Assembly: GCA_965203415.1 (NCBI GenBank)
Contig: CBDBCS010000006.1
Span: forward strand, 67,942 to 131,941
Reading direction: 5' to 3'
Length of the DNA: 64,000 bases
Source of the DNA: Alphaproteobacteria bacterium
Lineage (GTDB): Bacteria > Pseudomonadota > Alphaproteobacteria > CBDBCS01
The translations under genes were made by a program, and so were the position numbers. Below are positions 1 through 64,000 of this stretch, in pieces. Every line of letters starts with the position of its first letter. The first letter of the stretch is position 1. The notes under the pieces were generated by a model. The model was not told the origin of the DNA and did no database searches. It saw nothing but the letters and a program-made list of their open reading frames with translations.

Positions 1-1110
1 ATTCACAGCGGCGAGGAGCTCGTTCCAGGTCTCGGGGGCCTGGTCGGCTAGCAGGAGAACTGCTAGACGCTCGGGGGTGAGTATCTCTTGGGCGGCGGTT
101 TTCTCCTCCTCGGGGGTCATGGTCGGAGATGGCTCGACTTGCCGGGGCGTCGGTGGACGTTCTTTTTCTCTTTTTTCCTGTTCCCCAGCTTGCTCCATTT
201 GGTTAGCGTCCGCTACGTACGTTTTTTTTTGCTTCAATTGCTCTTTTCTATGTGTCGGACGTTTACGTCCGCCTAGGAGGACGTTTTTGCTCGTCTTTTG
301 GCCTGCCGAGGTCGTCTCGGAGGCAGGTGCTGATGGGGTCTCCCCCGGGGTTTCCTGTGGGACCCGAGGTGGAAAAAGGGAGGGCTGCCAGAGAGCTTGG
401 GTCTCCTGGGTCAGAGCATGGAGCTCTTGGAAGACACGCTTGGCTTCTTCCAGGCTTGTGAGGCTCTTGGTCGGGGGCAGGGTCTCACAGCGCGCCTGGA
501 GAGCCGACACCTGGTCGGCGAGGGAAGACGGCGTGGTTGTCTCCTGGCCTGCCAGGTCGCCCCGGAGGCGGCGACGAAGAGCCCCTATCCGAGCCTTCAG
601 TTGCTTCAAGACCAGATACGTGCTCTGTTGGGTCTCCCATTGGGTCTTCCAGGTGTCGTAGAGCGCGCTCAGGGGCGCCAGGTTCACCCCATAGGCCTCG
701 AGGATCTTGCCCGTCGTTTTATCTCGGATCCCCCAGCGGCGGTGATTGGCAGAGTCCTGGTGCGTGAGGAAGCCTTTGGCGATGAGGCTTGTCTCTAGAC
801 GGTTGACCTGGCGCGCCGAGACCCCCAGACTGTCCGCGAGGCGCTGGACGGACCACCACACAATGGGGGCCCCGTCGCTCCAGTCTCGCTCCTGGGTCTT
901 GTCGACCAGGAAAAAGAGATAAGTCCGCTCTGCCCGGGTGAGTCCCAATCCCTGGGCTCCCAGATTGAGGAGACGCAGAATTTCGAATCGACGCGTTGGT
1001 CTGGGGTTTTGCGCGAAATTTCGGGCAATTTCCAGCATATTTTGATGCTGGAGGGTGTGAACACGGCCTCCGGAGCAGGCCGTAGCAGGGGATTTGTGCG
1101 AGTTATCCAT
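1..1110 (-). CDS. repC: RepC-family (repABC/plasmid-type) replication initiator, N-terminal 370 codons; ORF runs off the left window edge
   Basis: Absent from the ORF track because no stop lies inside the window. Own translation from ATG (complement of 1108-1110): MDNSHKSPATACSGGRVHTLQHQNMLEIARNFAQNPRPTRRFEILRLLNLGAQGLGLTRAERTYLFFLVDKTQERDWSDGAPIVWWSVQRLADSLGVSARQVNRLETSLIAKGFLTHQDSANHRRWGIRDKTTGKILEAYGVNLAPLSALYD..., open to position 1. This is collinear with the RepC core as I recall it (IVFPSN..L......G....TLRRHL..LV.AGLI.RRDSPNGKRY..RD..GEI..AFGFDLSPL). A GGA-type RBS lies 5-7 nt upstream. Confidence 0.6.
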   Translation of the reverse strand, partial: MDNSHKSPATACSGGRVHTLQHQNMLEIARNFAQNPRPTRRFEILRLLNLGAQGLGLTRAERTYLFFLVDKTQERDWSDGAPIVWWSVQRLADSLGVSARQVNRLETSLIAKGFLTHQDSANHRRWGIRDKTTGKILEAYGVNLAPLSALYDTWKTQWETQQSTYLVLKQLKARIGALRRRLRGDLAGQETTTPSSLADQVSALQARCETLPPTKSLTSLEEAKRVFQELHALTQETQALWQPSLFPPRVPQETPGETPSAPASETTSAGQKTSKNVLLGGRKRPTHRKEQLKQKKTYVADANQMEQAGEQEKREKERPPTPRQVEPSPTMTPEEEKTAAQEILTPERLAVLLLADQAPETWNELLAAVN

Positions 1111-1216
1111 AATTCCTTTCTGGAATTACGGCTTACGAGCTTGCTTGATGTTCTCCGTTGGGTGTCAAGCCGTGGGTTTTGGGACGAAAAAAGTTTCTTT
1201 TTTTCGGTTTATTCCC

Positions 1217-1245
1217 TTGACAGGGCACAGCTCGTATGGTAGACA
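1217..1245 (+). promoter_or_regulatory. sigma70-like promoter (TTGACA-17 bp-TAGACA) driving the short RNA candidate
   Basis: TTGACA at 1217-1222, an exact 17-nt spacer, TAGACA at 1240-1245. It points away from repC into the repC upstream region. Confidence 0.45.
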
Positions 1246-1251
1246 GAAACA

Positions 1252-1308
1252 AGCTAGGTTTTTGCCTTACACAGAGCGACCCGGGATAGCCGTCCTGGGT
1301 CGCTTTTT
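1252..1308 (+). ncRNA. candidate ~57-nt antisense (ctRNA-like) small RNA upstream of and opposite to repC
   Basis: Bounded by the promoter at 1217-1245 and the terminator at 1276-1308. No ORF. Its position and orientation match the counter-transcribed RNA of repABC replicons. The 5' end is only predicted. Confidence 0.4.
1276..1308 (+). terminator. intrinsic terminator
   Basis: 11-bp stem GCGACCCGGGA / TCCTGGGTCGC (one G-U pair), 6-nt loop TAGCCG, followed by TTTTT (1304-1308). Confidence 0.7.
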
Positions 1309-1427
1309 CACTTTTTGGGAAAAAATTATAAAAGATAGACTCTCAGCCGATAATTCTCCTTGAATCCCGCTGAAAGTTCTTGTACAAGGCCGGCTGACTT
1401 AGCCGGGATCCTCCAAGTGGTTCTGTG

Positions 1428-1511
1428 CGGAGAGTGTGGGACTCGAACCCACGCTACCCTATCGGGTAGACGGATTAGCAATCCGCTGCATTACCGCTCT
1501 GCCAACTCTCC
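1428..1511 (-). tRNA. tRNA-Ser (anticodon GCU), class II with long variable arm
   Basis: Reverse complement GGAGAGTTGGCAGAGCGGTAATGCAGCGGATTGCTAATCCGTCTACCCGATAGGGTAGCGTGGGTTCGAGTCCCACACTCTCCG. It has a 7-bp acceptor stem, anticodon loop TTGCTAA, variable-arm hairpin CTACCC-GATA-GGGTAG, T-arm GTGGG-TTCGAGT-CCCAC and discriminator G. CCA is not encoded. Confidence 0.93.
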
Positions 1512-1722
1512 TCGCCGCAGCGCACAGAGGGACACCCTACAACGAAGAGGACTCTGAGGTCAAGAAAAAAACCGAGGTGTTTTTTTCCGCCCATTGTCCG
1601 CCCACTTCTCAGCCCATTTGTCCGCCCGTGGCTTGGAGATGGCCCGGAAGCGTCCCGGGCGTGGCGTCTCCCGGGCTTGTTCCCCCGGGGTTTCCCTGCC
1701 GGAGCCAAAGCTTTGGAAAAGC

Positions 1723-1751
1723 TTGCATAGGGGTGGCACTTATCGTAAGAG
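1723..1751 (+). promoter_or_regulatory. putative promoter TTGCAT-17-TAAGAG preceded by AAAGCTTTGGAAAAGCTT
   Basis: Same AAAGCTTTG(G/A)AAAAGCTTGCAT module as upstream of gyrA. Lies about 110 nt upstream of the OMP start. Confidence 0.3.
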
Positions 1752-1862
1752 ATACCTCCACGCCCTGCCCCGCGGCTCTCTAGGCGTCTTCGTGCGTCTT
1801 AGAGGCCTCCGAGGAAAGAGGCGTTTTTTTTGAATCAATTCCAGATAAGGGAAGGAAATTTT

Positions 1863-2592
1863 ATGACTATTTCGGCATTTTTTCTGAATCGGCGTTTTTC
1901 AGACCAGAGTCTTTTGCAGACTCTCTTGCGCGGCCTCCTCGGAGGGGGGGTCTTTCTTTTGGTGTCGTCCGTCTTTTTCCTCGGGGTCGGGGGAGGCACG
2001 TCTGCTTTCGCGCAGTGGGAAGGGACGAAGAAGCATTATCTGGGGGGGGGGGTTGGCTTTTCTTTCTATCGTAGGGGAGGGGACTGCCGAAGCGGATGCG
2101 GGTACTCAGACAGCTTCGAGTTCAGGCGAAATTGAAAATGATGGCGTAGGGCTCAATCTATCTTATATTTATGCTGTAAATGAGAGCTTCTGGATTGCTC
2201 CGAGTCTTTCCTCAGTATTCTTGGAGGAAGGCGACGACGGGGGCGAGGTATACCACTCATCTCTGGACATGCATGCCCTTTATAAGACGCAAAGTCCGTT
2301 TTTTATCGGGGGAGGTCTGAGCTTTGTTTCCTACGAAGAAGAAGCGGTCGATAATAATACTGTATCTTGGGACGAAGATGCGATTGAAGTAAGTGGCGTT
2401 GCCCCCAGTCTCCGCCTCGGGGTTCTTTTCGACTTCTCCTCGGGAGCCCTGATGCTAGATTACGTCTTCCGTGGAGAGGTAAGTGAGGAATTTACGGTCA
2501 CTGCTATGATAAACAATAGGGAAATACCGATCGATGGCGAGATGTCTTTTGTCTCTTCTCAACTTTCTGTGAACTATCTCTTTAAATTCTGA
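1863..2592 (+). pseudogene. outer-membrane beta-barrel protein (OMP_b-brl/OmpW-like) interrupted by a G11 homopolymer
   Basis: ORF 1830..2135 carries a signal peptide (MTISAFF...LLVSSVFFLGVGGGTSAFA/QWEG). ORF 2053..2592 carries alternating beta-strand sequence ending ...QLSVNYLFKF with the C-terminal Phe typical of OMPs. The two frames meet at the G11 tract 2042-2052; G10 would fuse them. Confidence 0.6.
2042..2052 (+). repeat. poly-G tract (G11) inside the OMP coding sequence
   Basis: Read directly: t-ggggggggggg-ttggc. Confidence 0.9.
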
Positions 2593-2686
2593 CTCGCCGC
2601 GCCCCGAGAGCGACGTCTCGCGGGCGCGTCTCGGAGCGGGACGCCTCCCGGGGCCCCCCGGACCGAAATAAAAGCTTTGAAAAAGC

Positions 2687-2715
2687 TTGCATCGAGAGGC
2701 CAGTTTTTGTAGGAT
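2687..2715 (+). promoter_or_regulatory. putative gyrA promoter TTGCAT-17-TAGGAT with upstream AAAGCTTTGAAAAAGCTT
   Basis: Hexamers with an exact 17-nt spacer, about 125 nt upstream of the gyrA ATG. Confidence 0.35.
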
Positions 2716-2841
2716 TGCCTCCGCCCCCGTGTGTCTTCTAGGCTTCTTTTTGTAAGTTTTTTGGAGCTCTGAGGCGCGCGGGGGCGCGTGTGCCGGGCCT
2801 TTCCCTCTGGTCCCGGTTTTTTTTAGAGCCTCTTGAAGCGC

Positions 2842-5805
2842 ATGTCTATCGAAACGACTCAAGGAATCATTCGCCCGGTCTCCATCGAGGGCGAAATGAA
2901 GCGCTCGTACCTCGATTACGCCATGAGCGTCATCATTGCTCGGGCGCTGCCCGACGTCCGAGACGGGCTCAAGCCGGTGCATCGGCGGATTCTCCATGCG
3001 ATGCACGAGAACAGTTATTTCTCGACGCGGCCCTATCGCAAATCGGCTCGGATTGTCGGGGAGGTGATGGGGAAGTATCACCCACACGGCGACTCGGCCA
3101 TTTACGAGGCCCTCGTGCGCATGGCACAGGTTTTCTCCATGCGAGTCCCCCTCATTGATGGGCAGGGGAATTTTGGTTCTATGGACGGCGATAAGGCAGC
3201 CGCCATGCGGTATACGGAATCGAGACTCCAGAAAATCGCCGAGACGCTCCTGCAGGATATCGGGCACGAGACGGTCTCTTTCAAGCCCAATTACGATGAA
3301 TCCGAGCAGGAACCCGTTGTTTTACCGGCGACTTTCCCGAATTTACTCGCCAATGGGGCGAACGGCATCGCGGTCGGGATGGCGACCAACATTCCGCCGC
3401 ATAATCTAGGCGAGCTCTTGAGTGCCTGTATTCACCTGACACTGAACCCCGAGGCCACGCTCGCCGAGGTGAATCAGATCATCCCAGGGCCCGATTTTCC
3501 CACAGGCGGCATTATTCTAGGCCGGTCTGGCATCCAAGACGCCTATAAAGTGGGGCGCGGGTCTATTGTGGTACGCGCCCGCACGGCGTTCGAAACGGTC
3601 AATCATCGCGACGCCATCATCGTCACAGAGCTCCCTTATCAGGTCAATAAGGCTCGAACCATAGAACGCATCGCCGCGATGGTGCGCGATAAACAAATGG
3701 AGGGCATCACAGATATACGCGACGAGTCCGACCGACACGGCGTTCGGGTGGTGTTTGAACTCAAAAAAGAGGCCAGCTGTGAGGTCGTAGAGGCTCAATT
3801 GTTTCATTCGACCCCGCTCCAGACCAGTTTCAGTGCGAATGTTCTGGCTCTGGACGAAGACGGAAAGCCGACCCATTACGATCTGCTCAAATATCTGCGA
3901 GCCTTTTTGCGTTTTCGCGAAGAGGTCCTTTCAAAGCGGACCTTTTATTTACTCCAGAAAGCTCGGGTTCGGGCGCATGAATTATTGGGGCTCTTGTGTG
4001 CGGTGCGTCATCTGGACCGCGTCATAGAGCTCATTCGTCGTTCGACCTCGCCTCGCGAGGCGCGGGAGGCTCTATGTTCTCAGACGTGGGAGGCGGGTTT
4101 TATGGCGGCTTATATTCGTCTCATTGACGACCCGTCTTTTTCCGAAGAGGCCCCCGCTTATCGCTTATCGGAGGCCCAAGCGGTTGCGATTTTGGATTTG
4201 CGGCTCCATCGGCTCACGGCTTTGGAGCGCGACAAAATCACCCAAGAGTTCGACCAGCTGGCCGAGACCATTCGGCACTATCAAAGGATTCTCGCGGACC
4301 GAGACTTTCGTCTAGAGCTGATGCGCCAGGAGTTTCAAGACCTCTCGGACCGTTTTGCGACGCCTCGGCGGACGGAAATCCAAGAAGCCGGTGCCGAAAC
4401 CGACATAGAGGACCTCATCGAGCCGCAAGATGTCGTGGTGGTGGTCACGCGGAATGCCTATATTAAGCGCGTCCCGCTCTCGGAGTTCCGCTCGCAGCGG
4501 CGGGGCGGTCGAGGGCGCAGCGGCACCACGACGCGTGACGACGATGTTGTCGCGAATCTCTTTGTGGCGAACACGCATAGTCTATTGCTTGTTTTCACCG
4601 ACCGAGGGCAGGTGTATTCTTTGAAAGTCTGGCGTTTGCCTCAGGGGACTCGGGCTTCGCGAGGCCGGGCGCTTGTCAATTGTTTGCCTCTGGAGCCGGG
4701 AGAAACTGTCTGGACGCTTCTACCTGTCCCGGCCGACGCTCTCGAGACCCCTTATTCGATTGTCATGGCGACCAGTTTCGGGTCTGTCCGGCGCAACACG
4801 CTGGATCTTTTCACCAATCTGAGAAAAAATGGCAAGATCGCCATTCAGCTCAAAGAAGAAGAGCGGCTGGTCGGCGTAGAGCTCTGTACGGAGGCGCATG
4901 ATATTCTGTTATGTTCGGCTCAGGGGCGAGCGGTTCGTTTCTCGCTTGCCTCGTTGCGGATTTTTCAGAGCACGCGCTCGGCGGGCGTCGGCGGCATCCG
5001 GCTTGCCTCGGGCGACCGGCTTGTTTCGCTGTGCGTTCTGAACCGGAGTTCTCAAGACACAGAAACGCGACACAGTTATCTGCGATTTGCGGCTCTTTCG
5101 CGACGCCAGGAGGCCTTTGAGGCGGCGACGGCCGAGGCGGCCGAGGCAGAAACCGAGGCAGAAACCGAGGCGGCTGTGTCCTCTGCGGAAGGATTTCCGA
5201 CGCCGGCGCCGGCGGACGACGAGGAGGAATCGGAGGAAGCCCCGGTCTCTTTAGGCGACGGGCCTCTCAAGCCGGAAGAATACGAAGAACTCCAGGCGGG
5301 ACGGGAAAAAGAGCTTTTCCGCCAGCTCGAACAAGAGGAGGAATGGCTTCTCACGATTGCCGAGAACGGTTTTGGGAAGCGGACGTCCTCTTATGAATAC
5401 AGGCACTGTCAGCGTTATGCCAAGGGCGTCAAAGCCATGAACGTAGATGGAACTTCTCTTTTGACGGCGTTTCCGGTCTCGGACCGGGATCATATTATGA
5501 TGATAACGGACGCTGGGCAGACCATACGTGTGCCTGTTGCGGGCATCCGACCGGCGGGGCGCGTGACAAGAGGCGTGCGTCTCTTCCGCACGGCCGAGAA
5601 AGAGCGTCTCATTTCCGTCGCCCGCGTCGAGGCCGCCATGGCCGCCGAAGAAACGGCGGACGCGACCGAGGCGGAAGCAACGGCGGAAACGGCGGCGGAA
5701 ACGGCGGAGACGAACCCAGCAGGCCCAGGCCAGCCGACAGCCCCCGCAGAGGCACACAGAGAAGCCGTCGCCTCCATCGAAGAAACGGAAGAAACGACAC
5801 GGTGA
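2842..5805 (+). CDS. gyrA: DNA gyrase subunit A
   Basis: ORF 2833..5805. Motifs: [57 protein letters not shown] (active-site Tyr region AAMRYTE). ATG at 2842 preferred over TTG at 2833. Acidic/Ala-rich insertion in the CTD and an acidic tail. Confidence 0.97.
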
Positions 5806-5833
5806 CACGGTTTTTTTCGGGGCGCGCGGTCTG

Positions 5834-6364
5834 ATGCAGAGCAGCTCTAGAGCGGCTTTATACCCGGGGACGTTTGATCCTATCACCAACGGGCATGTAG
5901 ATCTGATTTCTCGGGCGGTGATTTTTTTCGACCGTCTTTACATAGGCGTGGCGCAAAATAGTGAGAAGAGTCCTCTTTTTTCGGCGGACCAGCGGGTTGG
6001 ACTTGTGGAGGCGGCCCTCCAGGAGCGTTTAGCGGCCTCGGCTTCGTCCCGGGTCGAGATTGTCTCTTTCGGAGGCTTATTGACGCATTTAGCGCGCTCT
6101 TTGAATGTCCGGGTCATTCTGCGAGGGCTTCGAGCCGTCAGCGATTTTGAGTACGAATTTCAAATGGCGAGCATGAACGCTGTTTTGGACCCGTCTCTCG
6201 AGACCGTCTTCCTGATGGCGGGCGAGCGGTCTCATTTTGTCTCGTCGCGTTTGGTTAAAGAGATTGCGGCTTTAGGCGGTGACATCACGCCTTTTGTACC
6301 GGCCTGCGTCGCGACAGCTATGACACATAAGACTTTGAAGAAGGCTGTAGAGAGAAGAGACTAG
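5834..6364 (+). CDS. coaD: phosphopantetheine adenylyltransferase
   Basis: ALYPGTFDPITNGHVDLISRA (T/HxGH nucleotidyltransferase motif). Length 176 aa. Confidence 0.93.
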   Translation: MQSSSRAALYPGTFDPITNGHVDLISRAVIFFDRLYIGVAQNSEKSPLFSADQRVGLVEAALQERLAASASSRVEIVSFGGLLTHLARSLNVRVILRGLRAVSDFEYEFQMASMNAVLDPSLETVFLMAGERSHFVSSRLVKEIAALGGDITPFVPACVATAMTHKTLKKAVERRD

Positions 6365-6436
6365 AAAAAGAGTGGCATGATTGATGCTTTCTCCAATTTG
6401 TGAAAAGAAATAACCAGAAATAACCAGAAATAACCC

Positions 6437-6871
6437 ATGGCGAGTTCTCTATCCCTCTTGCGCGATGCCTCTGACAAGCTCCAGTGGCTTGCTGCGCGCC
6501 AGGCTGTCGTCGGGCAGAACATTGCCAATGTCGACACCCCTGACTATCAGGCTCGGGACCTGAAGCCGCTCCGCTTCCGGGACGTCCTGGATGAGACCCG
6601 CAGCTCGGGCGGGCCTAGGGACGTCGCTCGAGGCGTCGCCCGGGGGTTGGCGCGAACGCACACGGGGCATTTGGACGCCCGAGGCCCCGCGCGGGGGCCT
6701 TACCGAAGTACTCGGACGCCGGATTTCCTCGAAGAGACGCTCTCTGGGAACAACGTCAATTTGCAGGAAAACCTCGTCAAACTGGCGAGCATAGAGGCCG
6801 AATATGGCCTTGCGACGAATCTGATGTCGCGCTATCACTCGATGATTTTGCAGGCGACCCGAGCCCGTTAG
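6437..6871 (+). CDS. flgB: flagellar basal-body rod protein FlgB
   Basis: RQAVVGQNIANVDTPDYQARDL rod-protein N-terminal motif. Gene order flgB-flgC-fliE. Confidence 0.9.
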   Translation: MASSLSLLRDASDKLQWLAARQAVVGQNIANVDTPDYQARDLKPLRFRDVLDETRSSGGPRDVARGVARGLARTHTGHLDARGPARGPYRSTRTPDFLEETLSGNNVNLQENLVKLASIEAEYGLATNLMSRYHSMILQATRAR

Positions 6872-6965
6872 GGCGTTCGGCTTTCAGACACAGACCTAGC
6901 CTAAAGCCTTAAGACACCCTTATTTAGAAACCCTTAGACACCTTTTCCAGAGAACACATTCTACT

Positions 6966-7382
6966 ATGGACCCTTTACAGCAAGCTTTTTTCATAGGCGC
7001 GGCGGGCATGACGGCTCAAGTTGCGCGTCTCCGCACGGTTGCGCAGAATATCGCGAACGCCAACACGACCGGCCTGACGCCGGACTCAGAGCCCTATCGG
7101 CGCAAAACCATTCATTTTCACAATGTCTTGGACCGGACTCTAGGGACACAGACCGTTCAAGTTCGGGCAATTCGCGAGGACCCCTCCCCTTTTCGTCTCC
7201 AATATGAGCCTGGCCACCCGGCCGCGGACGAGCGCGGTTACGTCCGCTATCCCAATGTGGTCGCCCTCATAGAGATGAACGATTATCGCCAGGCCTCCCG
7301 CAGTTACGAGGCGAGCTTGAATGCTTTGCGCCAGACGCGCCAGCTTGCGCGCCAGACGGTCGACTTGTTGCGCTCGCAATAG
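6966..7382 (+). CDS. flgC: flagellar basal-body rod protein FlgC
   Basis: GMTAQVARLRTVAQNIANANTT...YVRYPNV...EMNDYRQASRSYEASLNAL, typical FlgC. Confidence 0.92.
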   Translation: MDPLQQAFFIGAAGMTAQVARLRTVAQNIANANTTGLTPDSEPYRRKTIHFHNVLDRTLGTQTVQVRAIREDPSPFRLQYEPGHPAADERGYVRYPNVVALIEMNDYRQASRSYEASLNALRQTRQLARQTVDLLRSQ

Positions 7383-7448
7383 GGCTTTTGTTGTTTTTTT
7401 GTCTTGTTTTATTTTGTTTCGTTTTGTATAGCGTGAAAGGAGTTCGTC

Positions 7449-7784
7449 GTGGCACGTGATATTCTTGAGACCAGTGCGCTTTCTCCGGATCTTTCGGGTC
7501 TTGCCGGAGTTTATTCGGGGGCAGCGGCGCGTCCGCCTGGCGAAGCGGCCGCTCTCGCGAGCACCCCGGGCTCGTTTCTAGAGACCGTTCAAACGCTTTC
7601 CAAACAGGCCATTGAAGCGAATGCCTCCGCCGAGACGCTTGCGCAGCAGGCTCTGCGCGGCGAGGCCGACCTCACCGAGGTCATCCCCGCCGTCCTGGAG
7701 GCCGAAAGGCAATTGAGTGCCGTCGTCGCCTTCCGAGACAGAATCGTCCAAGCCTATCAGCAAATCAGCCAAATGCCGATCTGA
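7449..7784 (+). CDS. fliE: flagellar hook-basal body complex protein FliE
   Basis: C-terminus AVVAFRDRIVQAYQQISQMPI is FliE-like. GTG start. Follows flgC. Confidence 0.85.
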   Translation: MARDILETSALSPDLSGLAGVYSGAAARPPGEAAALASTPGSFLETVQTLSKQAIEANASAETLAQQALRGEADLTEVIPAVLEAERQLSAVVAFRDRIVQAYQQISQMPI

Positions 7785-7818
7785 CCGATCTGACGCCCAT
7801 TTATTGAGTAGCGTCGGC

Positions 7819-9018
7819 TTATTGGTCGAAACGGAGCTCTCGGAGCATCGCGATCGCCTGGCGGTGTCTCGCGAAGACCGCCACCAGCGGCGTCGAGTCC
7901 TGAGGATACCGCCCGAAGCCTTTCACCACGTCCGAGGGTTCACTATCGGTGGTCACGGGGTATTCGTGGTTCACCTCTGAAAAAAAGGCTTGGGCCTCTG
8001 GGGCGAGCAGAAAGCGGATCAAAGCCAGAGCCGCCTCGGGCTTAGAGCTCGCCTTGGTCATAGCGATGCCGGATATATTGACGTGGACGGGGTCTGGGAA
8101 GACGAGGCGCACGGCTTCGGCCCAGGCTCGTTGCTCGGCGTCCTCGAGCATGCGGCCGTAATAATAGGAATTCCCGATTGCCACATCGCACTCGCCCTGC
8201 CAGACGGCTTTGACCTGAGCTCGGTCATTGCCCTGAGGCCGCCGGGCGAGGTTCGCTTTCAGGCCTGCCATCCATTGGCGAGCTTTCTCGTCCCCCAGAT
8301 GCTCTATCATGAAGGCAAAAAGCGAGATATTATAGGGGTGCATGCCTTTCCGCATGCAGATTTTACCGCGCCAGGCGGGGTCCGCCAGGGCCTCATAGCT
8401 GGCAAGAGCCCCCTGAGGAACACGCTCCTTCGAGAGAAATAAAACGCGCATCCGCTTCGTCAGAGGAACCCAGTGCCGGTCCGGGTCTCGGAGAAAAGCG
8501 TCCAAACGCTCGAAAAGCGCGTCGGGGGGGATAGAGGCGACCAGATCCCTTTCGACCGCCAGCTCGAGATGGGCATGGCTGGAGGTCAAAATCAGGTCCG
8601 CAGGCGAGCGTTCGCCTTCGATGGCGATGCGCTCTAAGAGACCGGTCTCGCCATAGAGCAGTTTGACCTCCACCCCCGTTTGAGCCGTGAAACTATCCAA
8701 AACGGGCTCAATCAGATGGGGTTGCCGAAAGGAATAGAGGACAAGGCTCTGAGCCAGCCCCAGGCTGTTCCACCCCAGCCCTGCCCCCAGCACCACGGCG
8801 CTCAACAGACTCGGCCGACTCAGCAGGCTCTGCCTGAAGGCCGCCGCCGGCCGAGGTCTAAACTGAAACCCAGAGCCTCCCAAGCCGCGCCAGACCCCAG
8901 AGACCCAGGAGACCCAGACCCTCAGAGCCGAAAAACCCCGAGAGCCAGAGGCTCGAGAGCCGGAGGCTCGAGAGCCAGAGGCCTGACAGCCTGAAATATG
9001 GCGGCACAATCTTCTCAT
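7819..9018 (-). CDS. Fe(3+) ABC transporter periplasmic substrate-binding protein (FbpA/AfuA/FutA family); start uncertain
   Basis: LVLYSFRQPHLIEPVLDSFTAQTGVEVKLLYGETGLLERIAIEGERSPADLILTS... N-terminal region contains a 15-nt x3 repeat (ASGSRASGSRASGSR). No permease or ATPase gene adjacent. Confidence 0.8.
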   Translation of the reverse strand: MRRLCRHISGCQASGSRASGSRASGSRGFSALRVWVSWVSGVWRGLGGSGFQFRPRPAAAFRQSLLSRPSLLSAVVLGAGLGWNSLGLAQSLVLYSFRQPHLIEPVLDSFTAQTGVEVKLLYGETGLLERIAIEGERSPADLILTSSHAHLELAVERDLVASIPPDALFERLDAFLRDPDRHWVPLTKRMRVLFLSKERVPQGALASYEALADPAWRGKICMRKGMHPYNISLFAFMIEHLGDEKARQWMAGLKANLARRPQGNDRAQVKAVWQGECDVAIGNSYYYGRMLEDAEQRAWAEAVRLVFPDPVHVNISGIAMTKASSKPEAALALIRFLLAPEAQAFFSEVNHEYPVTTDSEPSDVVKGFGRYPQDSTPLVAVFARHRQAIAMLRELRFDQ

Positions 9019-9337
9019 TTTCTTTCCCGCCCGGCAATAAAGAACAGGCCCGGGATGCTATCAGGGTCCTACCAGGGTCCTACCAGAGAAAAAAACACGC
9101 GTCAAGCCTCTTTTTCAAAAACCCTACTCTGTTTCCCGAGGCTCTCCCTCTGCGCGCTTTTTTCCGCCGCATAGAGCCCATCGACATCGTTCAGAAACCA
9201 TGTCGGAAAGCCTTGACGTCCTTCTGTGCCGCGTGCTAGGGTCGCCCCGGGGCTGTACTTGAGGCTAGGCTCAGTGCGGACGCAGCTCAGCAGCAAATAG
9301 AACGGGAATAACGCGAGTTTAACGGGAGTAGAACTGG

Positions 9338-10537
9338 ATGTCCCCACGTCTTTTTCAAGAAATTTTGTCGCGTCATTTAGTATCGGACCGGCTCGGTTTT
9401 GTAGTGGACGGGCAGATGCTGGAGGCAGGCCCCCCTGAGACCGGCCATCGCGTCGTCCTCGAAGTCCACCGCAAGCGTCTTTTCGGACGCATTTTACGCC
9501 ACGGGAGTCTGGGACTCGCCGAGGCTTATATGGATGGCGACTATACAATCCAAGAGGGCCATTTATACCTTTTTCTGGAAATTTTGCTGCGCAATCGGCT
9601 TCATCGAGGTCGAAACTTTCCGTGGAGGAGCCACGCCACCGTTCGCTTTTTCATTGCTTGGCAGCGTCTCAGAGAGGCGGCGGCGGGCAAGACGCGAAAC
9701 GTGCGCCATCATTATGACATCGGGAATGACCTGTTCGAGCTTTTTCTAGACAAGTCCCTGACCTATTCCTGTGGCTATGCGCACACCCCCCAAGATGATA
9801 TAGAGACGCTTCAACGCCAAAAAATGGCGCGGATTTGTCGTAAATTACGCCTGAAAGAAGACGAGTCCCTCGTGGATCTTGGCTGCGGCTTTGGCGGTCT
9901 GCTGATCTATGCCGCCAAGACCTACAAAATCACCGGGGTCGGGGCAACGCTGAGTCGCAATCAGGCCGAGAAAGCTCAGCAACGCGTGTTCGAGGCCGGG
10001 TTAGCCGAGAAAATCAAAATTCACGTGGCCGACTATGGGGCCATTGAGGGAAAATTTGATAAATTTGCCAATGTCGGCGTGATGGAGCACATTCCCGATT
10101 CAGAATACAGACATTTTTTCCAACGGGCTCGGGCCTTACTGAAACCCGAGGGGCTTGGCCTTTTGCACACGATTTGCCTCAATCGCAAGCCGCAAGCCGG
10201 GGGCGACCGCGATCTTTTCCTCCAGAAATACATTTTTCCCGGCTATAGTCTGCCGACTCTCTCTGGCATCGCCGGCCATCTAGAGGCCCTCTATATGCCC
10301 ATTCTGGATGTCGAGAACATCGTGCGTCATTATACGCTCACGCTTCTGCGGTGGCACGAGGGCTTCCAGGCGCGCCAGCACGAGTTGGACCCTCAAAAAT
10401 ACGACGACAGGTTCAAGCGCATGTGGAGCTTCTATTTACTAGCCTGCGCAGCCGGCATGAAGCTGGCGGACTTGGCGGTCCTGCAAGTTCTTTTCAACAC
10501 GGATTGTCGGGCCGAGATGCCTCTTCACCGGATCTGA
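9338..10537 (+). CDS. cfa: cyclopropane-fatty-acyl-phospholipid synthase
   Basis: HYDIGNDLFELFLDKSLTYSCGY, SAM motif VDLGCGFGGL, 399 aa. Confidence 0.9.
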   Translation: MSPRLFQEILSRHLVSDRLGFVVDGQMLEAGPPETGHRVVLEVHRKRLFGRILRHGSLGLAEAYMDGDYTIQEGHLYLFLEILLRNRLHRGRNFPWRSHATVRFFIAWQRLREAAAGKTRNVRHHYDIGNDLFELFLDKSLTYSCGYAHTPQDDIETLQRQKMARICRKLRLKEDESLVDLGCGFGGLLIYAAKTYKITGVGATLSRNQAEKAQQRVFEAGLAEKIKIHVADYGAIEGKFDKFANVGVMEHIPDSEYRHFFQRARALLKPEGLGLLHTICLNRKPQAGGDRDLFLQKYIFPGYSLPTLSGIAGHLEALYMPILDVENIVRHYTLTLLRWHEGFQARQHELDPQKYDDRFKRMWSFYLLACAAGMKLADLAVLQVLFNTDCRAEMPLHRI

Positions 10538-10565
10538 GGTCCATGTCAGGATAGGTTTTAGAGCG

Positions 10566-12083
10566 ATGGTCGGTACGTTACGTTTTCCCGAAGAGCCCTT
10601 TGACGTTGTCGTCGTCGGAGCCGGCAATGCCGCCTTATGTGCGGCTTTGGCGGCTCGAGAAGCGGGGGCGGCCTCGGTGGTGGTGCTGGAGCGTGCTCCT
10701 GAAACGCATAACGGTGGCAATAGTCGTTTCACCGCCGGGGCTTTCCGGTGCGTCTATGACGGCGTAGCGGATATTCGCGCGCTCTGTCCCGATTTGAGTG
10801 CAGGGCAACTCGCCACAACGGACTTCGGGGCCTATCGAGAGGCGGATTTTTTCCACGATATGGCCCGCATCACGCAGTTTCGGACGGACCCGGCCTTGAC
10901 CGAGACGCTGGTTACGCAGTCTCGCCCGACGCTGCGCTGGATGCGAGCCCTCGGGATTCGCTTCATGCCGATTTATGGTCGGCAGGCCTTCCGAACCGAG
11001 GACGGACGCTTCCAATTCTGGGGCGGCCTCACCATAGAGGCCTGGGGCGGCGGCCCCGGGCTGGTCGACCGAGAATTGGAACTCGCCCGGGACGCCGGCA
11101 TCCAGATCGTCTTTGAGGCCCGCGCCCGGGAGCTTCTCTTTGATGGCGAGGGCGTCTCGGGGGTACGGCTGCGGGACGGCACGCTGTGCCGGGGGCGGAC
11201 GGTTATTCTAGCCTGCGGCGGCTTCGAGGCCAATAGTGCTTGGCGCGCCCGGTATCTAGGCCCGGCTTGGGATCTCGCCAAGGTCCGGGGGACCTATTGT
11301 AATACGGGCGACGGTCTAGCGATGGCTCTGGCGATCGGAGCGGCCCCCTATGGCCATTGGTCTGGCTGTCACGCGGTGGGGTGGGACTATAACGCCCCAG
11401 AATTCGGCGACCTCGCCATCGGCGACGGCTTTCAGAAGCACTCGTATCCCTGGGGCATTATGGTCAATGCCGAGGGACGGCGCTTCGTCGATGAAGGGGC
11501 CGACTTCCGAAACTACACGTATGCGAAATACGGGCGTCAAATTCTGGCGCAACCCGGTCAATTCGCCTGGCAAATTTTTGACCAGCGCGTCCGCGGTCTT
11601 TTGCGCGACGAGTACCGCACGCCCAAGGTCTCGAAAGTCACGGCCGACAGCCTGCCAGAGCTCGCTTCTAAACTAGAGGGCGTTCAAGCCGAGCCCTTTT
11701 TACAGGAACTAGAGGCCTATAATCGGGCAGTCGACACGGGCCGTCCCTTCAAACCGACCGTTTTGGACGGCAGAGCGACCCACGGTCTGAAAGTCCCGAA
11801 GTCTAATTGGGCCAATCCTCTTGACACGCCGCCGTTCGAGGCTTATCACGTGGGGTGCGGCATCACCTTCACTTTTGGCGGTTTGCGCATCAACCCAGAG
11901 ACCAGCCAGGTGATAGACAGCGACCTAGAGCCTATCTCGGGCCTCTATGCTGCCGGAGAAATCGTCGGCGGTCTCTTTTATATGAATTATCCGGGCGGGA
12001 CTGGTTTGATGTCGGGGTCTGTTTTCGGCCGGCAGGCCGGCATTCACGCCGCGAAAGAAGCCTCCAGACAGGCGAGAAAATAG
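10566..12083 (+). CDS. FAD-dependent oxidoreductase, TcuA / fumarate-reductase-flavoprotein-like
   Basis: FDVVVVGAGNAALCAALAAREAGA...GGNSRFTAGAFR N-terminus and C-terminal GLYAAGEIVGG FAD motif. Confidence 0.75.
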   Translation: MVGTLRFPEEPFDVVVVGAGNAALCAALAAREAGAASVVVLERAPETHNGGNSRFTAGAFRCVYDGVADIRALCPDLSAGQLATTDFGAYREADFFHDMARITQFRTDPALTETLVTQSRPTLRWMRALGIRFMPIYGRQAFRTEDGRFQFWGGLTIEAWGGGPGLVDRELELARDAGIQIVFEARARELLFDGEGVSGVRLRDGTLCRGRTVILACGGFEANSAWRARYLGPAWDLAKVRGTYCNTGDGLAMALAIGAAPYGHWSGCHAVGWDYNAPEFGDLAIGDGFQKHSYPWGIMVNAEGRRFVDEGADFRNYTYAKYGRQILAQPGQFAWQIFDQRVRGLLRDEYRTPKVSKVTADSLPELASKLEGVQAEPFLQELEAYNRAVDTGRPFKPTVLDGRATHGLKVPKSNWANPLDTPPFEAYHVGCGITFTFGGLRINPETSQVIDSDLEPISGLYAAGEIVGGLFYMNYPGGTGLMSGSVFGRQAGIHAAKEASRQARK

Positions 12084-13210
12084 TCCAGTTCCGCCGCGTT
12101 ATTCCGCGGCCCCAGGCTCACGCGGAGCATCCGGCGCGCGGCCGTGGCGTCATAGCCGCACGCTCGTAGCGTCGGAGAACCCCGAAGAGCCCCCGAAGCA
12201 CAGGCCGTCCCGCTAGAGACGGCGATGCCTGCCAGATCTAGCCGCACCAGAAGAGCCTGCACATCCGGAACGGCTCGAGCGTCCTGGAACAGCAGGCACG
12301 TACTATTGCTCAGACGCGGGACATGCTGGCCGATGACTTGAATGCCGGGCGGTAATTTTTTTTCCAGCTCGTCGCGGAGCTCCTGCGTTCCACGCCAGTC
12401 ATACGGGTTTTGAGTCGCAAGCCCCAGACTATGGATTGCCAGAACGTTTTCGGTACCGGGTCTGTAAGCGTTCTCCTGCCCGCCGCCGTAAAGCAGAGGC
12501 TTTATATGGAAGGCGCCTGTCCGCCAGACCAGGCCTCCGACGCCCGGCAGAGCCCCGATTTTATGGCCCGAGAAACTCAGTAAATCCCACGGGATATCGG
12601 CGAGGGGCTCATCCGCTTTGCCGCCGAAAGCCTGCGTCGCATCACAATGCAGCCAGACCGGAAAAGAGGCTTTGTCCAGCGTGGCCCGAATCTCGGAAAG
12701 CGGCTGGAGAACGCCTGTCTCGCTATTGGCAAGCTGGATCGAGACAAGACACGGCGTCGAATCCGAGGCCAGAAGAACCGCAAGCTCTGAAAGAAGCACG
12801 CGGCCATCTGAATCCGTAGGCACAGAAACACAGGCGAGACCTCGCGCCGCGCCATAGACTCGGGCGGCCTCCAGAACAGAGGGATGCTCTGTCGCGGCAA
12901 CCAGAAAACGCAAGCCGGCAGCACAGGCGGCGGAACCGCCGCTCGAGCCCGACGTCTCGAAGCCTGAGAATAGCAAGTTGTGCGCCTCGGTTGCGCTGCT
13001 TGTCCAGACGAGCTCATCTGCCTGCAGGTCCTGTTTGAGCCACGCTCGCACCTGTTCGAGACGCGCGCGCTGTTTCTGGCCCGGCCGGTGCACCGAAGAG
13101 CCATTCCCTAAAAAAGAGTCCGCCTCCAGCGTATGGAGCAATGCGACGACCTCCTCCGTCAGCGGAGCCGTCGCGTTCCAGTCAAAATACACAAGCGGAG
13201 AACTCAACAT
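12044..13210 (-). CDS. cysteine desulfurase (class V aminotransferase, NifS/IscS-like)
   Basis: ORF 12044..13315. Start moved to ATG at 13210 (MLSSPLVYFDWNATAP...), the start conserved in all repeat copies. PLP-Lys motif SFSGHKIGALPGVGGL and catalytic Cys loop SSGTACASG. Confidence 0.88.
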   Translation of the reverse strand: MLSSPLVYFDWNATAPLTEEVVALLHTLEADSFLGNGSSVHRPGQKQRARLEQVRAWLKQDLQADELVWTSSATEAHNLLFSGFETSGSSGGSAACAAGLRFLVAATEHPSVLEAARVYGAARGLACVSVPTDSDGRVLLSELAVLLASDSTPCLVSIQLANSETGVLQPLSEIRATLDKASFPVWLHCDATQAFGGKADEPLADIPWDLLSFSGHKIGALPGVGGLVWRTGAFHIKPLLYGGGQENAYRPGTENVLAIHSLGLATQNPYDWRGTQELRDELEKKLPPGIQVIGQHVPRLSNSTCLLFQDARAVPDVQALLVRLDLAGIAVSSGTACASGALRGSPTLRACGYDATAARRMLRVSLGPRNNAAELDYFLACLEASFAA

Positions 13211-13286
13211 CCGTCTTCCATGAAAACCCCGGATAACAAACTGGGGCGCATGCCGTGAGGACCCGCGCCTCGGGCAGTTTCTCGAG

Positions 13287-13315
13287 CAGTTAGGCCGGAG
13301 GAAACTCGGCGTCAA
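13287..13315 (-). promoter_or_regulatory. putative desulfurase promoter TTGACG-17-TAACTG (minus strand)
   Basis: Reverse complement agaTTGACGccgagtttcctccggccTAACTGctc. Sits back-to-back with the plus-strand promoter at 13344. Confidence 0.35.
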
Positions 13316-13597
13316 TCTAGCACGAATTTTTATTTTCCGCCTCTTGACGAGACGCCTTTAACGCGATAGGCTCCTTTTTGCGTGCCGCCTCTCCCGTCTC
13401 CCGTCGGGGCAGGAGGAAGGCGTCGGGAAAACATACCGGGAAAACATACCGGGAGAACACACCGGGCTAGGGCCAAAATAGGAGCCAGAGTCACAAGACC
13501 GTGGTGAAAGCATCGTGAAGCTGAAGAGCCGTGGGCCGTACACGCGTCTCGCTCCGGGGACGCGGTGCACCCGTTGAGACCGATCAGCCTGTGCACT

Positions 13598-13858
13598 CGA
13601 CGTCTCGAAGCCTGAAAAGAGCAAGTTGTGAGCCTCGGTTGCGCTGCTTGTCCAGACGAGCTCATCTGCCTGCAGGTCCTGTTTGAGCCACGCTCGCACC
13701 TGTTCGAGACGCGCGCGCTGTTTCTGGCCTGGCCGGTGCACCGAAGAGCCATTCCCTAAAAAAGAGTCCGCCTCCAGCGTATGGAGAAACGCGATGACCT
13801 CCTCCGTCAGCGGAGCCGTCGCATTCCAGTCAAAATACACAAGCGGAGGACTCAACAT
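13598..13858 (-). pseudogene. truncated 5' copy of the cysteine desulfurase gene (87 codons)
   Basis: Part of ORF 13358..13972: MLSPPLVYFDWNATAPLTEEVIAFLHTLEADSFLGNGSSVHRPGQKQRARLEQVRAWLKQDLQADELVWTSSATEAHNLLFSGFETS, then unrelated sequence. Confidence 0.85.
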
Positions 13859-14838
13859 CCGTCTTCCGTGAGAACCCGGAAAAACGCTGGCCTGGTTGAA
13901 AAAGCGCACATAAAGTCTTAAAGCTTGAGGGCTCGGGCGAACGGATGCGCCCTCACACGGAGAGACCCCCATGCATGCCGTGCTCGGGCGCGCCTTCCGT
14001 GAGGATTCCCACCCGGGTCGTCCCCGGGGCCTCTCGGGCCTCCCGGGCGGTCCGGAAAGAGCCCCGGCAGTCCGGCAGCCACGAGTCTATAGCTGGCATA
14101 CCCGTGTTCTCGATGGGTTCTTTTTTCGTGATGTAACCGCGACTGGGGGTCGGCGTACCGTACCAGATTGGGAGGCGAGACGGACAACTTCGTGCCGCCT
14201 CTTTCCCTACACCTGCTGTGCCGGCAGGGGGAGTATGGGGCTATAAAAGGCACGCTTGTAGAGCCTCCATGGGCTTTCCGGGTCATCATAGCGGTTCAAG
14301 GACACAAAAACAAGCGGTCGACCCAAGCTTCGAAAGCTGTACCCAAGCTTTTAAAGCCTTGCGAAAGTCGTGTTTGTACATATATAGATCGTCGCTCTTG
14401 GTAAACAGCGAAAAAAGACGGCACCCGTGGCGAAGCATGGCCTCATCAGCGGCCTCTTTTCGAGGGCCGCCACCACAGCCTCGGCCGTCGGCTGCCAGCG
14501 GGTCCAAAACTCGGCAACATTGGCGATCGACTGGAGCCTGGCAAGGGCTCCGAGCCTCTTGTTTTCTGCAGTCTGGGCAAAATATTGGAACACAGGGTAG
14601 GTTTCTTGCGCAAGCGTCGGCGGCAGCCGTTCTTCAGCACGCATCTTCTAGCCTCGTCGCCCAGCCCTTTTTCACGCGCCTTGGACGTTGTGAGAGAAAG
14701 CCTCGGCGTTCATGTTGAGCATGCTAGCACAAAACAAGACCGTGGTGAAAGCACCGTGAAGATGAAGAGCCGTGGGCCTTACACGCGTCTCGCTCCGGGG
14801 ACGCGGTGCACCCGTTGAGACCGGTCAGCCTGTGCACT

Positions 14839-15099
14839 CGACGTCTCGAAGCCTGAAAATAGTAAGTTGTGAGCCTCGGTTGCGCTGCTTGTCCAGACGA
14901 GCTCATCTGCCTGCAGGTCCTGTTTGAGCCACACTCGCACCTCTTCGAGACGCGCGCGCTGTTTCTGGCCCGGCCTGTGCACCGAAGAGCCATTCTCTAA
15001 AAAAGAGTCCGCCTCCAGTGTACGGAGCAACGCGACGACCTCCTCCGTCAGAGGAGCCGTCGCATTCCAGTCAAAATAAACAAGCGGAGCACTCAACAT
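14839..15099 (-). pseudogene. truncated 5' copy of the cysteine desulfurase gene (87 codons)
   Basis: ORF 14779..15099 starts MLSAPLVYFDWNATAPLTEEVVALLRTLEADSFLENGSS... and diverges after ...FSGFETS. Confidence 0.85.
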
Positions 15100-15460
15100 C
15101 CGTCTTCCGTGAAAACCCGGAGAATAAACTGGGGGCGCATGCCGCGAGGACCCGAGCCTCGGGCGGTTCTTCGGGAAGTTAGGCCGGAGGCGGCTCGGCG
15201 TCAGTTTAGCATGAATTTTTATTTTCTGCCTCTTGACGAGACACCTTTAACGCGATAGGCTCCCTTTTGCGTGCCGCCTCTCCCGTCTCCCGTCGGGGCA
15301 GGAGGAAGGCGTCGGGAGAACACACCGGGCTAGGGCCAAAATAGGAGCCAGAGTCACAAGACCGTGGTGAAAACATCGTGAAGCTCAAGAGCCGTGGGCC
15401 GTACACGCGTCTCGCTCCGGGAACGCGGTGCACCCGTTGAGACCGGTCAGCCTGTGCACT

Positions 15461-15721
15461 CGACGTCTCGAAGCATGAAAATAGTAAGTTGTGAGCCTCG
15501 GTTGCGCTGCTTGTCCAGACGAGCTCATCTGCCTGCAGGTCCTGTTTGAGCCACGCTCGCACCTGTTCGAGACGCGCGCGCTGTTTCTGGCCCGGCCTGT
15601 GCACCGAAGAGCCATTCTCTAAAAAAGAGTCCGCCTCCAGTGTACGGAGCAACGCGACGACCTCCTCCGTCAGAGGAGCCGTCGCATTCCAGTCAAAATA
15701 AACAAGCGGAGCACTCAACAT
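15461..15721 (-). pseudogene. truncated 5' copy of the cysteine desulfurase gene (87 codons)
   Basis: ORF 15206..15721, same N-terminal 87 residues, then read-through into repeat sequence. Confidence 0.85.
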
Positions 15722-15854
15722 CCATCTTCCATGAGAACCCCGGATAACAAACTGGGGCGCATGCCGCGAGGACCCGAGCCTCGGGCGGTTCTTCGGGAAG
15801 TTAGGCCGGAGGCGGCTCGGCGTCAGTTTAGCATGAATTTTTATTTTCTGCCTC

Positions 15855-15883
15855 TTGACAAGACGCTTCTAACACGATAGGCT
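15855..15883 (+). promoter_or_regulatory. putative acyl-CoA ligase promoter TTGACA-17-TAGGCT (gene-proximal copy)
   Basis: Copies with TTGACG occur at 13344-13372 and 15233-15261 in the upstream repeat units. Confidence 0.4.
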
Positions 15884-16029
15884 CCCTTTTGCGTGCCGCC
15901 TCTCCCGTCGGGGCGGGAGGCAGGCACCGGAAACACACCGGGGAAACACACTGGGGAAACACACCGGAAACACACACCGGGCTAGGGCCAAAACAGGAGC
16001 CAGCGTAACAAGACCGTGATAGAAGCACC

Positions 16030-17910
16030 GTGAAGCTCAAGAGCCGTGGGCCGTACACGCGTCTCGCTGTCGAGACGGCGGAGTCTCTGCCGGGCCTTTT
16101 TTTCACCCAGGCGACGCTTTTAGCGGATAGGCCTCTGTTTTACGCCTGGAAAGGGCCGGAGGCTTCGCGCGAGGCGGCCGCCTCGACCGCCTGGGTCTCG
16201 ACGAGCTGGCGGGACGCGGCGCGCAAAGTCCTGCATCTGGCGGCCCTGTTCCAGAGTCGCGGGCTTCAACCAGGTGCCCGAGTCTGTCTTTTAGCCGAAA
16301 ATTGCCCCGAATGGGGGATTGCTCATTTAGCCATTATGACGGCGGGCGGTTTATCGGTACCGCTCTATACGACGAACACGCCCGAGTCCCATCGGCATAT
16401 TATATCGGACAGCGGGGCTCGAGTTGCGGTTATCTCGGCGAGTCTGCTTGTTCCGTCTCTTCTTGAAACACTTGCGGGGCATCTGGATTGGATCCTGGTT
16501 CTGGGACCAGAGCAGGCCTCCGCCGCTAGCCGGCAAAAGAGCACCTCTCTGCCGCTTATTTTCCGCAATCTGGCGGAGGAAACCGACCCGCCCGAACCGC
16601 CGGCGGAACAGCGGCGCCATTTTATGAAAACCCTGTCGGATGTCAATAGAGACGATACGGCTGTTCTGATTTATACCTCTGGCACGTCGGGGGAGCCTCG
16701 GGGCGTCATGCTCAGCCACGAGAATATCTTATCCAATATGCGGTCGGCTTTGCCGATTTTACGGAGCCTCCGAGGCTTTGACATCGGCAGCGAGCGTTTT
16801 TTGTCTTTTTTGCCTCTCAGTCACGCCTATGAGCACATGGCGGGTTTTTTTCTACCGCTCGCCATCGGCGCGCGGGTCTGGTACTGTCCTGCCCTAGAGT
16901 ACCTGATAGAGCTCATTCCTCAGGTTCGTCCGACGATTATGACGGCCGTCCCGCGTCTTTATGAGATTTTATACGACCGCATCCACCGGAATCTGGCGAA
17001 GAGCTCGCCGCGTCAACGCCGTCTGTTCGAGGCAACCCGGGCGGTGGGGCATAAACGCCTTCATGGACAGAGCCTCTCTTTGGGAGACTTCTTGTTCGAC
17101 AAGAGCCTAGGCTCTGTCGTTCGGCGCAAGGTGGCACGGCGGTTTGGCGGAGAATTGCGAGGCTTTATCAGCGGTGGGGCGCCTCTTCACCCTGTTATCG
17201 GCGATTTTTTCCTGAGCATGGGGGTTTTGATACTCCAGGGCTATGGCCTGACCGAGACGTCGCCGGTTGTCTCGGTCAATCTTCCTCAGAACCCGTTGAG
17301 TGCGACCGTCGGGCCGCCTCTGGCGGGCACGGAGGTGAAAATCGCCTCGGACGGCGAAATTCTGGTCCGAGGCCCCTGCGTCATGAAAGGCTATTGGGGA
17401 CAGAGCGACGCGACCCAACGCGTCCTCTTGCCGGAGGGTTGGCTGGCGACGGGCGATTGCGGCGTTTTGACACCGGAGGGGCATCTCCAAATCATTGACC
17501 GCAAGAAGGATATTTTTGTCACGTCGGGAGGCGATACGATCGCGCCTCAAAAAATGGAGGGGCTGTTGAATCTGCAGCCCGAAATCGCCCAGGCTCTGGT
17601 TGTAGGCGATGGACGGGCGCATCTTGGGGCTCTTATTTATGGAGCCGACGATGACAATGACACCGGCGACACTGGCGACACCGGCAATGACACCGGTGCC
17701 AGCCCATCCGTCAAGGAAAAACGGGCGCGCATCGCCCGAGCCCTCGAGCGCGTCAATGCAGAGCTCGCCCCTGCAGAGCGTCTCCGGCGGTTCCACGTGC
17801 TGGAAGAGGCCTTTTCTATCGAGAACGGTCTTTTGACACCGTCTCTTAAACCCCGGCGCGCTCGTATTGTCGCGCGCTATCGCGCCGAGATCGAGGCTCT
17901 ATACACCTAA
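16030..17910 (+). CDS. long-chain fatty-acid--CoA ligase (AMP-dependent synthetase/ligase)
   Basis: AMP-binding motif LIYTSGTSGEPRGVMLSH, plus GYGLTETS and TGDCGVLTPEGHLQIIDRKKD. GTG start. In-frame DTGDTGDTGNDTG repeat insertion near the C-terminus. Confidence 0.88.
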   Translation: MKLKSRGPYTRLAVETAESLPGLFFTQATLLADRPLFYAWKGPEASREAAASTAWVSTSWRDAARKVLHLAALFQSRGLQPGARVCLLAENCPEWGIAHLAIMTAGGLSVPLYTTNTPESHRHIISDSGARVAVISASLLVPSLLETLAGHLDWILVLGPEQASAASRQKSTSLPLIFRNLAEETDPPEPPAEQRRHFMKTLSDVNRDDTAVLIYTSGTSGEPRGVMLSHENILSNMRSALPILRSLRGFDIGSERFLSFLPLSHAYEHMAGFFLPLAIGARVWYCPALEYLIELIPQVRPTIMTAVPRLYEILYDRIHRNLAKSSPRQRRLFEATRAVGHKRLHGQSLSLGDFLFDKSLGSVVRRKVARRFGGELRGFISGGAPLHPVIGDFFLSMGVLILQGYGLTETSPVVSVNLPQNPLSATVGPPLAGTEVKIASDGEILVRGPCVMKGYWGQSDATQRVLLPEGWLATGDCGVLTPEGHLQIIDRKKDIFVTSGGDTIAPQKMEGLLNLQPEIAQALVVGDGRAHLGALIYGADDDNDTGDTGDTGNDTGASPSVKEKRARIARALERVNAELAPAERLRRFHVLEEAFSIENGLLTPSLKPRRARIVARYRAEIEALYT

Positions 17911-17984
17911 CGGGAAACCTAACGGGCTCGAGAGACGGCGAATTGCGTGCCTCGCCCGGTGTTTTTTGTGTTTTTTCTGTATGT

Positions 17985-18085
17985 GTATAAAGGTATGTGT
18001 ATAAGTGTATGTTTATACAAGCGTATGTGTATAAGTGTGTGTTTATAAATGTATGTTTATAGAAGTGTATGTGTGTAAGTGTATC
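17985..18085. repeat. degenerate AT-rich GTATGTGTATAAR-type short tandem repeats
   Basis: gtatgtgtataaaggtatgtgtataagtgtatgtttatacaagcgtatgtgtataagtgtgtgtttataaatgtatgtttatagaagtgtatgtgtgtaagtgtat. Confidence 0.8.
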
Positions 18086-18088
18086 TAG

Positions 18089-18379
18089 ATGGAGAACGCC
18101 ATGACCTCAAAAAACGAGACGCCCAACAAAAAAACCCCCAAGACACCCAAGGAGAAACAAGACGCCTTAGAGGCCGAGGCTCGGAACACGCTCGCCCGCA
18201 TGGAACGCGAGAGCGACATGTTCGGCGGCCGGAACACTGGTTTTTTTCTTTTCAGAACACGCGAGGGTGTCTCGAAGCGCATGCGTCTCGCCATTGGGAT
18301 TGCCAGAGTTCTGGTGTTCGGAGGGGCTCTTCTTTATCTTATATCCCTTTTGGCGAGCGGCAGCGGCGGGGCGAGCTAG
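18089..18379 (+). CDS. hypothetical small protein with basic N-terminus and one C-terminal TM helix
   Basis: ORF 18089..18379 (...MRLAIGIARVLVFGGALLYLISLLASGSGGAS). No family recognised. Coding status uncertain. Confidence 0.3.
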   Translation: MENAMTSKNETPNKKTPKTPKEKQDALEAEARNTLARMERESDMFGGRNTGFFLFRTREGVSKRMRLAIGIARVLVFGGALLYLISLLASGSGGAS

Positions 18380-18680
18380 CCCAGAGCCGCAGCCGGAACC
18401 GGACTTTCCGACCGAACCCCGCCGGTCGGTGGGGCTGGACTGCCGGTGCCGGATCACCGGTGCCGGATCTCGAACCTTCGGGCGGGGCCTTTCCGGTTGG
18501 CGGGCGGGAGCAGCGGCGGGGCGAACTAGACCCGGGGGCCTTTCGACCGGGCCCGTCGGGCTGAACCGCCGACCGAACCGACCGGACCCCCCTGGCAGGT
18601 GCCGGATCACCGGTGCCGGACTGCCGGGGCCGGATCTGTAATCTCCGGGTTTACCCTTCGGGCCAGGCCTTTTTCCGGAT
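18355..18680. repeat. ~150-bp x2 diverged tandem duplication starting with the last codons + stop of ORF 18089..18379
   Basis: cagcggcggggcgagctag at 18361 and cagcggcggggcgaactag at 18511. Both units contain gccggtgccggatcaccggtgccgga. Confidence 0.7.
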
Positions 18681-18760
18681 TCGGGGTGCCGTGCCCCCCT
18701 GGTGGAGACTTTTTCTGAGAGCCTTTTGAGGATTGCGGAATCCAAAAAAGGACAAGAGTC

Positions 18761-19597
18761 TCACTTAAATTTTGCGACCATATCCTTGATGCCTGGAATT
18801 GTTTCCAGCTGATAGGCGTAACTGGGATGAAAATTCATCCCCAGAGCCTGCCTAGAGGCTCCTCCGAGAATCGTAAAATAATACATCTCGAAGCCTGGAG
18901 CGGCGACACAGGGGTGATAGCCTGACTCTATCACGAAAGAGGACCCACTTTTGACGTGGAAGACTTGGCCGAATTCCTCTTTTTCGCGCTGCAAAAATTG
19001 AGCTCCAAAGCCATTCTCGGGTCGGAAGCGGAAGTGGTAGGCTTCATCGTGGTGTGTCTCGCCTGGCGGGGCGTCTGTGTCGTGTTTATGTGGCGGAAAG
19101 CCCGACCATCCCCCTGCCCCCACCGTAAAGAGTTCACTCACGAGCAATCTTCCGACTTTGTCGCGTTGTTTTTGTCCGATGATGTGCTTAATTTTGCGGT
19201 GTGTTTTGGTCTCGTCCGAGCCATACTGGACGTGGTCGAGGTCTTTCCGCCTCACGTGGAAGGGTGTCAGCGTTTTTTCATAGCGCGCTCCTGCGATGAA
19301 GGTCTCGCAGGCCTGTCGAGCCGTCAATCGGGCCTCGGTGCCTGTGGGCACGTAGACGCCCTCGGGGTCGTCCTCCCAGAGGCCCGCCCGGCGCGAGAGC
19401 TCGGCGGTGAACCCGCCTTCGAGGCAGATCTCCAGAGCCCCGACAGACGGCACGACGACGCTCTCATAGGCGGGCAGGCGATAGGTAAACACTTCGCCGG
19501 GGGCCAGTTTCACGAGATTGAAATAGACTCGAGGCACCGAAGCGTGGTCCTCGGCGATGATGGGCATGTTGCGATTGTCATAGGGGGGAATGTGCAT
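18761..19597 (-). CDS. iolB: 5-deoxy-glucuronate isomerase
   Basis: KduI/IolB-like: LLVSELFTVGAGGWSGFPPHKHDTD...ETHHDEAYHFRF...GYHPCVAAPGFEMYYF. ATG at 19597 has a GGAGA RBS 8 nt upstream and is preferred over GTG at 19624. Confidence 0.85.
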   Translation of the reverse strand: MHIPPYDNRNMPIIAEDHASVPRVYFNLVKLAPGEVFTYRLPAYESVVVPSVGALEICLEGGFTAELSRRAGLWEDDPEGVYVPTGTEARLTARQACETFIAGARYEKTLTPFHVRRKDLDHVQYGSDETKTHRKIKHIIGQKQRDKVGRLLVSELFTVGAGGWSGFPPHKHDTDAPPGETHHDEAYHFRFRPENGFGAQFLQREKEEFGQVFHVKSGSSFVIESGYHPCVAAPGFEMYYFTILGGASRQALGMNFHPSYAYQLETIPGIKDMVAKFK

Positions 19598-19801
19598 TGG
19601 ATTATTCTCCTTCCAAAAAAGCACCCGAGAAGACCTGACGGGAAAATGTCCCGGGCATCACGCAAAAAGGGCTTGATTATCTTTTACATAAATTGTAGAG
19701 GGTTCGTCAAGTCTTCGGGGACTGTAAAAGACCGCCTCCCGGGGAAAAAACAAGGCAGGCCGAGGACGGGGAAAAAGTCAGGAGGAGATTCGGACTCTTC
19801 T

Positions 19802-19829
19802 CAAGCAAGCAAGCAAGCAAACAAGCAAG
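19802..19829. repeat. (CAAG)n tetranucleotide microsatellite in the iolB / dehydrogenase divergent intergenic region
   Basis: caagcaagcaagcaagcaaacaagcaag, 24 nt upstream of the ATG at 19853. Confidence 0.85.
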
Positions 19830-19852
19830 AAAGGACTCTAGTCGGGTAGATA

Positions 19853-21007
19853 ATGGAATCATCCAGAAAACAGAAGCTCCGTCTCGGACTGGTCGGAGCC
19901 GGCTACATGGGCAAGGCCCACAGCTTCGGCTACAAGGTTGCCAACACGGTTTTTGATTTACCGCTCGAATTGGTCTGCGAGCTCCTCGCCACCTCCACCG
20001 TGGAGGGCGCGGCTCAAAAGGCGGCCGAGCTGGGGTGGAAGCGTTCGACGGGGTCCTGGCGCGATCTTTTGTCGGACCCAGAGGTAGACGCTGTGAATCT
20101 TTCGGTTCCGCCGCATTTACATGCTCAGATGGCTCTGGCGTGTCTGGCGGCCGGCAAGCATGTTTTCTGTGAAAAACCCATGTGTCTGAGCCTCGAGGAG
20201 GCCCGCCAAATGGCCGAAATGGCTGCCACGGCCGCCAGACGGACGGGTCTGGTGACGATGATGGGCTTCAATTATATCAAGCACCCTGCCTCGCAATTGG
20301 TCCGACAGATGATCGCTCAGGGCGAGATAGGCGACATCATCCAATATCATGGGACGCATGTCGAGGATTTTTTCCACGACCCTGCTATACCGGCGGGTTG
20401 GAAAACGCGGCAGAGCGTCTCGGGGCGTTATGGGACGCTTCTGGATTTAGGGTCTCATATGCTTAATTGTGCTTTGGGGCTCGTCGGCCCCATGGAGGCG
20501 GTGATGGCGGACATCCATACGTATTACAAAGAGCGTCCTGCCCCGGCTGGCGGCGGGACCGAGAGGGTAGAAACAGATGATTTCGGCCAAATTCTAGTCC
20601 GGTTCGCCAATGGAGCCTCGGGGACGCTCCACTACAGCCGGCTTGCGGCGGGGCGCAAGATGGGCTATGCTTACGAGATCATCGGCACGCGTGGTTCTCT
20701 CCGCTTCGATCAGACCCGCATGGGCGAGGTACTCTACTATCGTTCGGACGGGCCGCGAGCCAGACAGGGGTATCAGCAGATTTTACTGGGCCCCGAGCAT
20801 CCCGATTATCGTCCTTTTCTTCTCAGTGCGGGCCACGGCATCGGCTATAATGAGATGATGGCCATCCAGGCACGCGAATTCACCCAGGCCATTCACACGG
20901 GCGTCTCGCCTTGGCCCAGTTTCCAGGACGGCTTGACGGTGATGGAGGTCACCGAAGCTATCAAACGCTCCTTTGAGGAAAAAACATGGCAAACGCTTCC
21001 CCAATAA
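19853..21007 (+). CDS. Gfo/Idh/MocA-family oxidoreductase (inositol dehydrogenase-like)
   Basis: N-terminal Rossmann LRLGLVGAGYMGKAH and the EKP motif VFCEKPMCLS. Confidence 0.8.
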   Translation: MESSRKQKLRLGLVGAGYMGKAHSFGYKVANTVFDLPLELVCELLATSTVEGAAQKAAELGWKRSTGSWRDLLSDPEVDAVNLSVPPHLHAQMALACLAAGKHVFCEKPMCLSLEEARQMAEMAATAARRTGLVTMMGFNYIKHPASQLVRQMIAQGEIGDIIQYHGTHVEDFFHDPAIPAGWKTRQSVSGRYGTLLDLGSHMLNCALGLVGPMEAVMADIHTYYKERPAPAGGGTERVETDDFGQILVRFANGASGTLHYSRLAAGRKMGYAYEIIGTRGSLRFDQTRMGEVLYYRSDGPRARQGYQQILLGPEHPDYRPFLLSAGHGIGYNEMMAIQAREFTQAIHTGVSPWPSFQDGLTVMEVTEAIKRSFEEKTWQTLPQ

Positions 21008-21066
21008 ACGCGCCTGGGCGTGCTTCGTCTGATGTGTCTTCGTCCCCGGGTCTATCTATAGGGGCG

Positions 21067-22269
21067 ATGGCCTCGAGAGCGGGTCGGTCTTATCCGATTC
21101 GCTGGGGGCTGATAGGTGGCGGACGAGACAGCCAGATCGGTTCGGCGCATCGGATTGGGGCTCAAATGGATGGTCATTTTGTCCTCCGAGCGGGCGCTTT
21201 TGACATAGACGCGGCGCGAAATCAGGCTTTTGGGGCGGAATTGGGCTTGCCGCCAGAGCGCGTCTATGACGACTGGGAAACCATGCTCGAACAGGAGGCG
21301 CAACGCCCGGACGGCATAGAGCTTCTCACGATTGCGACGCCGAACCGGATGCATTATCCTGTTGCGGTCAAGGCGGTGTCGCTAGGTTTCGGCGTTTTTT
21401 GTGAGAAGCCTCTGACGCTGACGCTGCAGGAGGCCTGGCATCTGCGAGACCTTGTTGCTCAAAAAAAGGCTTTATTTGGCGTTAATTTCAGTTATCTCGG
21501 CTATCCGCACATCGAGCAGCTCCGCCAGATGGTGCTGGCGGGCACTTTCGGAGCCATTCGCCTGGTTGTCATGGAGTTCTCGCACGGTCACCACACGACG
21601 GATTTGGGGCCGGACGGGGCGGAGAATCCTCGCATTCGTTGGCGTTATGATCCCCTCGAGGCCGGCCCGAGCGGCATTCTAGCCGATTGTGGGACGCATC
21701 CTCTTTACCTGGCGCGCTATATTCTTGGGAGTCCCTGTCAAGCTGTCCTGGCGGATTTTGTTTCGGTGGTGCCTTCTCGCCGGATCGAGGACGATGCTTT
21801 TTTAGCTCTGCGTTTTGCCAATGGGGCGGTTGGGCGTCTATGGACGAGCTCTGTGGCTTTGGGTCAGACGCATGGGCTTTCCATCCGCTTATTCGGCGAA
21901 AAAGCTGGGGCGGTGTGGTCTCAGGAGCACGGAAATCAGCTTGCGGTGACGTATCCTCACGGGCGGACGGAGATCTTTGAGCGCGGGGCGTCTTATCTTC
22001 ACGCGCTGGCTCAGGCCAATTCGCGCGTCACGGTGGGACAGATGGAGGGCTTTCTCGCGTCCGAAGCCAATATCTATCGCGAATTAGCCCAGAGCTTTAT
22101 CCAAGGCAGCCCGACCTCTGCCCTGCCCTCTATTGAGGCGGGGGTCGAGATGAGCGAAATCGTCGAGGCCGCTGTCCAATCGGCGGGAGCGGGCGGGCAG
22201 TGGCGGACGCTCCCGCTGGACCCGGCTCTCATGGAGGCAGAGCAGACGGCGGCGGCAAAGGAGGTGTAA
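21067..22269 (+). CDS. Gfo/Idh/MocA-family oxidoreductase; start 21067 preferred over 20986
   Basis: IRWGLIGGGRDSQIGSAH and VFCEKPLTLT. Confidence 0.75.
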   Translation: MASRAGRSYPIRWGLIGGGRDSQIGSAHRIGAQMDGHFVLRAGAFDIDAARNQAFGAELGLPPERVYDDWETMLEQEAQRPDGIELLTIATPNRMHYPVAVKAVSLGFGVFCEKPLTLTLQEAWHLRDLVAQKKALFGVNFSYLGYPHIEQLRQMVLAGTFGAIRLVVMEFSHGHHTTDLGPDGAENPRIRWRYDPLEAGPSGILADCGTHPLYLARYILGSPCQAVLADFVSVVPSRRIEDDAFLALRFANGAVGRLWTSSVALGQTHGLSIRLFGEKAGAVWSQEHGNQLAVTYPHGRTEIFERGASYLHALAQANSRVTVGQMEGFLASEANIYRELAQSFIQGSPTSALPSIEAGVEMSEIVEAAVQSAGAGGQWRTLPLDPALMEAEQTAAAKEV

Positions 22270-22534
22270 AATTGGGGAGGGAGCTCGTGTTTTTCGCCTG
22301 ATTTTCTCAAAAACGTACCGTTAAGGCGAGGTATTTTTAGGATTTTCTCAAGTTACGCATGGAGATTTTTTGAAGAAAAGTGAAAAATCGGTAGGCAAAA
22401 AAGAATGAACTAGAAAGACGCACCGGGAGGAAAGATATCAGAACCCAACGGTTTTGCCCTGGGGCCCGGGTGGTCTGCCCTGGGTTTGTCCCGGGTAGCC
22501 GCCATTCAGGCGTTTCAAGAGGCCCATCTCCCGG

Positions 22535-22720
22535 GTGGTCTGCCCGGGTGGTCTGCCGCGGGGGTCGCCTGCCACGGGAGTCGCCTGCCACGGGGCTCGC
22601 CTGCCACGAGAGTCGCCTGCCGCGGGGGTCGCCTGCCACGAGAGTCGCCTGCCACGAGAGTCGCCTGCCACGAGAGTCGCCTACCACGGGGATTGCCTGC
22701 CACGGGGGTCGCCTGCCACG
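22535..22720. repeat. 16-nt tandem repeat (GTCGCCTGCCACGNGA)n, about 10 units
   Basis: cacgagagtcgcctgc reiterated. The ORF-track peptides show the expected 16-aa periodicity on both strands. Confidence 0.9.
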
Positions 22721-24625
22721 CCTCCGACGAGAACAGAAAAAACACCTCGGCCCTATCGGCCCACTCCTTAATCTGTACCGAGGTTGTGTCCTGGGTCCGT
22801 CCGGACCCGCCACTGCCGAGAACAGAAAAAAACAGCTTGGCCCCATCTATCGCCCATGCCTTAGTCTGTACCGAGCTTGTGTCCCGGGTCTGCCCTGAGT
22901 CCGTCCGGACCCGCCACTGCCGAGAACAGAAAAAAACAGCTTGGCCCCATCTATCGGCCATGCCTTAGTCTGCACCGAGGTTGTGTCCCGGGTCCGTCCT
23001 GACCCCCCTCCGACGGGAACAGAAAAAACAGCTTGGCCCTATCTATCGGCCCTTCCTGAATCTATACCGGGTCTGTGTCCTGGGTTTGGCCTGACCCGCC
23101 TCCGCCGCCGAGAGCAGGAAAAACAGCTTGGCCCCATCTATCGGCCATGCCTTAGTCTGCACCGAGGTTGTGTCCCGGGTCCGTCCTGACCCCCCTCCGA
23201 CGAGAACAGGAAAAACAGCTTGGCCCCATCTATCGGCCATGCCTTAGTCTGTCCCGGGGTTGTGTCCCGGGTCTGTCCTGAGTCCGTCCGGACCACCTCC
23301 GACGAGAACAGAAAAAACAGCTTGGCCCCATCTATCGGCCATGCCTTAATTGGCCCCATCTATCGGCCATGCCTTAATCTGTACCGAGGTTGTGTCCCGG
23401 GTCTGTCCTGAGTCCGTCCTGCCCCGCCTCCGACGAGAACAGGAAAAAACAGCTTGGCCCCATCTATCGGCCATGCCTTAATTGGCCCCATCTATCGGCC
23501 ATGCCTTAATCTGTACCGAGGTTGTGTCCCGGGTCTGTCCTGGGTCCGTCCTGCCCCACCTCCGACGAGAACAGAAAAAACCCCTCGGCCCCATCTATCA
23601 GCCATGCCTTAGTCTGTACCGAGGTTATGTGCCGGGTCTGTCCTGAGTCCGTCCTGCCCCGCCTCCGACGAGAACAGGAAAAACGCCTCGGCCCTATCGG
23701 CCATGCCTTAGTCTGTACCGAGGTTGTGTTCCGGGTCTGTCCTGAGTCCGTCCGGACCACCTCCGACGAGAACAGAAAAAACCCCTCGGCCCCATCTATC
23801 GGCCATGCCTTAGTCTGTCCCGGGGTTGTGTCCCGGGTCTGCCCTGAGTCCGTCCTGCCCCGCCTCCGACGAGAACAGAAAAAACGCCTCGGCCTTATCT
23901 ATCGGCCATGCCTTAGTCTGTACCGAGGTTGTGTCCCGGGTCTGTCCTGGGTCCGTCCTGCCCCACCTCCGACGAGAACAGAAAAAAACAGCTTGGCCCC
24001 ATCTATCAGCCATGCCTTAATCTGTACCGAGGTTGTGTCCCGGGTCCGTCCTGCCCCGCCGCCGACGAGAACAGAAAACAGCACCTCGGCCCCATCTATC
24101 GGCCATGCCTTAATCTGTCCTGGGTTTGTGTACCGGGTCTGTCTTATCCTGCCTCCTCCGACGAGAACAGAAACAGCACCTCGGCCCCATCTATCGGCCA
24201 TGCCTTAGTCTGTACCGAGGTTGTGTCCCGGGTCTGTCCTGGGTCCGTCCGGACCCGCCACTGCCGAGAACAGGAAAAACGCCTCGGCCCCATCTATCGG
24301 CCATGCCTTAATCTGTACCGAGGTTGTGTCCCGGGTCTGTCCTGAGTCCGTCCGGACCCGCCACTGCCGAGAACAGGAAAAACGCCTCGGCCCCATCTAT
24401 CGGCCATGCCTTAATCTGTACCGAGGTTGTGTCCCGGATCCGTCCTGAGTCCGTCCTGCCCCGCCTCCGACGAGAACAGAAACAGCACCTCGGCCCCATC
24501 TATCGGCCATGCCTTAGTCTGTCCCGGGGTTGTGTCCCGGGTCTGCCCTGAGTCCGTCCTGCCCCGCCTCCGACGAGAACAGGAAAAACGCCTCGGCCTT
24601 ATCTATCGGCGGCCTCTATCGGCGG
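22721..24625. repeat. array of about 19-20 units of a ~103-bp tandem repeat (93-133 bp); each unit is hairpin + U-tract on the minus strand
   Basis: Motif ggccccatctatcggccatgcc recurs at about 22839, 22941, 23034, 23129, 23221, 23323, 23456, 23588, 23690, 23789, 23890, 23995, 24088, 24183, 24287, 24390, 24493. ORF-track starts at 24221/24324/24427/24530 give an exact 103-bp period. Confidence 0.93.
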
Positions 24626-24661
24626 TCTTCTCTTCGCCCCCTTTTTTTCGGCGGCTGTTTC

Positions 24662-25801
24662 TTACTTTTTGGCGCGCCTGTTCGAGGGAGACGCAAGCGA
24701 TTTGTCCTCATGTTCCGGCGTTTTCCCGGTGTCCCCGGTTTCCTCGAGCAACAAGCGCGCTTGGGCCTCGGCGGCGAGCGAGTCCAGAAGCACGTCTAAC
24801 CCCCCCTGCATCACTTTGTCGAGGTCGTGCAGCGTCAGATGGATTCGATGGTCGGTGACGCGACTCTGGGGAAAATTATAGGTCCGGATACGTTCGGACC
24901 GGTCGCCCGTTCCGATTTGAGACCGCCGCTCCGCCGAGCGTTGGCGCGTTTGTTCGTGCCTCTTTTTATCGAAAAGACGAGCCTGAAGGACGCGCATCGC
25001 TTTCTCGCGATTTTTGTGCTGTGATTTTTCGTCCTGACACTGCACGATGATTCCGCTCGGCAGGTGAGACACACGCACGGCACTATCGGTGGTGTTGACG
25101 TGCTGGCCGCCTGCGCCTTGCGCGCGAAAGGTATCGATGCGCAGGTCTTTTTCATCGATCGAGACGTCTATCGAGGTCGCCTCTGGGAGGATAGCGACCG
25201 TCGCCGTGGATGTATGAATCCGGCCGCCGGACTCGGTTTCTGGGATGCGTTGGACTCGATGGACGCCCGACTCAAATTTGAGTCTTCCATAGACTCCCTC
25301 GCCTTTGACGCTCAATTGGAGTTCTCGGCATCCGCCGATTTCGGTCTCAGAGAGGGCTAAAATCTGGGTGCGCCATTTTTTAATATCGCAATACCGCTGA
25401 TACATGCGAAACAGGTCCATCGCAAAGAGAGCCGCCTCATCACCGCCGGCGGCGGTGCGTATCTCCAGAATGACGTCCCGAGCGTCCACCTCGTCGCGAG
25501 GCAAAAGCAGCGTTTTAATCGTCCCCTCCAATTGTTCGAGCTGGCTGGAAAGAGTGGCGACCTCCTGTTCGGCGAGTTGGCGCAATTCGGGGTCGGCTTC
25601 TCGGGCCAAAACCAGAGCCTGGGCTTGCTCTTGGTCTAATTGACGGTATTGGTTTATCACCCGAGCCAGAGGCTCCAGCGTGGCGAGGGCTTTGTTTTTT
25701 TCAACCAAAGCCGGCACGGAAAGCTCGCCTGCGGCGAGCTCGCCCTGTAGATTCGCATAGGTCTGGGCGATGCTGTCCAATTTGTCGCGCCATTTCTGCA
25801 T
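24662..25801 (-). CDS. prfA: peptide chain release factor 1
   Basis: GGQ motif RAQGAGGQHVNTTDSAVRVSHLPSG and RIHTSTATVAILPE. ATG at 25801 overlaps the hisS stop by 1 nt (TGATG). Confidence 0.95.
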   Translation of the reverse strand: MQKWRDKLDSIAQTYANLQGELAAGELSVPALVEKNKALATLEPLARVINQYRQLDQEQAQALVLAREADPELRQLAEQEVATLSSQLEQLEGTIKTLLLPRDEVDARDVILEIRTAAGGDEAALFAMDLFRMYQRYCDIKKWRTQILALSETEIGGCRELQLSVKGEGVYGRLKFESGVHRVQRIPETESGGRIHTSTATVAILPEATSIDVSIDEKDLRIDTFRAQGAGGQHVNTTDSAVRVSHLPSGIIVQCQDEKSQHKNREKAMRVLQARLFDKKRHEQTRQRSAERRSQIGTGDRSERIRTYNFPQSRVTDHRIHLTLHDLDKVMQGGLDVLLDSLAAEAQARLLLEETGDTGKTPEHEDKSLASPSNRRAKK

Positions 25802-27189
25802 CACGAGCCCCCCGACGACACAGGACGGAGGCAGGCTCCATAGTGCTGGCGCAAATACGCGCAGAGTCCGTCTCGAGCGACCGTTTCCTGGGTCCCGGTG
25901 TCCAGATTTTTGACCGTTATCTCAGTTATCTCGGTCTGCTGCCCGTCGTCCCAGAGCAAAAGCACCGCGCGCGTCGGCGGCGCGGCGGCTCGGCGCAGGT
26001 TTTTTTTCAGGCTCCCCTCGGTGAGGACCAGGCGTAGGGCGAAGCCCGCCCGGCGGAGTTCCTCGGCCAATTGGGTCGCCTGGGCATATTGAGACACGCT
26101 AAAAGCGTTTGGGTCGTCCTCCGTCACCGGTGTTTTTTCGGCCGGCGTCTTTCGAGCCGACACGATGGCGAGCATGGCTTGTTCTTGTTCTTGCGCCTGC
26201 CTCTGGGCGAGCAGCACGAGTCTCTCGAGGCCAGCGGCCCAGCCTCGGCATGGAAAGGCAAAATGGCGCGCTTTTTCGCCTCCGATGAGTTCCAACAGGC
26301 CCGTGTAAAACCCTCCTGCGAGCACGGTCGAGGGCCCGCCTAATTCGGAAGCTTCTGAGGCGACAAATTCAAAGACGACGTGGCTGTAATAGTCCAGGCC
26401 TCGGACGAGCCTCGGGTCCAAACGATAGGGCACGCCGCACGCCGTCAGAGCCTCACAGATCTGTTCCAGATAAAGATTAGCCTGGGGCGTAAAATAAGAG
26501 GCCCGCCCGGGCGCATCGGCCAGAATCTCTTGGTCTTCCGGGGCCTTGGAGTCCAGAATACGCAGCGGGTTCGTGGCAAGCCGCCGGCGCGAGTCCGGAC
26601 TCAAGGCGTGGGCTTTGCTCGAGAAATACTCGAGGACGGCTTTTTTCCAATTGTCGCGTGAGAGCTCGTCCCCCAAGCTGTTGAGCGTCAATTCAGCCCG
26701 AATACCCAGCGTTTCTAGCAGGGTTCGGGCACATAGAAGGACCTCTAGGTCGGGTTCCAAGCCCGTGCTATTGAGGAACTCCACGCCGATTTGATGAAAC
26801 TGGCGTTGGCGTCCTTTTTGCGGGCGTTCATAGCGGAACATGGGGCCGGCGTAGAAGTATTTTTGGTCTTTTTGCCCCATCAAGCCCTCAGAGACGACCA
26901 TACGCAGGATCGAGGCGGTATTCTCGGGCCTCAGGACGAGCTGCTGTTGGTTTTTATCCGGGAATTCATACATTTCCTTGGCGATGATGTCAGAGGCAAG
27001 GCCAAGAGAACGCCGAAACAGAGCCGCCGTCTCCACAAGAGGCGTTTCCACCTCGGCATAGCCGTACCCGAGCAGATGGTGGCGCGCATGAGCCAGGAGG
27101 CTCTGCCGTTGACGGCAGGCCAGCGGCAGCACATCCGGCATGCCGCGGACTCGCCCTATCGATTCGGCAAAGGGGGGAGAGGACGTCAC
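25801..27189 (-). CDS. hisS: histidine--tRNA ligase
   Basis: RGMPDVLP, EVETPLVE, LRPENTASILRMV, FRYERPQKGRQRQFHQ (class II motifs). Confidence 0.95.
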   Translation of the reverse strand: MTSSPPFAESIGRVRGMPDVLPLACRQRQSLLAHARHHLLGYGYAEVETPLVETAALFRRSLGLASDIIAKEMYEFPDKNQQQLVLRPENTASILRMVVSEGLMGQKDQKYFYAGPMFRYERPQKGRQRQFHQIGVEFLNSTGLEPDLEVLLCARTLLETLGIRAELTLNSLGDELSRDNWKKAVLEYFSSKAHALSPDSRRRLATNPLRILDSKAPEDQEILADAPGRASYFTPQANLYLEQICEALTACGVPYRLDPRLVRGLDYYSHVVFEFVASEASELGGPSTVLAGGFYTGLLELIGGEKARHFAFPCRGWAAGLERLVLLAQRQAQEQEQAMLAIVSARKTPAEKTPVTEDDPNAFSVSQYAQATQLAEELRRAGFALRLVLTEGSLKKNLRRAAAPPTRAVLLLWDDGQQTEITEITVKNLDTGTQETVARDGLCAYLRQHYGACLRPVSSGGS

Positions 27190-27272
27190 AAATTGGGGCT
27201 CGGTCCGACCGGTTCGAGAGGGCCCCGAAGCGCGTTCCCGAGAGAAGCGTTTTCTCTCGAGTTCGGCCTGGT

Positions 27273-27554
27273 TTAGTTTGGCCAGTACTCCCGCAGCAGG
27301 TTCTTCAGAAAAAACAGAAGTAACAAAACGACAACGGGGGCGATGTCAAAAGGACCCAGAGACGGAAGAAAACGCCGCACCGGACGCAAGGTCAGCTCGG
27401 ACAGCTGGCTGGAGAAACGATAGAGAAAGTCTACAACAGGCTGATATCGATTGAGAATCGAGAATTGGATCAACAGACTCAGGACGACATACAGGAAAAT
27501 AATCCAGCTATAGAGGTCTAGCAGGGTTATCAGGAGTAGATAAAGCGAATACAC
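27273..27554 (-). CDS. YggT-family membrane protein
   Basis: 93 aa, two TM segments. LRPVRRFLPSLGPFDIAPVVVLLLL is typical of YggT. GTG start. Confidence 0.8.
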   Translation of the reverse strand: MYSLYLLLITLLDLYSWIIFLYVVLSLLIQFSILNRYQPVVDFLYRFSSQLSELTLRPVRRFLPSLGPFDIAPVVVLLLLFFLKNLLREYWPN

Positions 27555-27581
27555 GGTTCTCGGGGGGTCTCGGAGGGGGGT

Positions 27582-27610
27582 TGTCTAGCACAATCTCGAA
27601 AGCGTGTCAA
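27582..27610 (-). promoter_or_regulatory. putative yggT promoter TTGACA-17-TAGACA (minus strand), preceded by AAAGCTTGGAAGCTT
   Basis: Reverse complement ccAAAGCTTGGAAGCTTGACAcgctttcgagattgtgcTAGACAa. Confidence 0.4.
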
Positions 27611-27844
27611 GCTTCCAAGCTTTGGCCGGACGGAAGAGCCATACGAACATCTAATATACATCTAATATATAGAGGCTTGGCCTCGGGGCCTTCGGGGCTC
27701 GGTGCCAGAGCACAATCCAGAACACCATATTTAATTTGCAAGAATTTGCAAATTATTATTTGGAGAATTTCGGAGAGAAAGAAAAAGCGAGAACCCCGAA
27801 CGAACCCCAGACGAGCCCCAGCAGCATCGCCCCGGGCTCCTCGG

Positions 27845-28900
27845 CATGCCATAAAAATGCCACGAACAGGAGGCGTCCTCTGAGGAACTCTGTGTCATCG
27901 GGCTTCTCTGGATGGATGGAGCGTCTCTTTTTTGGACGCGTTTGGACGCGTTTAGACACGAATAGACACGAATAGACACAAACGGGCGGGCTCGATTCTC
28001 GACATTCTTTTTTGGAACCCTTTGATAGGCCGTCTCGGGGCACGCAAGAGAAAACCATCTCAAATCGGCGTAGACCAGCGTAAGCCCCGGCATAATTCCG
28101 GCATAATCCTGGCATAATCCCGGGATTAACCTCGGGAAACGGCACAAGAGTCTCATCCTGGAAACCCTGGAAACCCCCGACGATAACGCCACAAAAACGC
28201 CAGAGAAGCGGCGGAACAACGCACCAATAACCATAGCACGAACATACCACAAGCTCAGGAGGCGTCCTCTGAGGAACTCTGTGTCATCGGGCTTCTCTGG
28301 ATAGATGGAGCGTCTCTTTTTTGGACGCGTTTAGACATACATAGACACGAATAGACACAAACGGGCGGGCTCGATTCTCGACATTCTTTTTTGGAACCCT
28401 TTGATAGGCCGTCTCGGGGCACGCAAGAGAAAACATCTCAAATCGGCGTAAGCCAGCGTAGGCCCGGCATAATTCCGGCATCATCCCGGCATAATCCCGG
28501 GATTAATCTCGAGAAACGGCACAAGAGTCTCATCCTGGAAACCCTGGAAACCCCCGACGATAACGCCATAAAAACGCCAGAGAAGCGGCGGGACAACGCA
28601 CCAATAACCATAGCACGAACATACCACAAGCACAGGAGGCGTCCTCTGAGGAACTCTGTGTCATCGGGCTTCTCTGGATGGAGGAAGCGTCTCTTTTTTG
28701 GACGCGTTAGACATACATAGACACGAATAGACACAAACGGGCGGGCTCGATTCTCGACATTCTTTTTTGGAACTCTTTGTTCGGCCGTCTCGGGGCACGC
28801 AAGAGAAAACCATCTCAAGTCGGCGTAGGCCAGCGTAGGCCCCGCATAATTCCGGCATCATCCCGGCATTAATCTCGGGAAACGGTACAAGAGTCTCATC
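27845..28900. repeat. ~380-bp non-coding tandem repeat, about 2.8 copies
   Basis: caggaggcgtcctctgaggaactctgtgtcatcgggcttctctggat at 27867, 28256 and 28633 (periods 389 and 377). Internal micro-repeats ggcataatNcc and agacacgaat. Confidence 0.9.
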
Positions 28901-28934
28901 CTGCCCCCCTAGAATCCCAGACGATTCTGTGTTC

Positions 28935-29100
28935 TTTCTCTTGTCCTGCCTCTTCTTTGCCTCACCCCTTCTTTGCCTCGCCCCGCCTTGCCGCTGCCCT
29001 ATTTCGCCTCTGCTGCTTGCCCGACTCGCCCCTTTTTGCTGTGCCTCGCGCCGCCTTGCCGCTGCCCTATTTCGCCTCTATTGCTTGCCTGCCTCACCCT
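28935..29100. repeat. 68-bp x2 CT-rich direct repeat
   Basis: ccgccttgccgctgccctatttcgcctct(g/a)(c/t)tgcttgcc at 28983 and 29051. Confidence 0.8.
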
Positions 29101-29512
29101 TATCTCGTCTATAGTTCCGTCCATATCTGGGTCTATGCCTCTAAAGAGGGGGCGTCGGACGCCTTTCTCTCCCGCTCTCTCCCGCTGTTTTGGACACGAG
29201 CCCTCTGGTTTAGCCTCTCCCGGCCTTTTTTTGTTTTGCATGAGTCCTGTTTTGTGCTAGTTTCCTTCTGTGGCGGTTATACGCTCGCGTTCGGGGCATG
29301 GGCGTGCATGCAATTATATAGTGTAATTATATAGTGTATGTATGCTGGTGCCCTAGACGGAGGTTGCGGAGCGGGGCTTGTATCCGAGTCCGACTCTTTT
29401 TGTCTTGGACGTCTGACGGAGGCTTTAAGGACTTTTCTGTCCTTTTTCATCGTGTCCCGCGTTTTTTTATTGCCCTTTTTTGTTTGTTCTGTTTTAGATT
29501 AAGAGGTTTTCT

Positions 29513-30826
29513 ATGCGTTATCGTGCCAATGATCTCTCCAGTCACTGGATACCCTTCACGAGCAATCGTGATTTCAAAGCGAATCCCCGTCTCATAGCCA
29601 AGGCCGAGGGCGTGTGGTACTATGACGCCGCCGGTCGGAAGCTTTTGGATGGTTCGTCGGGTCTTTTTAACGTTCCGCTAGGACACGGGCGTCAGGATAT
29701 TGCAGACGCGGTTCGCAATCAGCTTCTGGAGAGCGATTATGTACCCTCTTTTCAGTTGGGTCATCCGGCGTCGTTTGATTTTGCGGAATTGCTCACCCAC
29801 CATCTTGGCGCGCCGTTCGGGCAGGTTTTCTTCACGAATTCGGGGTCTGAAGCCATTGACACGGCCATCAAGATTGTCCAGGCCTATCATCGGGCCCGCG
29901 GCGAAGGCCACCGCGTGCGTCTGGTCTCGCGGGAAAGAGCCTATCACGGCGTCAATATCGGGGGCACCTCTTTATCCGGCATGGTGCGCAACCGAGAGAC
30001 GTTTTCGATGGTTCTCCCCCATGTTTCGCTCATACGCAACACGGTTCAGCCGGATCGCCCTTTCGTCTGGGGGCAAGACCCAGAGGGTGGCGTCGAATTG
30101 GCGAATGATCTGGAACGCCTCGTCCAGACCTATGGCGGCGGGACCATCGCCGCCTGTTTCGTGGAGCCCGTCGCGGGGTCTACGGGCGTTCTGGTGCCGC
30201 CTCGGGGCTATCTGGAGCGCCTCCGAGAGATTTGCACGGCCAACGGCATTCTCCTCATTTTCGACGAGGTCATTTGTGGGTTCGGTCGTTTAGGTTCGGC
30301 TTTTGGGATGAACGCCTTTGGCGTGGAGCCCGATATCGTGACCATGGCGAAGGCTCTGACGAACGGGTGCGTGCCCATGGGAGCCGTCGGCGTCCAGAGC
30401 CATATCTATGAAACGGTGACACAAGCGGCTCCCGAACGCGTTATCGAGTTTTTCCACGGTTACACGTATTCGGCGCATCCGGTGGCCTGTGCGGCGGGTT
30501 TAACGGCTCTGACGGTGTATGAGAGGGATAATCTCTATGAGCGGGCGGCGGCTCTTTCGCCCGATTTCGCCGCGGGCGTCCAGTCTCTCCGAGACATCCC
30601 CGTCGTCAAGGATATCCGAGGCATGGGCTTACTCGCGGGGGTCGAGGTCGAACCCGACGGGGCTCCGGGAGCCCGAGGCACCCAGTTACAAAAGGACCTC
30701 TTTAAGGCGGGACTCGTGGTGAAAGTCACGGGCGATGTTGCGATTCTTTCCCCACCCTTCGTCGCAACTCCCGAGCAGATCGACCACATGATCGAGGTCT
30801 TGGCTGGTGTTCTCAAAAAGATTTGA
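29513..30826 (+). CDS. class-III omega-amino acid:pyruvate aminotransferase (candidate taurine:pyruvate aminotransferase by context)
   Basis: HWIPFTSNRDFKANPRLIAKAEGVWYYDAAGRKLLDGSSGLFNVPLGHGR, FDEVICGFGRLG, PLP-Lys DIVTMAKALTNG. Lies immediately upstream of tauABC. Confidence 0.88.
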   Translation: MRYRANDLSSHWIPFTSNRDFKANPRLIAKAEGVWYYDAAGRKLLDGSSGLFNVPLGHGRQDIADAVRNQLLESDYVPSFQLGHPASFDFAELLTHHLGAPFGQVFFTNSGSEAIDTAIKIVQAYHRARGEGHRVRLVSRERAYHGVNIGGTSLSGMVRNRETFSMVLPHVSLIRNTVQPDRPFVWGQDPEGGVELANDLERLVQTYGGGTIAACFVEPVAGSTGVLVPPRGYLERLREICTANGILLIFDEVICGFGRLGSAFGMNAFGVEPDIVTMAKALTNGCVPMGAVGVQSHIYETVTQAAPERVIEFFHGYTYSAHPVACAAGLTALTVYERDNLYERAAALSPDFAAGVQSLRDIPVVKDIRGMGLLAGVEVEPDGAPGARGTQLQKDLFKAGLVVKVTGDVAILSPPFVATPEQIDHMIEVLAGVLKKI

Positions 30827-30856
30827 TCTTTTTTGAGAATTTTCGGGATTTTTTAC

Positions 30857-30885
30857 TTGACAGGGGGCCGCGAGGTCGCTATCAA
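30857..30885 (+). promoter_or_regulatory. putative tauABC promoter TTGACA-17-TATCAA
   Basis: acTTGACAgggggccgcgaggtcgcTATCAAgggg. About 195-nt leader to the tauA ATG. Confidence 0.4.
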
Positions 30886-31082
30886 GGGGTTTGTTCCTCT
30901 GTGCGTATCCAGACTGAAGCCCCGGAAAGCCGGCGCGAGAGTCTGGAGGGCGGATGAAACGAGGCGAGGTTCGGAATTGTGGGCCTCCTCGGTTGGTGGG
31001 GTGCGGCCGGTGTGTGACCTTGCGTCGTGCCGGTTGGTGCTTCAAATTATAGATAAGATTTTTGAGAGGAAGGATTTCAAAA

Positions 31083-32150
31083 ATGATGACACGTTTTTTT
31101 TCCGCAGTTTCTGCTTTCGGGAGGTCTGGAGTCAAGTCTACAGGCTTTTCCATTTTGTTTGCGGCCCTGGTTTTGTCGGGGCTGGTGGTGCGTCTGGGAC
31201 ATGCTCAGGACGTCACGGTTGGCTATCAGGGAATCCTCAACCCCTGGAAGGTCGCCATCGAAGACGGCAAGTTCGAGAAGATGACAGGGAAATCCATTAA
31301 ATGGGTTAAGTTCGCCTCTGGGGCGGATGTTATCACGGCCATGGCTGCCGGGGAGCTCCACATTGCCGTGGCCGGCTCCAGCCCCATCGCTGCCGGCGTG
31401 AGTCAAGGCGTCCCCATGGTGCTCTTCTGGATTCTTGAGGACATCAATGACGCCGAAGCTCTGGTCGTCCATCATGACTCCGGCATTCAAGCCCCGCAGG
31501 ATCTCAAAGGCAAACGCATTGGGGTTCCTTTTGTTTCCACAACGCATTTTCACGCGCTTTTTGCGCTGGAACAATTCGGCCTGAGTGCCGGCACGGACCC
31601 CGAAGAGGTCTCGCTGCTCAATCTCGAACCTCCCGAGATCAGGGCGGCCTGGGAGCGCGGGGATCTGGACGGGGCTTTCATTTGGGACCCTGTTCTAGGA
31701 AGCATCAAAGAGAACGGGAATGTTCTCATCACCTCGGGCACTTTGTCCAGCTGGGGCAAGGCCACTTTCGACGGCATGGTCGTTGATAAGCCGTTTGCCG
31801 ATGAGAATCCGGACTTTATGGCAGATTTCGTCCGGACGATTGCGGAAGAAGACGCCTATTATCGCGAGAATCCGAAAGAGTACGGTCCGACAAGCGACCG
31901 AGCCAAGAAAATTGCGAAATGGGGTGGGGGTTCCGCTGACCAGGTCGCAGGTGTTCTGGCTCTTTATTCCTTCCCCACGCTTAGTCAGCAGGCATCGTCG
32001 ACTTGGCTCGGTGGTGGTGCTGAAGGGGGCGCGGCCCGTGCTCTACGCTTCACCGCTGAGTTTTTGAGAGGCGAAGGCCGGATTTCGTCGCTTTTGGACG
32101 ACTACGGTACCGCTGTCACGGATGCTTTTGTGATAGCGGCGCAGAAGTAA
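31083..32150 (+). CDS. tauA: taurine ABC transporter substrate-binding protein
   Basis: Collinear with E. coli TauA as I recall it: GKRIGVPFVSTTHFHALFALEQFG, NLEPPEIRAAWERGDLDGAFIWDP, C-terminal DYGTAVTDAFV. ATG at 31083 has an RBS and gives a signal peptide. Confidence 0.9.
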   Translation: MMTRFFSAVSAFGRSGVKSTGFSILFAALVLSGLVVRLGHAQDVTVGYQGILNPWKVAIEDGKFEKMTGKSIKWVKFASGADVITAMAAGELHIAVAGSSPIAAGVSQGVPMVLFWILEDINDAEALVVHHDSGIQAPQDLKGKRIGVPFVSTTHFHALFALEQFGLSAGTDPEEVSLLNLEPPEIRAAWERGDLDGAFIWDPVLGSIKENGNVLITSGTLSSWGKATFDGMVVDKPFADENPDFMADFVRTIAEEDAYYRENPKEYGPTSDRAKKIAKWGGGSADQVAGVLALYSFPTLSQQASSTWLGGGAEGGAARALRFTAEFLRGEGRISSLLDDYGTAVTDAFVIAAQK

Positions 32151-32525
32151 CACACCCGTAGCACACCGGGGTTCGCGGACGGATGGGGATTATGGGGATG
32201 GTGGTATGGGGGGATGCACTTGCAGAGTGTGTGCCCTCCCTCTGGGCTTCCCCTGTCGTCCTCTCCGTCCGCGGACTTGAGCGGTCCTTCTTTGCTTTGT
32301 CTTTGAGGAGGCGGGCTGTGTGGTGGCGGCTCCGTTCCTTCTTGTGTCCTCGTGCGTCTTTTTTTCCTTGTTCCCTTTTTTAGTCTTTCCTCTCTCGTTT
32401 GCCGCTAAGGTTCCCTTCCCGGTGGTTCCGGGCAAACGAGAAGCGACGGTTGCCCCCGCGTGCCGGCCGTGTGGACGGCACAACGGGGGACTCGGGGAGC
32501 CTGGAAACACGGTGCTGTTGAACTG

Positions 32526-33332
32526 ATGTCGCATCTGGAAGTCAGAGACGTTTCTGTACGCTACCCGACTCGGGACGGCGGGACGATAAAGGCTCTGGAA
32601 CGAGTCGATCTAGATCTTCGTGAGGGCGATTTTGTTGTCGCTCTAGGAGCTTCCGGCTGCGGAAAAACGACTTTACTGAATTTACTCGGCGGTTTCATAC
32701 GACCGAGTGAGGGGGTCGTTAAGCTCAACGACCGCTCTATCGATGGGCCCGGCGCCGATCGAGGGGTTGTTTTTCAAAAGCACGCCCTATTGCCTTGGTT
32801 GAATGTTCGCGAAAATGTTTGCTTTGGTCTCAAATTACGAGGCCTCTCCAAAAAAGAACGTTATGAAAAGGCTGAACAAGCTCTGAAATTGGTTGAGCTC
32901 AAGGGGTTCGAGGATCATTTTATTTACGAATTATCCGGCGGCATGCAGCAGCGAGTTGGCCTTGCCCGAGCTCTCACATCAGACCCCGAAATTTTATTGA
33001 TGGACGAACCATTGGGGGCCTTGGATGCTCTGACGCGTGAGAATATGCAGGAACTCATCCTCAAGGTTTGGTCCGAGACCCATAAGATGATTTTTTTCAT
33101 CACGCACTCTGTGGAGGAGGCTCTGTTTATGGCGACGCGTTTGGTGGTGATGTCGCCGCGTCCCGGGCGTGTGAGCTATCAATGGGATTTAGACTTCTCC
33201 CGGCGCTTCCTTGAAAACAAGGAATCTGCGCGCGTCATTAAATCCAGTTCCCGTTTTGTCCGGAAACGCGAGGAGGTCTTGAAGATCATTTATGGCGATG
33301 AAAAAGAAGCCGCCAATAGAGCTATCCCATGA
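32526..33332 (+). CDS. tauB: taurine ABC transporter ATP-binding protein
   Basis: Walker A GASGCGKTTLLNL, signature LSGGMQQRVGLARAL, Walker B LLMDEP. Start MSHLEVRDVSVRY at 32526 preferred over 32460. Confidence 0.92.
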   Translation: MSHLEVRDVSVRYPTRDGGTIKALERVDLDLREGDFVVALGASGCGKTTLLNLLGGFIRPSEGVVKLNDRSIDGPGADRGVVFQKHALLPWLNVRENVCFGLKLRGLSKKERYEKAEQALKLVELKGFEDHFIYELSGGMQQRVGLARALTSDPEILLMDEPLGALDALTRENMQELILKVWSETHKMIFFITHSVEEALFMATRLVVMSPRPGRVSYQWDLDFSRRFLENKESARVIKSSSRFVRKREEVLKIIYGDEKEAANRAIP

Positions 33333-33574
33333 GCACCGATTTCGGACGATTGCCTAACCGCGGGCCGTGCTCTATCTAGGGCTCTGTGGGTGGGCTGGTC
33401 GTGATGTTCCTATGGGTCTTCCAATCGCTCAGCCGGACCGAGCCCTGAGGATCTGGACTTGAGGAGGGCGGCCGCTCGGCGAGCATCTGCTCGCCGGGGG
33501 CTAGCCCTTCTGCTTAAGCTTTGCGAACCGGGTGGCCGGAGAACCGATTGAGGAACAGTGAGGGTGGTATGAGA

Positions 33575-33935
33575 GCAATCGTCATGAATATCGCGACGAT
33601 GGAGGCATTGGGAACCTCATGAGTCGGAATAGAAATAACCGGGGAGGTTTATTCTTCTTTTTTACGCATCTGTTCGCGAGGTTTCGAGCGGCGCGTCTTT
33701 TGCTTTTTTCCAAAAGCACCTCTGTCAAACCCAGCGACCCTTATGGCAAGCCGGGATATCATCAAGAACATCTCGACTACGGAGGCACTGGTGGGCCCAT
33801 GAGCCGGAATAAAAAGAACGGGGGAAGTTTGTTCTCCTTTTTTGCGAATTTGTTCGCAAGGTTGCAAGGAGGGAGCTTTATGTTTCTTTTCAAAAGCTCC
33901 GCTGTCAAGCCCGGTGAGCTTTATGGCAAACCAGG
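33575..33935. repeat. 180-bp x2 tandem duplication spanning RBS + start + first ~45 codons of tauC
   Basis: atcgtcatgaatatcgcgacgatGGAGGcattgggaacctcATGagtcgg versus atatcatcaagaacatctcgactacGGAGGcactggtgggcccATGagccgg. ATGs at 33619 and 33799. Confidence 0.85.
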
Positions 33936-34701
33936 GGCTGGCAAATCGTGGCATATTAGTATTGTCTCGGCGGTCTTGTTGCTTCTTTTATGGTTTTTAG
34001 CCACCAATTTGGGGTGGGTTAAGCCTCTTTTTCTACCCTCACCGCAGGCGGTTAGCGAGACGTTTACCCGTCTTCTGACCGAGGAGTATTCGGGTGGAAC
34101 GCTTCTGGAGCATACGAGACAGTCCTTATTTCGTATTTTCACGGCTTTTTTTCTAGCGGCGGCGACGGCGATTCCTCTAGGGCTGGCGATGGGGGTGAAT
34201 CGTTTTATGAGGGGCACTTTTGACCCTCCTCTAGAGTTTTACCGTCCTCTACCGCCTTTGGCTTATTTACCTCTGACCATTTTGTGGCTAGGCATTGGCG
34301 AGGAGCAAAAAATCACCTTGATTTTTCTAGCGATGTTTGCGCCCATCGCGATTTCGGCTCGGGCGGGGGTTCGGTCTGTCTCTCTGGAGCAGATCCACGC
34401 CGCCTATTCTCTTGGAGCCACGCGTCGGCAGATCAATCGGCACGTTGTTTTGATGTCCGCCCTGCCTGAGGTCCTCACGGGCTTACGCATTGGCATTGGG
34501 TTTGGTTGGACGACTCTGGTCGCAGCTGAGATTGCCGCTGCCGAGAAGGGGTTAGGGCATATGATTTTGGACGCTTCTGCATTCTTGGCCTCGGATATTG
34601 TCGTGATGGGGATTATACTGATTGGCCTCATTGCTTTCTCTTTTGATCTGTTCATGCGTTTCGTGGAGCGCCTTTTGGTTCCTTGGAAGGGGCGCGCTTA
34701 G
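33619..34701 (+). CDS. tauC: taurine ABC transporter permease; carries an in-frame 60-codon 5' duplication (alternative start 33799)
   Basis: BPD permease core ...ALPEVLTGLRIGIGFGWTTLVAAEIAAAEKGLG. The N-terminus MSRNRNNRGGLFFFFTHLFARF... is repeated as MSRNKKNGGSLFSFFANLFARL... 180 nt later. Confidence 0.88.
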   Translation: MSRNRNNRGGLFFFFTHLFARFRAARLLLFSKSTSVKPSDPYGKPGYHQEHLDYGGTGGPMSRNKKNGGSLFSFFANLFARLQGGSFMFLFKSSAVKPGELYGKPGAGKSWHISIVSAVLLLLLWFLATNLGWVKPLFLPSPQAVSETFTRLLTEEYSGGTLLEHTRQSLFRIFTAFFLAAATAIPLGLAMGVNRFMRGTFDPPLEFYRPLPPLAYLPLTILWLGIGEEQKITLIFLAMFAPIAISARAGVRSVSLEQIHAAYSLGATRRQINRHVVLMSALPEVLTGLRIGIGFGWTTLVAAEIAAAEKGLGHMILDASAFLASDIVVMGIILIGLIAFSFDLFMRFVERLLVPWKGRA

Positions 34702-35089
34702 CCTTTTTCCCCGCTCCCCGCTGTGGGGGGGGGTGAGGTCCCTCCTGGGTGTCCCGGGTGTTTCCGGTGTTTCTCCCCTGGCGGCAGGGTGTCCTTGGCG
34801 TCCGGGGCGGCCTAGGTCTCGGGACTCGGGGGGAGAAGCGGCGTGCCGTACACGGGCCCTGGGCGGCGGCCAGGCTTTCAGGAAAACAGAGCCCCGCCCT
34901 GCCTTCTATCGTACCCTATCGTATCCTGTCGCCTGTATCGGGGAGCGTCCGTCTCTGAGGTCGCCGCACTCCCGCCGGCCTGGAGTTTCCGGGAATTGCC
35001 GCTCCCGTGCCGTGCGCGTCTCGGGAGCCTCGCCTTCTGCCTATTCTGCCGCTTCGTTCCCTCGCCGTGCTTCTGGCCTGCGGCTTGGA

Positions 35090-37834
35090 TTACGGGTTTG
35101 ATTTTTGAGCCTCGACGGCTTGTTCGATCGTCTGTCGGATGCGTTCTAAAGCCACAGAGAGGCCTTCCACGGCGGGGCCACCGCCTTGAGCGAACGTGTC
35201 CTGGCCGCCGCCCGAACCTCTAATCGCGGAAATGCCGACTTTCAGCAGAGCCTTCGCCGAGAACCTATCTGTCAGGTCTGCCGACACAGCGACCATTAAA
35301 ATCGCTTTATTTTCAAAACGAGTCGCAAAGACAAAGACGGCTTTGCGTTTTTTGGTGCGGAAATCGTCAAAGAAGGCTCGGAGGTCGCCGGGGGCGGTCT
35401 CGACCTGGCATGTGTGGTAGGTAATCGGGCCGAATTGTCTGCCTTTCACAGCCCGGAGCAGCACGTTTTGCTTCTGATTCATCGTCAGAGCCTGAACTTG
35501 CGTATAGTAATCGCGGCGTTCCGCTAAGAGCTGTTGCAAACGCGCCACCAAATCCTTGGGCGCACACCGAAGAAGAGCCGTCGCGTCCTCTAGGATGGCC
35601 TCCTTTTTTTGCGTATAGGCCACGGCTTCGGCGCCCGTGACGGCCGTGAGTCGACGAATGCCAGCCGCAATAGAGGTCTCCTCTATGAGTCGAAAGGCCC
35701 CGATTTCGCCCGTCGCCTGCACGTGCGTGCCGCCGCAAAGCTCCACGGATTCCACGGGAGCGGCGGCGGAGGCGGCCTCTTCCGGGGGCACCGGTAGATC
35801 CGGGGGCGCCATACGCACGACCCGCACCTGGGCGTCATAGGTCTCGCCGAGCAGCGCCATCGCCCCGTACGCCAGAGCCGCCTCGCGCGCCATGAGCCGC
35901 GTTGTCACGGGCCAATTGGCGGCGATGGCGGCGTTGACCCGTGCCTCCAGAGCCCGCAACTCGGAAGAGCTTATTTTCTGAGGGTGAGAGATATCAAAAC
36001 GAAAACGCCCCGCCTCCACGAGCGACCCTTTTTGCGTGATATGGGGCCCCAATTCTGCGTGTAGAGCCGCATTGAGTAAGTGGGTCGCCGAGTGACTGGC
36101 TCGGAGTTTCTTGCGCCGAATCGCGTCTATCGTCAAGGTTGCCCGAGCCTGCGTCCGCAAAATCCCTGTCTCGAGGACGCCCTGGTGGGCAAAGAGGTCC
36201 TTCTGCCGCCGGCGGGTATTGGTCACTCGGAAGCGAGCCTCGGGGGTTATGATAAAGCCGTGGTCGCCCTCCTGCCCCCCGGCTTCGGCGTAAAAAGGCG
36301 TTTGATTCGTCAGAATTTCCACGTTCTCGACGGTTTTTCCCCCGGCATTGCCGGGATTTCCGGGATTTTCGGGCCCTTCCAGGGTCTCGCAAGGCTGCTG
36401 GTCCTGAAGCAGAGCCAAAATCAAACCTTCGGCCTGTTCGGCCTCATAGCCGAGAAACACCGTTGCGCCATATTTCTGCCGGAGGTCGAACCAGACTGGA
36501 GCCTCGGCCGAAGAGGCGATTTCGCCGCTGCCGGTCCAGTGTTCGCGCGATTTTTCGCGTTGGTTCTTCATGGCGGCCTCGAAGCCCGCTTCGTCCAAAC
36601 GGAGATGGCGTTCTCGCAGAATATCGGCGGTCAGGTCCAGCGGAAAGCCATAGGTATCGTAAAGCGTGAAAGCGACCTCTCCGGACAAAACGCCCTGAGA
36701 CGGAAGACCTTGGATCGCGCGGTCTAGAAGCCCCAGGCCTCGGTCGAGCGTTTTAAGGAAGCGTTGTTCCTCGTTTTTGATGGTTTCCTCGACCAGGGCG
36801 CGCGCCCGGACGAGCTCGGTGAAGTGTGCGCCCATCAGCTCGCCGAGACCCCGCACGAGACGCCATAGAAAGGGTTCTCGGATTCCCAAAAGATGCACGT
36901 GCCGCAGGGCTCTGCGCAAAATACGACGCAGCACATAGCCGCGTCCTTCTTTATCGGGCAGGACGCCTTCCGCAATGAGAAAACAGATCGTCCTGAGATG
37001 GTCTGCGATAATCCGGTAGCTGGGTAAGGTGGCGGGCGACGGCGTCTGCCCCGCCAAGGCTGCGATTTGGTCGATGAGGTGCTGGAATAAATCGATCTCA
37101 AAATTATTGTGTTTGCCTTGCAGAACGGCACAGAGTCGCTCCAGGCCCATGCCGGTGTCGATGGAGAGCTGCGAAAGAGGCTCCATCGTGCCCGTTTCCC
37201 CTTTCTGGAATTGCATAAAAACGAGATTCCAGATTTCGATAAAGCGATCGCCGTCTTGTTCTGGCGAACCGGGGGGGCCGCCTGCTACGGTTGGGCCGTG
37301 GTCATAATAGAGCTCTGTGCAAGGGCCGCAGGGGCCGACATCGCCCATTTGCCAGAAATTATCACTTGTCCGGATCCGAATGATTCGGTCGTCGCCGAAT
37401 CCTGCGCAGCGGTGCCAGGCCTCGGCGGCCTGGGTGTCGTTGTAATAGACGGTGGCCAAGAGGCGCTCTTGGGGGAGCCCCAGTTCTTTTGTGACAAAAT
37501 GCCACGCCAGCTCGACCGCGTTTTCCTTGGAGAGGGCGCCAAAGGCAAAATTGCCCAGCATTTCGAAAAAAGTGTGGTGACGAGCCGTATAACCGACATT
37601 GTCTAGGTCATTGTGTTTCCCGCCGGCTCGAACACATTTCTGAGAACTCACGGCCTTTTGGTAAGGGCGGCGTTCCAATCCCAGCAGGGCGTTTTTGAAC
37701 TGCACCATGCCCGAATTCACAAAGAGAAGACTCGGGTCGTTGCGCGGAACGAGCGGCGAAGAAGAGACCTCTTGGTGGCCGTTGGCCACAAAATAGTCTA
37801 GAAAGGCTCTACGAATGTCTACTAGGTTTGTCAT
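35090..37834 (-). CDS. alaS: alanine--tRNA ligase
   Basis: 914 aa. FLDYFVANGHQEVSSSPLVPRNDPSLLFVNSGMVQFK, HHTFFEMLGNF, editing-domain HSATHLL...CGGTHV. Confidence 0.97.
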   Translation of the reverse strand: MTNLVDIRRAFLDYFVANGHQEVSSSPLVPRNDPSLLFVNSGMVQFKNALLGLERRPYQKAVSSQKCVRAGGKHNDLDNVGYTARHHTFFEMLGNFAFGALSKENAVELAWHFVTKELGLPQERLLATVYYNDTQAAEAWHRCAGFGDDRIIRIRTSDNFWQMGDVGPCGPCTELYYDHGPTVAGGPPGSPEQDGDRFIEIWNLVFMQFQKGETGTMEPLSQLSIDTGMGLERLCAVLQGKHNNFEIDLFQHLIDQIAALAGQTPSPATLPSYRIIADHLRTICFLIAEGVLPDKEGRGYVLRRILRRALRHVHLLGIREPFLWRLVRGLGELMGAHFTELVRARALVEETIKNEEQRFLKTLDRGLGLLDRAIQGLPSQGVLSGEVAFTLYDTYGFPLDLTADILRERHLRLDEAGFEAAMKNQREKSREHWTGSGEIASSAEAPVWFDLRQKYGATVFLGYEAEQAEGLILALLQDQQPCETLEGPENPGNPGNAGGKTVENVEILTNQTPFYAEAGGQEGDHGFIITPEARFRVTNTRRRQKDLFAHQGVLETGILRTQARATLTIDAIRRKKLRASHSATHLLNAALHAELGPHITQKGSLVEAGRFRFDISHPQKISSSELRALEARVNAAIAANWPVTTRLMAREAALAYGAMALLGETYDAQVRVVRMAPPDLPVPPEEAASAAAPVESVELCGGTHVQATGEIGAFRLIEETSIAAGIRRLTAVTGAEAVAYTQKKEAILEDATALLRCAPKDLVARLQQLLAERRDYYTQVQALTMNQKQNVLLRAVKGRQFGPITYHTCQVETAPGDLRAFFDDFRTKKRKAVFVFATRFENKAILMVAVSADLTDRFSAKALLKVGISAIRGSGGGQDTFAQGGGPAVEGLSVALERIRQTIEQAVEAQKSNP

Positions 37835-38166
37835 CGTGCGGCCACCCTAACATAATTCTCTGGCGTAATCCTCTGGAAAAGACAAGAAGAGAGGCAAACA
37901 CGCAGAACACGACCGCGAGCCTCACACACCCTTCGCAGCAAATCTATAGCGTTTTCTGAAAATTATCCAAACAGGACGCACAACACGCACACATACACCG
38001 GGCACCGCCGGGGATTTTGGGCTCGCGCCCTCGCACGCTTTTCCCCCCAAAGTGGCCCCGGGACGGAACCAGCGTTTTATGGCTGGCTTATGGCGGAGGC
38101 CTCTCTAGGCCTGGCTGGCGGCGGGGCTTGTCCTCCTCGGCGAGCCCTGATCTGCTTCCAGGAGGG

Positions 38167-38598
38167 TCAGGCGTTCTCGACGGTGAGCCGCCCGTTTATA
38201 TCCTCGACCCCACCGGCGGGTGCCGTTCCCTCGAGCGTTGCCAATTGAGGCGCAAGTCCGCCTTCATTTGCGGGAATCGTCCGCACGATCTCGCCTTCTG
38301 GGTCGACGTACTCCAGGATGATGCTACGCGTTCCTTCGTCGAAACGCAAGCGAATTTCGCCGTTATCCGAGAAAGCGGCCAAGGCGGCTTCAGCCGCTTG
38401 GCGTTCGAATTGTTCGGCCTCCTGGGGAGAAGCTCCTCCATCCGGCGTCACCTCTCTGGGCTCGACGAAAGCTGTCACGACTTGGTCCGAGCGCAAATCG
38501 GGACTCGCACCGGGGGCCGCCGCAGGCACCAGAGGCCCGGCTACGGCTTCGGAACCCGGGGGGGCGAAAACATTAGGATTAAAACTGACCTCGGCCAT
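38167..38598 (-). CDS. FlaG-like flagellar protein
   Basis: IRLRFDEGTRSIILEYVDPEGEIVRTIPANE resembles the FlaG-family core. ATG at 38598 has an AGGAGG RBS and is preferred over 38685. Confidence 0.55.
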   Translation of the reverse strand: MAEVSFNPNVFAPPGSEAVAGPLVPAAAPGASPDLRSDQVVTAFVEPREVTPDGGASPQEAEQFERQAAEAALAAFSDNGEIRLRFDEGTRSIILEYVDPEGEIVRTIPANEGGLAPQLATLEGTAPAGGVEDINGRLTVENA

Positions 38599-38753
38599 AA
38601 GATCCTCCTTGAACTTGAAACAGAGACGGGCAGACGGCAAAACCAAACGGCAGGCCAGACAGCCCGGATCTCCTGAGTCTGACACATTATCAAAACGGTG
38701 TCAAGGCCTCGCGAGGTTTTATAAGACCGTTTCGGGCAAAAATCAAACAAAAA

Positions 38754-40160
38754 TCAAAAAAGGACGCCAGGGTTGAGAATGCCGTCCGGATCAAAAAGAG
38801 CCTTCAAACGCCGCATACAGGCCAAAGTGACAGGCGTATGAAAACGACCCAGAGCGGGCACCAAAAAGCGTCCGATGCCGTGCTCGGCACTGATGGTTCC
38901 GCCGTGAGCGACTGCCATCTGCTGGACGAGCGCCTGGATCTCGGACGCTTGGTGCTCCCAGGCTTTCGGAGACAGCTGCGCCCCGTTCGGACAGGCGACC
39001 GAATAATGGAGACTGCCGTCGCCTAAATGGCCGAAAGGGAGGCTCAAACAATCCGGGAAAAGCCTCGAGAGCTCAGATTCCAGCGTTTCGACGAAGCCAG
39101 GCAGGCGCGAGAGAGGCACGGCGATATCATTCTTGACGAGCTTCCCAAAATGGCCGGCGGCCTCGGGCGTAAGCGTGCGCAGACGCCAAAAAGTTTCTTT
39201 TTGGCGTTCGCTCTGAGCAAACCAGGCGTTCAGCAGTTTGTCGTCGTGGCGTCCGAGCTCATCCTGCCACAATTCGGCCAGAGGCAGTGTCGGATGATTC
39301 GTCGTCAGCTCTGCCAGCAGCCACCAGGCGGGAGCGGAGTCCAGCTGTAGATTCAAGCCTCCGGCTTGGACGGCGGTGCGAGCCAGAGGCCCTGATAGGA
39401 CCTCAAAAGCCGAGAGAAAGTCCTCGAAAAGAGCCCGCCAGCTGCAAAAGAGCTCCAAAGCATGCGCGAGCGAAGCAACGCCCAACAGACAGAGAACCGA
39501 TTGCTGAGGACGGCGATAGAGCTTCAAATGAGCGGCGGTCAAAATCGCCAGCGTGCCCTCGCTTCCGACCAAGAGGGGTGTCAAGGCATACCCGGCGTTA
39601 TTTTTGGGCAGCACGACGCGCTCTTTATAGATTTCGCCGGTGCCTAAGACGGCCTCCACGCCCCAGACGAGGGCCCGAGCCATGCCGTATCGAACGACAT
39701 GGATGCCCCCTGCATTGGTCGACAAAAGCCCGCCGAGCGTCGCCTGATCCTGACTTCCGAACTCCAGGGGGAAGTGGAGATGGTGCGTCTCGGCGAGGGC
39801 CCGGGCTTCGGCGAGGGTCATGCCTGCCTCTACGGTCATGGTCTGGCTCTGGGCGTCGAGGGCTCGGAGGCGTTTCATGCGCTCCAGGGTCAGTAAAATC
39901 GGCTCCGGCCCTTCTGCAGAGCCCCTGCAAGGCGTCGAGCCCCCCACGAGGCCGGTGTTGCCGCCCTGTATCTGCAGAGGCGTACGTGTTTCCCGACAAT
40001 AGCGGCAAATAGTTGCGACGTCCTCGGTCGTCCCCGGGAGCAGATGGAACCGGCACGCGCCCTCGAGGCGTTTGCGCCAGTCGGTCAAACGAGGCTGCGT
40101 TTGGTCCGGCGAGGCGAGCTCGGTATCCGAAAGACGGGCGCGCAACGCTTCCAGAGTCAC
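38754..40160 (-). CDS. FAD-linked oxidase (GlcD / D-2-hydroxyacid dehydrogenase family)
   Basis: 468 aa. FAD-binding PCMH region LLPGTTEDVATICRYCRETRTPLQIQGGNTGLVGGSTP, C-terminal GGTISAEHGIG...FDPDGILNPGV. GTG start. Confidence 0.85.
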   Translation of the reverse strand: MTLEALRARLSDTELASPDQTQPRLTDWRKRLEGACRFHLLPGTTEDVATICRYCRETRTPLQIQGGNTGLVGGSTPCRGSAEGPEPILLTLERMKRLRALDAQSQTMTVEAGMTLAEARALAETHHLHFPLEFGSQDQATLGGLLSTNAGGIHVVRYGMARALVWGVEAVLGTGEIYKERVVLPKNNAGYALTPLLVGSEGTLAILTAAHLKLYRRPQQSVLCLLGVASLAHALELFCSWRALFEDFLSAFEVLSGPLARTAVQAGGLNLQLDSAPAWWLLAELTTNHPTLPLAELWQDELGRHDDKLLNAWFAQSERQKETFWRLRTLTPEAAGHFGKLVKNDIAVPLSRLPGFVETLESELSRLFPDCLSLPFGHLGDGSLHYSVACPNGAQLSPKAWEHQASEIQALVQQMAVAHGGTISAEHGIGRFLVPALGRFHTPVTLACMRRLKALFDPDGILNPGVLF

Positions 40161-40800
40161 GATGACACAATCAACAGCAGGGGCACAGCAGAGTCACAGC
40201 AAGACCACCGCCTGATGGTGACGGGCAGACTCGAGGGCCATTCTACAGAGGCAATGCGCCAGTCGGTCAAACGAGGCTGCGTTTGGTCCGGCGAGGCAAG
40301 CTCGGTGTCTGAAAGACGGGCGCGCAACGCTTCCAGAGTCACGATGACACACTCAACAGCAGGGGCACAGCAGAGTCACAGCAAGACCACCGCCTGATGG
40401 TGACGGGCAGACTCGAGGGCCATTCTACAGAGGCAATGCGCCAGTCGGTCAAACGAGGCTGCGTTTGGTCCGGCGAGGCAAGCTCGGTGTCTGAAAGACG
40501 GGCGCGCAACGCTTCCAGAGTCACGATGACACACTCAACAGCAGGGGCACAGCAGAGTCACAGCAAGATCGCCACCTGATAGTGACGGGCGGACTCGGGG
40601 GCCATTCTACAGAGGCAATGCGCCAGTCGGTCAAACGAGGCTGCATTTGGTCCGGCGAGGCGAGCTCGATGTCCGAAAGACGGGCGCGCAACGCTTCCAG
40701 AGTCACGATGACACAATCAACAGCAGGGGCACAGCAGAGTCACAGCAAGACCGCCACCTGATAGTGACGGGCGGACTCGGGGGCCATTCTACAGAGGCAA
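40073..40800. repeat. 182-bp x4 tandem array = first 28 codons of the FAD-oxidase gene + ~95 nt upstream
   Basis: ORFs 40157..40342, 40339..40524 and 40521..40706 all begin MTLEALRARLSD(T/I)ELASPDQ(T/M)QPRLTDWR. Exact 182-nt register. Confidence 0.92.
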
Positions 40801-40928
40801 AAGGAGGCGGAAAGGCGGAAAAAACGATGCACATGGTTCTCGACCGGACGGGACCGGGACTCTTCAAAAAAAACAGACCTGCCTCCCGGAATGATTCCGG
40901 AAATGACCCCGGGAACACTCTCCTGCAC

Positions 40929-42512
40929 GATGCCTAGACCGACCCTTGGGCGAGGTCTCGCCTTCCGGCGGCACTTCCGCGGAGCGACCGCCCCCCCTAG
41001 AGGAAGCCTCCGCCTTTCGCCCCGGAATCATCCGGGACCGTGCCTCGGCCCCCCGGTGCCCCGCCCTCCCCAGCCGGCGGCACGACGAAGCGTAACGACG
41101 CACCATAGAGGGCGAAAAAGACAGAACCAGCACCCAGGATAAGCCGGAATAAACCGGGCCAACCCGGCTCAGGAGAACGCTTCTTTTCCACACTCAAGGG
41201 CTTCTTCTACGGGCGTTTTCTCATTCTCAGCTTGTGCCTCCGACAGTGATAACGATGCCTAGACCGACCCCCTTGGGCGAGGTCTCGCCTTCCGGCGGCA
41301 CTTCCGCCGAGCGGCCTGCTCCCCCTAGAGGAAGCCTCCGGCTTTCGCCCCGGAATCATCCGGGACCATGCCTCGGCCCCCCGGTGCACCGCACCCCAGG
41401 CGGCACGACGAAGCGTAACGACGCACCATAGAGGGCGAAAAAGACAGAACCAGCACCCAGGATAAGCCGGAATAAACCGGGCCAACCCGGCTCAGGAGAA
41501 CGCTTCTTTTCCACACTCAAGGGCTTCTCTACGGGCGTTTTCTCATTCTCAGCTTGTGCCTCCGACAGTGATAACGATGCCTAGACCGACCCTCTTGGGC
41601 GAGGTCTCGCCTTCCAGCGGCACTTCCGCCGAGCGGCCTGTTCCCCCTAGAGGAAGCCTCCGTCTTTCGCCCCGGAATCATCCGGGACCGTGCCTCGGCC
41701 CCCCGGTGCACCGCCCTCCCCAGCCGGCGGCACGACGAAGCGTAACGACGCACCCTAAAGGGCGAAAAAGACAGAACCAGCACCCAGAATAAGCCGGAAT
41801 AAACCGGGCCAACCCGGCTCAGGAGAACGCTTCTTTTCCACACTCAAGGGCTTCTCTACGGGCGTTTTCTCATTCTCAGCTTGTGCCTCCGACAGTGATA
41901 ACGATGCCTAGACCGACCCTCTTGGGCGAGGTCTCGCCTTCCGGCGGCACTTCCGCCGAGCGGCCTGCTTCCCCTAGAGGAAGCCTCGGTACCTCGGTGC
42001 CCCGCCCTCCCCAGCCGGCGGCACGACGAAGCGTAACGACGCACCATAAAGGGCGAAAAAGACAGAGCCAGCACCCGGGATAAGCCGGAATAAACCGGGC
42101 CAACCCGGCTCAGGAGAACGCTTCTTTTCCACACTCAAGGGCTTCTTCTACGGGCGTTTTCTCATTCTCAGCTTGTGCCTCCGACAGTGATAACGATGCC
42201 TAGACCGACCCTCTTGGGCGAGGTCTCGCCTTCCGGCGGCACTTCCGCCGAGCGGCCTGCTCCCCCTAGAGGAAGCCTCCGCCTTTCACCCCGGAATCAT
42301 CCGGGACCGTGCCTCGGCCCCCCGGTGCCCCGCCCTCCCCAGCCGGCGGCACGACGAAGCGTAACGACGCACCATAGAGGGCGAAAAAGACAGAGCCAGC
42401 ACCCAGGATAAGCCGGAATAAACCGGGCCAACCCGGCTGAGAACGCTTCTTTTCCACAATCAAGGGCTTCTCTACGGGCGTTTTGTCAGCTTGTGCCTCC
42501 GACAGTGATAGC
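40929..42512. repeat. ~325-bp x5 tandem array beginning with the last 7 codons + stop of tldD
   Basis: gatgcctagaccgaccc at 40929, 41254, 41576, 41903, 42195 (periods 325/322/327/292). tcagcttgtgcctccgacagtgata (stop + ITVGGTS) heads each unit and the real tldD end at 42486. Confidence 0.9.
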
Positions 42513-43922
42513 GTCGATTCGAACGGTCGGTTGCCCGACGCCGACGGGGACGCCTTGGCCGTTTTTGCCGCATGTCCCCATGCCGCCGTCAAGCGCAAAA
42601 TCCGTCCCAACCATAGAGACCTTGGTCATCACATCCGGGCCGTTCCCGATCAGAGTCGCACCTTTGACGGGGTGCGTGACTCGGCCGTTCTCGATTTGAT
42701 AGGCCTCTGTGCAGGTGAAAACGAAATTCCCGTTCGTGATATCCACCTGGCCGCCTCCGAAGGAGACGGCATAGAGCCCCTTGGAAACCGAGCCGATAAT
42801 CTCGCTAGGGTCGTGGGCGCCGGGCGTCATGAAGGTGTTCGTCATACGAGGCATGGGGGCGTGGCAAAAGGATTCTCGCCGGCCGTTCCCCGTAGGAGCC
42901 ATCTTCATCAGCCGCGCATTCTGGCGGTCCTGCATATAGGCCTTGAGGACCCCATCCTGGATGAGGACCGTCCTGCCGGTTGGGGTTCCCTCGTCGTCGA
43001 CGCTCAAAGAGCCGCGTCGGTGCTCCAGCGTCCCGTCATCCACGACGGTCACCGCCGAAGAGGCGACTTTTTCCCCAAGCTGCCCCGAGAAAAGAGACAG
43101 ACTCTTGCGATTAAAGTCCCCCTCCAGCCCGTGCCCCACGGCTTCATGGAGCAAAATCCCTGGCCACCCGGGGCCCAGCACGACGGGCATCTCGCCGGCG
43201 GGGGCCGGCCGGGCTTCGAGATTGACCTCGGCCTGGCGCAGAGCCTCCGAGGCGATGGTCTTCCAGTTTTCTTCCTCCAGGAAGCGATGATAGGGTTCTC
43301 GGCCGCCGCAGCTCATGCTGCCTTCCTCGCGTCGGCCGTCCTTGCTCGCAATGACCGAGACCGACAGACTCACGAGGGGACGGATGTCCGCTACCCGAAA
43401 CTGATCCGGACGGAGAATCTGGACCGCTCGCCACGAGCCCGCCAGCCGAATCGTCACCTGCTGGACACTGGAAGAGCGGCTCCGGACAAAAGCGTCTATC
43501 TTCGACAATAAGGCGATTTTATGCTCTTTCGACAAATCCATGAGCGGATCGTCGGGCCGATAGACGGCTCGGTTGGTCCGAGCGGGCATCGCCGCCGAGG
43601 TTTGCGTCCAGCCGTCGCCGACCGTTTTGACGGCCTGGCCGCTCTTCTGGAGAGCCTGAGGCGTCAGAGCCCCCGAATAGGCATACCCGGTCCGCTCGCC
43701 GAAAACGCCGCGGAGGCCGAAACCCTCGGTGAGCGTGTCGCCCGCATCTTGCAGCCGGCCTTCGGTCCAGGTGAAAAATTCGCTGCGACCGTATTCCAGA
43801 TAGAGCTCGCCATCGTCGGCGCGGTGCAAATGCGTCCCGAGGCTTTTGAAGATCTGACTTTCGTCCAGCTCGCCGTGGCGGAAGAAAATAGCGTCAGTTT
43901 GGTGAATGAGTTCCGTTTGCAT
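42486..43922 (-). CDS. tldD: metalloprotease TldD
   Basis: 478 aa. HEAVGHGLEGDFNRK zinc motif. C-terminal ...QPTVRIDAITVGGTS. Confidence 0.93.
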   Translation of the reverse strand: MQTELIHQTDAIFFRHGELDESQIFKSLGTHLHRADDGELYLEYGRSEFFTWTEGRLQDAGDTLTEGFGLRGVFGERTGYAYSGALTPQALQKSGQAVKTVGDGWTQTSAAMPARTNRAVYRPDDPLMDLSKEHKIALLSKIDAFVRSRSSSVQQVTIRLAGSWRAVQILRPDQFRVADIRPLVSLSVSVIASKDGRREEGSMSCGGREPYHRFLEEENWKTIASEALRQAEVNLEARPAPAGEMPVVLGPGWPGILLHEAVGHGLEGDFNRKSLSLFSGQLGEKVASSAVTVVDDGTLEHRRGSLSVDDEGTPTGRTVLIQDGVLKAYMQDRQNARLMKMAPTGNGRRESFCHAPMPRMTNTFMTPGAHDPSEIIGSVSKGLYAVSFGGGQVDITNGNFVFTCTEAYQIENGRVTHPVKGATLIGNGPDVMTKVSMVGTDFALDGGMGTCGKNGQGVPVGVGQPTVRIDAITVGGTS

Positions 43923-44116
43923 TCTGTTTGCATCCTGTTTGCATCTTGGGGGGCTCTTTTCGGTTCTATAGAGCGAACTCTAGCACCCTAGCAGCGAAAA
44001 GGCAAAAGCACAAGAGGCACCCTCCTCGAAAAAACAGGAAAAACAGGAAAAAACACGGACAGCCCCCCAGGCGGCCTCAGGCGGCCCCCGCTTCGTCCGG
44101 AGGGGGGCAGGTTTCT

Positions 44117-45103
44117 CTATCCTATTCCCGGGCCGCTTCCTAGGTCTTCGATCAGGTCCTCCAGCGTGAACAGGCCGTGATGTGAGCCTCGCTGGCGCGA
44201 GGCCTGATGCAGCCATAGAGCCGCATGAATAGCCCCATCGGCAAAAACGGCTCTGTCATAGGCGCGGTGGGTGAAAACGAGCTCCTGGCGAGCTTGCATG
44301 AAATGAACCGTGTGTTCCCCGACCAGTTCGCCGCCTCGGACGGCACTATAGGCGACCGGCCCCACGGGCCGCGACGTCCTCTCTTTGGAGCCGGCGGTCT
44401 CGCCGAGACCACCGAGACCACCGAGACCACCCGGGGCGTGGTAAAGCGGGGGCGTCTCCGGCGAGAGGGCCTCGAGGGCCTCTGGTGCCGAGAAGGCCGG
44501 CGGCGGCTCCTGCCGCCGGACGGCGGCAGCGGCTTCGGTGCGAGCCCGGAGAATCGCCTCGCCCAGGGCAAGAGCCGTCCCCGAAGGGGCATCCTGCTTA
44601 TGGCGATGGTGTCTCTCGACGATTTCCACGTCCGAGTGAAACGTCCCATAAAAATGCGTTTCAAAAGCCGCGAGAGCCGCGACATAGCGTTGTAAAAGCA
44701 ACATCTCGACGGAAAAATTTCGGGCGTGGAGGATCGGAATACGCGCCGACGCTCGCTTGAGTTCTCGAAAATGCGCCGGCTGGAGCCCCGTCGTCCCCAA
44801 AACAAGAGGCGCCGCGTGGGACTCACAATAGATCAGGGTCTCTGACAGGGCCTCTGGCAGGGTGAAATCCAGCATGACGCAGTTGTCTCGGGCGGCTTCG
44901 TCCTTATCGGGCCCCGGGTCGGACATCGGATCGAACATCGGATCGGACCCCGGCCAAAGCTCCCAGGTCTCACCATCGGGCGGGGCTTCGGGGAGACAGC
45001 GCGTGAAGGCCACAAAAGCCCGCGCCTGAGCCCGAAGCCGTGCTCGGAGCATCGTCCCCATACGGCCTCGGGCCCCTCGGACCAGAAAAAGAGGCTCACC
45101 CAT
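44117..45103 (-). CDS. dapB: 4-hydroxy-tetrahydrodipicolinate reductase
   Basis: VEIVERHHRHKQDAPSGTALALGEAI catalytic motif. Carries lineage-specific insertions including GGLGGLGGLG from a 9-nt x3 repeat. Confidence 0.88.
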   Translation of the reverse strand: MGEPLFLVRGARGRMGTMLRARLRAQARAFVAFTRCLPEAPPDGETWELWPGSDPMFDPMSDPGPDKDEAARDNCVMLDFTLPEALSETLIYCESHAAPLVLGTTGLQPAHFRELKRASARIPILHARNFSVEMLLLQRYVAALAAFETHFYGTFHSDVEIVERHHRHKQDAPSGTALALGEAILRARTEAAAAVRRQEPPPAFSAPEALEALSPETPPLYHAPGGLGGLGGLGETAGSKERTSRPVGPVAYSAVRGGELVGEHTVHFMQARQELVFTHRAYDRAVFADGAIHAALWLHQASRQRGSHHGLFTLEDLIEDLGSGPGIG

Positions 45104-45121
45104 GCGATTTATCCCTGCGCT

Positions 45122-46270
45122 TCACCCTTGAGGCCCCCCGTCTGGCAGCAGTTCTGCGGCGGCGAATTGAGCGACCAGCCTCTGGTCGGTGAGTTTCGTA
45201 TAGTGCTGTGTCGTTCGCAGGCTCGAATGGCCCAGCAATTCTTGGATAGTCCGTAGGTCGCCGCCGCGCTCCAGGAGATGCGTCGCGAAACTATGGCGCA
45301 GCGCGTGGGGCGTCAGCGTCTCGGGCATCCCGAGCTGACGGCGCAGCGTCCGCAGAGCCGCTTGAGCCACGCCTGCCTGAAGTCGTGCCCCCTTTTTGCC
45401 CAAAAAGAGCGGCCCTCGCGGCCGACAGGGATACGGACAAAGGTCTCGATAGGCGTAAATGAGCGCGTTCAAAACAGGCAAAACAGGGACAGAACGCGTT
45501 TTTTGGCCCTTCCCATGAACACGGAGCAACGCCGGAGAAGCCGGCAATTCCGGTGATTCCGGGGGCCCTGGTTGGGCCTCCCGTGCCTCCATCCAGGGGC
45601 CGCAATTCAGCCCCAGGGCCTCGCCGATGCGGAGTCCCGTCCCATAGAGAAAATAAAACAACGCATAATCCCGATATCGGAGCCATGGTTCCGTCTGTTC
45701 CGTCGCCTGCGGCGGCCCGTTTTCGAGCTGTTCTCGCATTCTGCCGAAAACCTGGTCGAGCTGACGCACCGTCGCCGGGCGCGGGGCTAAAGCCGCCTTC
45801 CGAGCAGTCCGAACCGCGTCGAGCGTCCCAGAAGTCAGAGCTCCATGTTTTTCGCAAAAACGCCAGAAACTCCGCAGAGCCGACATAGAGCGCGCAATAG
45901 AACGCGGATTATGTCTTTTATGCCACTTAAATTCGGCCAAACCGGCTCGAAAGTCCGAAACGCGGAGAGCCTGAAGAGACGCAAAAGAGAGGCACATCGC
46001 CCCGGTACTTTCGGGGCCCTCGGGGCTGGTGTGCCGTTTCTGTCGGCCGCCACCGCCACGGCCCCCGCCACCGGCGGCAGGCGGACCGGACGCAAGCAAG
46101 CTCAGGAAAAAACCCAGCCAGTTGAGAATGTCATTCGCATAAGCCCTCTGCGTGTGGAGGCTGAAGCCGTGCACCCAAGCGAGTTCGCTCAACCAGGTGC
46201 GCAGCATGGCTCGGAGGGCGGGCTCCAGCGGGAGCTCTGCGATTCTGCGCTCAAGAACGGTCGTAGGCAC
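45122..46270 (-). CDS. xerC: tyrosine recombinase XerC/XerD type (xerC by DUF484 synteny); GTG start at 46270 proposed
   Basis: LHTQRAYANDI N-terminal SAM-like domain. Catalytic LTPHALRHSFATHLLERGGDLRTIQELLGHSSLRTTQHYT. The upstream part of ORF 45122..46591 overlaps the DUF484 gene and looks non-coding. Confidence 0.85.
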   Translation of the reverse strand: MPTTVLERRIAELPLEPALRAMLRTWLSELAWVHGFSLHTQRAYANDILNWLGFFLSLLASGPPAAGGGGRGGGGRQKRHTSPEGPESTGAMCLSFASLQALRVSDFRAGLAEFKWHKRHNPRSIARSMSALRSFWRFCEKHGALTSGTLDAVRTARKAALAPRPATVRQLDQVFGRMREQLENGPPQATEQTEPWLRYRDYALFYFLYGTGLRIGEALGLNCGPWMEAREAQPGPPESPELPASPALLRVHGKGQKTRSVPVLPVLNALIYAYRDLCPYPCRPRGPLFLGKKGARLQAGVAQAALRTLRRQLGMPETLTPHALRHSFATHLLERGGDLRTIQELLGHSSLRTTQHYTKLTDQRLVAQFAAAELLPDGGPQG

Positions 46271-47198
46271 GCCGCCGCCACCCGACCGGGTCCAAAGAGA
46301 CGAATCGAACGAAATAATCCAGAAAACTGGTGAATTGACCTGGAAAAAAGGCTTTTTTAGACCGACTCCCGAAAACGAGGGCACTGGGGGGAACAGAGGC
46401 CTCGGCGGAGACGGCGGCAGCGGCGGGGTTATCCGGCGTCTCTGCCCCGAGACGAGCCCCAAGACGGGCATAGCACCAAGACCCCATGTGCATGGTCTGG
46501 TCGGCGAAGATCTCCCAGGAGGGCCCGTGGCGATTTTCTGTAACGATGCGTTGGTCGGGGTTCGGGAACAGAGCCGCCACGTGGCCCGCATAGAGATAGC
46601 GCACCCGCCTCTCGAGGGGCTGGTCCGAGCACGCCAAGGCTTCGTGCTCTATGACGAGGGCCATATAGTCCACGCCCAACAGCTGAGGGGCGGTCTGACG
46701 CATCCATGCGTCGGCGGCCTCGGGCGAATCGAGCTGGGACCACGCCAGACTCGCCTCATAGAGCCTGAGAAACGTCGATTCGTTTGTTTTCTGGACGGCG
46801 AGAGCCAATTTCAAAGTGTCCTCTGACTCAAAGAGTTGTTTTTTCAGAACGCGCACCTGGAGGTCTCGGATATCTCGGACCTTGGGTGTGTTCTCGGCGG
46901 GGCGCGTCCGGGGCTGTAGCAATTGTTCAAAGGCCTGGGGGTCTTTTTGGAAAACATCCGGATGCGCTCGAAACCAAGCCACGACTTGAGCCACATCCAG
47001 CGAGACGCCGGCGCCTTTTTCTTCCTCGAAATCCCGAGATTCGCCTGGTTCCGCTCTCGGTTCCATCGAAGAAGCCTCGGACGCCTCGCCACCCGGTTCT
47101 CCGTCCGGAGCGTTCGCCGGGGTGTTCGCCGGGGGGTTCGCCGGGGGGTTAGAAAGAGGCGAAGGCAACACAATAAGCCGAGTCATCTTATCAATCAT
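46251..47198 (-). CDS. DUF484-family protein (YigA-like)
   Basis: VVAWFRAHPDVFQKDPQAFEQLL... followed by a GAF-like region. Canonical position upstream of xerC. N-terminus has PPANPPANTPANAP from a 15-nt x3 repeat. Confidence 0.7.
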   Translation of the reverse strand: MIDKMTRLIVLPSPLSNPPANPPANTPANAPDGEPGGEASEASSMEPRAEPGESRDFEEEKGAGVSLDVAQVVAWFRAHPDVFQKDPQAFEQLLQPRTRPAENTPKVRDIRDLQVRVLKKQLFESEDTLKLALAVQKTNESTFLRLYEASLAWSQLDSPEAADAWMRQTAPQLLGVDYMALVIEHEALACSDQPLERRVRYLYAGHVAALFPNPDQRIVTENRHGPSWEIFADQTMHMGSWCYARLGARLGAETPDNPAAAAVSAEASVPPSALVFGSRSKKAFFPGQFTSFLDYFVRFVSLDPVGWRRRAYDRS

Positions 47199-47454
47199 TC
47201 CTCAAGAAAGCACGTAAAAACGCACACAGACAGCCCACATGCAGGTCTCCGGGCAGACAAGTCTCGTCGGTCGGCCGACAGCACGGAAAAGCACAGAAAG
47301 CAAACAGAAAGCAAAAACAACGCCAAAACGACATTTCCGTAGCGTATCTGTTGAGAACATGGACCTTGACGATGCCCCTGTAAAAAGCTACCGTGCGAGG
47401 GCGGGGGGATACTTTTGCAGGCTACTCCCAAAAAGAGAGGACAATACGAAAACC

Positions 47455-47883
47455 ATGGAACAGCGATTGAGCGTGATCACCTTGGGCGTGACGGACCTGA
47501 AGCAGTCCAGAGCCTTCTATGAAAAACTGGGCTGGAAAGTGGCTACAGAGGAACAAGCCGACTCTATCGTCGCCTTTAATTTACAGAGTTTTGTCCTGGC
47601 TCTTTACCCGTTCAAGGGATTTTCAGAAGAGCTCGGCTTATCGGTCACCAGGACCTGGCCTCCCAGCTTCACCCTAGCCTATAATGTGGACTCCGAGGAA
47701 AGAGTCAACCAGGTCCTCCAAGAGGCAGAACAGATTGGAGCTTCCATCCTCAAGCGGCCTCAGAAGGTGTTTTGGGGCGGCTATTCCGGCTATTTTGCGG
47801 ATCCGGACGGCTATTCGTGGGAGGTGGCCTTTAATCCTTTCGCGAAACTCGGCGAGGACGGAACATTCCGATGGACGCCGTAA
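47455..47883 (+). CDS. VOC / glyoxalase-bleomycin-resistance family protein, copy 1
   Basis: MEQRLSVITLGVTDLKQSRAFYEKLGW...FADPDGYSWEVAFNP, typical VOC fold motifs. ATG at 47455. Confidence 0.8.
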   Translation: MEQRLSVITLGVTDLKQSRAFYEKLGWKVATEEQADSIVAFNLQSFVLALYPFKGFSEELGLSVTRTWPPSFTLAYNVDSEERVNQVLQEAEQIGASILKRPQKVFWGGYSGYFADPDGYSWEVAFNPFAKLGEDGTFRWTP

Positions 47884-47933
47884 CAGCCGTTGCGAGCAGA
47901 ATACGCCCCAAAAGAGAGGAAAATACGAAAAGC

Positions 47934-48359
47934 ATGGAACAGCGATTGAGCGTGATCACCTTAGGGGTGACGGACCTGAAACGGTCCAGAGCCTTCTACG
48001 AAAAACTGGGGTGGAAAGTGGCCACAGAGGAACAAGCCGACTCTATTGTCGCCTTTAATTTGCATGGGTTTGTGCTGGCTCTTTATCCGCTCGAGGGCTT
48101 TGCGGAAGAGGTCGGGCAGCCGGTCAGCCGAGTCTCCCCCAGCCTCCTGCTAGCCTATAGCGTTGCCTCCGAGGCAAAAGTCGACCAGCTCCTCCAAGAG
48201 GCGGAACAGATTGGAGCCACCATCGTCAAGCGGCCTCAGAAGATGTTTTGGGGCGGCTATTCGGGCTGTTTTTCCGACCCGGACGGCTATTTGTGGGAGG
48301 TGGACTTTAATCCCTTCGCGAAACTCGGCGAGGACGGAACGTTCCGATGGATGTCGTAA
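47934..48359 (+). CDS. VOC / glyoxalase family protein, copy 2 (tandem paralog)
   Basis: MEQRLSVITLGVTDLKRSRAFYEKLGW...FSDPDGYLWEVDFNP. The upstream 20 nt is also duplicated. Confidence 0.8.
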   Translation: MEQRLSVITLGVTDLKRSRAFYEKLGWKVATEEQADSIVAFNLHGFVLALYPLEGFAEEVGQPVSRVSPSLLLAYSVASEAKVDQLLQEAEQIGATIVKRPQKMFWGGYSGCFSDPDGYLWEVDFNPFAKLGEDGTFRWMS

Positions 48360-48362
48360 CGA

Positions 48363-49100
48363 ATGTTTCTGATAACGGGGGCGCGAGGGCAACTCGGTAG
48401 CAGGCTTGCGAATCACCTCCTCGCGGCGGGCTATGAGCTCTGTCTCGTGGTGCGGTCTGAGGGACTTGCCCGCCAGCGTTTCGAGGCAGAGTTGCGGGAG
48501 CGTTTCCCTCGGGCTCGGTTTTCGTGCTGGGCGGGGCACCTCCCAGAGGCCCTGCCTCATCTATGGAGACATCTGTGTCGCCATCACGCTTCCTGGCGAG
48601 GCGTCGTCCATGGTGCCTCTATTTTCCGGCCAGACCGACCTGAATCGATTCGACCCGAGGCTCTCTGGGCGAATCTGGCGATTCATCTAGAGACCCCCAT
48701 TTTGCTGACACAGGCTCTGCGAGCCTTCTGCCTTGCGCGCGCGGCTGGAGATCTCCCTGGGGACCCCTCCGGGCGCGTTGTTTTCCTGTTAGATGCGAAA
48801 TTATTGAATTTAAATGCGAATTTTGCGTCTTATAGTCTCTCGAAATTGGCTTTAGCGGGCTTTCACGATATGGTGACTCAGGCTTTTCGGGATGTTCTTG
48901 GCAGTTATGCGTTGTATCCGGGGGTTTTCGCGCCGAATCGACGCCAGAGTCCGGCGTCTTTCCGGCGTCTTGCGCATTGGACGGCGAGCGGACAATGCGT
49001 CGAGCTCCACGATCTGGTTCGCACCATAGAGCTCTGTCTGACAGGAGCCATCCCCGCCGGCACGAGTCTCCCTTTCGATGCGGGGTGGCGCCTGATGTGA
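48363..49100 (+). CDS. short-chain dehydrogenase/reductase (possibly pteridine/dihydromonapterin reductase-like by folB linkage)
   Basis: ITGARGQLG cofactor motif and YSLSK catalytic motif. Stop overlaps the folB ATG (TGATG). Confidence 0.75.
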   Translation: MFLITGARGQLGSRLANHLLAAGYELCLVVRSEGLARQRFEAELRERFPRARFSCWAGHLPEALPHLWRHLCRHHASWRGVVHGASIFRPDRPESIRPEALWANLAIHLETPILLTQALRAFCLARAAGDLPGDPSGRVVFLLDAKLLNLNANFASYSLSKLALAGFHDMVTQAFRDVLGSYALYPGVFAPNRRQSPASFRRLAHWTASGQCVELHDLVRTIELCLTGAIPAGTSLPFDAGWRLM

Positions 49101-49489
49101 TGGGCGGCTCCGACGACGCCATCGCCGTGACCATGACGATAGAGGGCCTCCAGCTTGAGGCTCGAATCGGCGTGTATTCTCACGAAAAACGGGCACCCCA
49201 GCCTCTGATTCTGGACGTCGAGCTAGAGCTCTCGCCGCGGCTTCTAGCGGGGGCGAAAACGGACTGCCTCGAGGGCGTTCTAGACTATGACCGGGTCGGC
49301 CGCCTCCTGCGTTCGACCGTGCAGAGCGGTTCTTTCGACCTGCAGGAGACGCTATGTCTCGCCCTCCTGGAGCGTCTCTTGGCACTGGACGGCGTCCTGA
49401 GTGCCCGTGTCAAAACGTCCAAGCCGGTGGCGTGGCCCGATGCTCGAGCGGTCAGCTTGTGTCTTTTCAAACGCAAGAGTCCCAAGTAG
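49100..49489 (+). CDS. folB: dihydroneopterin aldolase
   Basis: IEGLQLEARIGVYSHEKRAPQPLILDVELE...DYDRV is typical FolB. ATG at 49100 preferred over the longer ORF 48977. Confidence 0.8.
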   Translation: MGGSDDAIAVTMTIEGLQLEARIGVYSHEKRAPQPLILDVELELSPRLLAGAKTDCLEGVLDYDRVGRLLRSTVQSGSFDLQETLCLALLERLLALDGVLSARVKTSKPVAWPDARAVSLCLFKRKSPK

Positions 49490-49532
49490 AGTCCCCGCCT
49501 CCCCGCAGAGTCTCTCCTGGCCCGGGCGGGTT

Positions 49533-50594
49533 TTATCGGAACAAGACGGGGTCTTGCCCGCCGCCGATATCGGCATAGAGCCCCGCGACATAGGGTTCAT
49601 AGCCGTTATAGAGCTGTGTCGGCACTTTTTCCTCTTCGCCCAGGAGGCGTTCGGCCGCCTGAGACCAGCGCGGATGGGGCACGTCGGGATTGACGTTTGC
49701 CCAGAATCCGTACTCTCTGGAGAGGGTTTTCTGCCAAAAGCTCACGGGCTGTTCGTCGGTGAAGTGGATTCGGACGATAGATTTGATCGATTTGAACCCG
49801 TATTTCCAGGGCACAACGAGGCGTATGGGGGCGCCATTCTGCTTGCGGAGCGGGTGGCCGTAGCTCCCGGTCGCCAGAAAAGTGAGTTCATTGGCGGCCT
49901 CCTGGAGCGTCAAGCCCTCCTGATAGGGCCACGGGTACCAGATCGCCGACAAGCCTGGCATCACGGACCAGCTATCGGTTTGGGTCTCGAAGGCGACGAA
50001 GCGAGCCTCGGGCTTGGGTTCGGCGAGCTCCAAAAGCCTAGAGAACGGCACGCCATCCCAAGGGAGCGTCATCGCCCAGGCCTCCACGCACCGGTGTCTA
50101 TATATACGTTGCTCCATATGGGCGGCGAGGTGCTTTTGAAAAAGATCCTCGAAGGTGTACGTCCGCGGCTGGCGAACGAGTCCGTCGATAGCGATCTCCC
50201 ACCCCGCCAGCTCGAGTTTCTGGGCGGGCCCGGCGATATTTTTACTTGTCCCAAATTCGTAGAAATTACAATAACTTGCGGCCCATTCCTCGTCCGTCAG
50301 GGGGCGGTTGCCTTGATAGGCTTGGTTTCTCTGCGGCGGGTAGGCCTCGCAGAAGGGTTCGCAGGGGACGAGGCCTCGGACGGGGTCGTCGTCGGGAGCA
50401 GCTCTCCCTTGTGCCCAGAGCCTCGCGGGGGTCAGGCCCGGAGCCAACCCGGCTGTTGCGGCTGCTGTCGCCACGGCTGCCAGGCCTGTTTTCTGCGCAA
50501 AACCTCGGACGAAATCCCGGCGGCCAAGAGCCACGGACTCGGGCGTTACCCTACTTTCTGGGAGCTCCCAGCCTTTTTTTTTCTGTAAAAGCAT
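49533..50594 (-). CDS. msrP: protein-methionine-sulfoxide reductase catalytic subunit MsrP (YedY)
   Basis: Tat signal RRDFVRGFAQKTGLAAVATAAA. Molybdopterin oxidoreductase core RHRCVEAWAMTLPWDGVPF...GAPIRLVVPWKYGFKSIKSI. No msrQ adjacent. Confidence 0.9.
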   Translation of the reverse strand: MLLQKKKGWELPESRVTPESVALGRRDFVRGFAQKTGLAAVATAAATAGLAPGLTPARLWAQGRAAPDDDPVRGLVPCEPFCEAYPPQRNQAYQGNRPLTDEEWAASYCNFYEFGTSKNIAGPAQKLELAGWEIAIDGLVRQPRTYTFEDLFQKHLAAHMEQRIYRHRCVEAWAMTLPWDGVPFSRLLELAEPKPEARFVAFETQTDSWSVMPGLSAIWYPWPYQEGLTLQEAANELTFLATGSYGHPLRKQNGAPIRLVVPWKYGFKSIKSIVRIHFTDEQPVSFWQKTLSREYGFWANVNPDVPHPRWSQAAERLLGEEEKVPTQLYNGYEPYVAGLYADIGGGQDPVLFR

Positions 50595-51173
50595 AGATTA
50601 TGTTCTCTATTTTTCTCGGCTTGCGGCCCGGCTTCGCGCAGAATCGCCGACCTGCGGGCCACGGTAGCATGAATTATAACACATATATCATGGAATATCA
50701 TAGAGACCATACGATAAATCTTGTCGCAAGCCGGCTCACGAGCCCGTCGAGAACCATGGCGTGAATTTCGGGAAATTGCGGAACATGCGGGATACGGCCG
50801 AGACCTATAGAGACCTATTAGAGACCTATGTTTAGGGGAGGCTCGGTGTAACACGCCTTTGTAATTATATAGTAACGAAATTGTGACGAACACCAAAGAG
50901 GAGGCTCAAGAGGCTCACTCGGACAAACAAGAGGGGGGAGTCCTGCACAATAACGGCCCCAACGAGCCGGCCTCGGGCGTCTCGAATTGCACGATTTCCC
51001 TTACATTTTAGCCTTCATTTTGTTCTTTCGCTGTCGTTGTGCCGTCTTGTCGCCGTCCTTGAGCCGTCCTTGAGCTGTTCTTGGCGCTATCGTTTTGCTG
51101 GTGTGATTTGGTATCTTTATGTTTTTTCGGAAAAATTTTCGTCGTGTAATTCTTTTTTAGTTCTTTTTACCTC

Positions 51174-51202
51174 TTGACATATGGCGTTTGTGTTTGTATA
51201 AC
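51174..51202 (+). promoter_or_regulatory. near-consensus sigma70 promoter TTGACA-17-TATAAC upstream of giant adhesin 1
   Basis: cctcTTGACAtatggcgtttgtgtttgTATAACttcc in an AT-rich region. Confidence 0.55.
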
Positions 51203-51286
51203 TTCCCTAGTTTCTAATCGGGAGCACGTCCCCGCGGGGTTTTTTGTGCCCTCCAATTTTTTCGCAAGTGAAGGGATATTAAGGTT

Positions 51287-52711
51287 ATGAAAATTCTTTC
51301 TGGAGCTTCTAGCAGCAGCCATCAGAGTCGTTTTCGCACATCTGGGTCCGGCGTTTCGGCCGGCGGTTTTCTGGTTGATTCTCTTCGGGGCTCCGGTTGG
51401 AGCTCTGAGGACATCGGCGTGCCGGGACTAGAGCGTCTCGCGATGCGGCGCCGGGCCGGATTTCACCGGGCGGGCCTCGTCGGCACGAGCTCGCTGTTCC
51501 TCGTTCTGGCTGCCTGCGGCGGGAGCAGTGGCGGCGGCGGCGGCGGCGGCACCACGACGGACACGATGTCGATGACGGACACGATGTCGATGACGGAGAC
51601 GATGTCGATGACGACGTCTGTGCCGGACGGGACGATGACGATGACGGAGACGATGTCGATGACGACGTCCATGCCGGACGGGACGACGACGGTGACGGAC
51701 ACGTCGACGGACGGCATGCCGACGACCACGACGGTTAGCGTCTCAGAGAACATCCCGGGCGAAGATGCGGCGACGGTTCGTTCGGCTTACGACGGGACCC
51801 ACGTTTATTTCACGCTGGGCTTCCTGAGCGGATATGACAATCTCGACGGGGCGGCTCTGGAGGCTTTCAACGGGGAAATCCTAGCCACTCAGGCTTATCC
51901 GGCGGATGGGATGTTTGAAATCGGAGACTATTTGGTTCTGACGCTCACACCGGACGAGGGCTTGAACGACGTCCCCGTTTATGTGCTTATCGACGGCACC
52001 GTGGTTACGGCGGTCGATTCGGGTGTTGCGGTTTCCGAGTTGCTCCTGGTTCCCATCAGCTACACGATCGACAATATCGGGCCCGATTCGTCGGCGGAGT
52101 CTTTTTCGTTCTCGTCCTCGTCTACGACGGAGATTTTGAACAGAAATTCGCACTCTTTGGGCGTCATAACGCTGACTTTTGACGATTCGATAGACCAAGA
52201 CAGCCTCACGGCCCGAGATTTCATCGTGACCAACGGAGGCGAGATCGAGAAAATCGAACACGCCGACAATGTCGTGGAGGTCTCGGTCCGGGCTGCGAAT
52301 CGCTCGCCCTTGCACAATCTGACGGTTTTCTTCTCAGAGGCGGCCGAGTTCACAGACACCCAGGGTAACGCCGCCGATCCTCGATTCGGAGGCACCCAGC
52401 TGGGCGTTTTCCGCGCCGATACGCTGCCGCCGGAGCTCGTGTACGACGGTGCGAATGCCGAAAACACAGCCCTGACGAATCTGAAGATTGCGACTTTCGA
52501 AGCTTCGAAGGGCAACATACTGACGAATCAGTTAGAAATACCGACAGCAATAACGAATACCGATGCGAACAGGATATACCACACCGTTCCTCTGGACGGC
52601 TTTTTTCGGATAATCCGGACAATGCGTCCATTTCCTTCAAACTGTTCCATCCCGACGACGACGCTGGGACTCTGGGCATCTCTGGCGATGGCGTCGACTC
52701 GCTCCGTCTGA
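51287..52711 (+). CDS. giant Ig-like/FG-GAP lipoprotein adhesin 1, N-terminal segment (frame lost at T6 run 52601-52606)
   Basis: Lipobox LFLVLAAC/GGSSGG after a ~70-aa N-extension. 18-nt repeats encode MSMT(D/E)T. Ig-like modules (..ITLTFDDSIDQDSLTARDFIVTNG...TDTQGNAADP...FRADTLPPEL). Confidence 0.8.
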   Translation: MKILSGASSSSHQSRFRTSGSGVSAGGFLVDSLRGSGWSSEDIGVPGLERLAMRRRAGFHRAGLVGTSSLFLVLAACGGSSGGGGGGGTTTDTMSMTDTMSMTETMSMTTSVPDGTMTMTETMSMTTSMPDGTTTVTDTSTDGMPTTTTVSVSENIPGEDAATVRSAYDGTHVYFTLGFLSGYDNLDGAALEAFNGEILATQAYPADGMFEIGDYLVLTLTPDEGLNDVPVYVLIDGTVVTAVDSGVAVSELLLVPISYTIDNIGPDSSAESFSFSSSSTTEILNRNSHSLGVITLTFDDSIDQDSLTARDFIVTNGGEIEKIEHADNVVEVSVRAANRSPLHNLTVFFSEAAEFTDTQGNAADPRFGGTQLGVFRADTLPPELVYDGANAENTALTNLKIATFEASKGNILTNQLEIPTAITNTDANRIYHTVPLDGFFRIIRTMRPFPSNCSIPTTTLGLWASLAMASTRSV

Positions 52712-52725
52712 ACGGCGGTGCTGGT

Positions 52726-55700
52726 GTGAATCTCGGCACGAACGATTCGGGGGAAACTTCTCTGGTTGTGGTCTGGTATGGCACAGGGTATGCCGCCATG
52801 CTCTCGGATACTTTTGTCCTCGGAGCCCTAGACACGGCTGGCAATATCTACGCCCACCAGGTCGTGGTTCACAGAGGTCTTAACGCTCGAATCACGGACC
52901 ATACGCAGGAGGGGGGCACTATCGTCTATACCTTGGATTATTCCGGTTCCTCGGCCATCCCAGCCACGTCTTTCACGTCCTCGATTGGCACCGTGACCGG
53001 GGTTGCTCTTACTGCCGATGCTGCCGGGACAACAATGGTTACGGGGGGGGGCATGGTGTTTGTCACCGTCACCGTCTCAGAGGAGCACGAGGGCGAATTT
53101 GCCTATCTTCGCTCGATAGGTGGGACCTCGCCGTTTCATTTCCCAGAGTATCGCCATTACTACGACAATGTCGGCCCCAAGTACGAAAATCTAGAAGTAG
53201 AGATCGCCGGCGTCCCAGAGGGGCGCGTCGTCACGGTATCCGATGTCGCCGAATTTGTGGTGGTGACGCTAGACTTCACGGACGGCCCTCTGGGCGGAAC
53301 CTATGTGAGTCACGAGGATTTTGTCGTTGTTTCGGGCGCGTCGAGATTCGCTCTAGACGGGGCGGCTCCTGTGAGCGGTGATTTCAATGCTCTTCAACTC
53401 CTCGAGGCGCGGGCCCTAGGCGACCACAACACCTGGGCTGTCACCGTTGCCGCTCGAGGCGGCGACGGCGTCCGCAGCCAAGTCTTTTTCTCGCCCTATG
53501 ACGAAGCTAACCCGCACTTTGAGGACACGTCCGGCAACCCTTCGGACGGGAATTTCGGCGACAAGCTCATCGCAGAGTTCTACGTCGACACCGCCCCTCC
53601 TATCGTGATGAATGAAATTCCCAATCAGATCATCGTAACGGCGGATGACACCGAGACCGATGCGGTCGAGGTCGTCGTCAGGCGAGGTCAGCTTGCCTTT
53701 GACCCCATCGCCTTAGCGGGACATTTCTCGAACATTCCGGGGTCTAACCCGGCCATGTTGCAGCCGGACCTCATCGACACGTTCGAGGCGAGTGCAACAG
53801 GCGACCCTCTGTTGGACCAGCTTCGCTTCCGCAAAGTCGGTGACGCAGAGACGCTCTATTTCGAAGCCGACCTCGCGAGCGACGTCATCTATGGGATTGC
53901 CACGGTCACCATCACGGCGACCGACGGAGCGGGCCACACGGTTACGGACGCCTTCCTCGTGACACGCGAGGAGGACCCCACAGCCGACCCAACCCCGATC
54001 GAGTTCCTTTCGGCTGCGAAACAGGCTCTGCCTCTTCGAATCGGTCAGGACGAGGGTTATGTTGTGCTCGCCTTCAGCAAGGGCTTGTCGGACTATTCCG
54101 AAAGCGGCATGGATTCGGACCTTGTGGACGCGAGCGATTTCGACGTGACGGCGATGGGAGACGCCATGGGAGACATGGTCGCACTTTCCGTAGAGTCCTA
54201 TGGCGTAGGGTCCGAGCGTGTATCGCTCAAGCTCGTCGCAGATGAGGGCACGGACCACACGGTTTACACCCTGGCATTTGCGAGCGACGCCGCTTTCACG
54301 GGCGAAAATGAGGTTGCCGCAATGCTCCCAACGGACGGGACGGTCATTGAGTTCACCGTAGACACCCAGGCTCCGGTAGCGGCGACAACGGGGACGGGCG
54401 CGCTTGCGGACCAGACCATGGCGGGCTCGACCGATCTTTCCAATGCCTTCACGGATGGAGGCATGCTGACCTACCGCGTAACAGATGAGAACGAAGGCCC
54501 CTATGATGCGAGTATCAGCGGGACGAATCTTGTTCTCACGGCCCGCACGGAGGTCTCTACAGCCTCGAACCCTCCGGCTGTCATGGGCATCGAGCAAATC
54601 ACGGTGACGGCTTTTGACGAGGTCGGCAACGCCACTCGAACCACCATCAGTGCTCAGAATTCCAGTGGTGCCCTAACGGGCACGATTGGGGACGTGTTTC
54701 TCACGGACCCTGAGCGCGGGACTGGGACTTATTTTGCCTCGCATGAGGTCACTTTGAGCGAGACCTTCACAGGTGGAACGAACTATACATTCTTCGTAGG
54801 CGAATCCGATGGAATGGGTTCTGTTACGGCCATGCAGTCCTATAGTGGCGCGGTCCGCGAGCAGGCAGACGTCGTCCGAGCAAGCGTTTCGGGCAATACA
54901 TTGCGCCTAGACGCCATAGCGGGAGCCGGTATCGGCGTAGAAGCTGTCACGGTAACCGCCGTCGATAGTACTGGCAAGGTCGGCACCGCGGAATTCTTTG
55001 TGCATCTGCCGGGTGTTGAACTCAAAGAGGAACTGACCCCGTTCGAAGTGGTCGAGGGTGCCATGGCCACGTATACCCTCGAGGACGGCACGACAAAGGC
55101 TTTCTGGGGAGCTTATGACGCATACGTCAAAACAGGCGACACGGCCCCCGATTCTCTTTCCTTGAGATTTTATGCGGTGGGAAGCGAGCCTCCTGTTGAT
55201 GCATCAGGCCCGCCTGCTTTCGCCGATACGGGTGGGTCTGTGAATACGAGGGCTCCAGACCTTACGCCTGCAGATACCGAGTTGGATTTAACAGCTCCGC
55301 AGGTTTTCGGGGATACCGTCTATACGATTCGGATTGAGGCCACCACATCAGGAGGGACAAACACGGCGGGCATGGGATATAGTTCTATGTCCAGGGATGA
55401 GGTCCAGGTTCTCGTGACGGACTCGGGCACGGTTGATATCGCTGAGGCCGCCACGCTAACCACGACGGTCTATGATGTGGACGATGCGGGCACGATGGGT
55501 GCCCGAGAGGCCACCTTGGACCTGGCAACCTTATTCGACTTTGCCACGGGCGACCAAGGCGGTATCACGCCCACGCCTCAGCATTTCAGCATCGATTACT
55601 ATATCGAGGCGGCGGGCGAACAGGTCTCTGAGACCACGCGTGTCTCTATCCCAGACGATGGTATGGTCGAGGTGCACTTGAGAGGGGCTCTAGACAACGT

Positions 55701-58113
55701 AGCCGCGGAGCACATCCTGAACAACGATGCGTTCACGCTCGTGGCCGAGGCGCGTTTCGCCTATGGCAATGACGTCGTCCTGAATAGTGTCACGCTCACC
55801 AGCAGCGAGCACAATGCCCGGACCGAGATCTACAACAACTCTTTTGTCGACAGCGACGATAATGACTTTCTGGGCGGCTTTGGGTTCGACATCCATAGAG
55901 GCGGCGACAGCCCCACGAAGCTTCAGGGGCAATCCATTGCTCGAGTCGGCGACTATAATGACGATGGATTCGACGATTTTGTCTTCGTCAACCGAGCCGG
56001 CAAGATCTCCGTCGTTCGAGGCGGGCGCGAGTCCTGGTCCGTCCGAGAACTCCCCAACAGCCCGACGTATGAAACCTTGCCGAGCTACACCAATATAGCG
56101 GGAGGCGACTTCAACGGCGACGGCTTTGGCGATGTGCTCGCCTCGCAGAATGCTAATTTCAATCAGCTTGTCGTCCGGCCCGGCCGAGCCGACGGAACAA
56201 GCGGCCCTGATGATTACGAGCTCAACACGCACAATAATAGCGGGTCTGCCGCCGTCGCCGTGATCGGAGACATCAATGGCGACGGGATTGTAGACACGGC
56301 CATCTCGTATCGCAATTGGGACACGGTAGCCTTCGCCTATAGCAATCCAGCCCGCGGCGGGAGAACGGATATCTATGAGAAAGGCACGACGGGGAATCGT
56401 CAAATCAATGATTTCGGCATACGCGAGTATCCGAATGAGCACGGCGAGGATGGGATCGAAACCGTCAGGGCACCTTCTAACGCTTTTTACACCTTCCTGG
56501 GACTCGCCGGGGCGGAGGGCGTGCCAACCGTGTATTTCGGAGATTTACCCGAATCGAATGCGTATGCCAAAGACGCGGGGTCTGTCTTTTACCACGCCTC
56601 CATCAGCAAGAGCGGCGCGTCTGTCAGTGGCATCGGCGACATCAATGGCGATGGCATAGACGATTTCGCAATCGGCACGCCTGGGCGCGACGCCAATAGC
56701 TCTGCGAGTGCTCGAGACGCGGGCGCCGTGTTCGTGATTTACGGCATGAACTCGAACAAGCACGGGATTGATGATGCCGGCCGGACGTGGCAACGAGATG
56801 ACTCCGACTCGATTGAGCCCGTCATCGCCTCCAGTTATAACGAGAACGATCTCCGCGAGGCGACCCAGGGTTTCTTGATTCACTCGGGTTCGGGGCGGCG
56901 CGAAGAGCACTTTGGTGCGGTCGTAGATGCCGCCGGGGACTTCAACGGCGACGGCTATCAGGATATCGTGATCGGCAATGACGATGCGAATAACGCTGCC
57001 AAGCGAGTCGTGGTTTTCTTCGGGCGGTCTGGTCATACGGGACGCTCTTATGACGCCGCCGACCAGCTAGAGATCGTCTCGACCAGCCAGGGCTTTGGCA
57101 AATCCGTCAGCGGTATCGGCGATTTCAACGGCGACGGCTTTGACGATATCCTCGTCGGCGACACCACCAGCGGCGGCGGCGGCGGAGCCTATATCTTCTT
57201 CGGTCAGGACGAAACCCGAGCCAATCTGGAAGGAGCTCTATGGGATCTCGGTGCGACGGGAGACGATAGCATTACGAATGATCCGACTCGGATGCTCAAA
57301 TTGTCTACGGGCATTTCCGGAACGGACGACACCGCGGCGATGGCTGCCAACGTTCACCACTTCGGGAACACGGTCGAGGGGATTGGCGACTTCAATGGCG
57401 ACGGCTTGGACGATTTATCCTATGGCGATGGTCGGGGCAATGTCCGCGTTATCTGGGGGAACAAGCACTTTGGCCAGCCGGCTAATTCGGACCAGAGCGG
57501 CGACCCTTATAACTCTGCGGACGCCATTGACCATATTTCCGACCCCATTGGGCGCGGCGATGTCGTCTATGCGGGCGCGGGCGGTGACACGCTTTACCTC
57601 AACTCGAACCGAGCCCAGCGTATAGATGGAGGCTCGGGCGTTGACACGCTCGTCATCGGGCGGGGCGTCGAGCTGGATCTGACGCAGGCCACCGACTCTG
57701 GTTCGCTGGGACGCGACGATGTCCGCGACATCGAGAAACTCAAGTTCTATGCCAACTCTGGGAGTGTGGTGAAGCTGGACAAGTTCTCGCTGTACGATTT
57801 GACGGCGACTTCGTCTCATGTCGATATCGATGTTGCTGCCGGCGAGACCATCACCGGACGTTTCCTGACTGTAGAACGGGAGGGTAATATCACCCACGAC
57901 AGAACGGCGATGGGTTCCGAAGAGCTCCAGCTTTTGGACTCTCATTTCTACAAAGAAGAGAAAGACAATGGCGACGTGTACTACATCCGGACGGCCTTGG
58001 GCCTAGGGAGCTCCAATGGCTACAACGAGTTTGTCGGCATATGGGCACCCGACGCCGAGGACGCTGCGGGTGAAGACAATAGCGTGTTCGTTCAAGAGGT
58101 CGCCTATTTGTAG
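52726..58113 (+). CDS. giant adhesin 1, C-terminal segment (reading frame is open upstream to at least 52441)
   Basis: Ig-like modules ending FYVDTAPP / FTVDTQAP. Seven GD(F/Y/I)NGDG(F/I/Y/L)xD FG-GAP repeats (about 55900-57450). RTX-like GAGGDTLYLNSNRAQRIDGGSGVDTLVIG (about 57540-57660). Confidence 0.85.
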   Translation: MNLGTNDSGETSLVVVWYGTGYAAMLSDTFVLGALDTAGNIYAHQVVVHRGLNARITDHTQEGGTIVYTLDYSGSSAIPATSFTSSIGTVTGVALTADAAGTTMVTGGGMVFVTVTVSEEHEGEFAYLRSIGGTSPFHFPEYRHYYDNVGPKYENLEVEIAGVPEGRVVTVSDVAEFVVVTLDFTDGPLGGTYVSHEDFVVVSGASRFALDGAAPVSGDFNALQLLEARALGDHNTWAVTVAARGGDGVRSQVFFSPYDEANPHFEDTSGNPSDGNFGDKLIAEFYVDTAPPIVMNEIPNQIIVTADDTETDAVEVVVRRGQLAFDPIALAGHFSNIPGSNPAMLQPDLIDTFEASATGDPLLDQLRFRKVGDAETLYFEADLASDVIYGIATVTITATDGAGHTVTDAFLVTREEDPTADPTPIEFLSAAKQALPLRIGQDEGYVVLAFSKGLSDYSESGMDSDLVDASDFDVTAMGDAMGDMVALSVESYGVGSERVSLKLVADEGTDHTVYTLAFASDAAFTGENEVAAMLPTDGTVIEFTVDTQAPVAATTGTGALADQTMAGSTDLSNAFTDGGMLTYRVTDENEGPYDASISGTNLVLTARTEVSTASNPPAVMGIEQITVTAFDEVGNATRTTISAQNSSGALTGTIGDVFLTDPERGTGTYFASHEVTLSETFTGGTNYTFFVGESDGMGSVTAMQSYSGAVREQADVVRASVSGNTLRLDAIAGAGIGVEAVTVTAVDSTGKVGTAEFFVHLPGVELKEELTPFEVVEGAMATYTLEDGTTKAFWGAYDAYVKTGDTAPDSLSLRFYAVGSEPPVDASGPPAFADTGGSVNTRAPDLTPADTELDLTAPQVFGDTVYTIRIEATTSGGTNTAGMGYSSMSRDEVQVLVTDSGTVDIAEAATLTTTVYDVDDAGTMGAREATLDLATLFDFATGDQGGITPTPQHFSIDYYIEAAGEQVSETTRVSIPDDGMVEVHLRGALDNVAAEHILNNDAFTLVAEARFAYGNDVVLNSVTLTSSEHNARTEIYNNSFVDSDDNDFLGGFGFDIHRGGDSPTKLQGQSIARVGDYNDDGFDDFVFVNRAGKISVVRGGRESWSVRELPNSPTYETLPSYTNIAGGDFNGDGFGDVLASQNANFNQLVVRPGRADGTSGPDDYELNTHNNSGSAAVAVIGDINGDGIVDTAISYRNWDTVAFAYSNPARGGRTDIYEKGTTGNRQINDFGIREYPNEHGEDGIETVRAPSNAFYTFLGLAGAEGVPTVYFGDLPESNAYAKDAGSVFYHASISKSGASVSGIGDINGDGIDDFAIGTPGRDANSSASARDAGAVFVIYGMNSNKHGIDDAGRTWQRDDSDSIEPVIASSYNENDLREATQGFLIHSGSGRREEHFGAVVDAAGDFNGDGYQDIVIGNDDANNAAKRVVVFFGRSGHTGRSYDAADQLEIVSTSQGFGKSVSGIGDFNGDGFDDILVGDTTSGGGGGAYIFFGQDETRANLEGALWDLGATGDDSITNDPTRMLKLSTGISGTDDTAAMAANVHHFGNTVEGIGDFNGDGLDDLSYGDGRGNVRVIWGNKHFGQPANSDQSGDPYNSADAIDHISDPIGRGDVVYAGAGGDTLYLNSNRAQRIDGGSGVDTLVIGRGVELDLTQATDSGSLGRDDVRDIEKLKFYANSGSVVKLDKFSLYDLTATSSHVDIDVAAGETITGRFLTVEREGNITHDRTAMGSEELQLLDSHFYKEEKDNGDVYYIRTALGLGSSNGYNEFVGIWAPDAEDAAGEDNSVFVQEVAYL

Positions 58114-58712
58114 ACGCCTGTCCCCGTCCATCTGAGCCGCCTCTATGCGTGGCGGCTGTGCCTCGGCGGCGTGAGGCGGCGGCGGTGAGTCGCACCTTGG
58201 TCGCTGGGGACGCCTCGAGACGCCCTCCTGCGGTGCGCCCTGTGCCTGCGCCTTGGCCGGGCCTCGCCTTAACCAGAGCTGCTGTTTAGGCTGTTTGCAT
58301 AGAGCGGCGTTCTTCTCAGGAGGGCTGCTCCTCCGGCCGGGCCGGGGAGGCTAGCGGCCGCCCGTCGAGAGCTTGACTCTTTCCGACCTTTTCCGACTTG
58401 AGAGGAACGAGGACAATGGCGTAGTCGTTCAGGAAGGCGCCTATTTGTGGACGAGTGCCTGCCTGTGCTGCCTCTATGCGTGGCGGCTGTGCCTCGGCGG
58501 CGGGACGGCGGCGGCGGTGAGTCGCACCTAGGTCGCTGGGACGTGCCCTGCGGTGCGCCCTGGCCTCGCCTTAACCCGAGCTGCTGTTTAGGCTGTTTGA
58601 ATAGAGCGGCGTTCTTCTCAGGAGGGCTGCTCCCCCGGCCGGGCCGGGGAGGCTAGAGGCCGCCCGTCGAGGACTTGACTCTTTCCGACCTTTTCCGACT
58701 TGAGGGGAACAC
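58075..58712. repeat. ~337-bp x2 tandem duplication starting with the last ~13 codons + stop of giant adhesin 1
   Basis: gacaatagcgtgttcgttcaagaggtcgcctatttgtag (58075) versus gacaatggcgtagtcgttcaggaaggcgcctatttgtgg (58412). Both units end ctttccgaccttttccgacttgag(a/g)ggaac. Confidence 0.88.
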
Positions 58713-59140
58713 GCCCGAGCTCTGAGGGGCCCGGGGAATTTGCCTCTGGGGGATTTGTCTTGCGGAGGCCGTTTAGCGGTCCGCCGCGTACGGTCGGGGT
58801 CTCGGGCGGGGGCGGGCTAGGTGCATTTTGGAAATTTGCCTGGAGATTTGGGGCCTTGCCCCGCCCTCTGTCCTTCGGCGTCTCTGCCCTTCGGTGCCGC
58901 TGCTTCTTCCCGTGTGTCGGGTTGTCGTGTGTCGGCTCTTGAGGCCCTATCGCCCTTGCGTAGGGCTCCTTCCTTCGGGCGGGGGTCGAGCGAGTTCGGG
59001 CGGGGGTCGGGCGAGTGGCGGCGTATTTCTCTCTTTTCTCTTGTTTCTTCGGTTTTGCTCTAGTTGTGTTCTAGTTTCGTTCTCTTTCGGGATTGCGGTT
59101 TTTTTTTAATCACGTTTCACTTTCGCGTGTACTTGCGTGC

Positions 59141-59169
59141 TTGACAGAGCCGTAACGAAGGGCTAGATT
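59141..59169 (+). promoter_or_regulatory. sigma70-like promoter TTGACA-17-TAGATT upstream of giant adhesin 2
   Basis: gcTTGACAgagccgtaacgaagggcTAGATTccc. Confidence 0.5.
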
Positions 59170-59378
59170 CCCTGCGAAGGCCGTTTAGCGGCCGCCGTGC
59201 TCGAGCCGGATCTCGGGCGAGGTCGGGTGTGGCATGTTTTTAGTTATGGTGTGTGGCCCGTGAGCGTGGTCTCGTCCCGGGTTTCAGAACCGCATAGTTT
59301 CGCGCTTTCTGTCGTGGAGCTTGGGGTTTTTCCGATTTTTTTGGTTTTAGCATTTCTTACGGAGGAATGGTGAGAAAG

Positions 59379-62300
59379 ATGACGAAATCGTTTTTTAATT
59401 TGCCTGTTTCGGATTGGAGTTCTGACCGGAGTGCCGATTGGAGTTCTGGCCGGAGTGCCGATTGGGGTTCGCAGTCTCGTTTGTTTTTTAGCTCGGCTGG
59501 GGGTCGTTTGGCTGGATTTTTCGGGAACGTGCCTCGGAGCAGGGCTTCTGGCCTGCTCGGAACGAGTTCGTTATGGCTCGTTCTAGCCTCCTGCGGCGGC
59601 GGTGGCGGTGGCGGCGGGGGCGGCGGCGGCACGACGACGGACACAATGACGACGACGGACGGCGACGGCGGCATGATGACGATGACGACGCCGGACGGCA
59701 GCATGACGACACCCCTGCCGCCGACGATGACGACGACGGACGGCATGACGGACGAGCCGACACCCGAGCCCACGACGACGACGGTGTCCGAGACCGTCAC
59801 CATCCCGGGCGAGGACGCGGCTCTGGCGCGTTCGTCTTATGATGGAACGAATGTGTATTTCACGCTCGTTTTCTTCAGCGATTACGATGGCTTGGCAAGA
59901 GACCACTTCGTCGTCGCCGAAGGCGGAGAGTTGTCTCCGACGCAAGTTGTGCCCGAGAGCGTGGAAGCTGGAGACTATCTGACGCTCACGGTCCAGGCGG
60001 ACTCGGGTTTGAACGACGAGTTGGTGGTTGTGACCATCCGGGAAGACGCCACCATCGAAGAAACACCTGGCCAAGCCCCGCTGAGCGAATTACGCTTGGT
60101 TCCGTTGATTCACACGGTTGACAATGTCGGGCCCGGCATCGAGGCAAGTCGTTTTGCGATTTCCCAGAGTTCCGACCCTCTCAATATAGAGAACCCCTAT
60201 GGCACGGTGACGCTGACTTTTGACGACACCATTGATATGGAGAGTCTCTCGTCGCAAGATTTCCGGCTGACGAATGGGGCGGGCATCGCCTCGGTGGAAC
60301 GCGGCGGCGACCACGAGATTCTCGTCGAAGTCACCGCCGCCGCCGGGAGTATTCTGCATAGTCTGACGCTCTTTTTCGACGCCGCCGCGGACTTCGAGGA
60401 CGACGCCGGGAACCCCGCGCACCCAGGTTTCCCCGGGACGCAGTTGGGGGTCTTCACGGCCGATACTCGAGCCCCTCGTCTGGTGGACCATACGGTCACA
60501 GTGGCCAGCGGTGGAACGGCCCCGACGGCCCTGATGGGGCCTGTCGATTCGGCCATGGATTTGATAGAGGCGACAACTTCCACAGATGATGACGGGAACA
60601 CGCTTTATACGCTTTCGTTAGCTCAGACGATTTCTCTGGGGATTGCGTCGGGCAATCTCGCGACAAACACAGGGACCCTGGAAGCGTTGGAAGCCGCAAA
60701 AATACAGGCGACGATTGCTCTGACGCCTTATTTCGAGGACGAGGGCACCCTTGATTTTTTCCTTATCGCGCCTACGTCCGAGGACCGGACACGATATCGG
60801 GTAATCTATGAAGAAGGTGAAGACGGACTCGAGGCCGTGAAAGCCTTGGACCTGGGGTCGTTTCAGAACAGCGATGGGGGGGTTTTGTCTCAGAATGTGA
60901 GCCTGACGATTGTCGAGACGGATGCCATGGGCATGGCACTTGCGGGTGGACCTCTATTGGAGGTGCAGCTTGGGCCGCGCACCTCAAACGAGTTTCCCGA
61001 TTTCACGATTCCCTTCACGCTTGTGGCTCAGGACGAGGTCGGCAACCGCTATGAGCACGTCATCGCAGTCGTCCGAGGCGGGGGCGATACCTATGGTCTC
61101 GAATTCAACCGGAGCACGGCGACCATCGATGGGATGGAAGTTGACACGCTCGAGTATTTCATGACCTTCTCGGATCTTTTTTCGACGGGGAATTTGAGGA
61201 ACGCGGATTTCGTATTCTCGCATGGGTCGGTTCATAACATCTCGAAGACAGGTTTGGATCAGCAAGGGGGGGTCATACCTGTCATTGCAGGAGACACGCT
61301 GACCGTCACCGTCGTCCCGCGTGAGGGCATTGAGGGCGATCTCGTCAGCCTGTCGGGGGCATCGAACTCGTTTGTCCCATTCAACCGCAATTTTTACGAC
61401 AATGTGGGGCTAAAATACGAGAATCTCCGCATTGACATTTCGGACTCGCCTGGGCTGTCGTACACGGTGACCGACGTCACAGAGAGCTTCCTCGTAACGC
61501 TAGATTTCACCGACGGGCCCGTGGCGTTTGACTCTATAGACTATAACGACTTCCAGATTCTAGACCAAAATGGCATGGTCCTCAACAATGGCGAGGGACT
61601 CTTGGTTGTCGGCTTCAACAAAGGCGGCCCGAATCGGGTTTTGGCGACCGTTGTGGCGGTGGAGGGGTCTCAAGAGGTTGAGACATATCGCCTTGCTTTT
61701 GCCCCTCGGGACGAACTCTTTGAGGACGATTACGGGAATGTGTCGGACGCCGCTTTCAGAGGCAAACCGATTGCGCAGGTTTTCATAGACACGCTAGGCC
61801 CGGTTGTTGCCCTCCCGATTCCCAATCAGATCGTCCGGACGGAGAACGTCGCCGACGACCCCGCAACCCCAGACGAGAACGAAGCACGCGCACGCGTCGA
61901 GGCGGGTCAGCTTGCCTTTGACGGTCTTGTCCTAGACAGCTATTTTGGACCTACGGTCATGGGGAGCGACCCCGCCATCACGCGAGATGCCACGTTCACC
62001 TTCAGCTGGCACGGCGACCCGTTTTTGGAAAATCCTCGAATTTCAAAGACGAGCGACGGCCAATCGGTTTTTCTCGTGGACCTGAAGGACGAGAACGTCA
62101 ATGGCGTGGTGACGGTCACCGTCACGGCGACCGACCAGGCGGGGCATTCTGTGACCGATGTGTTTCTGGTGACGCGCGACGAGCAAGATCTGGACACCAC
62201 GCCGCCCGAGTTGGTCGCGGCGTCTCTAGAGGAATTCCCGATTAATGAAGCCGCCCCCCAGGGTTTCATTGTTCTGACTTTCAACGACGCTCTAGCGTCG

Positions 62301-64000
62301 TATGATGATCCCGATGCAGACGAGGCGTCTTTGTTAGACGACGGCGACCTAGAGATCGCCGTTGCCACAGCTGTTACCACAACTGTAGACGACACAGGGA
62401 TGACGGTGACTGCGGAAGACGGGGCGATGACGGATTCGATTTCTCTCGAGGTCCAGGCCTATGGGGCGAATTCCGAGCGCGTCTCTGTTTTGATTACGGA
62501 CGACGGCAGTCGGGATTATTCGGTTTACACGCTCCGTTTTGTAGATGGCTCGGCGGAAGGCACGATGGCGGCGATGTTTCAGGACGATGCGGCAGAGTCG
62601 GGTCTCGACACGGCCGCCCCCAATGAGTTCGTTGTCCCCGATGATCCGACGATTCTCACGTTTACCATAGACACCCAAGCCCCGACCGTTGCGATGGCGA
62701 TTGCGGACCAGACTCTATCGTCGGCCTCGGTAACCATAGACCTGGCGGCGGCCTTTACAGACGGCGACCCAGAGCTGTCCTTCCGAGTCACCGATGAAAA
62801 CGGCGGCCCCGCCACGGCGAGCATCCAGGGTTCGGTCCTGACCCTGACGCGGGCCGTGGCGATAGGAATTGAGGAGGTCACCGTCACGGCTTTCGATAGG
62901 GCTGGCAATTCGGTGACGAGCTCCTTTGACGTGAGCCGAACCGGCATGGGAGACGCGCCGATGCTGGCGACTCTGGGCATTCCGGACCAGACGCTTGTGG
63001 ACGGGTCTTTGGTCACCCTCGATCTTGCCGATTATTTTACGCTCAGCGGGGCGGCGAACGCCCTCGAGTACCGCATCAGCGAGGGCGGCGGTGTTTTACA
63101 GTCCGACGGGAGCCATGCGCTCGATGTGGTGCGAGCGGGTGTGGGCGGTTCGCGATTGACGCTCCAGCGTCTGGACGGGCTGCCTCTGGGCGACGAGGTC
63201 ATCACCGTCACAGCCATCAGCGGCTCTTCCGGCAAGGCTGCCACCGGTGAGTTCACCGTGACGGCTCTGGGGATCAGTCTCAAGGACCAGTTGGACAACC
63301 AAACTGTCCAGGAGGCCATGACTTTAGCCTATTCAGGGCTGGACGACGCGATGCCTGGCACGATGGTGGCGCTGCTGAACGAGTTCGAGGTGAATATCCC
63401 GGCCATGCTGATCGTCGACACGACGGCGGACCTGAAGGCGGATGGTAGTAACGAATTCAAGGTCACCTACACGGCGAGTGCCTCTGACCTGAATGGGGAT
63501 CCTCTGGTTCACGATAATGGCAGCAGCTACCTGGCTGTCTCGAGCATGGGGGTGCTTTCTTTTGTGGATGCGGCGGGCATGGCAACCACGGCCCCGGCGG
63601 TTTTTGGCGATTCGACCATTCCTGTGACCATCACCGCGGGCTGGGAGGGCACTTTCGGGGCTGTCTCGACCTCGGACGCCGGTTGGACCGGCGGCATGGC
63701 GGTAGACGGCCAGGTGACGGGCGAGTTCAATCTCTTGATCGAGGACACGTCCGGCATGGCCCCCGTTGCGGCGAGTACCATGACGTTTGGGCCCTATTCG
63801 GTAGACCTGGATGCGACGGGGATGTTCGGCGGCCCGCAGGCGACGTTGGACCTCAGCGATCTCTTCACGCTGGGAGGCGTCGGCACGACCCAGACCTCGG
63901 ACATTCTCGGGCTCGGGATGATTTCCGAGAACCACTTTGAGATCTCGTATGTCGTGTCGGTCCAGGAGGATGGCGTCCGTCGTGACCTCACGGGGCCGCA
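59379..64000 (+). CDS. giant Ig-like lipoprotein adhesin 2 (paralog of 51287-58113), 5' part; ORF runs off the right edge
   Basis: Not in the ORF track (no stop in window). Own translation of frame 0 from 59367 through about 62220, plus the last ~100 nt, found no stop. The track lists no plus-strand ORF from 59367, which it would if a stop existed. MTKSFFNLPVSDWSS...LLGTSSLWLVLASC/GGGGGG lipobox. Collinear with adhesin 1 (FYDNVGLKYENL, LDFTDGP, IPNQIV, VTVTATDQAGHSVTDVFLVTRDE). ATG at 59379 has GGAGG 13 nt upstream. Alternative starts: 59367 (ATG) and 59529 (GTG). Confidence 0.8.
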   Translation, partial: MTKSFFNLPVSDWSSDRSADWSSGRSADWGSQSRLFFSSAGGRLAGFFGNVPRSRASGLLGTSSLWLVLASCGGGGGGGGGGGGTTTDTMTTTDGDGGMMTMTTPDGSMTTPLPPTMTTTDGMTDEPTPEPTTTTVSETVTIPGEDAALARSSYDGTNVYFTLVFFSDYDGLARDHFVVAEGGELSPTQVVPESVEAGDYLTLTVQADSGLNDELVVVTIREDATIEETPGQAPLSELRLVPLIHTVDNVGPGIEASRFAISQSSDPLNIENPYGTVTLTFDDTIDMESLSSQDFRLTNGAGIASVERGGDHEILVEVTAAAGSILHSLTLFFDAAADFEDDAGNPAHPGFPGTQLGVFTADTRAPRLVDHTVTVASGGTAPTALMGPVDSAMDLIEATTSTDDDGNTLYTLSLAQTISLGIASGNLATNTGTLEALEAAKIQATIALTPYFEDEGTLDFFLIAPTSEDRTRYRVIYEEGEDGLEAVKALDLGSFQNSDGGVLSQNVSLTIVETDAMGMALAGGPLLEVQLGPRTSNEFPDFTIPFTLVAQDEVGNRYEHVIAVVRGGGDTYGLEFNRSTATIDGMEVDTLEYFMTFSDLFSTGNLRNADFVFSHGSVHNISKTGLDQQGGVIPVIAGDTLTVTVVPREGIEGDLVSLSGASNSFVPFNRNFYDNVGLKYENLRIDISDSPGLSYTVTDVTESFLVTLDFTDGPVAFDSIDYNDFQILDQNGMVLNNGEGLLVVGFNKGGPNRVLATVVAVEGSQEVETYRLAFAPRDELFEDDYGNVSDAAFRGKPIAQVFIDTLGPVVALPIPNQIVRTENVADDPATPDENEARARVEAGQLAFDGLVLDSYFGPTVMGSDPAITRDATFTFSWHGDPFLENPRISKTSDGQSVFLVDLKDENVNGVVTVTVTATDQAGHSVTDVFLVTRDEQDLDTTPPELVAASLEEFPINEAAPQGFIVLTFNDALASYDDPDADEASLLDDGDLEIAVATAVTTTVDDTGMTVTAEDGAMTDSISLEVQAYGANSERVSVLITDDGSRDYSVYTLRFVDGSAEGTMAAMFQDDAAESGLDTAAPNEFVVPDDPTILTFTIDTQAPTVAMAIADQTLSSASVTIDLAAAFTDGDPELSFRVTDENGGPATASIQGSVLTLTRAVAIGIEEVTVTAFDRAGNSVTSSFDVSRTGMGDAPMLATLGIPDQTLVDGSLVTLDLADYFTLSGAANALEYRISEGGGVLQSDGSHALDVVRAGVGGSRLTLQRLDGLPLGDEVITVTAISGSSGKAATGEFTVTALGISLKDQLDNQTVQEAMTLAYSGLDDAMPGTMVALLNEFEVNIPAMLIVDTTADLKADGSNEFKVTYTASASDLNGDPLVHDNGSSYLAVSSMGVLSFVDAAGMATTAPAVFGDSTIPVTITAGWEGTFGAVSTSDAGWTGGMAVDGQVTGEFNLLIEDTSGMAPVAASTMTFGPYSVDLDATGMFGGPQATLDLSDLFTLGGVGTTQTSDILGLGMISENHFEISYVVSVQEDGVRRDLTGP

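Follow-up and report, generated by a model that had tools for sequence, protein, structure and literature searches.

Positions 1 to ~1380 of the stretch of DNA analysed here (64,000 nucleotides, hereafter the window) are best explained as one end, the one nearest the tRNA, of a plasmid-like mobile element that has integrated and decayed and that continues leftwards beyond the window, a reading to which we give a probability of roughly 0.7. An earlier note on this DNA had left three options for the locus, namely an integrated plasmid or ICE at tRNA-Ser, a replication module domesticated in the chromosome, and a chromid; an integrated plasmid-like element at tRNA-Ser is the best of the three, given the presence of the module at two tRNA-Ser sites, a sharp break in homology, and relatives at tRNA-Ala and tRNA-Thr. 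The locus is most likely a relic rather than a working second origin. The features of this end of the window are listed in Table 1.

Table 1. Features of the repC locus at the left end of the window
Feature	Position	Strand	Basis and remarks
repC-family gene, first 370 of 384 codons	1..1110	-	Translation; Pfam RP-C; N-terminal RP-C (winged-helix) domain and linker
A+T-rich dip inside repC	151..300		Composition profile: GC 43-46% vs 60-70% around; encodes the inter-domain linker
Inverted repeat over repC RBS and start codon, CCGUAAUUCC-AGAAA-GGAAUUAUGG	1102..1136	-	Repeat search; 10-bp hairpin in leader fold; kept in copies
Hairpin GCTTGA...TCAAGC in repC leader	1143..1170		Terminator/hairpin scan and leader fold
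A-run/T-run palindrome CGAAAAAAG-TTT-CTTTTTTTCG adjoining the -35 box	1185..1206		Sequence
Candidate small-RNA promoter TTGACA-17-TAGACA	1217..1245	+	Sequence; -35 at 1217-1222, -10 at 1240-1245
Predicted counter-oriented small RNA, ~55-60 nt	1252..1312	+	~20-nt 5' tail and terminator hairpin; both ends predicted
Intrinsic terminator	1273..1306	+	15-bp stem, 4-nt loop, tail TTTTTCACTTTTT (U-tract); top match of terminator scan
Candidate repC promoter TTATCG-17-TATAAT, 5' of the small-RNA gene	1325..1353	-	Read from sequence
Perfect palindrome CTTGTACAAG	1379..1388		At window/L002 homology break; candidate element junction
tRNA-Ser(GCU)	1427..1511	-	ARAGORN; Rfam tRNA 61.8 bits; same orientation as repC; 3' end faces the element

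The repC-family gene and its product

The 370-codon minus-strand frame running from 1110 to 1, which the earlier note had proposed as a RepC-family initiator, was confirmed as such by a match to Pfam RP-C (PF03428) over residues 20-183 (E 8e-26; 91.3 bits, cut-off 24.4). The same frame scored 88.6 bits on the NCBIfam RepABC_RepC model, under the equivalog cut-off of 150, and because of this score the window RepC is placed as a distant member of the family and not as a repABC RepC equivalog. A HMMER scan of 1.84 billion representatives returned full-length RepC-like proteins at 27-39% identity, and none above that range outside RepC's own clade. Plasmid RepC genes were ~30% identical to the window RepC in the N-terminal half only. 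Among plasmids, RepC and the recombinase found in related elements both had their best matches in Alphaproteobacteria, and no DNA-level similarity of the element to plasmids was found.

The frame does leave the window at position 1, as had been noted, but it is not merely cut by the edge. A database product 100% identical to the window frame (P0001, on a 1.79-Mb contig) is 384 aa long and ends 14 codons past the edge, at '...SERT', upstream of the C-terminal RepC domain, while an intact relative of 520 aa (P0005) reads on 'SERTWQLALEQ...' through RP-C_C and can be aligned end to end with RepC-like proteins. The RP-C_C match in this relative is itself weak (31.4 bits against a cut-off of 32.6, E 2.4e-7). 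Of the two Pfam domains that the earlier note had suggested searching for, RP-C was therefore matched and RP-C_C was missing from the product, which stops at residue 384. The window RepC is probably truncated before RP-C_C, with the stop taken from the database product and not from the DNA letters; the visible 1110 nt of the gene have zero frameshifts relative to the intact copy L004. The A+T-rich dip inside repC may be an internal oriV, as the oriV of plasmid p42d is an A+T-rich region within repC (PMC3155836).

The predicted small-RNA gene opposite repC

The promoter-like site that the earlier note had placed opposite the repC leader is present with its 17-nt spacer, and its perfect -35 box sits 51 nt 5' of the terminator stem, but the description of this promoter as near-consensus was too generous: the -10 box matches TATAAT at 3/6 positions and is missing the final T, which is why a consensus promoter scan of the region did not call the site. 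Across copies of the locus, the TTGACA box is unchanged (4/4) and the -10 box reads TAGACA, TAGACA, TAGGCA and TAAGCA. The strong intrinsic terminator described downstream of it was recovered as such, the small RNA folding at -30.1 kcal/mol with a z of -5.2. The terminator helix is unbroken (14-15 bp, G-U pairs included) only in the antisense orientation in 4/4 copies and is mismatched in the repC-sense orientation; the copies are too alike for real covariation, and the three variable stem positions favour antisense with a chance expectation of about 1 in 8. Between copies the body of the small RNA differs faster than its flanks (12/60 vs 5/204, p 1.8e-5), and the faster-diverging parts are the loop and the 5' tail, with the stem preserved.

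Comparable arrangements were found at a distance. Antisense terminators with promoter-like sites recur in two loci whose RepC is 34-39% identical, one with TTGACA-18-TATGTT (L005) and the other, read by eye, with TTGACT-16-TAGGAA (L006), and both carry an equivalent of the A-run/T-run palindrome beside the antisense -35 box. In the window, 163-196 nt separate the antisense terminator from repC; of the two plasmid controls, a Ruegeria repABC operon has its terminator at 179-206 nt and a Roseibium solo-repC plasmid at 136-165 nt upstream of repC. The ctRNAs described for repABC and solo-repC replicons are 55-59 nt long (PMC10194956). The ctRNA-like placement, orientation and size of ~57 nt that had been claimed for the small RNA thus agree with both the predicted length of 55-60 nt and the geometry of the controls. 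An Rfam search of the window (E up to 10) returned no ctRNA match, including ctRNA_p42d, but this test is uninformative because the library found no ctRNA in the Ruegeria repABC or Roseibium solo-repC control loci either. Taken from sequence and its comparison among copies, the predicted small-RNA gene has the anatomy, placement and size of a repABC/repC-family ctRNA, a conclusion that the above comparisons support; it is structurally intact in the window copy, and it is the best-supported functional part of the locus.

It is possible, though rather unlikely, that the hairpin is instead a one-way terminator or insulator against transcription towards the tRNA, or that the RNA acts elsewhere than on repC. 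Such a role would fit the weak -10 box of a promoter that the scan did not call, the candidate status of the sense promoter 5' of the hairpin and the missing Rfam match, but no other plus-strand feature here would need a terminator, the perfect -35 box at its distance of 51 nt from the stem is invariant in all copies, and the promoter-terminator pair recurs in L005 and L006 and shares its geometry with real repABC and solo-repC plasmids. A loop and 5' tail that diverge quickly around a preserved stem also form the pattern of an antisense specificity determinant and not that of a plain terminator.

We infer that the small RNA is transcribed and that it overlaps the repC mRNA. If the candidate repC promoter is used, the repC leader would overlap the entire small RNA; this promoter has a weak -35 box, its -10 box is TGTAAT in L001 and has decayed in L003, and it was not called by the promoter scan. 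Read-through from the co-oriented tRNA is an alternative route to such an overlap. Within the leader, L003 carries a 13-nt insertion in the GCTTGA...TCAAGC hairpin. Two further candidates were set aside, namely a long-range pairing between the target region of the small RNA and sequence before the RBS, because the variant tail of L002 would lose the pairing, and a minus-strand TTGACA at 1167-1162 as repC promoter, which has no acceptable -10 box and whose hexamer lies within a hairpin arm.

Chromosomal sites, recombinase and decay of the proposed element

The tRNA-Ser(GCU) gene was found by ARAGORN and Rfam where the earlier note had placed it, its 3' end pointing at repC. The orthologous locus is L001, which is 90% identical and has the same tRNA-Ser(GCU); in L002 and L003 the same module adjoins a tRNA-Ser(CGA). 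The window and L002 are 54% identical in the 50-nt tRNA trailer and then 99% identical over the next 72 nt, which places the homology break at ~1378, ~47 nt past the tRNA and outside the tRNA itself. The tRNA of L003 is chimeric, with a 5' part that is 94% CGA-type and a trailer that is 90% GCU-locus-type. At the more distant loci (RepC 34-39% identical), RepC follows tRNA-Ala by ~300 nt (L005) and tRNA-Thr by ~255 nt (L006). Compared across these sequences, the module is found in more than one chromosomal setting, and its homology ends abruptly. Ten other, distant RepC loci from metagenomes (IMG/VR and JGI, alignment query) have no tRNA and serve as a no-tRNA control, and a single-protein query of the IMG/VR and JGI metagenomes found no close relatives. 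A direct repeat of the tRNA-Ser 3' end, which the earlier note had suggested looking for, was not found within ~10 kb in relatives, and the far end of the element was not seen in any of them, as all contigs stop inside the element.

Intact members of the element family (L004 and relatives) code for a RepC-family initiator that is divergent and 520 aa long, a large serine recombinase directly downstream of repC and convergent with it, a DNA-methyltransferase-like protein and a ParA-like ATPase, with repeat-protein cargo in some copies, and the family is located a few tens of nt 3' of tRNA genes and co-oriented with the tRNA. The recombinase or a remnant of it follows repC in L001, L002, L003, L004 and L022, where the downstream sequence was assembled, and intact recombinases follow RepC in L017 and in L005, the full-length identity of the L005 enzyme being 33% (E 1e-89). 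The corresponding part of the window copy would lie to the left of position 1. The integrase that the earlier note had suggested seeking thus has a counterpart in a site-specific recombinase linked to the module in relatives, but this is a large serine recombinase and not a tyrosine integrase. No conjugation genes were seen in ~10 kb of sequence from any relative, and no relaxase or oriT was seen; the ICE reading is accordingly not supported. A prophage was considered and dropped, since matches to phage families were limited to the recombinase and the methyltransferase-like protein and no structural genes were seen.

The recombinase would be the enzyme of insertion and excision. The 3' ends of tRNA genes are typical insertion sites of tyrosine integrases, and on these grounds another enzyme, for example a tyrosine integrase at the far end that none of the contigs reaches, may have inserted the element, leaving the serine recombinase to multimer resolution, inversion or cargo. 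The chimeric tRNA of L003, which suggests exchange within the tRNA, and the small resolvase that adjoins RepC in L019 also point that way, and yet we consider this alternative to be rather improbable: no tyrosine integrase was found in ~10 kb of L001, L003 or L022, the recombinase has the full architecture of a large serine integrase with a phage integrase family match (E 9e-72), and its divergence parallels that of RepC (33% vs 34% identity in L005). The break between window and L002 coincides with a palindrome ~47 nt beyond the tRNA, and long direct repeats were not found; both fit serine recombination, the repeats of serine-recombinase elements being short (PMC5704250).

The related copies (n = 5) show the decay of the module, although their independence is uncertain because all close relatives come from one metagenome. 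The repC of L001 has 10-nt and 1-nt insertions, that of L002 has a 200-nt deletion, the locus of L003 is rearranged, and the RepC of L022 is reduced to 99 aa. With a RepC product that ends at residue 384 and has no C-terminal domain, the window copy probably does not function as a replicon. Retention for another function is conceivable, either of the truncated RepC as a regulator that binds DNA or of the whole relic for a small RNA that blocks incoming related elements; the visible 370 codons, which are in frame and lesion-free, and the intact, quickly diverging small-RNA gene would suit such a function, but selection on the truncated protein is not evidenced and the other copies are plainly decaying, so that we regard retention of this kind as quite improbable.

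The host replicon is the 1.79-Mb contig with gyrA and alaS. Both of these essential genes, which the earlier note had listed, were confirmed in the window, while hisS, prfA and dapB, listed with them, were not found among the ten window ORFs scanned; the ORF at 12044-13315, considered as hisS, proved to be a cysteine desulfurase, and that at 31062-32150, considered as prfA, a taurine ABC binding protein. The window also encodes a coaD-like protein. Upstream of repC are tRNA-Ser, an OMP-like gene and gyrA, and the earlier statement that repB is lacking there was correct, with neither repA nor repB upstream of repC in the window or in relatives. The cumulative GC skew climbs across the entire 64 kb, and replication therefore runs away from the left edge, where repC lies.

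That the RepC module works as an origin, be it of a chromid or as a secondary one, or has been domesticated as a replication module of the chromosome is highly improbable, since the essential genes, the rising skew and the A+T-rich dip in its favour are set against a 1.79-Mb contig with no repAB adjoining repC, a product without its C-terminal domain (in p42d, RepC minus its last 14 codons gives no replication; PMC3155836), mutationally destroyed sister copies, a distribution over several loci beside different tRNAs, as expected of a mobile element but not of an origin with a fixed place, and a skew that puts the origin no more precisely than somewhere to the left. Neither the chromid nor the working domesticated module that the earlier note had allowed for is supported, given the gyrA- and alaS-bearing contig, the truncated RepC product and the lesions in sister copies.

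Known replicons and a proposed mechanism

In Alphaproteobacteria, free plasmids and chromids are known to replicate by way of RepC. One close likeness is to the solo-repC rhizobial replicons, such as pRmeGR4a, which have an upstream ctRNA (Izquierdo et al. 2005, described in PMC10194956): in both, a RepC initiator lacks repA and repB in front of it, and a counter-oriented small-RNA gene, whose RNA has a 5' tail followed by a terminator hairpin, is located 5' of repC, at a predicted length (55-60 nt here vs 55-59 nt described; PMC10194956) and a terminator distance (163-196 nt here vs 136-165 nt in the Roseibium plasmid) that are similar. The window locus differs from these replicons in that its RepC is ~30% identical in the N-terminal half only and scores below the equivalog level, its small RNA has no detectable sequence or Rfam similarity, and it is chromosomally integrated beside a tRNA, linked to a large serine recombinase in related copies, and truncated. 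With the repABC replicons (p42d, pTi, chromids) it shares the initiator family, an A+T-rich stretch in repC and a ctRNA-like gene placed as in the repB-repC intergenic region (179-206 nt in Ruegeria), whereas here repA and repB are lacking and tRNA-Ser takes the position of repB, the gene order in the relative L017 is repC-parA-parB, and the host replicon is independent of the RepC module.

The RepA/RepC pair of integrative elements is IncQ-type and is unrelated to RP-C. Integrative elements of the IME/ICE type and of actinomycetes can carry a plasmid-type replication initiator (PMC5704250), and the present element resembles them in being integrated and in combining a theta-type initiator, a partition ATPase and a site-specific recombinase. 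It differs in its initiator, those reviewed being Rep_3, replisome organizers with DnaC, the RepA/RepC pair and Rep_Trans (PMC5704250), and in the lack of any relaxase or oriT seen here. Serine-recombinase elements have very short flanking repeats only and usually insert within genes and not beside tRNAs (PMC5704250), unlike the present element, which is located beside tRNA genes.

Under the reading of an integrated and decayed plasmid-like element, the intact form would, by analogy with known systems, be inserted and excised by the serine recombinase, and after excision RepC would fire an origin in the A+T-rich stretch of its own gene, the internal position of this origin being suggested by the composition of repC. 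An RNA of ~55-60 nt, made opposite the repC leader from the promoter at 1217-1245 to the terminator at 1273-1306, would pair with that leader and hold down RepC synthesis and copy number, and it may also set mutual incompatibility among related elements. A more speculative proposal, which we hold to be unlikely, is that the locus is a relic of an undescribed family of small 'integrative plasmids' that combine a divergent RepC, antisense-RNA control and a large serine recombinase targeting the short trailers immediately 3' of tRNA genes (Ser, Ala, Thr), in which relics would keep a fast-evolving antisense-RNA gene after the death of the initiator, the RNA would act as a chromosomal incompatibility determinant against re-infection, and elements would escape it by changing the loop and 5' tail.

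For annotation, repC can be taken as a probable pseudogene that marks where a decayed island ends, and it does not count as evidence for a second origin. The RepC initiator family and its antisense-RNA control are placed here in an element that integrates into the chromosome beside tRNA genes and is paired with a large serine recombinase. Should such a family exist and be active, it would connect repC plasmids with integrative elements, both of them textbook classes, and would add serine integrases whose insertion sites appear in tRNA-flanking trailers, together with a natural set of sister copies with diverging antisense-RNA specificity.

The truncated repC gene and its leader

The RepC initiator proposed in the earlier note was recovered at the left edge of the window, in an open frame whose product has the N-terminal RepC domain (Pfam RP-C, 91 bits with the cut-off at 24, E 8e-26) and scores 88.6 bits on the NCBI repABC RepC model, below its equivalog cut-off of 150. 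The gene is truncated beyond mere cutting at the window edge: its database product (P0001, 384 aa, encoded on a contig of 1,787,677 bases) agrees with the window frame at 100% identity and ends in '...AEDLSERT', and an intact relative (P0005, 520 aa, 91% identical) runs on as 'SERTWQLALEQ...' into the C-terminal RepC domain. We infer the premature stop, 14 codons past the window, from this database product, as the DNA covers 1110 nt only; over that readable length, all length differences from the intact copy are in-frame. Because RepC of the repABC plasmid p42d no longer supports replication once its last 14 codons are removed (PMC3155836), initiation by a product without ~135 C-terminal residues is, by analogy, unlikely. 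The composition profile dips to 43-46% GC at 151-300, within repC; p42d has an A+T-rich oriV inside this gene, to which the dip may be a candidate counterpart.

The neighboring tRNA-Ser(GCU) does face the rep module with its 3' end, as had been claimed. Two hairpins and a palindrome in the repC leader may have some role, and counterparts of the palindrome are present in L005 and L006, two loci of more distant RepC relatives. Immediately 5' of the tRNA gene lie direct repeats CCATT(T)GTCCGCCC (1581-1625), with three GGGCGGACAAT-like repeats at the equivalent place in the orthologous locus L001; those of the window may belong to the tRNA promoter as upstream elements or serve as a regulator site.

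Features of the window and of related RepC loci (window positions unless a locus is named)
Locus	Feature	Position	Strand	Details
Window	repC-family open frame	1110 to 1	minus	370 codons, runs off window edge
Window	10-bp hairpin	1102-1136		covers ribosome-binding site and start codon of repC
Window	GCTTGA/TCAAGC hairpin	1143-1170		repC leader
Window	A-run/T-run palindrome	1185-1206		adjoins -35 box
Window	candidate small-RNA promoter	1217-1245	plus	TTGACA (1217-1222), 17-nt spacer, TAGACA (1240-1245)
Window	intrinsic terminator	1273-1306	plus	15 pairs, tail TTTTTCACTTTTT; strongest terminator-like site of region
Window	candidate sense (repC) promoter	1353-1325	minus	TTATCG-17-TATAAT
Window	tRNA-Ser(GCU)	1427-1511	minus	same strand as repC, 3' end points to repC
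Window	gyrA	2833-5805
Window	alaS	35090-37834
L001	orthologous locus			shares tRNA-Ser(GCU) and upstream OMP-like paralogues; 90% identical to window 1-1630
L002, L003	leader and repC shared with window			adjoining tRNA-Ser(CGA); upstream context unrelated
L003, L022	reach as far as ParA-like gene
L004	compact intact copy			RepC 520 aa, convergent 545-aa large serine recombinase from repC end, then methyltransferase-like gene
L001	repeat-protein gene	5510-7636
L003	repeat-protein genes	9204-11027; 13882-16406
L022	repeat-protein gene	2661-4280
L005	RepC 34%			tRNA-Ala(GGC), 300 nt, RepC, two genes, convergent large serine recombinase
L006	RepC 39%			tRNA-Thr(CGT), 255 nt, RepC
L017	RepC 30%			chromosomal island RepC-ParA-ParB-large serine recombinase, lexA-side gene to nrd, no tRNA
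L019	RepC 31%			convergent small resolvase beside RepC

A probable decaying plasmid-like element at tRNA genes

All close relatives of the module came from one sample, ENA metagenome ERZ25068803. Relative to L002, the window shows 54% identity in the 50-nt tRNA trailer but 99% across the next 72 nt, and homology breaks at about window position 1378, where a perfect palindrome, CTTGTACAAG, occupies 1379-1388. The tRNA of L003 is chimeric, its 5' part being 94% like the CGA tRNA of L002 and its 3' trailer 90% like the GCU trailer of the window. As read from their sequences, the copies are decaying, with lesions that are genuine rather than sequencing noise: 10-nt and 1-nt insertions in repC of L001, a 200-nt deletion in repC and loss of most of the recombinase gene in L002, rearrangement of L003, and reduction of RepC to a 99-aa fragment in L022. 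In most copies, a large pentapeptide-repeat protein stands straight after repC and TPR/PPR-like repeat proteins follow further on, both kinds being absent from the compact copy; these genes are variable cargo placed between repC and the recombinase.

Across 1.84 billion representatives, a full HMMER scan returned 916 relatives, none of them above ~39% identity outside the module's own clade; the nearest of these outsiders are those of L005, L006, L017, and L019. The large serine recombinases of L005 and of the intact copy share 33% identity over their full length (E 1e-89). tRNA genes adjoin repC at four independent sites (Ser-GCU, Ser-CGA, Ala, and Thr), always co-oriented with it, which is far more than expected by chance, since a same-orientation tRNA lies within 350 nt upstream of only about 1-2% of genes by a rough estimate. 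No tRNA was present at ten more RepC loci, all from JGI metagenomes, and no annotated recombinase adjoins repC on a Ruegeria repABC plasmid or a Roseibium solo-repC plasmid. The L017 island (8001-12750), set between tryptophan/molybdopterin/lexA genes and ribonucleotide reductase, has the order repC-parA-parB, unlike the repA-repB-repC of repABC operons.

Of the origins previously put forward, an integrated plasmid-like element at tRNA-Ser is supported, although the ICE variant is not, no conjugation genes having been seen in ~10 kb of any relative; a large serine recombinase like that of the related copies would be the likely integrase, and the att sites and size of the element are presumptive. 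A direct repeat of the tRNA 3' end, also anticipated, was found in none of the relative loci, every contig of which stops inside the element. A replication module domesticated in the chromosome, or a chromid, is not supported because RepC is truncated, the paralogues decay, and the module occurs at several loci. GC skew rises across the whole window, which shows only that the origin lies somewhere to its left and speaks neither for nor against an origin at repC.

At L005, tRNA-Ala(GGC) (2324-2399) reaches 43 bits with the tmRNA model of Rfam (cut-off 47), and the permuted-tmRNA model gives 30 bits for the adjoining 2372-2530, probably through mere likeness to tRNA-Ala; tmRNA genes are classic insertion sites. 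An SLFN/AlbA_2-domain protein (4538-5707) between RepC and recombinase and an HsdM methylase (12-1658) just outside the tRNA may be defence-type cargo.

A predicted antisense RNA upstream of repC

Several lines of sequence evidence favour a real antisense RNA on the plus strand. The strong terminator claimed earlier was confirmed (-30.1 kcal/mol, z -5.2) and serves no other gene on that strand. The promoter-like site preceding it is present, but 'near-consensus' was an overstatement: its -10 box matches consensus at 3/6 positions and lacks the final T, and because this box is poor the consensus scan made no call there. The helix is continuous in 4/4 copies in the antisense orientation only (14-15 pairs including G-U, -20 to -26 kcal/mol); folded as the repC-sense strand, it acquires A-C mismatches from the same substitutions (-10 to -20 kcal/mol). 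With three variable positions, chance would produce such a preference in about one case in 8. Antisense TTGACA-18-TATGTT precedes a long hairpin and U9 in L005, and TTGACT-16-TAGGAA (by eye) precedes ACCGCC-UUCG-GGCGGU, UUUUGUCGUUU, and a second terminator in L006, predicting RNAs of ~75 and ~47 nt, respectively. The terminator lies 163-196 nt ahead of repC in the window, compared with 179-206 nt in the Ruegeria operon and 136-165 nt on the Roseibium plasmid. Between the window and L002, 12/60 positions differ in the RNA body (1246-1305) against 5/204 in the flanking leader (Fisher p 1.8e-5), and these changes sit in the loop and 5' tail with the stem preserved, a pattern that would be expected of an antisense specificity or incompatibility determinant.

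Counter-transcribed RNAs (ctRNAs) of 55-59 nt occur in repABC and solo-repC replicons alike, and that of p42d acts by pairing with the leader, which lets an intrinsic terminator form (PMC10194956, PMC3155836). Rfam gave no ctRNA match in the window, a result that is uninformative because the plasmid controls were also unmatched. Candidate sources of a repC sense transcript that would begin upstream of 1312 are the minus-strand promoter and read-through from the co-oriented tRNA.

Other genes in the window

Both gyrA and alaS were found on the contig, as the earlier note had stated. At 990 aa, GyrA exceeds its profile of ~800 positions; its C-terminal part has acidic insertions rich in Ala/Glu/Thr as well as an acidic tail. 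An outer-membrane beta-barrel-like gene (1863-2592) is split into frames 1863-2135 and 2053-2592 at an 11-G run (2042-2052), with a second run, G8, at ~1944-1951, and is a pseudogene or, alternatively, a phase-variable gene; four paralogues stand in tandem in L001 (202-2849), one of them weakly matching OMP_b-brl. A XerC-like tyrosine recombinase (489 aa, 45122-46591, minus strand) matches the XerC model at residues 204-478 only (220 bits, where the equivalog cut-off is 335), leaving an N-terminal extension of ~200 aa outside it. A taurine ABC transporter binding protein and ATPase are encoded at 31062-33332; together with the repeat-protein genes of the related contigs, this transporter is a hint that the organism lives in association with a host, possibly in the sea.

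What the first reader, a model, noticed from the sequence alone, without database searches (positions are those of the whole stretch)
12950..58712. Window-wide pattern: multi-copy tandem arrays pinned to the start- or stop-codon region of intact genes
Seven independent loci share one geometry: an imperfect head-to-tail array whose terminal unit is the genuine gene end. Three are 5'-anchored. (a) Cysteine desulfurase plus acyl-CoA ligase, 12950-16068, 4 copies. (b) GlcD-like oxidase, 40073-40800, 182 bp x4. (c) tauC, 33575-33935, 180 bp x2, in frame. Three are 3'-anchored. (d) tldD, 40929-42512, ~325 bp x5, each unit opening with ITVGGTS + stop. (e) Giant adhesin 1, 58075-58712, ~337 bp x2. (f) Small ORF 18089..18379, 18355-18680, ~150 bp x2. 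One covers a whole gene: the VOC pair, ~47430-48359. Copies differ by substitutions and indels, so they are not a trivial assembler stutter. With the non-genic arrays (22535-24625, 27845-28900), roughly a sixth of the window is tandem repeat, interleaved with essential genes (gyrA, alaS, hisS, prfA, dapB). I know of no named element or mechanism that yields 4-5-copy arrays registered on ORF termini. The null explanation is a very high duplication rate combined with selection that only tolerates duplications leaving one intact gene copy.
Basis: partly seen in the sequence, partly recalled or inferred. Interest (0 to 1): 0.8.

Follow-up and report, generated by a model that had tools for sequence, protein, structure and literature searches.

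The report
Gene-end tandem arrays explained by survivorship
This stretch of an unclassified alphaproteobacterial genome really is packed with long tandem duplications next to intact genes, but their position at gene ends follows automatically from how tandem duplication works, so the only unusual thing is how many there are and how long they have lasted.

Summary
Self-BLAST and TRF confirm every listed array; (f) is weak and (a) is interrupted by an 848-bp insert. Recognisable tandem repeats cover 17.4% of the window, and 12.5% of the window is surplus copies.

The arrays look real rather than assembler stutter. Copy differences are mostly substitutions with a natural GC>AT-biased spectrum. 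Variants are shared between units in hierarchical or mosaic patterns. All internal junctions of array (a) carry the same 44-nt filler.

The "registration on ORF termini" needs no special mechanism. A tandem duplication of [a,b] destroys a gene only if it lies strictly inside that gene, so an intact copy always sits at the end of the array. On a collapsed single-copy map, the survivorship null predicts 6.7 of 9 arrays touching a gene end (observed 7). It predicts 6.6 of 18 breakpoints inside genes (observed 7). All 11 intragenic short repeats have periods divisible by three, against 3 of 18 intergenic ones.

The load remains unusual. Arrays with period ≥100 bp are about 50 times denser than in 2.19 Mb of comparison loci, and copies persist to 3-22% divergence. 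The cause (more duplication, or less deletion) could not be tested because no close relative is available.

The parts
12950..16068 (.). Array (a). It has four ~622-648-bp units spanning the 5' ends of two divergent genes: U1 12950-13597, U2 13598-13885 plus 14734-14838, U3 14839-15460, U4 15461-16068. The intact csd gene (12044-13210, minus) uses the leftmost unit. The intact acyl-CoA ligase (16030-17910, plus) uses the rightmost.
   Evidence: Self-blastn offsets of 622, 648, 1241, 1889 and 2511 at 89-95% identity. Unit alignment. Pfam Aminotran_5 and AMP-binding. An 87-codon csd fragment in every unit.
13886..14733 (.). Unique 848-bp insert that replaces about 255 bp in the middle of unit U2 of array (a). 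Its origin is unknown.
   Evidence: No similarity elsewhere in the window. No Pfam hit for its ORFs.
13554..13597 (+). 44-nt filler at the unit junction of array (a). It recurs at 14795-14838 and 15417-15460 and is absent from the true gene flanks. It marks a single founding illegitimate join that all later copies inherited.
   Evidence: 3 matches with at most 1 mismatch, 0 expected, and none elsewhere in the window.
18355..18680 (+). Array (f). A decayed duplication of about 155 bp x2 that starts at the 3' end of a small unannotated ORF (18089-18379).
   Evidence: Local alignment of 75 nt at 76% identity, score 50 against a shuffle maximum of 30. A 14-mer motif at both copies. The ORF has no Pfam hit, so the gene itself is unverified.
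22546..24610 (.). Non-genic satellite-like array between convergent genes (oxidoreductase ending at 22269; prfA stop at 24662). It is a 16-mer x10.5 (22553-22720) followed by 18+ units of 89-132 bp (mode 103), with mosaic variants and a nested 28-mer duplication.
   Evidence: TRF. Unit dissection. The period is not divisible by 3.
27866..28903 (.). Non-genic array of 377-389 bp x2.7 in the divergent hisS / aminotransferase intergenic region. Its units contain nested 9-, 10- and 11-mer repeats.
   Evidence: No excess RNA structure on either strand.
33578..33937 (+). Array (c). 180 bp x2 at 78% identity, covering 41 nt upstream plus the first 46 codons of the tauC-like permease. The copies are in frame, so the ORF from 33619 carries a duplicated N-terminus and the second ATG is at 33799.
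   Evidence: Pfam BPD_transp_1.
40073..40800 (-). Array (b). 182 bp x4, each unit being 94 nt upstream plus the first 88 nt of glcD (38754-40160, minus). The intact gene uses the unit at 40073-40254.
   Evidence: no indels and differences about 9:1 transitions. Variant partitions {1,4|2,3} (3 sites, left part) and {1,2|3,4} (5 sites, right part) are incompatible, which implies exchange between units or out-of-phase duplications. Pfam FAD_binding_4 and FAD-oxidase_C.
40927..42513 (-). Array (d). Five units of 292-327 bp, each being the last 27 nt of tldD (42486-43922, minus) plus about 300 nt downstream. The intact gene uses the unit at 42193-42513.
   Evidence: pairwise identity 96-98%. The four distal units share a 6-nt and a 3-nt indel that the proximal unit lacks. 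No Rfam hit. Fold z-score -0.55.
47417..48360 (+). Whole-gene tandem pair of VOC/glyoxalase-family genes, 479 bp x2 at 85% identity. Both are intact (47455-47883 and 47934-48359).
58072..58710 (+). Array (e). ~337 bp x2, covering the last ~42 nt of the 1795-aa FG-GAP protein (52726-58113) plus about 295 nt downstream. The stop codon is mutated in copy 2.

Best explanation
These are ordinary, locus-specific tandem duplications that have accumulated at an extraordinary density in this lineage. They are not a dedicated element.

Step 1 (inferred, with partial support): a one-off illegitimate join duplicates a 100-650-bp segment.

Step 2 (shown for arrays a, b and d): once two copies exist, homologous misalignment adds further copies. 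This could be unequal exchange, slippage or out-of-phase re-duplication. All copies inherit the founding junction.

Step 3 (shown): the copies then decay by ordinary point mutation.

Step 4 (shown): selection removes only duplications that lie strictly inside a gene or break its frame. Every survivor therefore contains a gene end, a whole gene or no gene, and an intact gene necessarily sits at the terminal unit.

Step 5 (inferred, untested): the high load reflects either an unusually high duplication rate or unusually weak deletion and purifying selection in this organism.
For: Geometry follows from the null. The collapsed-map simulation expects 6.7 of 9 arrays on a gene end against 7 observed. 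It expects 6.6 of 18 breakpoints in genes against 7 observed.

A selection filter is visible. 11 of 11 intragenic repeat loci have periods divisible by 3, against 3 of 18 intergenic loci (Fisher p=1e-5).

Each array has its own unit. There is no cross-array similarity, so this is not a dispersed element.

There was a single founding event followed by homologous expansion. The same 44-nt filler sits at all three internal junctions of (a). The four distal units of (d) share indels. Array (b) has incompatible variant partitions.

Decay looks neutral. The polarised spectrum is 54 GC>AT transitions, 31 AT>GC transitions and 60 transversions. Terminal branches of the csd fragments carry about 2 synonymous and 5.5 non-synonymous changes, while the functional copy carries about 4 and 0.5 (derived).

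Ages differ from array to array, with 2-22% divergence. That fits a continuing process.

Repeats are nested at all scales from 9 to 650 bp.

There is no sign of function in the units. There is no Rfam family, no excess folding and no excess promoter- or terminator-like sites in arrays b and d.

The founding mechanism is established elsewhere. Microhomology-mediated tandem duplication followed by expansion is reported across bacteria (bioRxiv 10.64898/2026.02.28.708716). Multi-copy (2-8x) tandem duplications with short direct repeats at the breakpoints arise spontaneously in E. coli (PMC6614815).
Against: The window holds only nine long-period arrays, so the null tests have little power to exclude a modest preference for gene ends.

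Microhomology at the founding junctions could not be demonstrated. Boundaries have decayed, and (a) has a filler instead.

Pairwise dN/dS between csd fragments is low (0.13-0.29). I attribute this to internal branches that belonged to the functional lineage and to transition and GC3 bias, but the counts are too small to prove it.

Persistence of 96-98%-identical 325-bp direct repeats is unexpected given the deletion bias of bacteria (stated in PMC6614815), and it is not explained.

Much of the background used for density comes from short-read MAGs, which may under-represent long arrays. Restricting to contigs >=500 kb still gives 0.43 arrays per 100 kb against 9.4.
Confidence: 0.72

Rival explanations
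1. Gene boundaries are genuine hotspots. A process tied to transcription-unit ends preferentially starts duplications there, so the registration is mechanistic rather than a survivorship effect. Candidates are transcription-replication collisions, R-loops, and polymerase template switching at terminator or promoter structures.
For: All four intergenic gaps longer than 2 kb are built from arrays. The three 3'-anchored arrays begin only 25-45 nt inside the gene. The null test has low power at n=9.
Against: The observed counts match the null on both metrics, so no enrichment needs explaining. Intragenic breakpoints range from 25 to 261 nt from the terminus. Two large arrays touch no gene end. No common motif or structure occurs at the junctions. 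There is no excess of terminator-like hairpins in arrays b and d.
Confidence: 0.08
2. The arrays are adaptive regulatory amplifications. Reiterated promoters or 5' leaders would raise or tune expression of glcD, tauC, csd and the ligase. Reiterated 3' regions would act as terminators, RNA-stability elements or non-coding RNAs, as has been proposed for intergenic repeats of Borg elements.
For: The units of (a), (b) and (c) contain the whole upstream region, so promoters are reiterated. A CTTGAC...N17...ATAGGC motif is kept in U1, U3 and U4 (visible in the alignment). Tandem duplication can capture promoters (PMC6614815). Intergenic repeats are proposed to act as regulatory RNAs in Borgs (PMC9879509).
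Against: 5'-anchored, 3'-anchored and gene-free arrays occur in the proportions the neutral null predicts. Units show neutral-looking decay, including a lost stop in (e), a 36-bp deletion in one unit of (d) and an 848-bp insertion in U2. There is no Rfam hit, no structural z-score signal and no sigma-70-like sites. The genes concerned are functionally unrelated.
Confidence: 0.1
3. Assembly artefact. The arrays are stutter or mis-joined reads from a long-read or metagenomic assembly, and the real genome has single copies.
For: No reads or independent assembly could be examined. The exact proteins and DNA are absent from every collection searched.
Against: Array (b) has no indels in 4 x 182 bp, and its variants are shared between units in two incompatible partitions. 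The spectrum is a natural GC>AT-biased one, not indel-dominated. The units of (a) share a 44-nt filler and differ in the copy number of nested repeats. Divergence ranges from 2% to 22% between arrays. Intragenic repeats obey the reading frame. Random read errors or haplotype collapse would produce none of these features.
Confidence: 0.05
4. Remnants of selected gene-dosage amplifications. Larger segments were once amplified under selection and then trimmed, leaving partial units.
For: The VOC pair is a whole-gene duplication with both copies intact. Amplification under selection is common in bacteria (established knowledge).
Against: Units of arrays a-f never contain a complete gene. All copies in an array share the same two breakpoints, which independent trimming would not produce. 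The non-genic arrays cannot provide any dosage.
Confidence: 0.05

Closest known systems
Microhomology-mediated or illegitimate tandem duplication followed by expansion into multi-copy repeats (the Haber-Louis model; bioRxiv 10.64898/2026.02.28.708716; E. coli examples in PMC6614815)
   Same: Copies are head-to-tail and locus-specific. A single founding junction is inherited by all units. Arrays then expand to 3-18 copies. Survivors are non-disruptive or in frame.
   Different: Microhomology arms could not be shown here because the boundaries have decayed, and one array has a 44-nt filler. Units are long (100-650 bp). Copies are old (up to 22% divergence). Density is about 50-fold above comparison genomes.
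Pervasive tandem repeats of Borg extrachromosomal elements (PMC9879509)
   Same: Both show a genome-specific, very high load of independent locus-specific tandem repeats. [quoted passage not shown] All repeats inside ORFs are divisible by three, while most intergenic ones are not.
   Different: Borg repeats are short, perfectly identical, recently formed and A-rich, and they sit on an archaeal extrachromosomal element. Here the conspicuous arrays have long, diverged units and lie among essential bacterial genes.
MIRUs of mycobacteria (as summarised in PMC12548453)
   Same: Both are tandem units positioned at gene boundaries, so arrays 'registered' on start or stop codons are not without precedent.
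   Different: MIRUs are one dispersed family of 40-100-bp units, apparently mobile, carrying an ORF coupled to the downstream gene with -4 nt spacing. Here every array has its own sequence, derived from the local gene end.
Tandem arrays containing gene-end fragments next to the control region of animal mitochondrial genomes (the tandem-duplication-random-loss literature, e.g. PMC4430869, listed but not read here; otherwise from my own knowledge)
   Same: Both involve slippage-type duplications that span gene ends, leave one intact gene and leave decaying partial copies.
   Different: These are organelle genomes. Their arrays usually sit at one hotspot near the replication origin, not at nine loci in 64 kb.
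Staphylococcus aureus lpl tandem paralog cluster, where the evolutionary unit runs from the 3' part of one ORF to the 5' part of the next (PMC2568036)
   Same: The repeat unit is out of phase with ORF boundaries, and units exchange by homologous recombination.
   Different: That cluster consists of complete functional paralogs. Here the extra units are mostly non-functional fragments.

Membership tests
Locus-specific tandem duplication array (illegitimate founding event plus homologous expansion) | Head-to-tail direct copies of a segment of the local sequence | tested here: met
   TRF and self-blastn. Unit alignments.
Locus-specific tandem duplication array (illegitimate founding event plus homologous expansion) | All copies share one novel junction, indicating a single founding event | tested here: met
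   Junction sequences are identical within each array. The 44-nt filler occurs at all three internal junctions of (a).
Locus-specific tandem duplication array (illegitimate founding event plus homologous expansion) | Microhomology arms or a flanking partial repeat at the array ends | tested here: inconclusive
   Only ambiguous 4-5-nt similarities were found: GAGGC at (b) and ATCG/CGAT at (d). Array (a) has filler DNA instead.
Locus-specific tandem duplication array (illegitimate founding event plus homologous expansion) | Evidence of exchange or re-duplication between units | tested here: met
   Incompatible variant partitions in (b). U3 and U4 differ by 1.1% in the csd part but 15% in the intergenic part. 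The distal units of (d) form a clade.
Locus-specific tandem duplication array (illegitimate founding event plus homologous expansion) | Copy number varies between strains | not testable with these tools
   No same-species or close-relative sequence exists in the genome, metagenome or plasmid collections.
MIRU-like dispersed intergenic repeat | The same unit sequence at many loci | tested here: not met
   No similarity between arrays in the self-blastn.
MIRU-like dispersed intergenic repeat | 40-100-bp unit carrying an ORF that overlaps the flanking gene's start or stop | tested here: not met
   Units are 103-648 bp and are copies of the local gene end plus intergenic DNA.
Borg-type pervasive tandem repeats | Very high genome-specific density of independent repeat loci | tested here: met
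   48 loci per 100 kb against 8-10 in comparison DNA. Period >=100: 9.4 against 0.18 per 100 kb.
Borg-type pervasive tandem repeats | Repeats inside ORFs have unit lengths divisible by three | tested here: met
   11 of 11 intragenic against 3 of 18 intergenic.
Borg-type pervasive tandem repeats | Units are perfect (no SNPs) and short | tested here: not met
   Units are 103-648 bp and 2-22% diverged.
Selected gene amplification | The unit contains at least one complete gene, and copies are near-identical | tested here: not met
   Only the VOC pair holds a whole gene, and it is 15% diverged. The other units hold 27-261 nt of a gene.
CRISPR array | Short conserved repeats separated by unique spacers | tested here: not met
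   Units are contiguous with no unique spacers. No Rfam CRISPR family was hit.

The most novel reading that the evidence does not exclude
The lineage has a heritable change in DNA replication or repair that makes long tandem duplications arise far more often or be deleted far more rarely than in other bacteria. Candidates are loss or alteration of Okazaki-fragment processing, of the single-strand exonucleases that suppress repeat rearrangements, of mismatch repair, or of RecA-dependent deletion. Under this reading about half of the non-coding DNA is born by duplication of adjacent sequence. That would be a bacterial-chromosome counterpart of the Borg repeat phenomenon, but with long and long-lived units. 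A stronger version is that gene ends are true mechanistic hotspots. It is not excluded at n=9, but nothing requires it.
Probability: 0.3. Interest if true: 0.65.

Novelty: new member of a known kind. Interest (0 to 1): 0.4.

Why it matters
The finding removes an apparent mystery. Arrays ending on genuine gene ends are what any tandem duplication must look like after selection, so no new element needs to be proposed.

What remains is a bacterial chromosome segment in which 12.5% of the DNA is surplus long-unit tandem copies of many ages, interleaved with essential genes. If this holds genome-wide, the organism is a natural record of tandem-duplication birth, expansion and decay. It would also be a counter-example to the usual bacterial deletion bias. 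That makes it useful for asking how non-coding DNA and protein insertions originate, and which repair functions normally keep such duplications rare.

Tried and rejected
1. Identifying the organism or a sister strain. Exact-protein look-ups found nothing. The genome scan with TldD gave a best hit of 62% identity. The AlaS homologue search gave a best hit of 54%, with all hits alphaproteobacterial. An exact 30-mer from array (d) had no match in metagenomes. The GlcD scan of metagenomes gave a best hit of 42%. Megablast of 25 kb against plasmids gave no match. Copy number therefore could not be compared between strains.

2. Structured RNA in the units. There was no Rfam hit apart from tRNA-Ser, and fold z-scores were -0.3 to -0.55. 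Rejected.

3. Reiterated sigma-70 promoters or intrinsic terminators. There were 0 promoter-like sites, and in arrays b and d terminator-like sites were fewer than in shuffles. In the 22.2-29.6 kb region terminator-like sites were more numerous than in shuffles (17 against a mean of 8.1), but most lie outside the arrays. These scans are uninformative for alphaproteobacterial promoters.

4. Purifying selection on the csd fragments. Pairwise dN/dS is 0.13-0.29. After assigning changes to branches, the purely non-functional terminal branches look neutral. Not pursued as evidence of function.

5. Microhomology at the founding junctions. Inconclusive.

6. Origin of the 44-nt filler and of the 848-bp insert. 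No source in the window and no Pfam hit.

7. Literature search for a named phenomenon of gene-terminus arrays in bacteria. Only general mechanisms, Borg repeats, MIRUs and the S. aureus lpl case were found.
Full report
OBSERVATION

- (a) 12950-16068 has four units of about 622-648 bp at 89-95% identity. Unit U2 is interrupted: its head (13598-13885) and tail (14734-14838) flank a unique 848-bp insert.
- (b) 40073-40800 is exactly 4 x 182 bp.
- (c) 33578-33937 is 2 x 180 bp at 78% identity and in frame.
- (d) 40927-42513 has five units of 292-327 bp at 96-98% identity. Each begins with the last codons of tldD (…ITVGGTS) and a stop.
- (e) 58072-58710 is 2 x ~337 bp.
- (f) 18355-18680 is only a decayed duplication of about 155 bp. 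It is significant but weak.
- The VOC pair (47417-48360) is a whole-gene duplication at 85% identity with both copies intact.
- The two non-genic arrays are a 16-mer x10.5 plus 18 or more units of ~103 bp at 22546-24610, and 377-389 bp x2.7 at 27866-28903.

Recognisable tandem repeats cover 17.4% of the window and 52% of its non-coding DNA. All four intergenic gaps longer than 2 kb consist largely of arrays. Collapsing each array to one unit removes 8,010 bp, or 12.5% of the window.

Gene identities were checked with Pfam. They include gyrA, alaS, hisS, prfA, dapB, tldD, a GlcD-like FAD oxidase, a class-V aminotransferase (cysteine desulfurase-like), an AMP-binding ligase, a tauABC-like transporter, two VOC genes and a 1795-aa FG-GAP protein.

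IS IT MORE THAN CHANCE, AND IS IT REAL?

These total 2.19 Mb: the 80 TldD loci are mostly alphaproteobacterial, and the 80 GlcD metagenome loci are of unknown taxonomy. It found four arrays of period ≥100 bp, none with more than 3.6 copies. That is 0.18 per 100 kb and about 0.06% of bases. The window has 9.4 per 100 kb and 9.35% of bases. Restricting the background to contigs ≥500 kb, to limit short-read collapse, still gives only 0.43 per 100 kb.

Several features argue against assembler stutter.
- Array (b) has no indels at all, and its 12 variable sites are mostly transitions.
- Those variants are shared between units in two incompatible partitions: {1,4|2,3} for three sites on the left and {1,2|3,4} for five sites on the right.
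- The four distal units of (d) share two indels that the gene-proximal unit lacks.
- All three internal junctions of (a) carry the same 44-nt filler, which occurs nowhere else.
- The polarised mutation spectrum over four arrays is 54 GC>AT transitions, 31 AT>GC transitions and 60 transversions. That is a normal biological spectrum.
- Nested short repeats differ in copy number between units.

WHY THE ARRAYS SIT ON GENE ENDS

Consider a tandem duplication of a segment [a,b]. The sequence up to b is preserved in the first copy, and the sequence from a onward is preserved in the second. A gene is therefore disrupted only if the segment lies strictly inside it. This follows directly from the geometry.

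Three consequences follow. If one breakpoint is in a gene and the other outside, an intact gene necessarily remains at the terminal unit, and truncated 5' or 3' fragments fill the rest. If the breakpoints lie in two divergent genes, as in array (a), both genes stay intact at opposite ends.

I tested the quantitative version on the collapsed map, which is 82% coding. Segments of the nine observed unit lengths were placed at every position, and those strictly internal to a gene were discarded. The survivors are expected to touch a gene end in 6.7 of 9 cases; 7 are observed (P(≥7)=0.58). The expected number of breakpoints inside genes is 6.6 of 18; 7 are observed. Intragenic breakpoints lie 25-261 nt from the terminus, so nothing is pinned to the start or stop codon.

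The same filter shows at small scale. All 11 short repeat loci inside genes have periods divisible by three, against 3 of 18 in intergenic DNA (Fisher p=1e-5).

HOW THE ARRAYS AROSE

Each array has its own unit derived from local sequence, and there is no similarity between arrays. This is not a dispersed or mobile family.

Within an array all units share the same junction. In (a) that junction includes 44 nt of filler DNA. This indicates one founding illegitimate join, with later copies made by homology. The mosaic in (b), the distal clade in (d), and the contrast between U3 and U4 of (a) all show repeated exchange or out-of-phase re-duplication between units. U3 and U4 differ by 1.1% in the csd part but 15% in the intergenic part.

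Clear microhomology at the founding junctions could not be shown. Only ambiguous 4-5-nt similarities remain.

Divergence ranges from 2-5% in (b) and (d), to 5-16% in (a), to 15-22% in the VOC pair, (c), (e) and the 103-bp array. The process has therefore been going on for a long time.

The csd fragments give pairwise dN/dS of 0.13-0.29. When the changes are assigned to branches, the functional copy carries about 4 synonymous and 0.5 non-synonymous changes. The terminal branches of the non-functional units carry about 2 synonymous and 5.5 non-synonymous changes. The extra copies thus appear to decay neutrally, although the counts are small.

No evidence of function was found in the units. There is no Rfam family, no excess RNA folding and no excess promoter- or terminator-like sites in arrays b and d. 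In the 22.2-29.6 kb region terminator-like sites do exceed shuffles, but most lie outside the arrays. The promoter scan is not tuned to alphaproteobacteria.

WHAT REMAINS UNEXPLAINED

The unexplained part is the load and the persistence. Bacteria normally delete such DNA; the deletion bias is summarised in PMC6614815. Direct repeats of 325 bp at 97% identity should be unstable.

Either duplications arise unusually often here, or they are removed unusually slowly. Slow removal could reflect weak selection, reduced recombination, or stabilisation once the copies have diverged. I could not test this.

The organism has no close relative in any collection available. The best TldD hit is 62% identical, the best AlaS hit 54% and the best GlcD hit in metagenomes 42%. 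There was no exact protein or DNA match and no plasmid match.

COMPARISON WITH KNOWN SYSTEMS

- The mechanism fits the general model of illegitimate or microhomology-mediated tandem duplication followed by expansion (bioRxiv 10.64898/2026.02.28.708716). Spontaneous 2-8-copy examples with short direct repeats at the breakpoints are known in E. coli (PMC6614815).
- The nearest genome-level parallel is the pervasive tandem repeats of Borg elements (PMC9879509). Those are independent loci, about half intergenic or starting in a gene end, and always divisible by three inside ORFs. They differ in being short, perfect and recent.
- MIRUs show that arrays at start codons have precedent (PMC12548453). 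They are one dispersed family with a coupled ORF, and neither feature is met here.
- CRISPR and selected gene amplification were considered and fail their defining features (see the membership table).

VERDICT

The 'registration on ORF termini' is the expected footprint of random tandem duplication filtered by selection.

I file the arrays as further examples of a known kind. The remaining interest lies in the roughly 50-fold excess of long, long-lived tandem duplications in this unplaced alphaproteobacterial lineage. Confirming and explaining that excess needs the whole genome, its repair-gene inventory and sister strains.

Noticed in passing
window 1-1125 (minus strand) and 1427-1511: An ORF running off the left edge encodes a RepC N-terminal replication-protein domain (Pfam E=8e-26). 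It is only 32-42% identical to plasmid RepC proteins. It lies on the 3' side of tRNA-Ser(GCT), which suggests an integrated plasmid-like element. Alternatively, and less likely, it marks a RepC-type origin close to gyrA. Cumulative GC skew rises monotonically across the window.
   Followed up: partly
window 13886-14733: A unique 848-bp segment replaces about 255 bp in the middle of unit U2 of array (a). Its ORFs have no Pfam match and it has no similarity elsewhere in the window. The origin is unknown; it could be an insertion or a templated patch.
   Followed up: partly
window 13554-13597, 14795-14838, 15417-15460: A 44-nt filler sequence sits at every internal junction of array (a). It matches neither flank and nothing else in the window. 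It is a signature of a non-homologous or template-switch founding event.
   Followed up: yes
window 5141-5171, 5670-5707, 7326-7373, 8939-8982, 30184-30223, 44403-44431, 47105-47150, 51556-51703, 59412-59710: Housekeeping and other genes carry in-frame short tandem repeats. Examples are the gyrA acidic tail, dapB at 328 aa with a split DapB_C match, DUF484, a solute-binding protein, and the hypothetical 474-aa protein. These produce low-complexity insertions, which parallels the amino-acid tandem repeats described in Borgs.
   Followed up: partly
window 51287-58113 versus 59298-64000: The hypothetical 474-aa gene plus the FG-GAP giant gene are followed by a second giant ORF that runs off the window. 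Region 51473-51830 resembles 59550-59880 at 69% identity, which suggests an older, larger paralogous duplication of the cluster.
   Followed up: no
window 17978-18084 and 22553-22720: Two dense short-period arrays lie in intergenic DNA: a 14-mer TGTATGTGTATAAG x7.4 upstream of the small ORF, and a 16-mer CTGCCACGGGAGTCGC x10.5 abutting the 103-bp satellite. They look superficially like iterons or binding-site arrays. This was not tested.
   Followed up: no
window 37835-38753: A 919-bp gap between alaS and glcD holds only overlapping ORFs on both strands (219 aa and 172 aa) with no Pfam match and no tandem repeat. It may be a lineage-specific gene or decayed DNA.
   Followed up: partly
window 40255-40800 (minus strand): Each extra unit of array (b) keeps the glcD start codon and 29 codons. 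The frame then runs on for about 20 more codons into the next unit's upstream sequence before a stop. If the reiterated start regions are active, they would produce three short fusion ORFs of about 50 codons.
   Followed up: no

Follow-up and report, generated by a model that had tools for sequence, protein, structure and literature searches.

An old, copy-number-variable tandem duplication spanning a divergent control region and two gene starts in a repeat-rich alphaproteobacterium

Results and Discussion

The array at 12950-16068 of the window, the 64,000-nt stretch of an alphaproteobacterial contig analyzed in this study, is a real, old and copy-number-variable duplication. Somewhat more confidently than even, we read it as a tandem segmental duplication that is active in recombination and adds promoters as a by-product, one outcome of a tendency across the genome to form and reshape tandem arrays. 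Nothing shows a selected function of the array. Its later junctions are all copies of one founding junction. The array then grew, shrank and swapped segments by homologous recombination between units, a segment named X replaced the intergenic core of one unit, and the two known strains differ in the stub that is attached to the gene body.

Organization of the array

The array consists of four direct head-to-tail units (A to D), each built from the divergent control region of a cysteine desulfurase gene and an acyl-CoA ligase gene together with the first codons of both (Table 1). A repeat search located the copies at 12950-13249, 13598-13897, 14839-15138 and 15461-15760, with 92-95% identity and spacings of 648, 1241 and 622, and a four-way alignment gave the same unit boundaries. 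A unit comprises 87 desulfurase codons (segment S), about 300 nt of intergenic sequence (core I), 13 ligase codons (L13) and a 45-nt filler, which agrees almost to the base with the content and boundaries claimed in an earlier note on this DNA. All desulfurase starts proposed there (13210 for the real gene, 13858, 15099 and 15721) were recovered, as were the ligase GTG starts (13515, 14756, 15378 and, for the real gene, 16030), which are intact, and the stub ORFs 13358..13972, 14779..15099 and 15206..15721. The locus had also been read as a four-fold divergent-promoter cassette. The four units stand, whereas the cassettes number three, since unit B possesses X in place of the core. The four-unit count comes from one assembly; a second assembly confirms the junction types and has two units.

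Table 1. Features of the array and its two parental genes, in window positions.
Feature	Position	Strand	Basis
Real cysteine desulfurase family gene, class-V aminotransferase/NifS-like, 388 aa	12044..13210	-	PF00266
Segment S of unit A, first 87 codons of the real desulfurase	12950-13210	-	
Core I of unit A, 304 nt, with divergent promoter-like pair and ligase 5' leader	13211..13514		
Predicted promoter TTGACG-N17-TAACTG facing desulfurase, unit A	13287..13315	-	sequence reading
AT-rich tract ATTTTTATTTTCC between the two -35 elements, UP element-like	13326-13338		
Predicted promoter TTGACG-N17-TAGGCT facing ligase, unit A	13344..13372	+	enriched pattern
Copies of the plus-strand promoter	15233-15261 (unit C), 15855-15883 (unit D)	+	
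13-nt tandem repeat in ligase leader	13424..13466		
Ligase stub L13 of unit A, VKLKSRGPYTRLA; ORF runs 7 codons further into filler	13515..13553	+	
45-nt filler, copies 1, 2 and 3	13554..13598, 14795-14839, 15417-15461		
Desulfurase stub S of unit B, 87 codons; ORF on to 13358, 166 aa from ATG 13858	13598..13858	-	
Segment X, ~830 nt of orphan DNA replacing the core in unit B	~13890-14722		
Ligase stub L13 of unit B, VKMKSRGPYTRLA, plus filler copy 2	14756..14839	+	
Desulfurase stub S of unit C; ORF 14779..15099, 106 aa	14839..15099	-	
Unit C: core I (278 nt), L13 (15378-15416), filler copy 3 (15417-15461)	15100..15461		
Desulfurase stub S of unit D; ORF 15206..15721, 171 aa	15461..15721	-	
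Core I of unit D, adjoining the real ligase	15722..16029		
Real AMP-binding acyl-CoA ligase, 626 aa; first 13 codons are L13 of unit D	16030..17910	+	PF00501
Perfect hairpin CGTCTCG-CTGT-CGAGACG, exactly at right-hand duplication boundary	16060..16077	+	

The desulfurase matches PF00266 from end to end (1-371 of 371, E=1.9e-37), and its ATG is backed by homologues of about 385 aa; its best NCBIfam matches (NifS/DndA/IscS) are all under the curated cut-offs. The ligase matches PF00501 (E=1.4e-77) and also PF23562, and is FadD11-like according to NCBIfam, again under the curated cut-off. Pairing of the two genes is not conserved in 80 distant loci.

Junction filler and origin of the duplication

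Each of the three internal joints has the same L13-filler-S junction, as does the second strain, L081. The filler is present three times in the window (at 13554, 14795 and 15417) and nowhere else in it, with a chance expectation of 0. It had been described as foreign to both parental genes, and its similarity to them, to X and to the flanks is indeed only at the level of shuffled sequence. Filler copies 2 and 3 contain two perfect 8-nt palindromes (GGTGCACC and GACCGGTC) plus GTGCAC, and the second palindrome is broken in copy 1 (GACCGATC); only 1.7% of 45-nt windows contain two or more 8-nt palindromes. The 7-mer CGTCTCG of the boundary hairpin also lies 2-3 nt inside both unit ends (12953 and 13545). 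The common junction, together with the 7-mer shared by the unit ends, the hairpin at the right-hand boundary and the palindromes of the filler, argues for the segmental duplication. In a single founding event, codon 13 of the ligase would have become linked to codon 87 of the desulfurase via the palindrome-rich filler, probably when replication switched templates at the hairpin and the CGTCTCG microhomology that mark the unit ends. The boundary hairpin may be where the duplication originated.

Comparison with a second strain

L081 is an independent ENA contig whose flanks show 1.45% mismatches to the window. Inspection of the orthologous locus in relatives had been proposed as a check, and in L081 the same junction, filler, stub and X are present, whereas the array has two units instead of four; only these two strains are known. 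X differs by 1.13% between them. Because L081 independently carries the junction, X and the stub on such diverged flanks, the array is not attributed to an artefact. It is very improbable that a simpler locus was misassembled into four units by the chaining of its strain variants. Both sequences do come from metagenome-type assemblies, the four-unit count is without independent confirmation, and the S copies resemble functional alleles. However, a stub-filler-stub junction is impossible from a single-copy locus and is found in both independent assemblies, and the source contig is 1.79 Mb long. Private variants and a distinct structure in every unit mean that reads longer than 3 kb would place the units unambiguously.

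The two units of L081 are mosaic. The first S has an A-like outer end and a B-like inner part, and the intergenic core combines a C-like left part with a D-like right part. Incompatible sharing patterns among the copies are also seen at sites 36, 69 and 228 of S and in blocks of I, and both observations point to recombination. The mosaic is compatible with a longer array that lost segments in two recombinational deletions, and the two-unit state could partly be an assembly collapse. The S sequence type of unit B forms the 5' end of the real desulfurase in L081, where this gene adjoins X rather than a promoter cassette; the nearest cassette is 1.2 kb away.

X stops about 30 nt short of both the stub ATG and the stub GTG. 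Pfam, NCBIfam and PHROGs gave no match to it, a search of 1.84 billion representative proteins found no relative of its 97-aa ORF, and no second copy was found within the window. Two terminator-like hairpins on its plus strand would insulate unit A from the ligase.

Promoters and intergenic cores

The plus-strand strings TTGAC(G/A)-N17-TAGGCT claimed at 13344, 15233 and 15855 are present there. The minus-strand string TTGACG-N17-TAACTG is present at its claimed position in unit A only; units C and D carry a weaker version (CTGACG...TAACTT). The pattern TTGAC-N17-19-TAnnnT has nine matches in the window versus 1.75 expected (none of 100 shuffles reached nine), and two of the matches immediately precede tRNA-Ser (1534-1563, minus strand) and a CMAS gene (9213-9242). 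This supports the plus-strand call; a genuine rightward promoter is credible and probably exists, as predicted from sequence. The predicted minus-strand promoter does not match the enriched pattern, and a generic sigma-70 scan detected no site in the array region. The plus-strand -10 hexamer TAGGCT is invariant in all I copies, and the other three hexamers each vary at one position; the run AATTTTTATTTT (13325-13336) shows no variation in the four I copies. The 13-nt leader repeat has 3.3 copies in unit A, about one in C, 4.1 in D (15929-15981) and about two in L081. With three probably genuine rightward and three weaker leftward promoter copies, the three cassettes should give extra transcripts, convergent transcription between neighboring units and translatable stub ORFs, which would be by-products of the duplication and not a selected device.

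The promoter region within a unit is bidirectional, so that every further unit would add one rightward promoter upstream of the ligase and one leftward promoter upstream of the desulfurase. The array might therefore be a selected promoter-dosage device, like a contingency locus with a large unit, in which recombinational gain and loss of units tunes both genes. We consider this unlikely, though it is the alternative to be taken most seriously. It is consistent with the enrichment and the tRNA-Ser site, the invariant -10 hexamer and run, the different unit numbers of the strains, and the maintenance of the array over 10-15% synonymous divergence. No terminator-like site was found between units C/D and the ligase, nor on the minus strand. 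However, conservation of the promoter elements does not significantly exceed that of the remaining I sequence (5/37 versus 59/232 positions variable, P=0.15), and neighboring units form convergent promoter pairs, for which interference rather than simple addition is expected. The hairpins of X would cut unit A off from the ligase, the real desulfurase of L081 is remote from any cassette, and other arrays of the window are located in promoter-free gaps, e.g. the convergent gap at 22.5-24.6 kb.

Divergence and selection on the stubs

Variation among the S copies is biased to synonymous sites (12 of 21 versus 30% expected, P=0.008), with pN/pS of 0.14-0.31 even between stubs. No indel was found in six S copies, while I shows 1-2 gap events per pair, and both variable filler sites in the alignment are synonymous in the stub reading frame. 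Complete neutrality throughout the stub history is excluded by the synonymous bias. On internal branches 9 synonymous and 5 nonsynonymous changes were counted, and recent changes look neutral: the stub-private ones are 4 nonsynonymous versus 1 synonymous, and C and D, the youngest pair, have 0 synonymous and 3 nonsynonymous differences. A simple turnover model, by our own calculation, predicts pN/pS of at least ~0.58 and fits the data only at P ~0.1. Unselected 600-nt direct repeats are usually short-lived in recombination-proficient bacteria, and this array has outlasted them by far, as the S types are 10-15% apart at synonymous sites and the strains ~3%. The synonymous enrichment, the low pN/pS, the indel-free S, the synonymous filler variants, the weak model fit, the long persistence and the possible collapse in L081 all run against the duplication reading. 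The bias would fit re-derivation of stubs from, or exchange with, the expressed gene, for which functional peptides are not required.

The stub ORFs could alternatively be selected proteins, in which the 87-residue desulfurase N-fragment is followed by at least 19 filler-encoded residues, e.g. dominant modulators of the PLP enzyme. Start codon, GGAAGA-type ribosome-binding site and frame are intact in four of four stubs of the two strains, and the low pN/pS, the indel-free S and the synonymous filler variants are in line with this explanation. We regard it as improbable, for the private and C-D changes are mostly nonsynonymous and the C-terminal tails (19, 79 and 84 residues) are unrelated in length. 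From what is established for the IscS/NifS fold, residues 1-87 would be only part of the class-V fold large domain and would include neither the PLP lysine (in SFSGHK) nor the catalytic cysteine. Unit B is without its own cassette, and a stub search for a comparable fragment family matched these stubs only.

At 10-17%, divergence of the intergenic core is close to that at synonymous S sites. Filler copies are only 0-4% apart, which could indicate a young skeleton whose S-I segments were exchanged, in individual units, for functional alleles of more distant lineages through homologous recombination, with X as the orthologous intergenic region of such a donor. This would accommodate the synonymous bias of the old type differences beside the neutral-looking recent ones, the lower divergence of filler plus L13 (0-7%) than of I or S synonymous sites, and the boundaries of X, which fall almost exactly at two conserved translation-start regions. 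Such an import is doubtful, and hardly better placed than selected stub proteins. No similarly diverged patch exists in 9 kb of flanks between the strains (at most 12 mismatches per 250 nt), and the recombination end points would need very short homology (~65 nt) on the ligase side. No donor lineage was found in databases, where the next desulfurase is 43% identical and an invariant 27-mer of S has 0 matches in JGI metagenomes.

For the segmental duplication, no sign of a selected product is seen, given the unequal tails, the private and C-D changes, the core divergence near the synonymous rate, the X-adjoining desulfurase of L081 and the unconserved gene pairing. Neutral duplication debris, the null named in the earlier note itself, is no less likely than a functional reading of any kind because of the same tails, private changes and X adjacency, the four-versus-two copy numbers and the other arrays. 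The functions suggested there (regulator titration, boosted or insulated expression, dominant N-terminal fragments) are not favored by these sequence comparisons.

Repeat load and comparison with known systems

Tandem arrays make up ~17% of the 64-kb window, and the array is one of many. A second stub-plus-upstream array (40073-40800) holds four copies of a unit made of 29 codons of a glcD-like gene and 94 nt of its upstream sequence. The 7-kb left flank shows 10 indel events between the strains, and at least two larger insertions are short tandem duplications. This load, the second array and the flank indels point to a genome-wide process.

The array is best placed with the variable tandem repeats of the Ehrlichia ruminantium type. 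Some E. ruminantium arrays are reported by Collins et al. to duplicate gene ends as well. Both cases share a small alphaproteobacterial genome with an exceptional load of mostly intergenic tandem arrays with periods of ~100-500 nt. The E. ruminantium arrays were described by Frutos et al. 2006, as summarized in PMC10710844 and PMC3287509; copy number varies between strains by expansion and contraction (PMC10710844), and hairpin-promoted slipped-strand mispairing is the proposed cause (PMC3287509). The share of tandem repeats found by TRF is 6.3% in E. ruminantium and 0.38% in E. coli (PMC3287509), below the load here, a figure from a 64-kb sample only. In contrast to E. ruminantium, the genome here is GC-rich (58%) and Rhodospirillales-like rather than AT-rich and of Rickettsiales. 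The unit is longer (622-648 nt) and spans the whole divergent promoter region and both gene starts, the copies are old (core divergence up to 17%) and not near-identical, and the junction has filler DNA. VNTR-105 and VNTR-141 of Wolbachia are intergenic arrays with hairpin-bearing periods and strain-variable copy number, for which concerted evolution between periods was proposed (PMC3287509). Intergenic position, hairpins and copy number variable between close strains are common to both, whereas the Wolbachia periods (105-141 nt) are 98-99% identical without gene fragments, and the array here is a diverged mosaic with two stubs and promoter-like sites.

Adaptive tandem gene amplifications in enteric bacteria are head-to-tail, born at short homologies, expand and collapse in a RecA-dependent manner and may have dosage effects. 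Classical amplifications comprise whole, nearly identical genes and are quickly lost without selection, whereas the unit here has no complete gene and was kept through 10-15% synonymous divergence. In Anaplasma msp2/p44 and Neisseria pilS, silent donor cassettes, which are truncated copies of the variable part of a gene, can replace the matching part of the expressed gene. Like such donors, the B-type stub of one strain is the real enzyme N-terminus in the other. However, a cytoplasmic PLP enzyme is the target here instead of a surface antigen, the stubs retain start codons and predicted promoters of their own, and the differences are few and conservative, with no hypervariable region.

The array-prone genome is the small and very repeat-rich one of a deep-branching alphaproteobacterium.

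Organization of the Tandem Array

The repeated segment between the cysteine desulfurase and acyl-CoA ligase genes is confirmed as an old, recombinationally active tandem segmental duplication. A repeat search recovered the fourfold direct repeat described in the earlier note, with copies at 12950, 13598, 14839 and 15461 that are spaced by 648, 1241 and 622 nt and are 92-95% identical over 300 nt. In a four-way alignment the units (A to D) lie head to tail and in register, with boundaries alike in all copies and 92-97% identity in the S and junction parts. The content assigned to each unit was borne out as well, namely, in plus-strand order, the start of the desulfurase gene (S), the intergenic core (I), the start of the ligase gene (L13) and a filler (F), and the start codons and stub ORFs all lie where they had been placed. 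No unit holds a complete gene; 87 codons come from the desulfurase and 13 from the ligase. The stub proteins have lengths of 106, 166 or 171 residues, and the peptide across the joint reads ...FETS before and SAQADRSQRVHRVPGARRV after it. The claim of a fourfold promoter cassette stands in part: an I copy with predicted back-to-back promoters is present in units A, C and D, whereas unit B carries orphan DNA (X, ~13890-14722) in place of the core, with ~30 nt left upstream of each of its stub starts.

Several short features were observed around the two genes. The desulfurase gene and a convergent FAD-binding oxidoreductase ORF overlap tail to tail by 40 nt. The 5' leader of the ligase holds a 13-nt repeat in 3.3 copies in unit A, about 1 in C, 4.1 in D and about 2 in the second strain, L081. 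Near the C-terminus of the ligase lies an in-frame 9-nt coding repeat, and an AT-rich 14-nt repeat starts ~70 nt past its stop in otherwise GC-rich surroundings.

Coordinates of the array components, other tandem repeats, and predicted sites in the window
Feature	Position (strand)	Size or copies	Remark
Class-V aminotransferase / NifS-like cysteine desulfurase	12044..13210 (-)		Intact; carries leftmost S; full-length PF00266 match
AMP-binding acyl-CoA ligase	16030..17910 (+)		Intact; carries rightmost L13
S		261 nt, first 87 codons	From minus-strand gene
I		278-308 nt	Intergenic core
L13		First 13 codons	From plus-strand gene
F		45 nt	Filler at unit end after L13
FAD-binding oxidoreductase ORF	10566..12083		Overlap 12044-12083
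13-nt repeat, CGGGAAAACATAC / GGAAACACACCGG	13424-13466; 15929-15981		Also in L081
9-nt repeat, GACACCGGC	about 17640-17690		Encodes DTGDTG...
14-nt repeat, TGTATGTGTATAAG	17978-18084	×7.4
16-nt, then ~103-nt repeat	22530-24610	×10.5, then × about 18; ~2 kb	Fills gap of two convergent genes: oxidoreductase ending 22269, prfA ending 24662
377-nt repeat	27866-28880	×2.7	Divergent hisS/aptA-like gap
180-nt repeat	33578-33929	×2	Across start of TauC-like permease ORF
182-nt repeat	40073-40800	×4	Start of glcD-like FAD oxidase gene (38754..40160, -)
327-nt repeat	40878-42441	× about 4.7	Directly after 182-nt array
479-nt repeat	47423-48360	×2	Doubles whole small VOC/glyoxalase-like gene, 85-87% identical
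302-nt repeat	58245-58710	×2
GGTGCACC sites, this array	13087; 13564; 13735; 14805; 15427
GGTGCACC sites, 327-nt array	41383; 41705
TTGAC-N17-19-TAnnnT	1534-1563 (-)		Directly upstream of tRNA-Ser
TTGAC-N17-19-TAnnnT	9213-9242 (+)		Upstream of CMAS gene
TTGAC-N17-19-TAnnnT	47366-47394; 59141-59169; 61918-61946 (+)		Further matches
XerC-like tyrosine recombinase ORF	45122-46591 (-)	489 aa
Iron-type ABC substrate-binding protein	7819..9018 (-)
15-nt coding repeat	8939-8982	SGSRA ×3	N-terminal region of iron-type ABC protein

Unit Ends and Founding Event

All junctions are copies of one junction, and therefore a single event founded the array. The 7-mer CGTCTCG occurs 2-3 nt inside both unit ends, and the real ligase gene has a perfect 7-bp hairpin, CGTCTCG-CTGT-CGAGACG, exactly at the boundary (16060-16077). 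The filler, found in three copies and nowhere in the window outside the array, carries two perfect 8-nt palindromes in two of the three; such pairs are present in only 1.7% of 45-nt windows. It was correctly held to be foreign to both genes, its similarity to either being at the level of shuffled sequence, and it resembles the flanks and X no better. A seeming likeness to ligase codons 14-18 was discounted on the same ground. Template switching at hairpins, during which the filler was captured or synthesised, may have founded the array; simple slippage does not account for the 45 nt. One 8-nt palindrome, GGTGCACC, is found seven times in the 64 kb, every time inside a tandem array.

A mobile element, MITE or integron cassette was rejected as a source, with no transposase and no inverted repeat pairs in 11000-18500. 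X has no match in Pfam, NCBIfam or PHROGs, and its 97-aa ORF matched only itself among 1.84 billion representatives; X is left as orphan DNA because neither profile nor protein searches found a relative. Both X and the filler are thus single-locus sequences without protein-family matches.

The Locus in a Second Strain

Apart from the window's own proteins, which are on record from a 1,787,677-bp contig with the stub ORFs included, the sole relative among ~15 billion proteins is a desulfurase of 98% identity on the independent 10.6-kb ENA contig L081. Exact look-ups with the ligase, the desulfurase and one stub ORF gave no encoded gene. The GTDB genome scan with the ligase yielded no orthologous locus, since its best match is only 42% identical. 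L081 differs from the window by 1.45% mismatches in the flanks and by 1.13% in X. Inspection of a relative had been proposed as a check on the array, and L081 does contain the L13-F-S junction, X and one stub, but two units instead of four. Its real desulfurase has no adjoining cassette and abuts X; L13, F, a stub, I and the real ligase come next. The comparison of copy number covers this one other strain, where the count of two may in part reflect assembly collapse, and the count of four comes from the window assembly alone. Since no single-copy locus could yield a stub-filler-stub junction, the duplication at a minimum is real, and we regard an assembly artefact as extremely improbable.

In L081 the first S resembles type A at the outer end and type B farther in, and the left part of I resembles that of unit C, the right part that of unit D. 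This state would be the remnant expected after two homologous deletions from a window-like array, A×B in S and C×D in I. The window units are also mosaics, in which S sites 36, 69 and 228 and several I blocks are shared in incompatible patterns. The units therefore recombine with one another. An N-terminus of type B (P4, I22, F24) belongs to a plain stub in the window and to the real enzyme start in L081.

Between the strains we counted 10 indel events in 7 kb, with at least two of the larger insertions being short tandem duplications. In L081 two homopolymer runs of the ligase gene, at positions matching window 16243 and 17310, each have one extra base that would break the frame, and the gene caller recovered just a 387-aa piece; the gene has either decayed to a pseudogene or suffered an error in the consensus. 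Its 9-nt repeat is at least 38 nt longer than in the window, and the contig ends inside it. At the 3' end of the gene for the iron-type ABC substrate-binding protein, three insertions of 1 nt each occur in L081 within short base runs, and together they keep the frame.

Repeat Load of the Window

The organism is a deep-branching alphaproteobacterium with a GC content of 58%, whose AlaS is at most 54% identical to any protein in the collection (named matches: Stellaceae, Caenispirillum, Fodinicurvata). Ordinary housekeeping genes are present in the window (gyrA, alaS, hisS, prfA, tldD, xerC). Tandem arrays, this one included, make up ~17% of the sequence, and eight or more of them have a period of at least 90 nt. 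By TRF, tandem repeats account for 6.3% in E. ruminantium, the highest content reported for bacteria as of 2012, and 0.38% in E. coli (PMC3287509); these are genome figures, to which our value compares as a 64-kb sample.

The 182-nt array repeats the first 29 codons of the glcD-like gene together with 94 nt upstream four times and yields three 61-aa stub ORFs. Its design is that of the desulfurase/ligase array, and its junction is clean, without filler. From the many arrays in the window, this second stub array and the indels between strains, it follows that the desulfurase/ligase array is one instance of a genome-wide process. That it is a by-product of this duplication process is the reading we favour, and we hold it to be somewhat probable. 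A XerC-like recombinase ORF in the window is covered by the XerC model from residue 204 only, with a long N-terminal extension ahead of the match.

Predicted Promoters and Transcription

A generic sigma-70 scan found no site in the region, and an organism-specific pattern, TTGAC-N17-19-TAnnnT, was used in its place. It has 9 matches in the window against 1.75 expected, a number reached in none of 100 shuffles. One lies before tRNA-Ser, its -10 element TAGGGT ending 22 nt before the tRNA, and another precedes the CMAS gene by 96 nt. The plus-strand sites of cassettes A, C and D, for which the earlier note had proposed promoters, account for three of the nine. The pattern, often with TAGGGT or TAGGCT as -10, is a candidate house promoter form of the organism. 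This enrichment, with the sites upstream of tRNA-Ser and the CMAS gene, makes the predicted rightward cassette promoter credible. The minus-strand site proposed along with it, TTGACG...TAACTG, was found in unit A, while C and D have CTGACG...TAACTT; neither form fits the enriched pattern, and the leftward predicted promoter is the weaker. The run AATTTTTATTTT between the two -35 elements is identical in four I copies. Variable positions are not significantly rarer in the promoter elements than elsewhere in I (5/37 versus 59/232, P=0.15).

The locus presents predicted promoter cassettes in three units and a start for each of the two genes in all four. The ligase could be fed by the predicted promoters of both C and D, as the stretch up to the gene contains no terminator-like site; unit A is probably cut off from it by two terminator-like hairpins in X. 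Leftward transcripts would meet no terminator-like site before the desulfurase, and rightward ones would include antisense of the desulfurase stubs. At each internal joint two predicted promoters converge from ~350 nt apart, which makes interference as likely as an additive effect. We consider it unlikely that the array was selected for promoter dosage. No Rfam model gave E<0.28 in 11000-19000, and in the whole window only tRNA reached the gathering score; folding of the junction, leader and boundary gave z-scores of -1.9 to +0.5. The desulfurase was divergent from the ligase in none of the 80 loci listed by the GTDB scan with the ligase, and the pairing appears not to be conserved elsewhere.

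Variation among the Stub Copies

Comparison of the six S copies gave 21 variable sites, of which 12 are synonymous and 9 nonsynonymous, a synonymous share that exceeds the 30% expected under the substitution spectrum of I (P=0.008). In pairwise comparisons pS is 0.05-0.15 and pN 0-0.035, with pN/pS of 0.14-0.31, stub-stub pairs included. There are no indels in S, and one or two gap events per pair in I. Read in the frame of the stubs, the two variable filler positions are both silent, and the divergence of I (10-17%) is about the rate of synonymous sites in S. Of all the results, this pattern alone tells against plain debris. Changes private to the stub copies are four nonsynonymous to one synonymous, and those private to the two real genes none to two; the youngest pair, C-D, differs by three nonsynonymous and no synonymous changes. 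The old differences in S look constrained and the recent ones neutral, and we judge functional stub peptides very improbable.

Were the stubs repeatedly re-derived from the expressed gene, pN/pS would be at least (1+ω)/2, about 0.58. By our own calculation this model fits the data at P about 0.1, which leaves it strained but tenable. If functional alleles had been imported from other lineages, the S pattern, the apparent youth of the filler (0-4% divergence) and the limits of X would be accounted for, but no such imports are seen in 9 kb of flanks and no donor lineage is known, and we rate this reading improbable. A 27-mer invariant in the six S copies had no match in JGI metagenomes. Selection through the load of stub-to-gene conversion was excluded by argument: conversion frequent enough for this would have homogenised the copies, which show 10-15% synonymous divergence. 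Ectopic conversion from a paralogue of the same genome was rejected too, no second desulfurase exceeding 43% identity in the protein collection.

Relation to Known Systems and Implications

The array joins a class of actively varying tandem repeats described in E. ruminantium and Wolbachia (PMC10710844, PMC3287509). Like the E. ruminantium and VNTR type, it has head-to-tail direct repeats of one unit, a copy number that differs between strains (four versus two, with one comparison strain), a place in an excess of tandem arrays (within the 64-kb window), and a boundary hairpin with CGTCTCG microhomology. It is unusual for this class in that the unit comprises a whole divergent control region and two translatable stubs, in its junction filler, and in its strongly diverged copies. 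Adaptive gene amplification raises the dosage of a complete gene, which the unit here does not contain. It is not a simple-sequence contingency locus: the 13-nt repeat varies in number but sits in the leader downstream of the predicted -10, outside the -35/-10 spacer and outside any reading frame. In silent-cassette gene conversion of the msp2/pilS type the donors are promoterless and start-less, with a hypervariable core and a surface protein as target. The stubs here, in contrast, keep an ATG, a ribosome-binding site and a predicted promoter cassette; variation is confined to 9 amino-acid positions, and the protein targeted would be a class-V aminotransferase.

The array could also be a kept regulatory device, in which serial bidirectional promoters would set the dosage of both genes by unit number and would also couple the genes through cross-antisense transcription, a reading we find distinctly unlikely. 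If it were so, the promoter of each gene would transcribe antisense of the 5' stub of the other, and these trans-acting antisense RNAs, 95-97% complementary to the starts of the real desulfurase and ligase mRNAs, would couple the two genes negatively. Selection would then have left its marks in the constraint on the stubs at the level of protein or frame and in the array's long persistence, and like arrays at other gene starts, such as that of the glcD-like gene, would point to genome-wide regulation in a repeat-rich lineage.

As an isolated locus the array is of little weight, and it is a well-kept natural case of duplication and unequal recombination, in which one tandem duplication with subsequent unequal exchange led to a multiplied promoter region and translatable gene fragments. 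Two points merit pursuit: the excess of synonymous changes in the stubs and the abundance of repeats in the genome. The array is old and its stubs do not look fully neutral, which makes it a workable case for telling selection on fragments apart from exchange with the expressed gene. Because the two strains have different stubs attached to the gene body, such arrays can alter the N-terminus of an enzyme and its upstream region at once, in one recombination step. Because the lineage is GC-rich, deep-branching and unstudied, it offers a second, independent system for the generation and retention of arrays, which bears on why some small genomes make and keep them.
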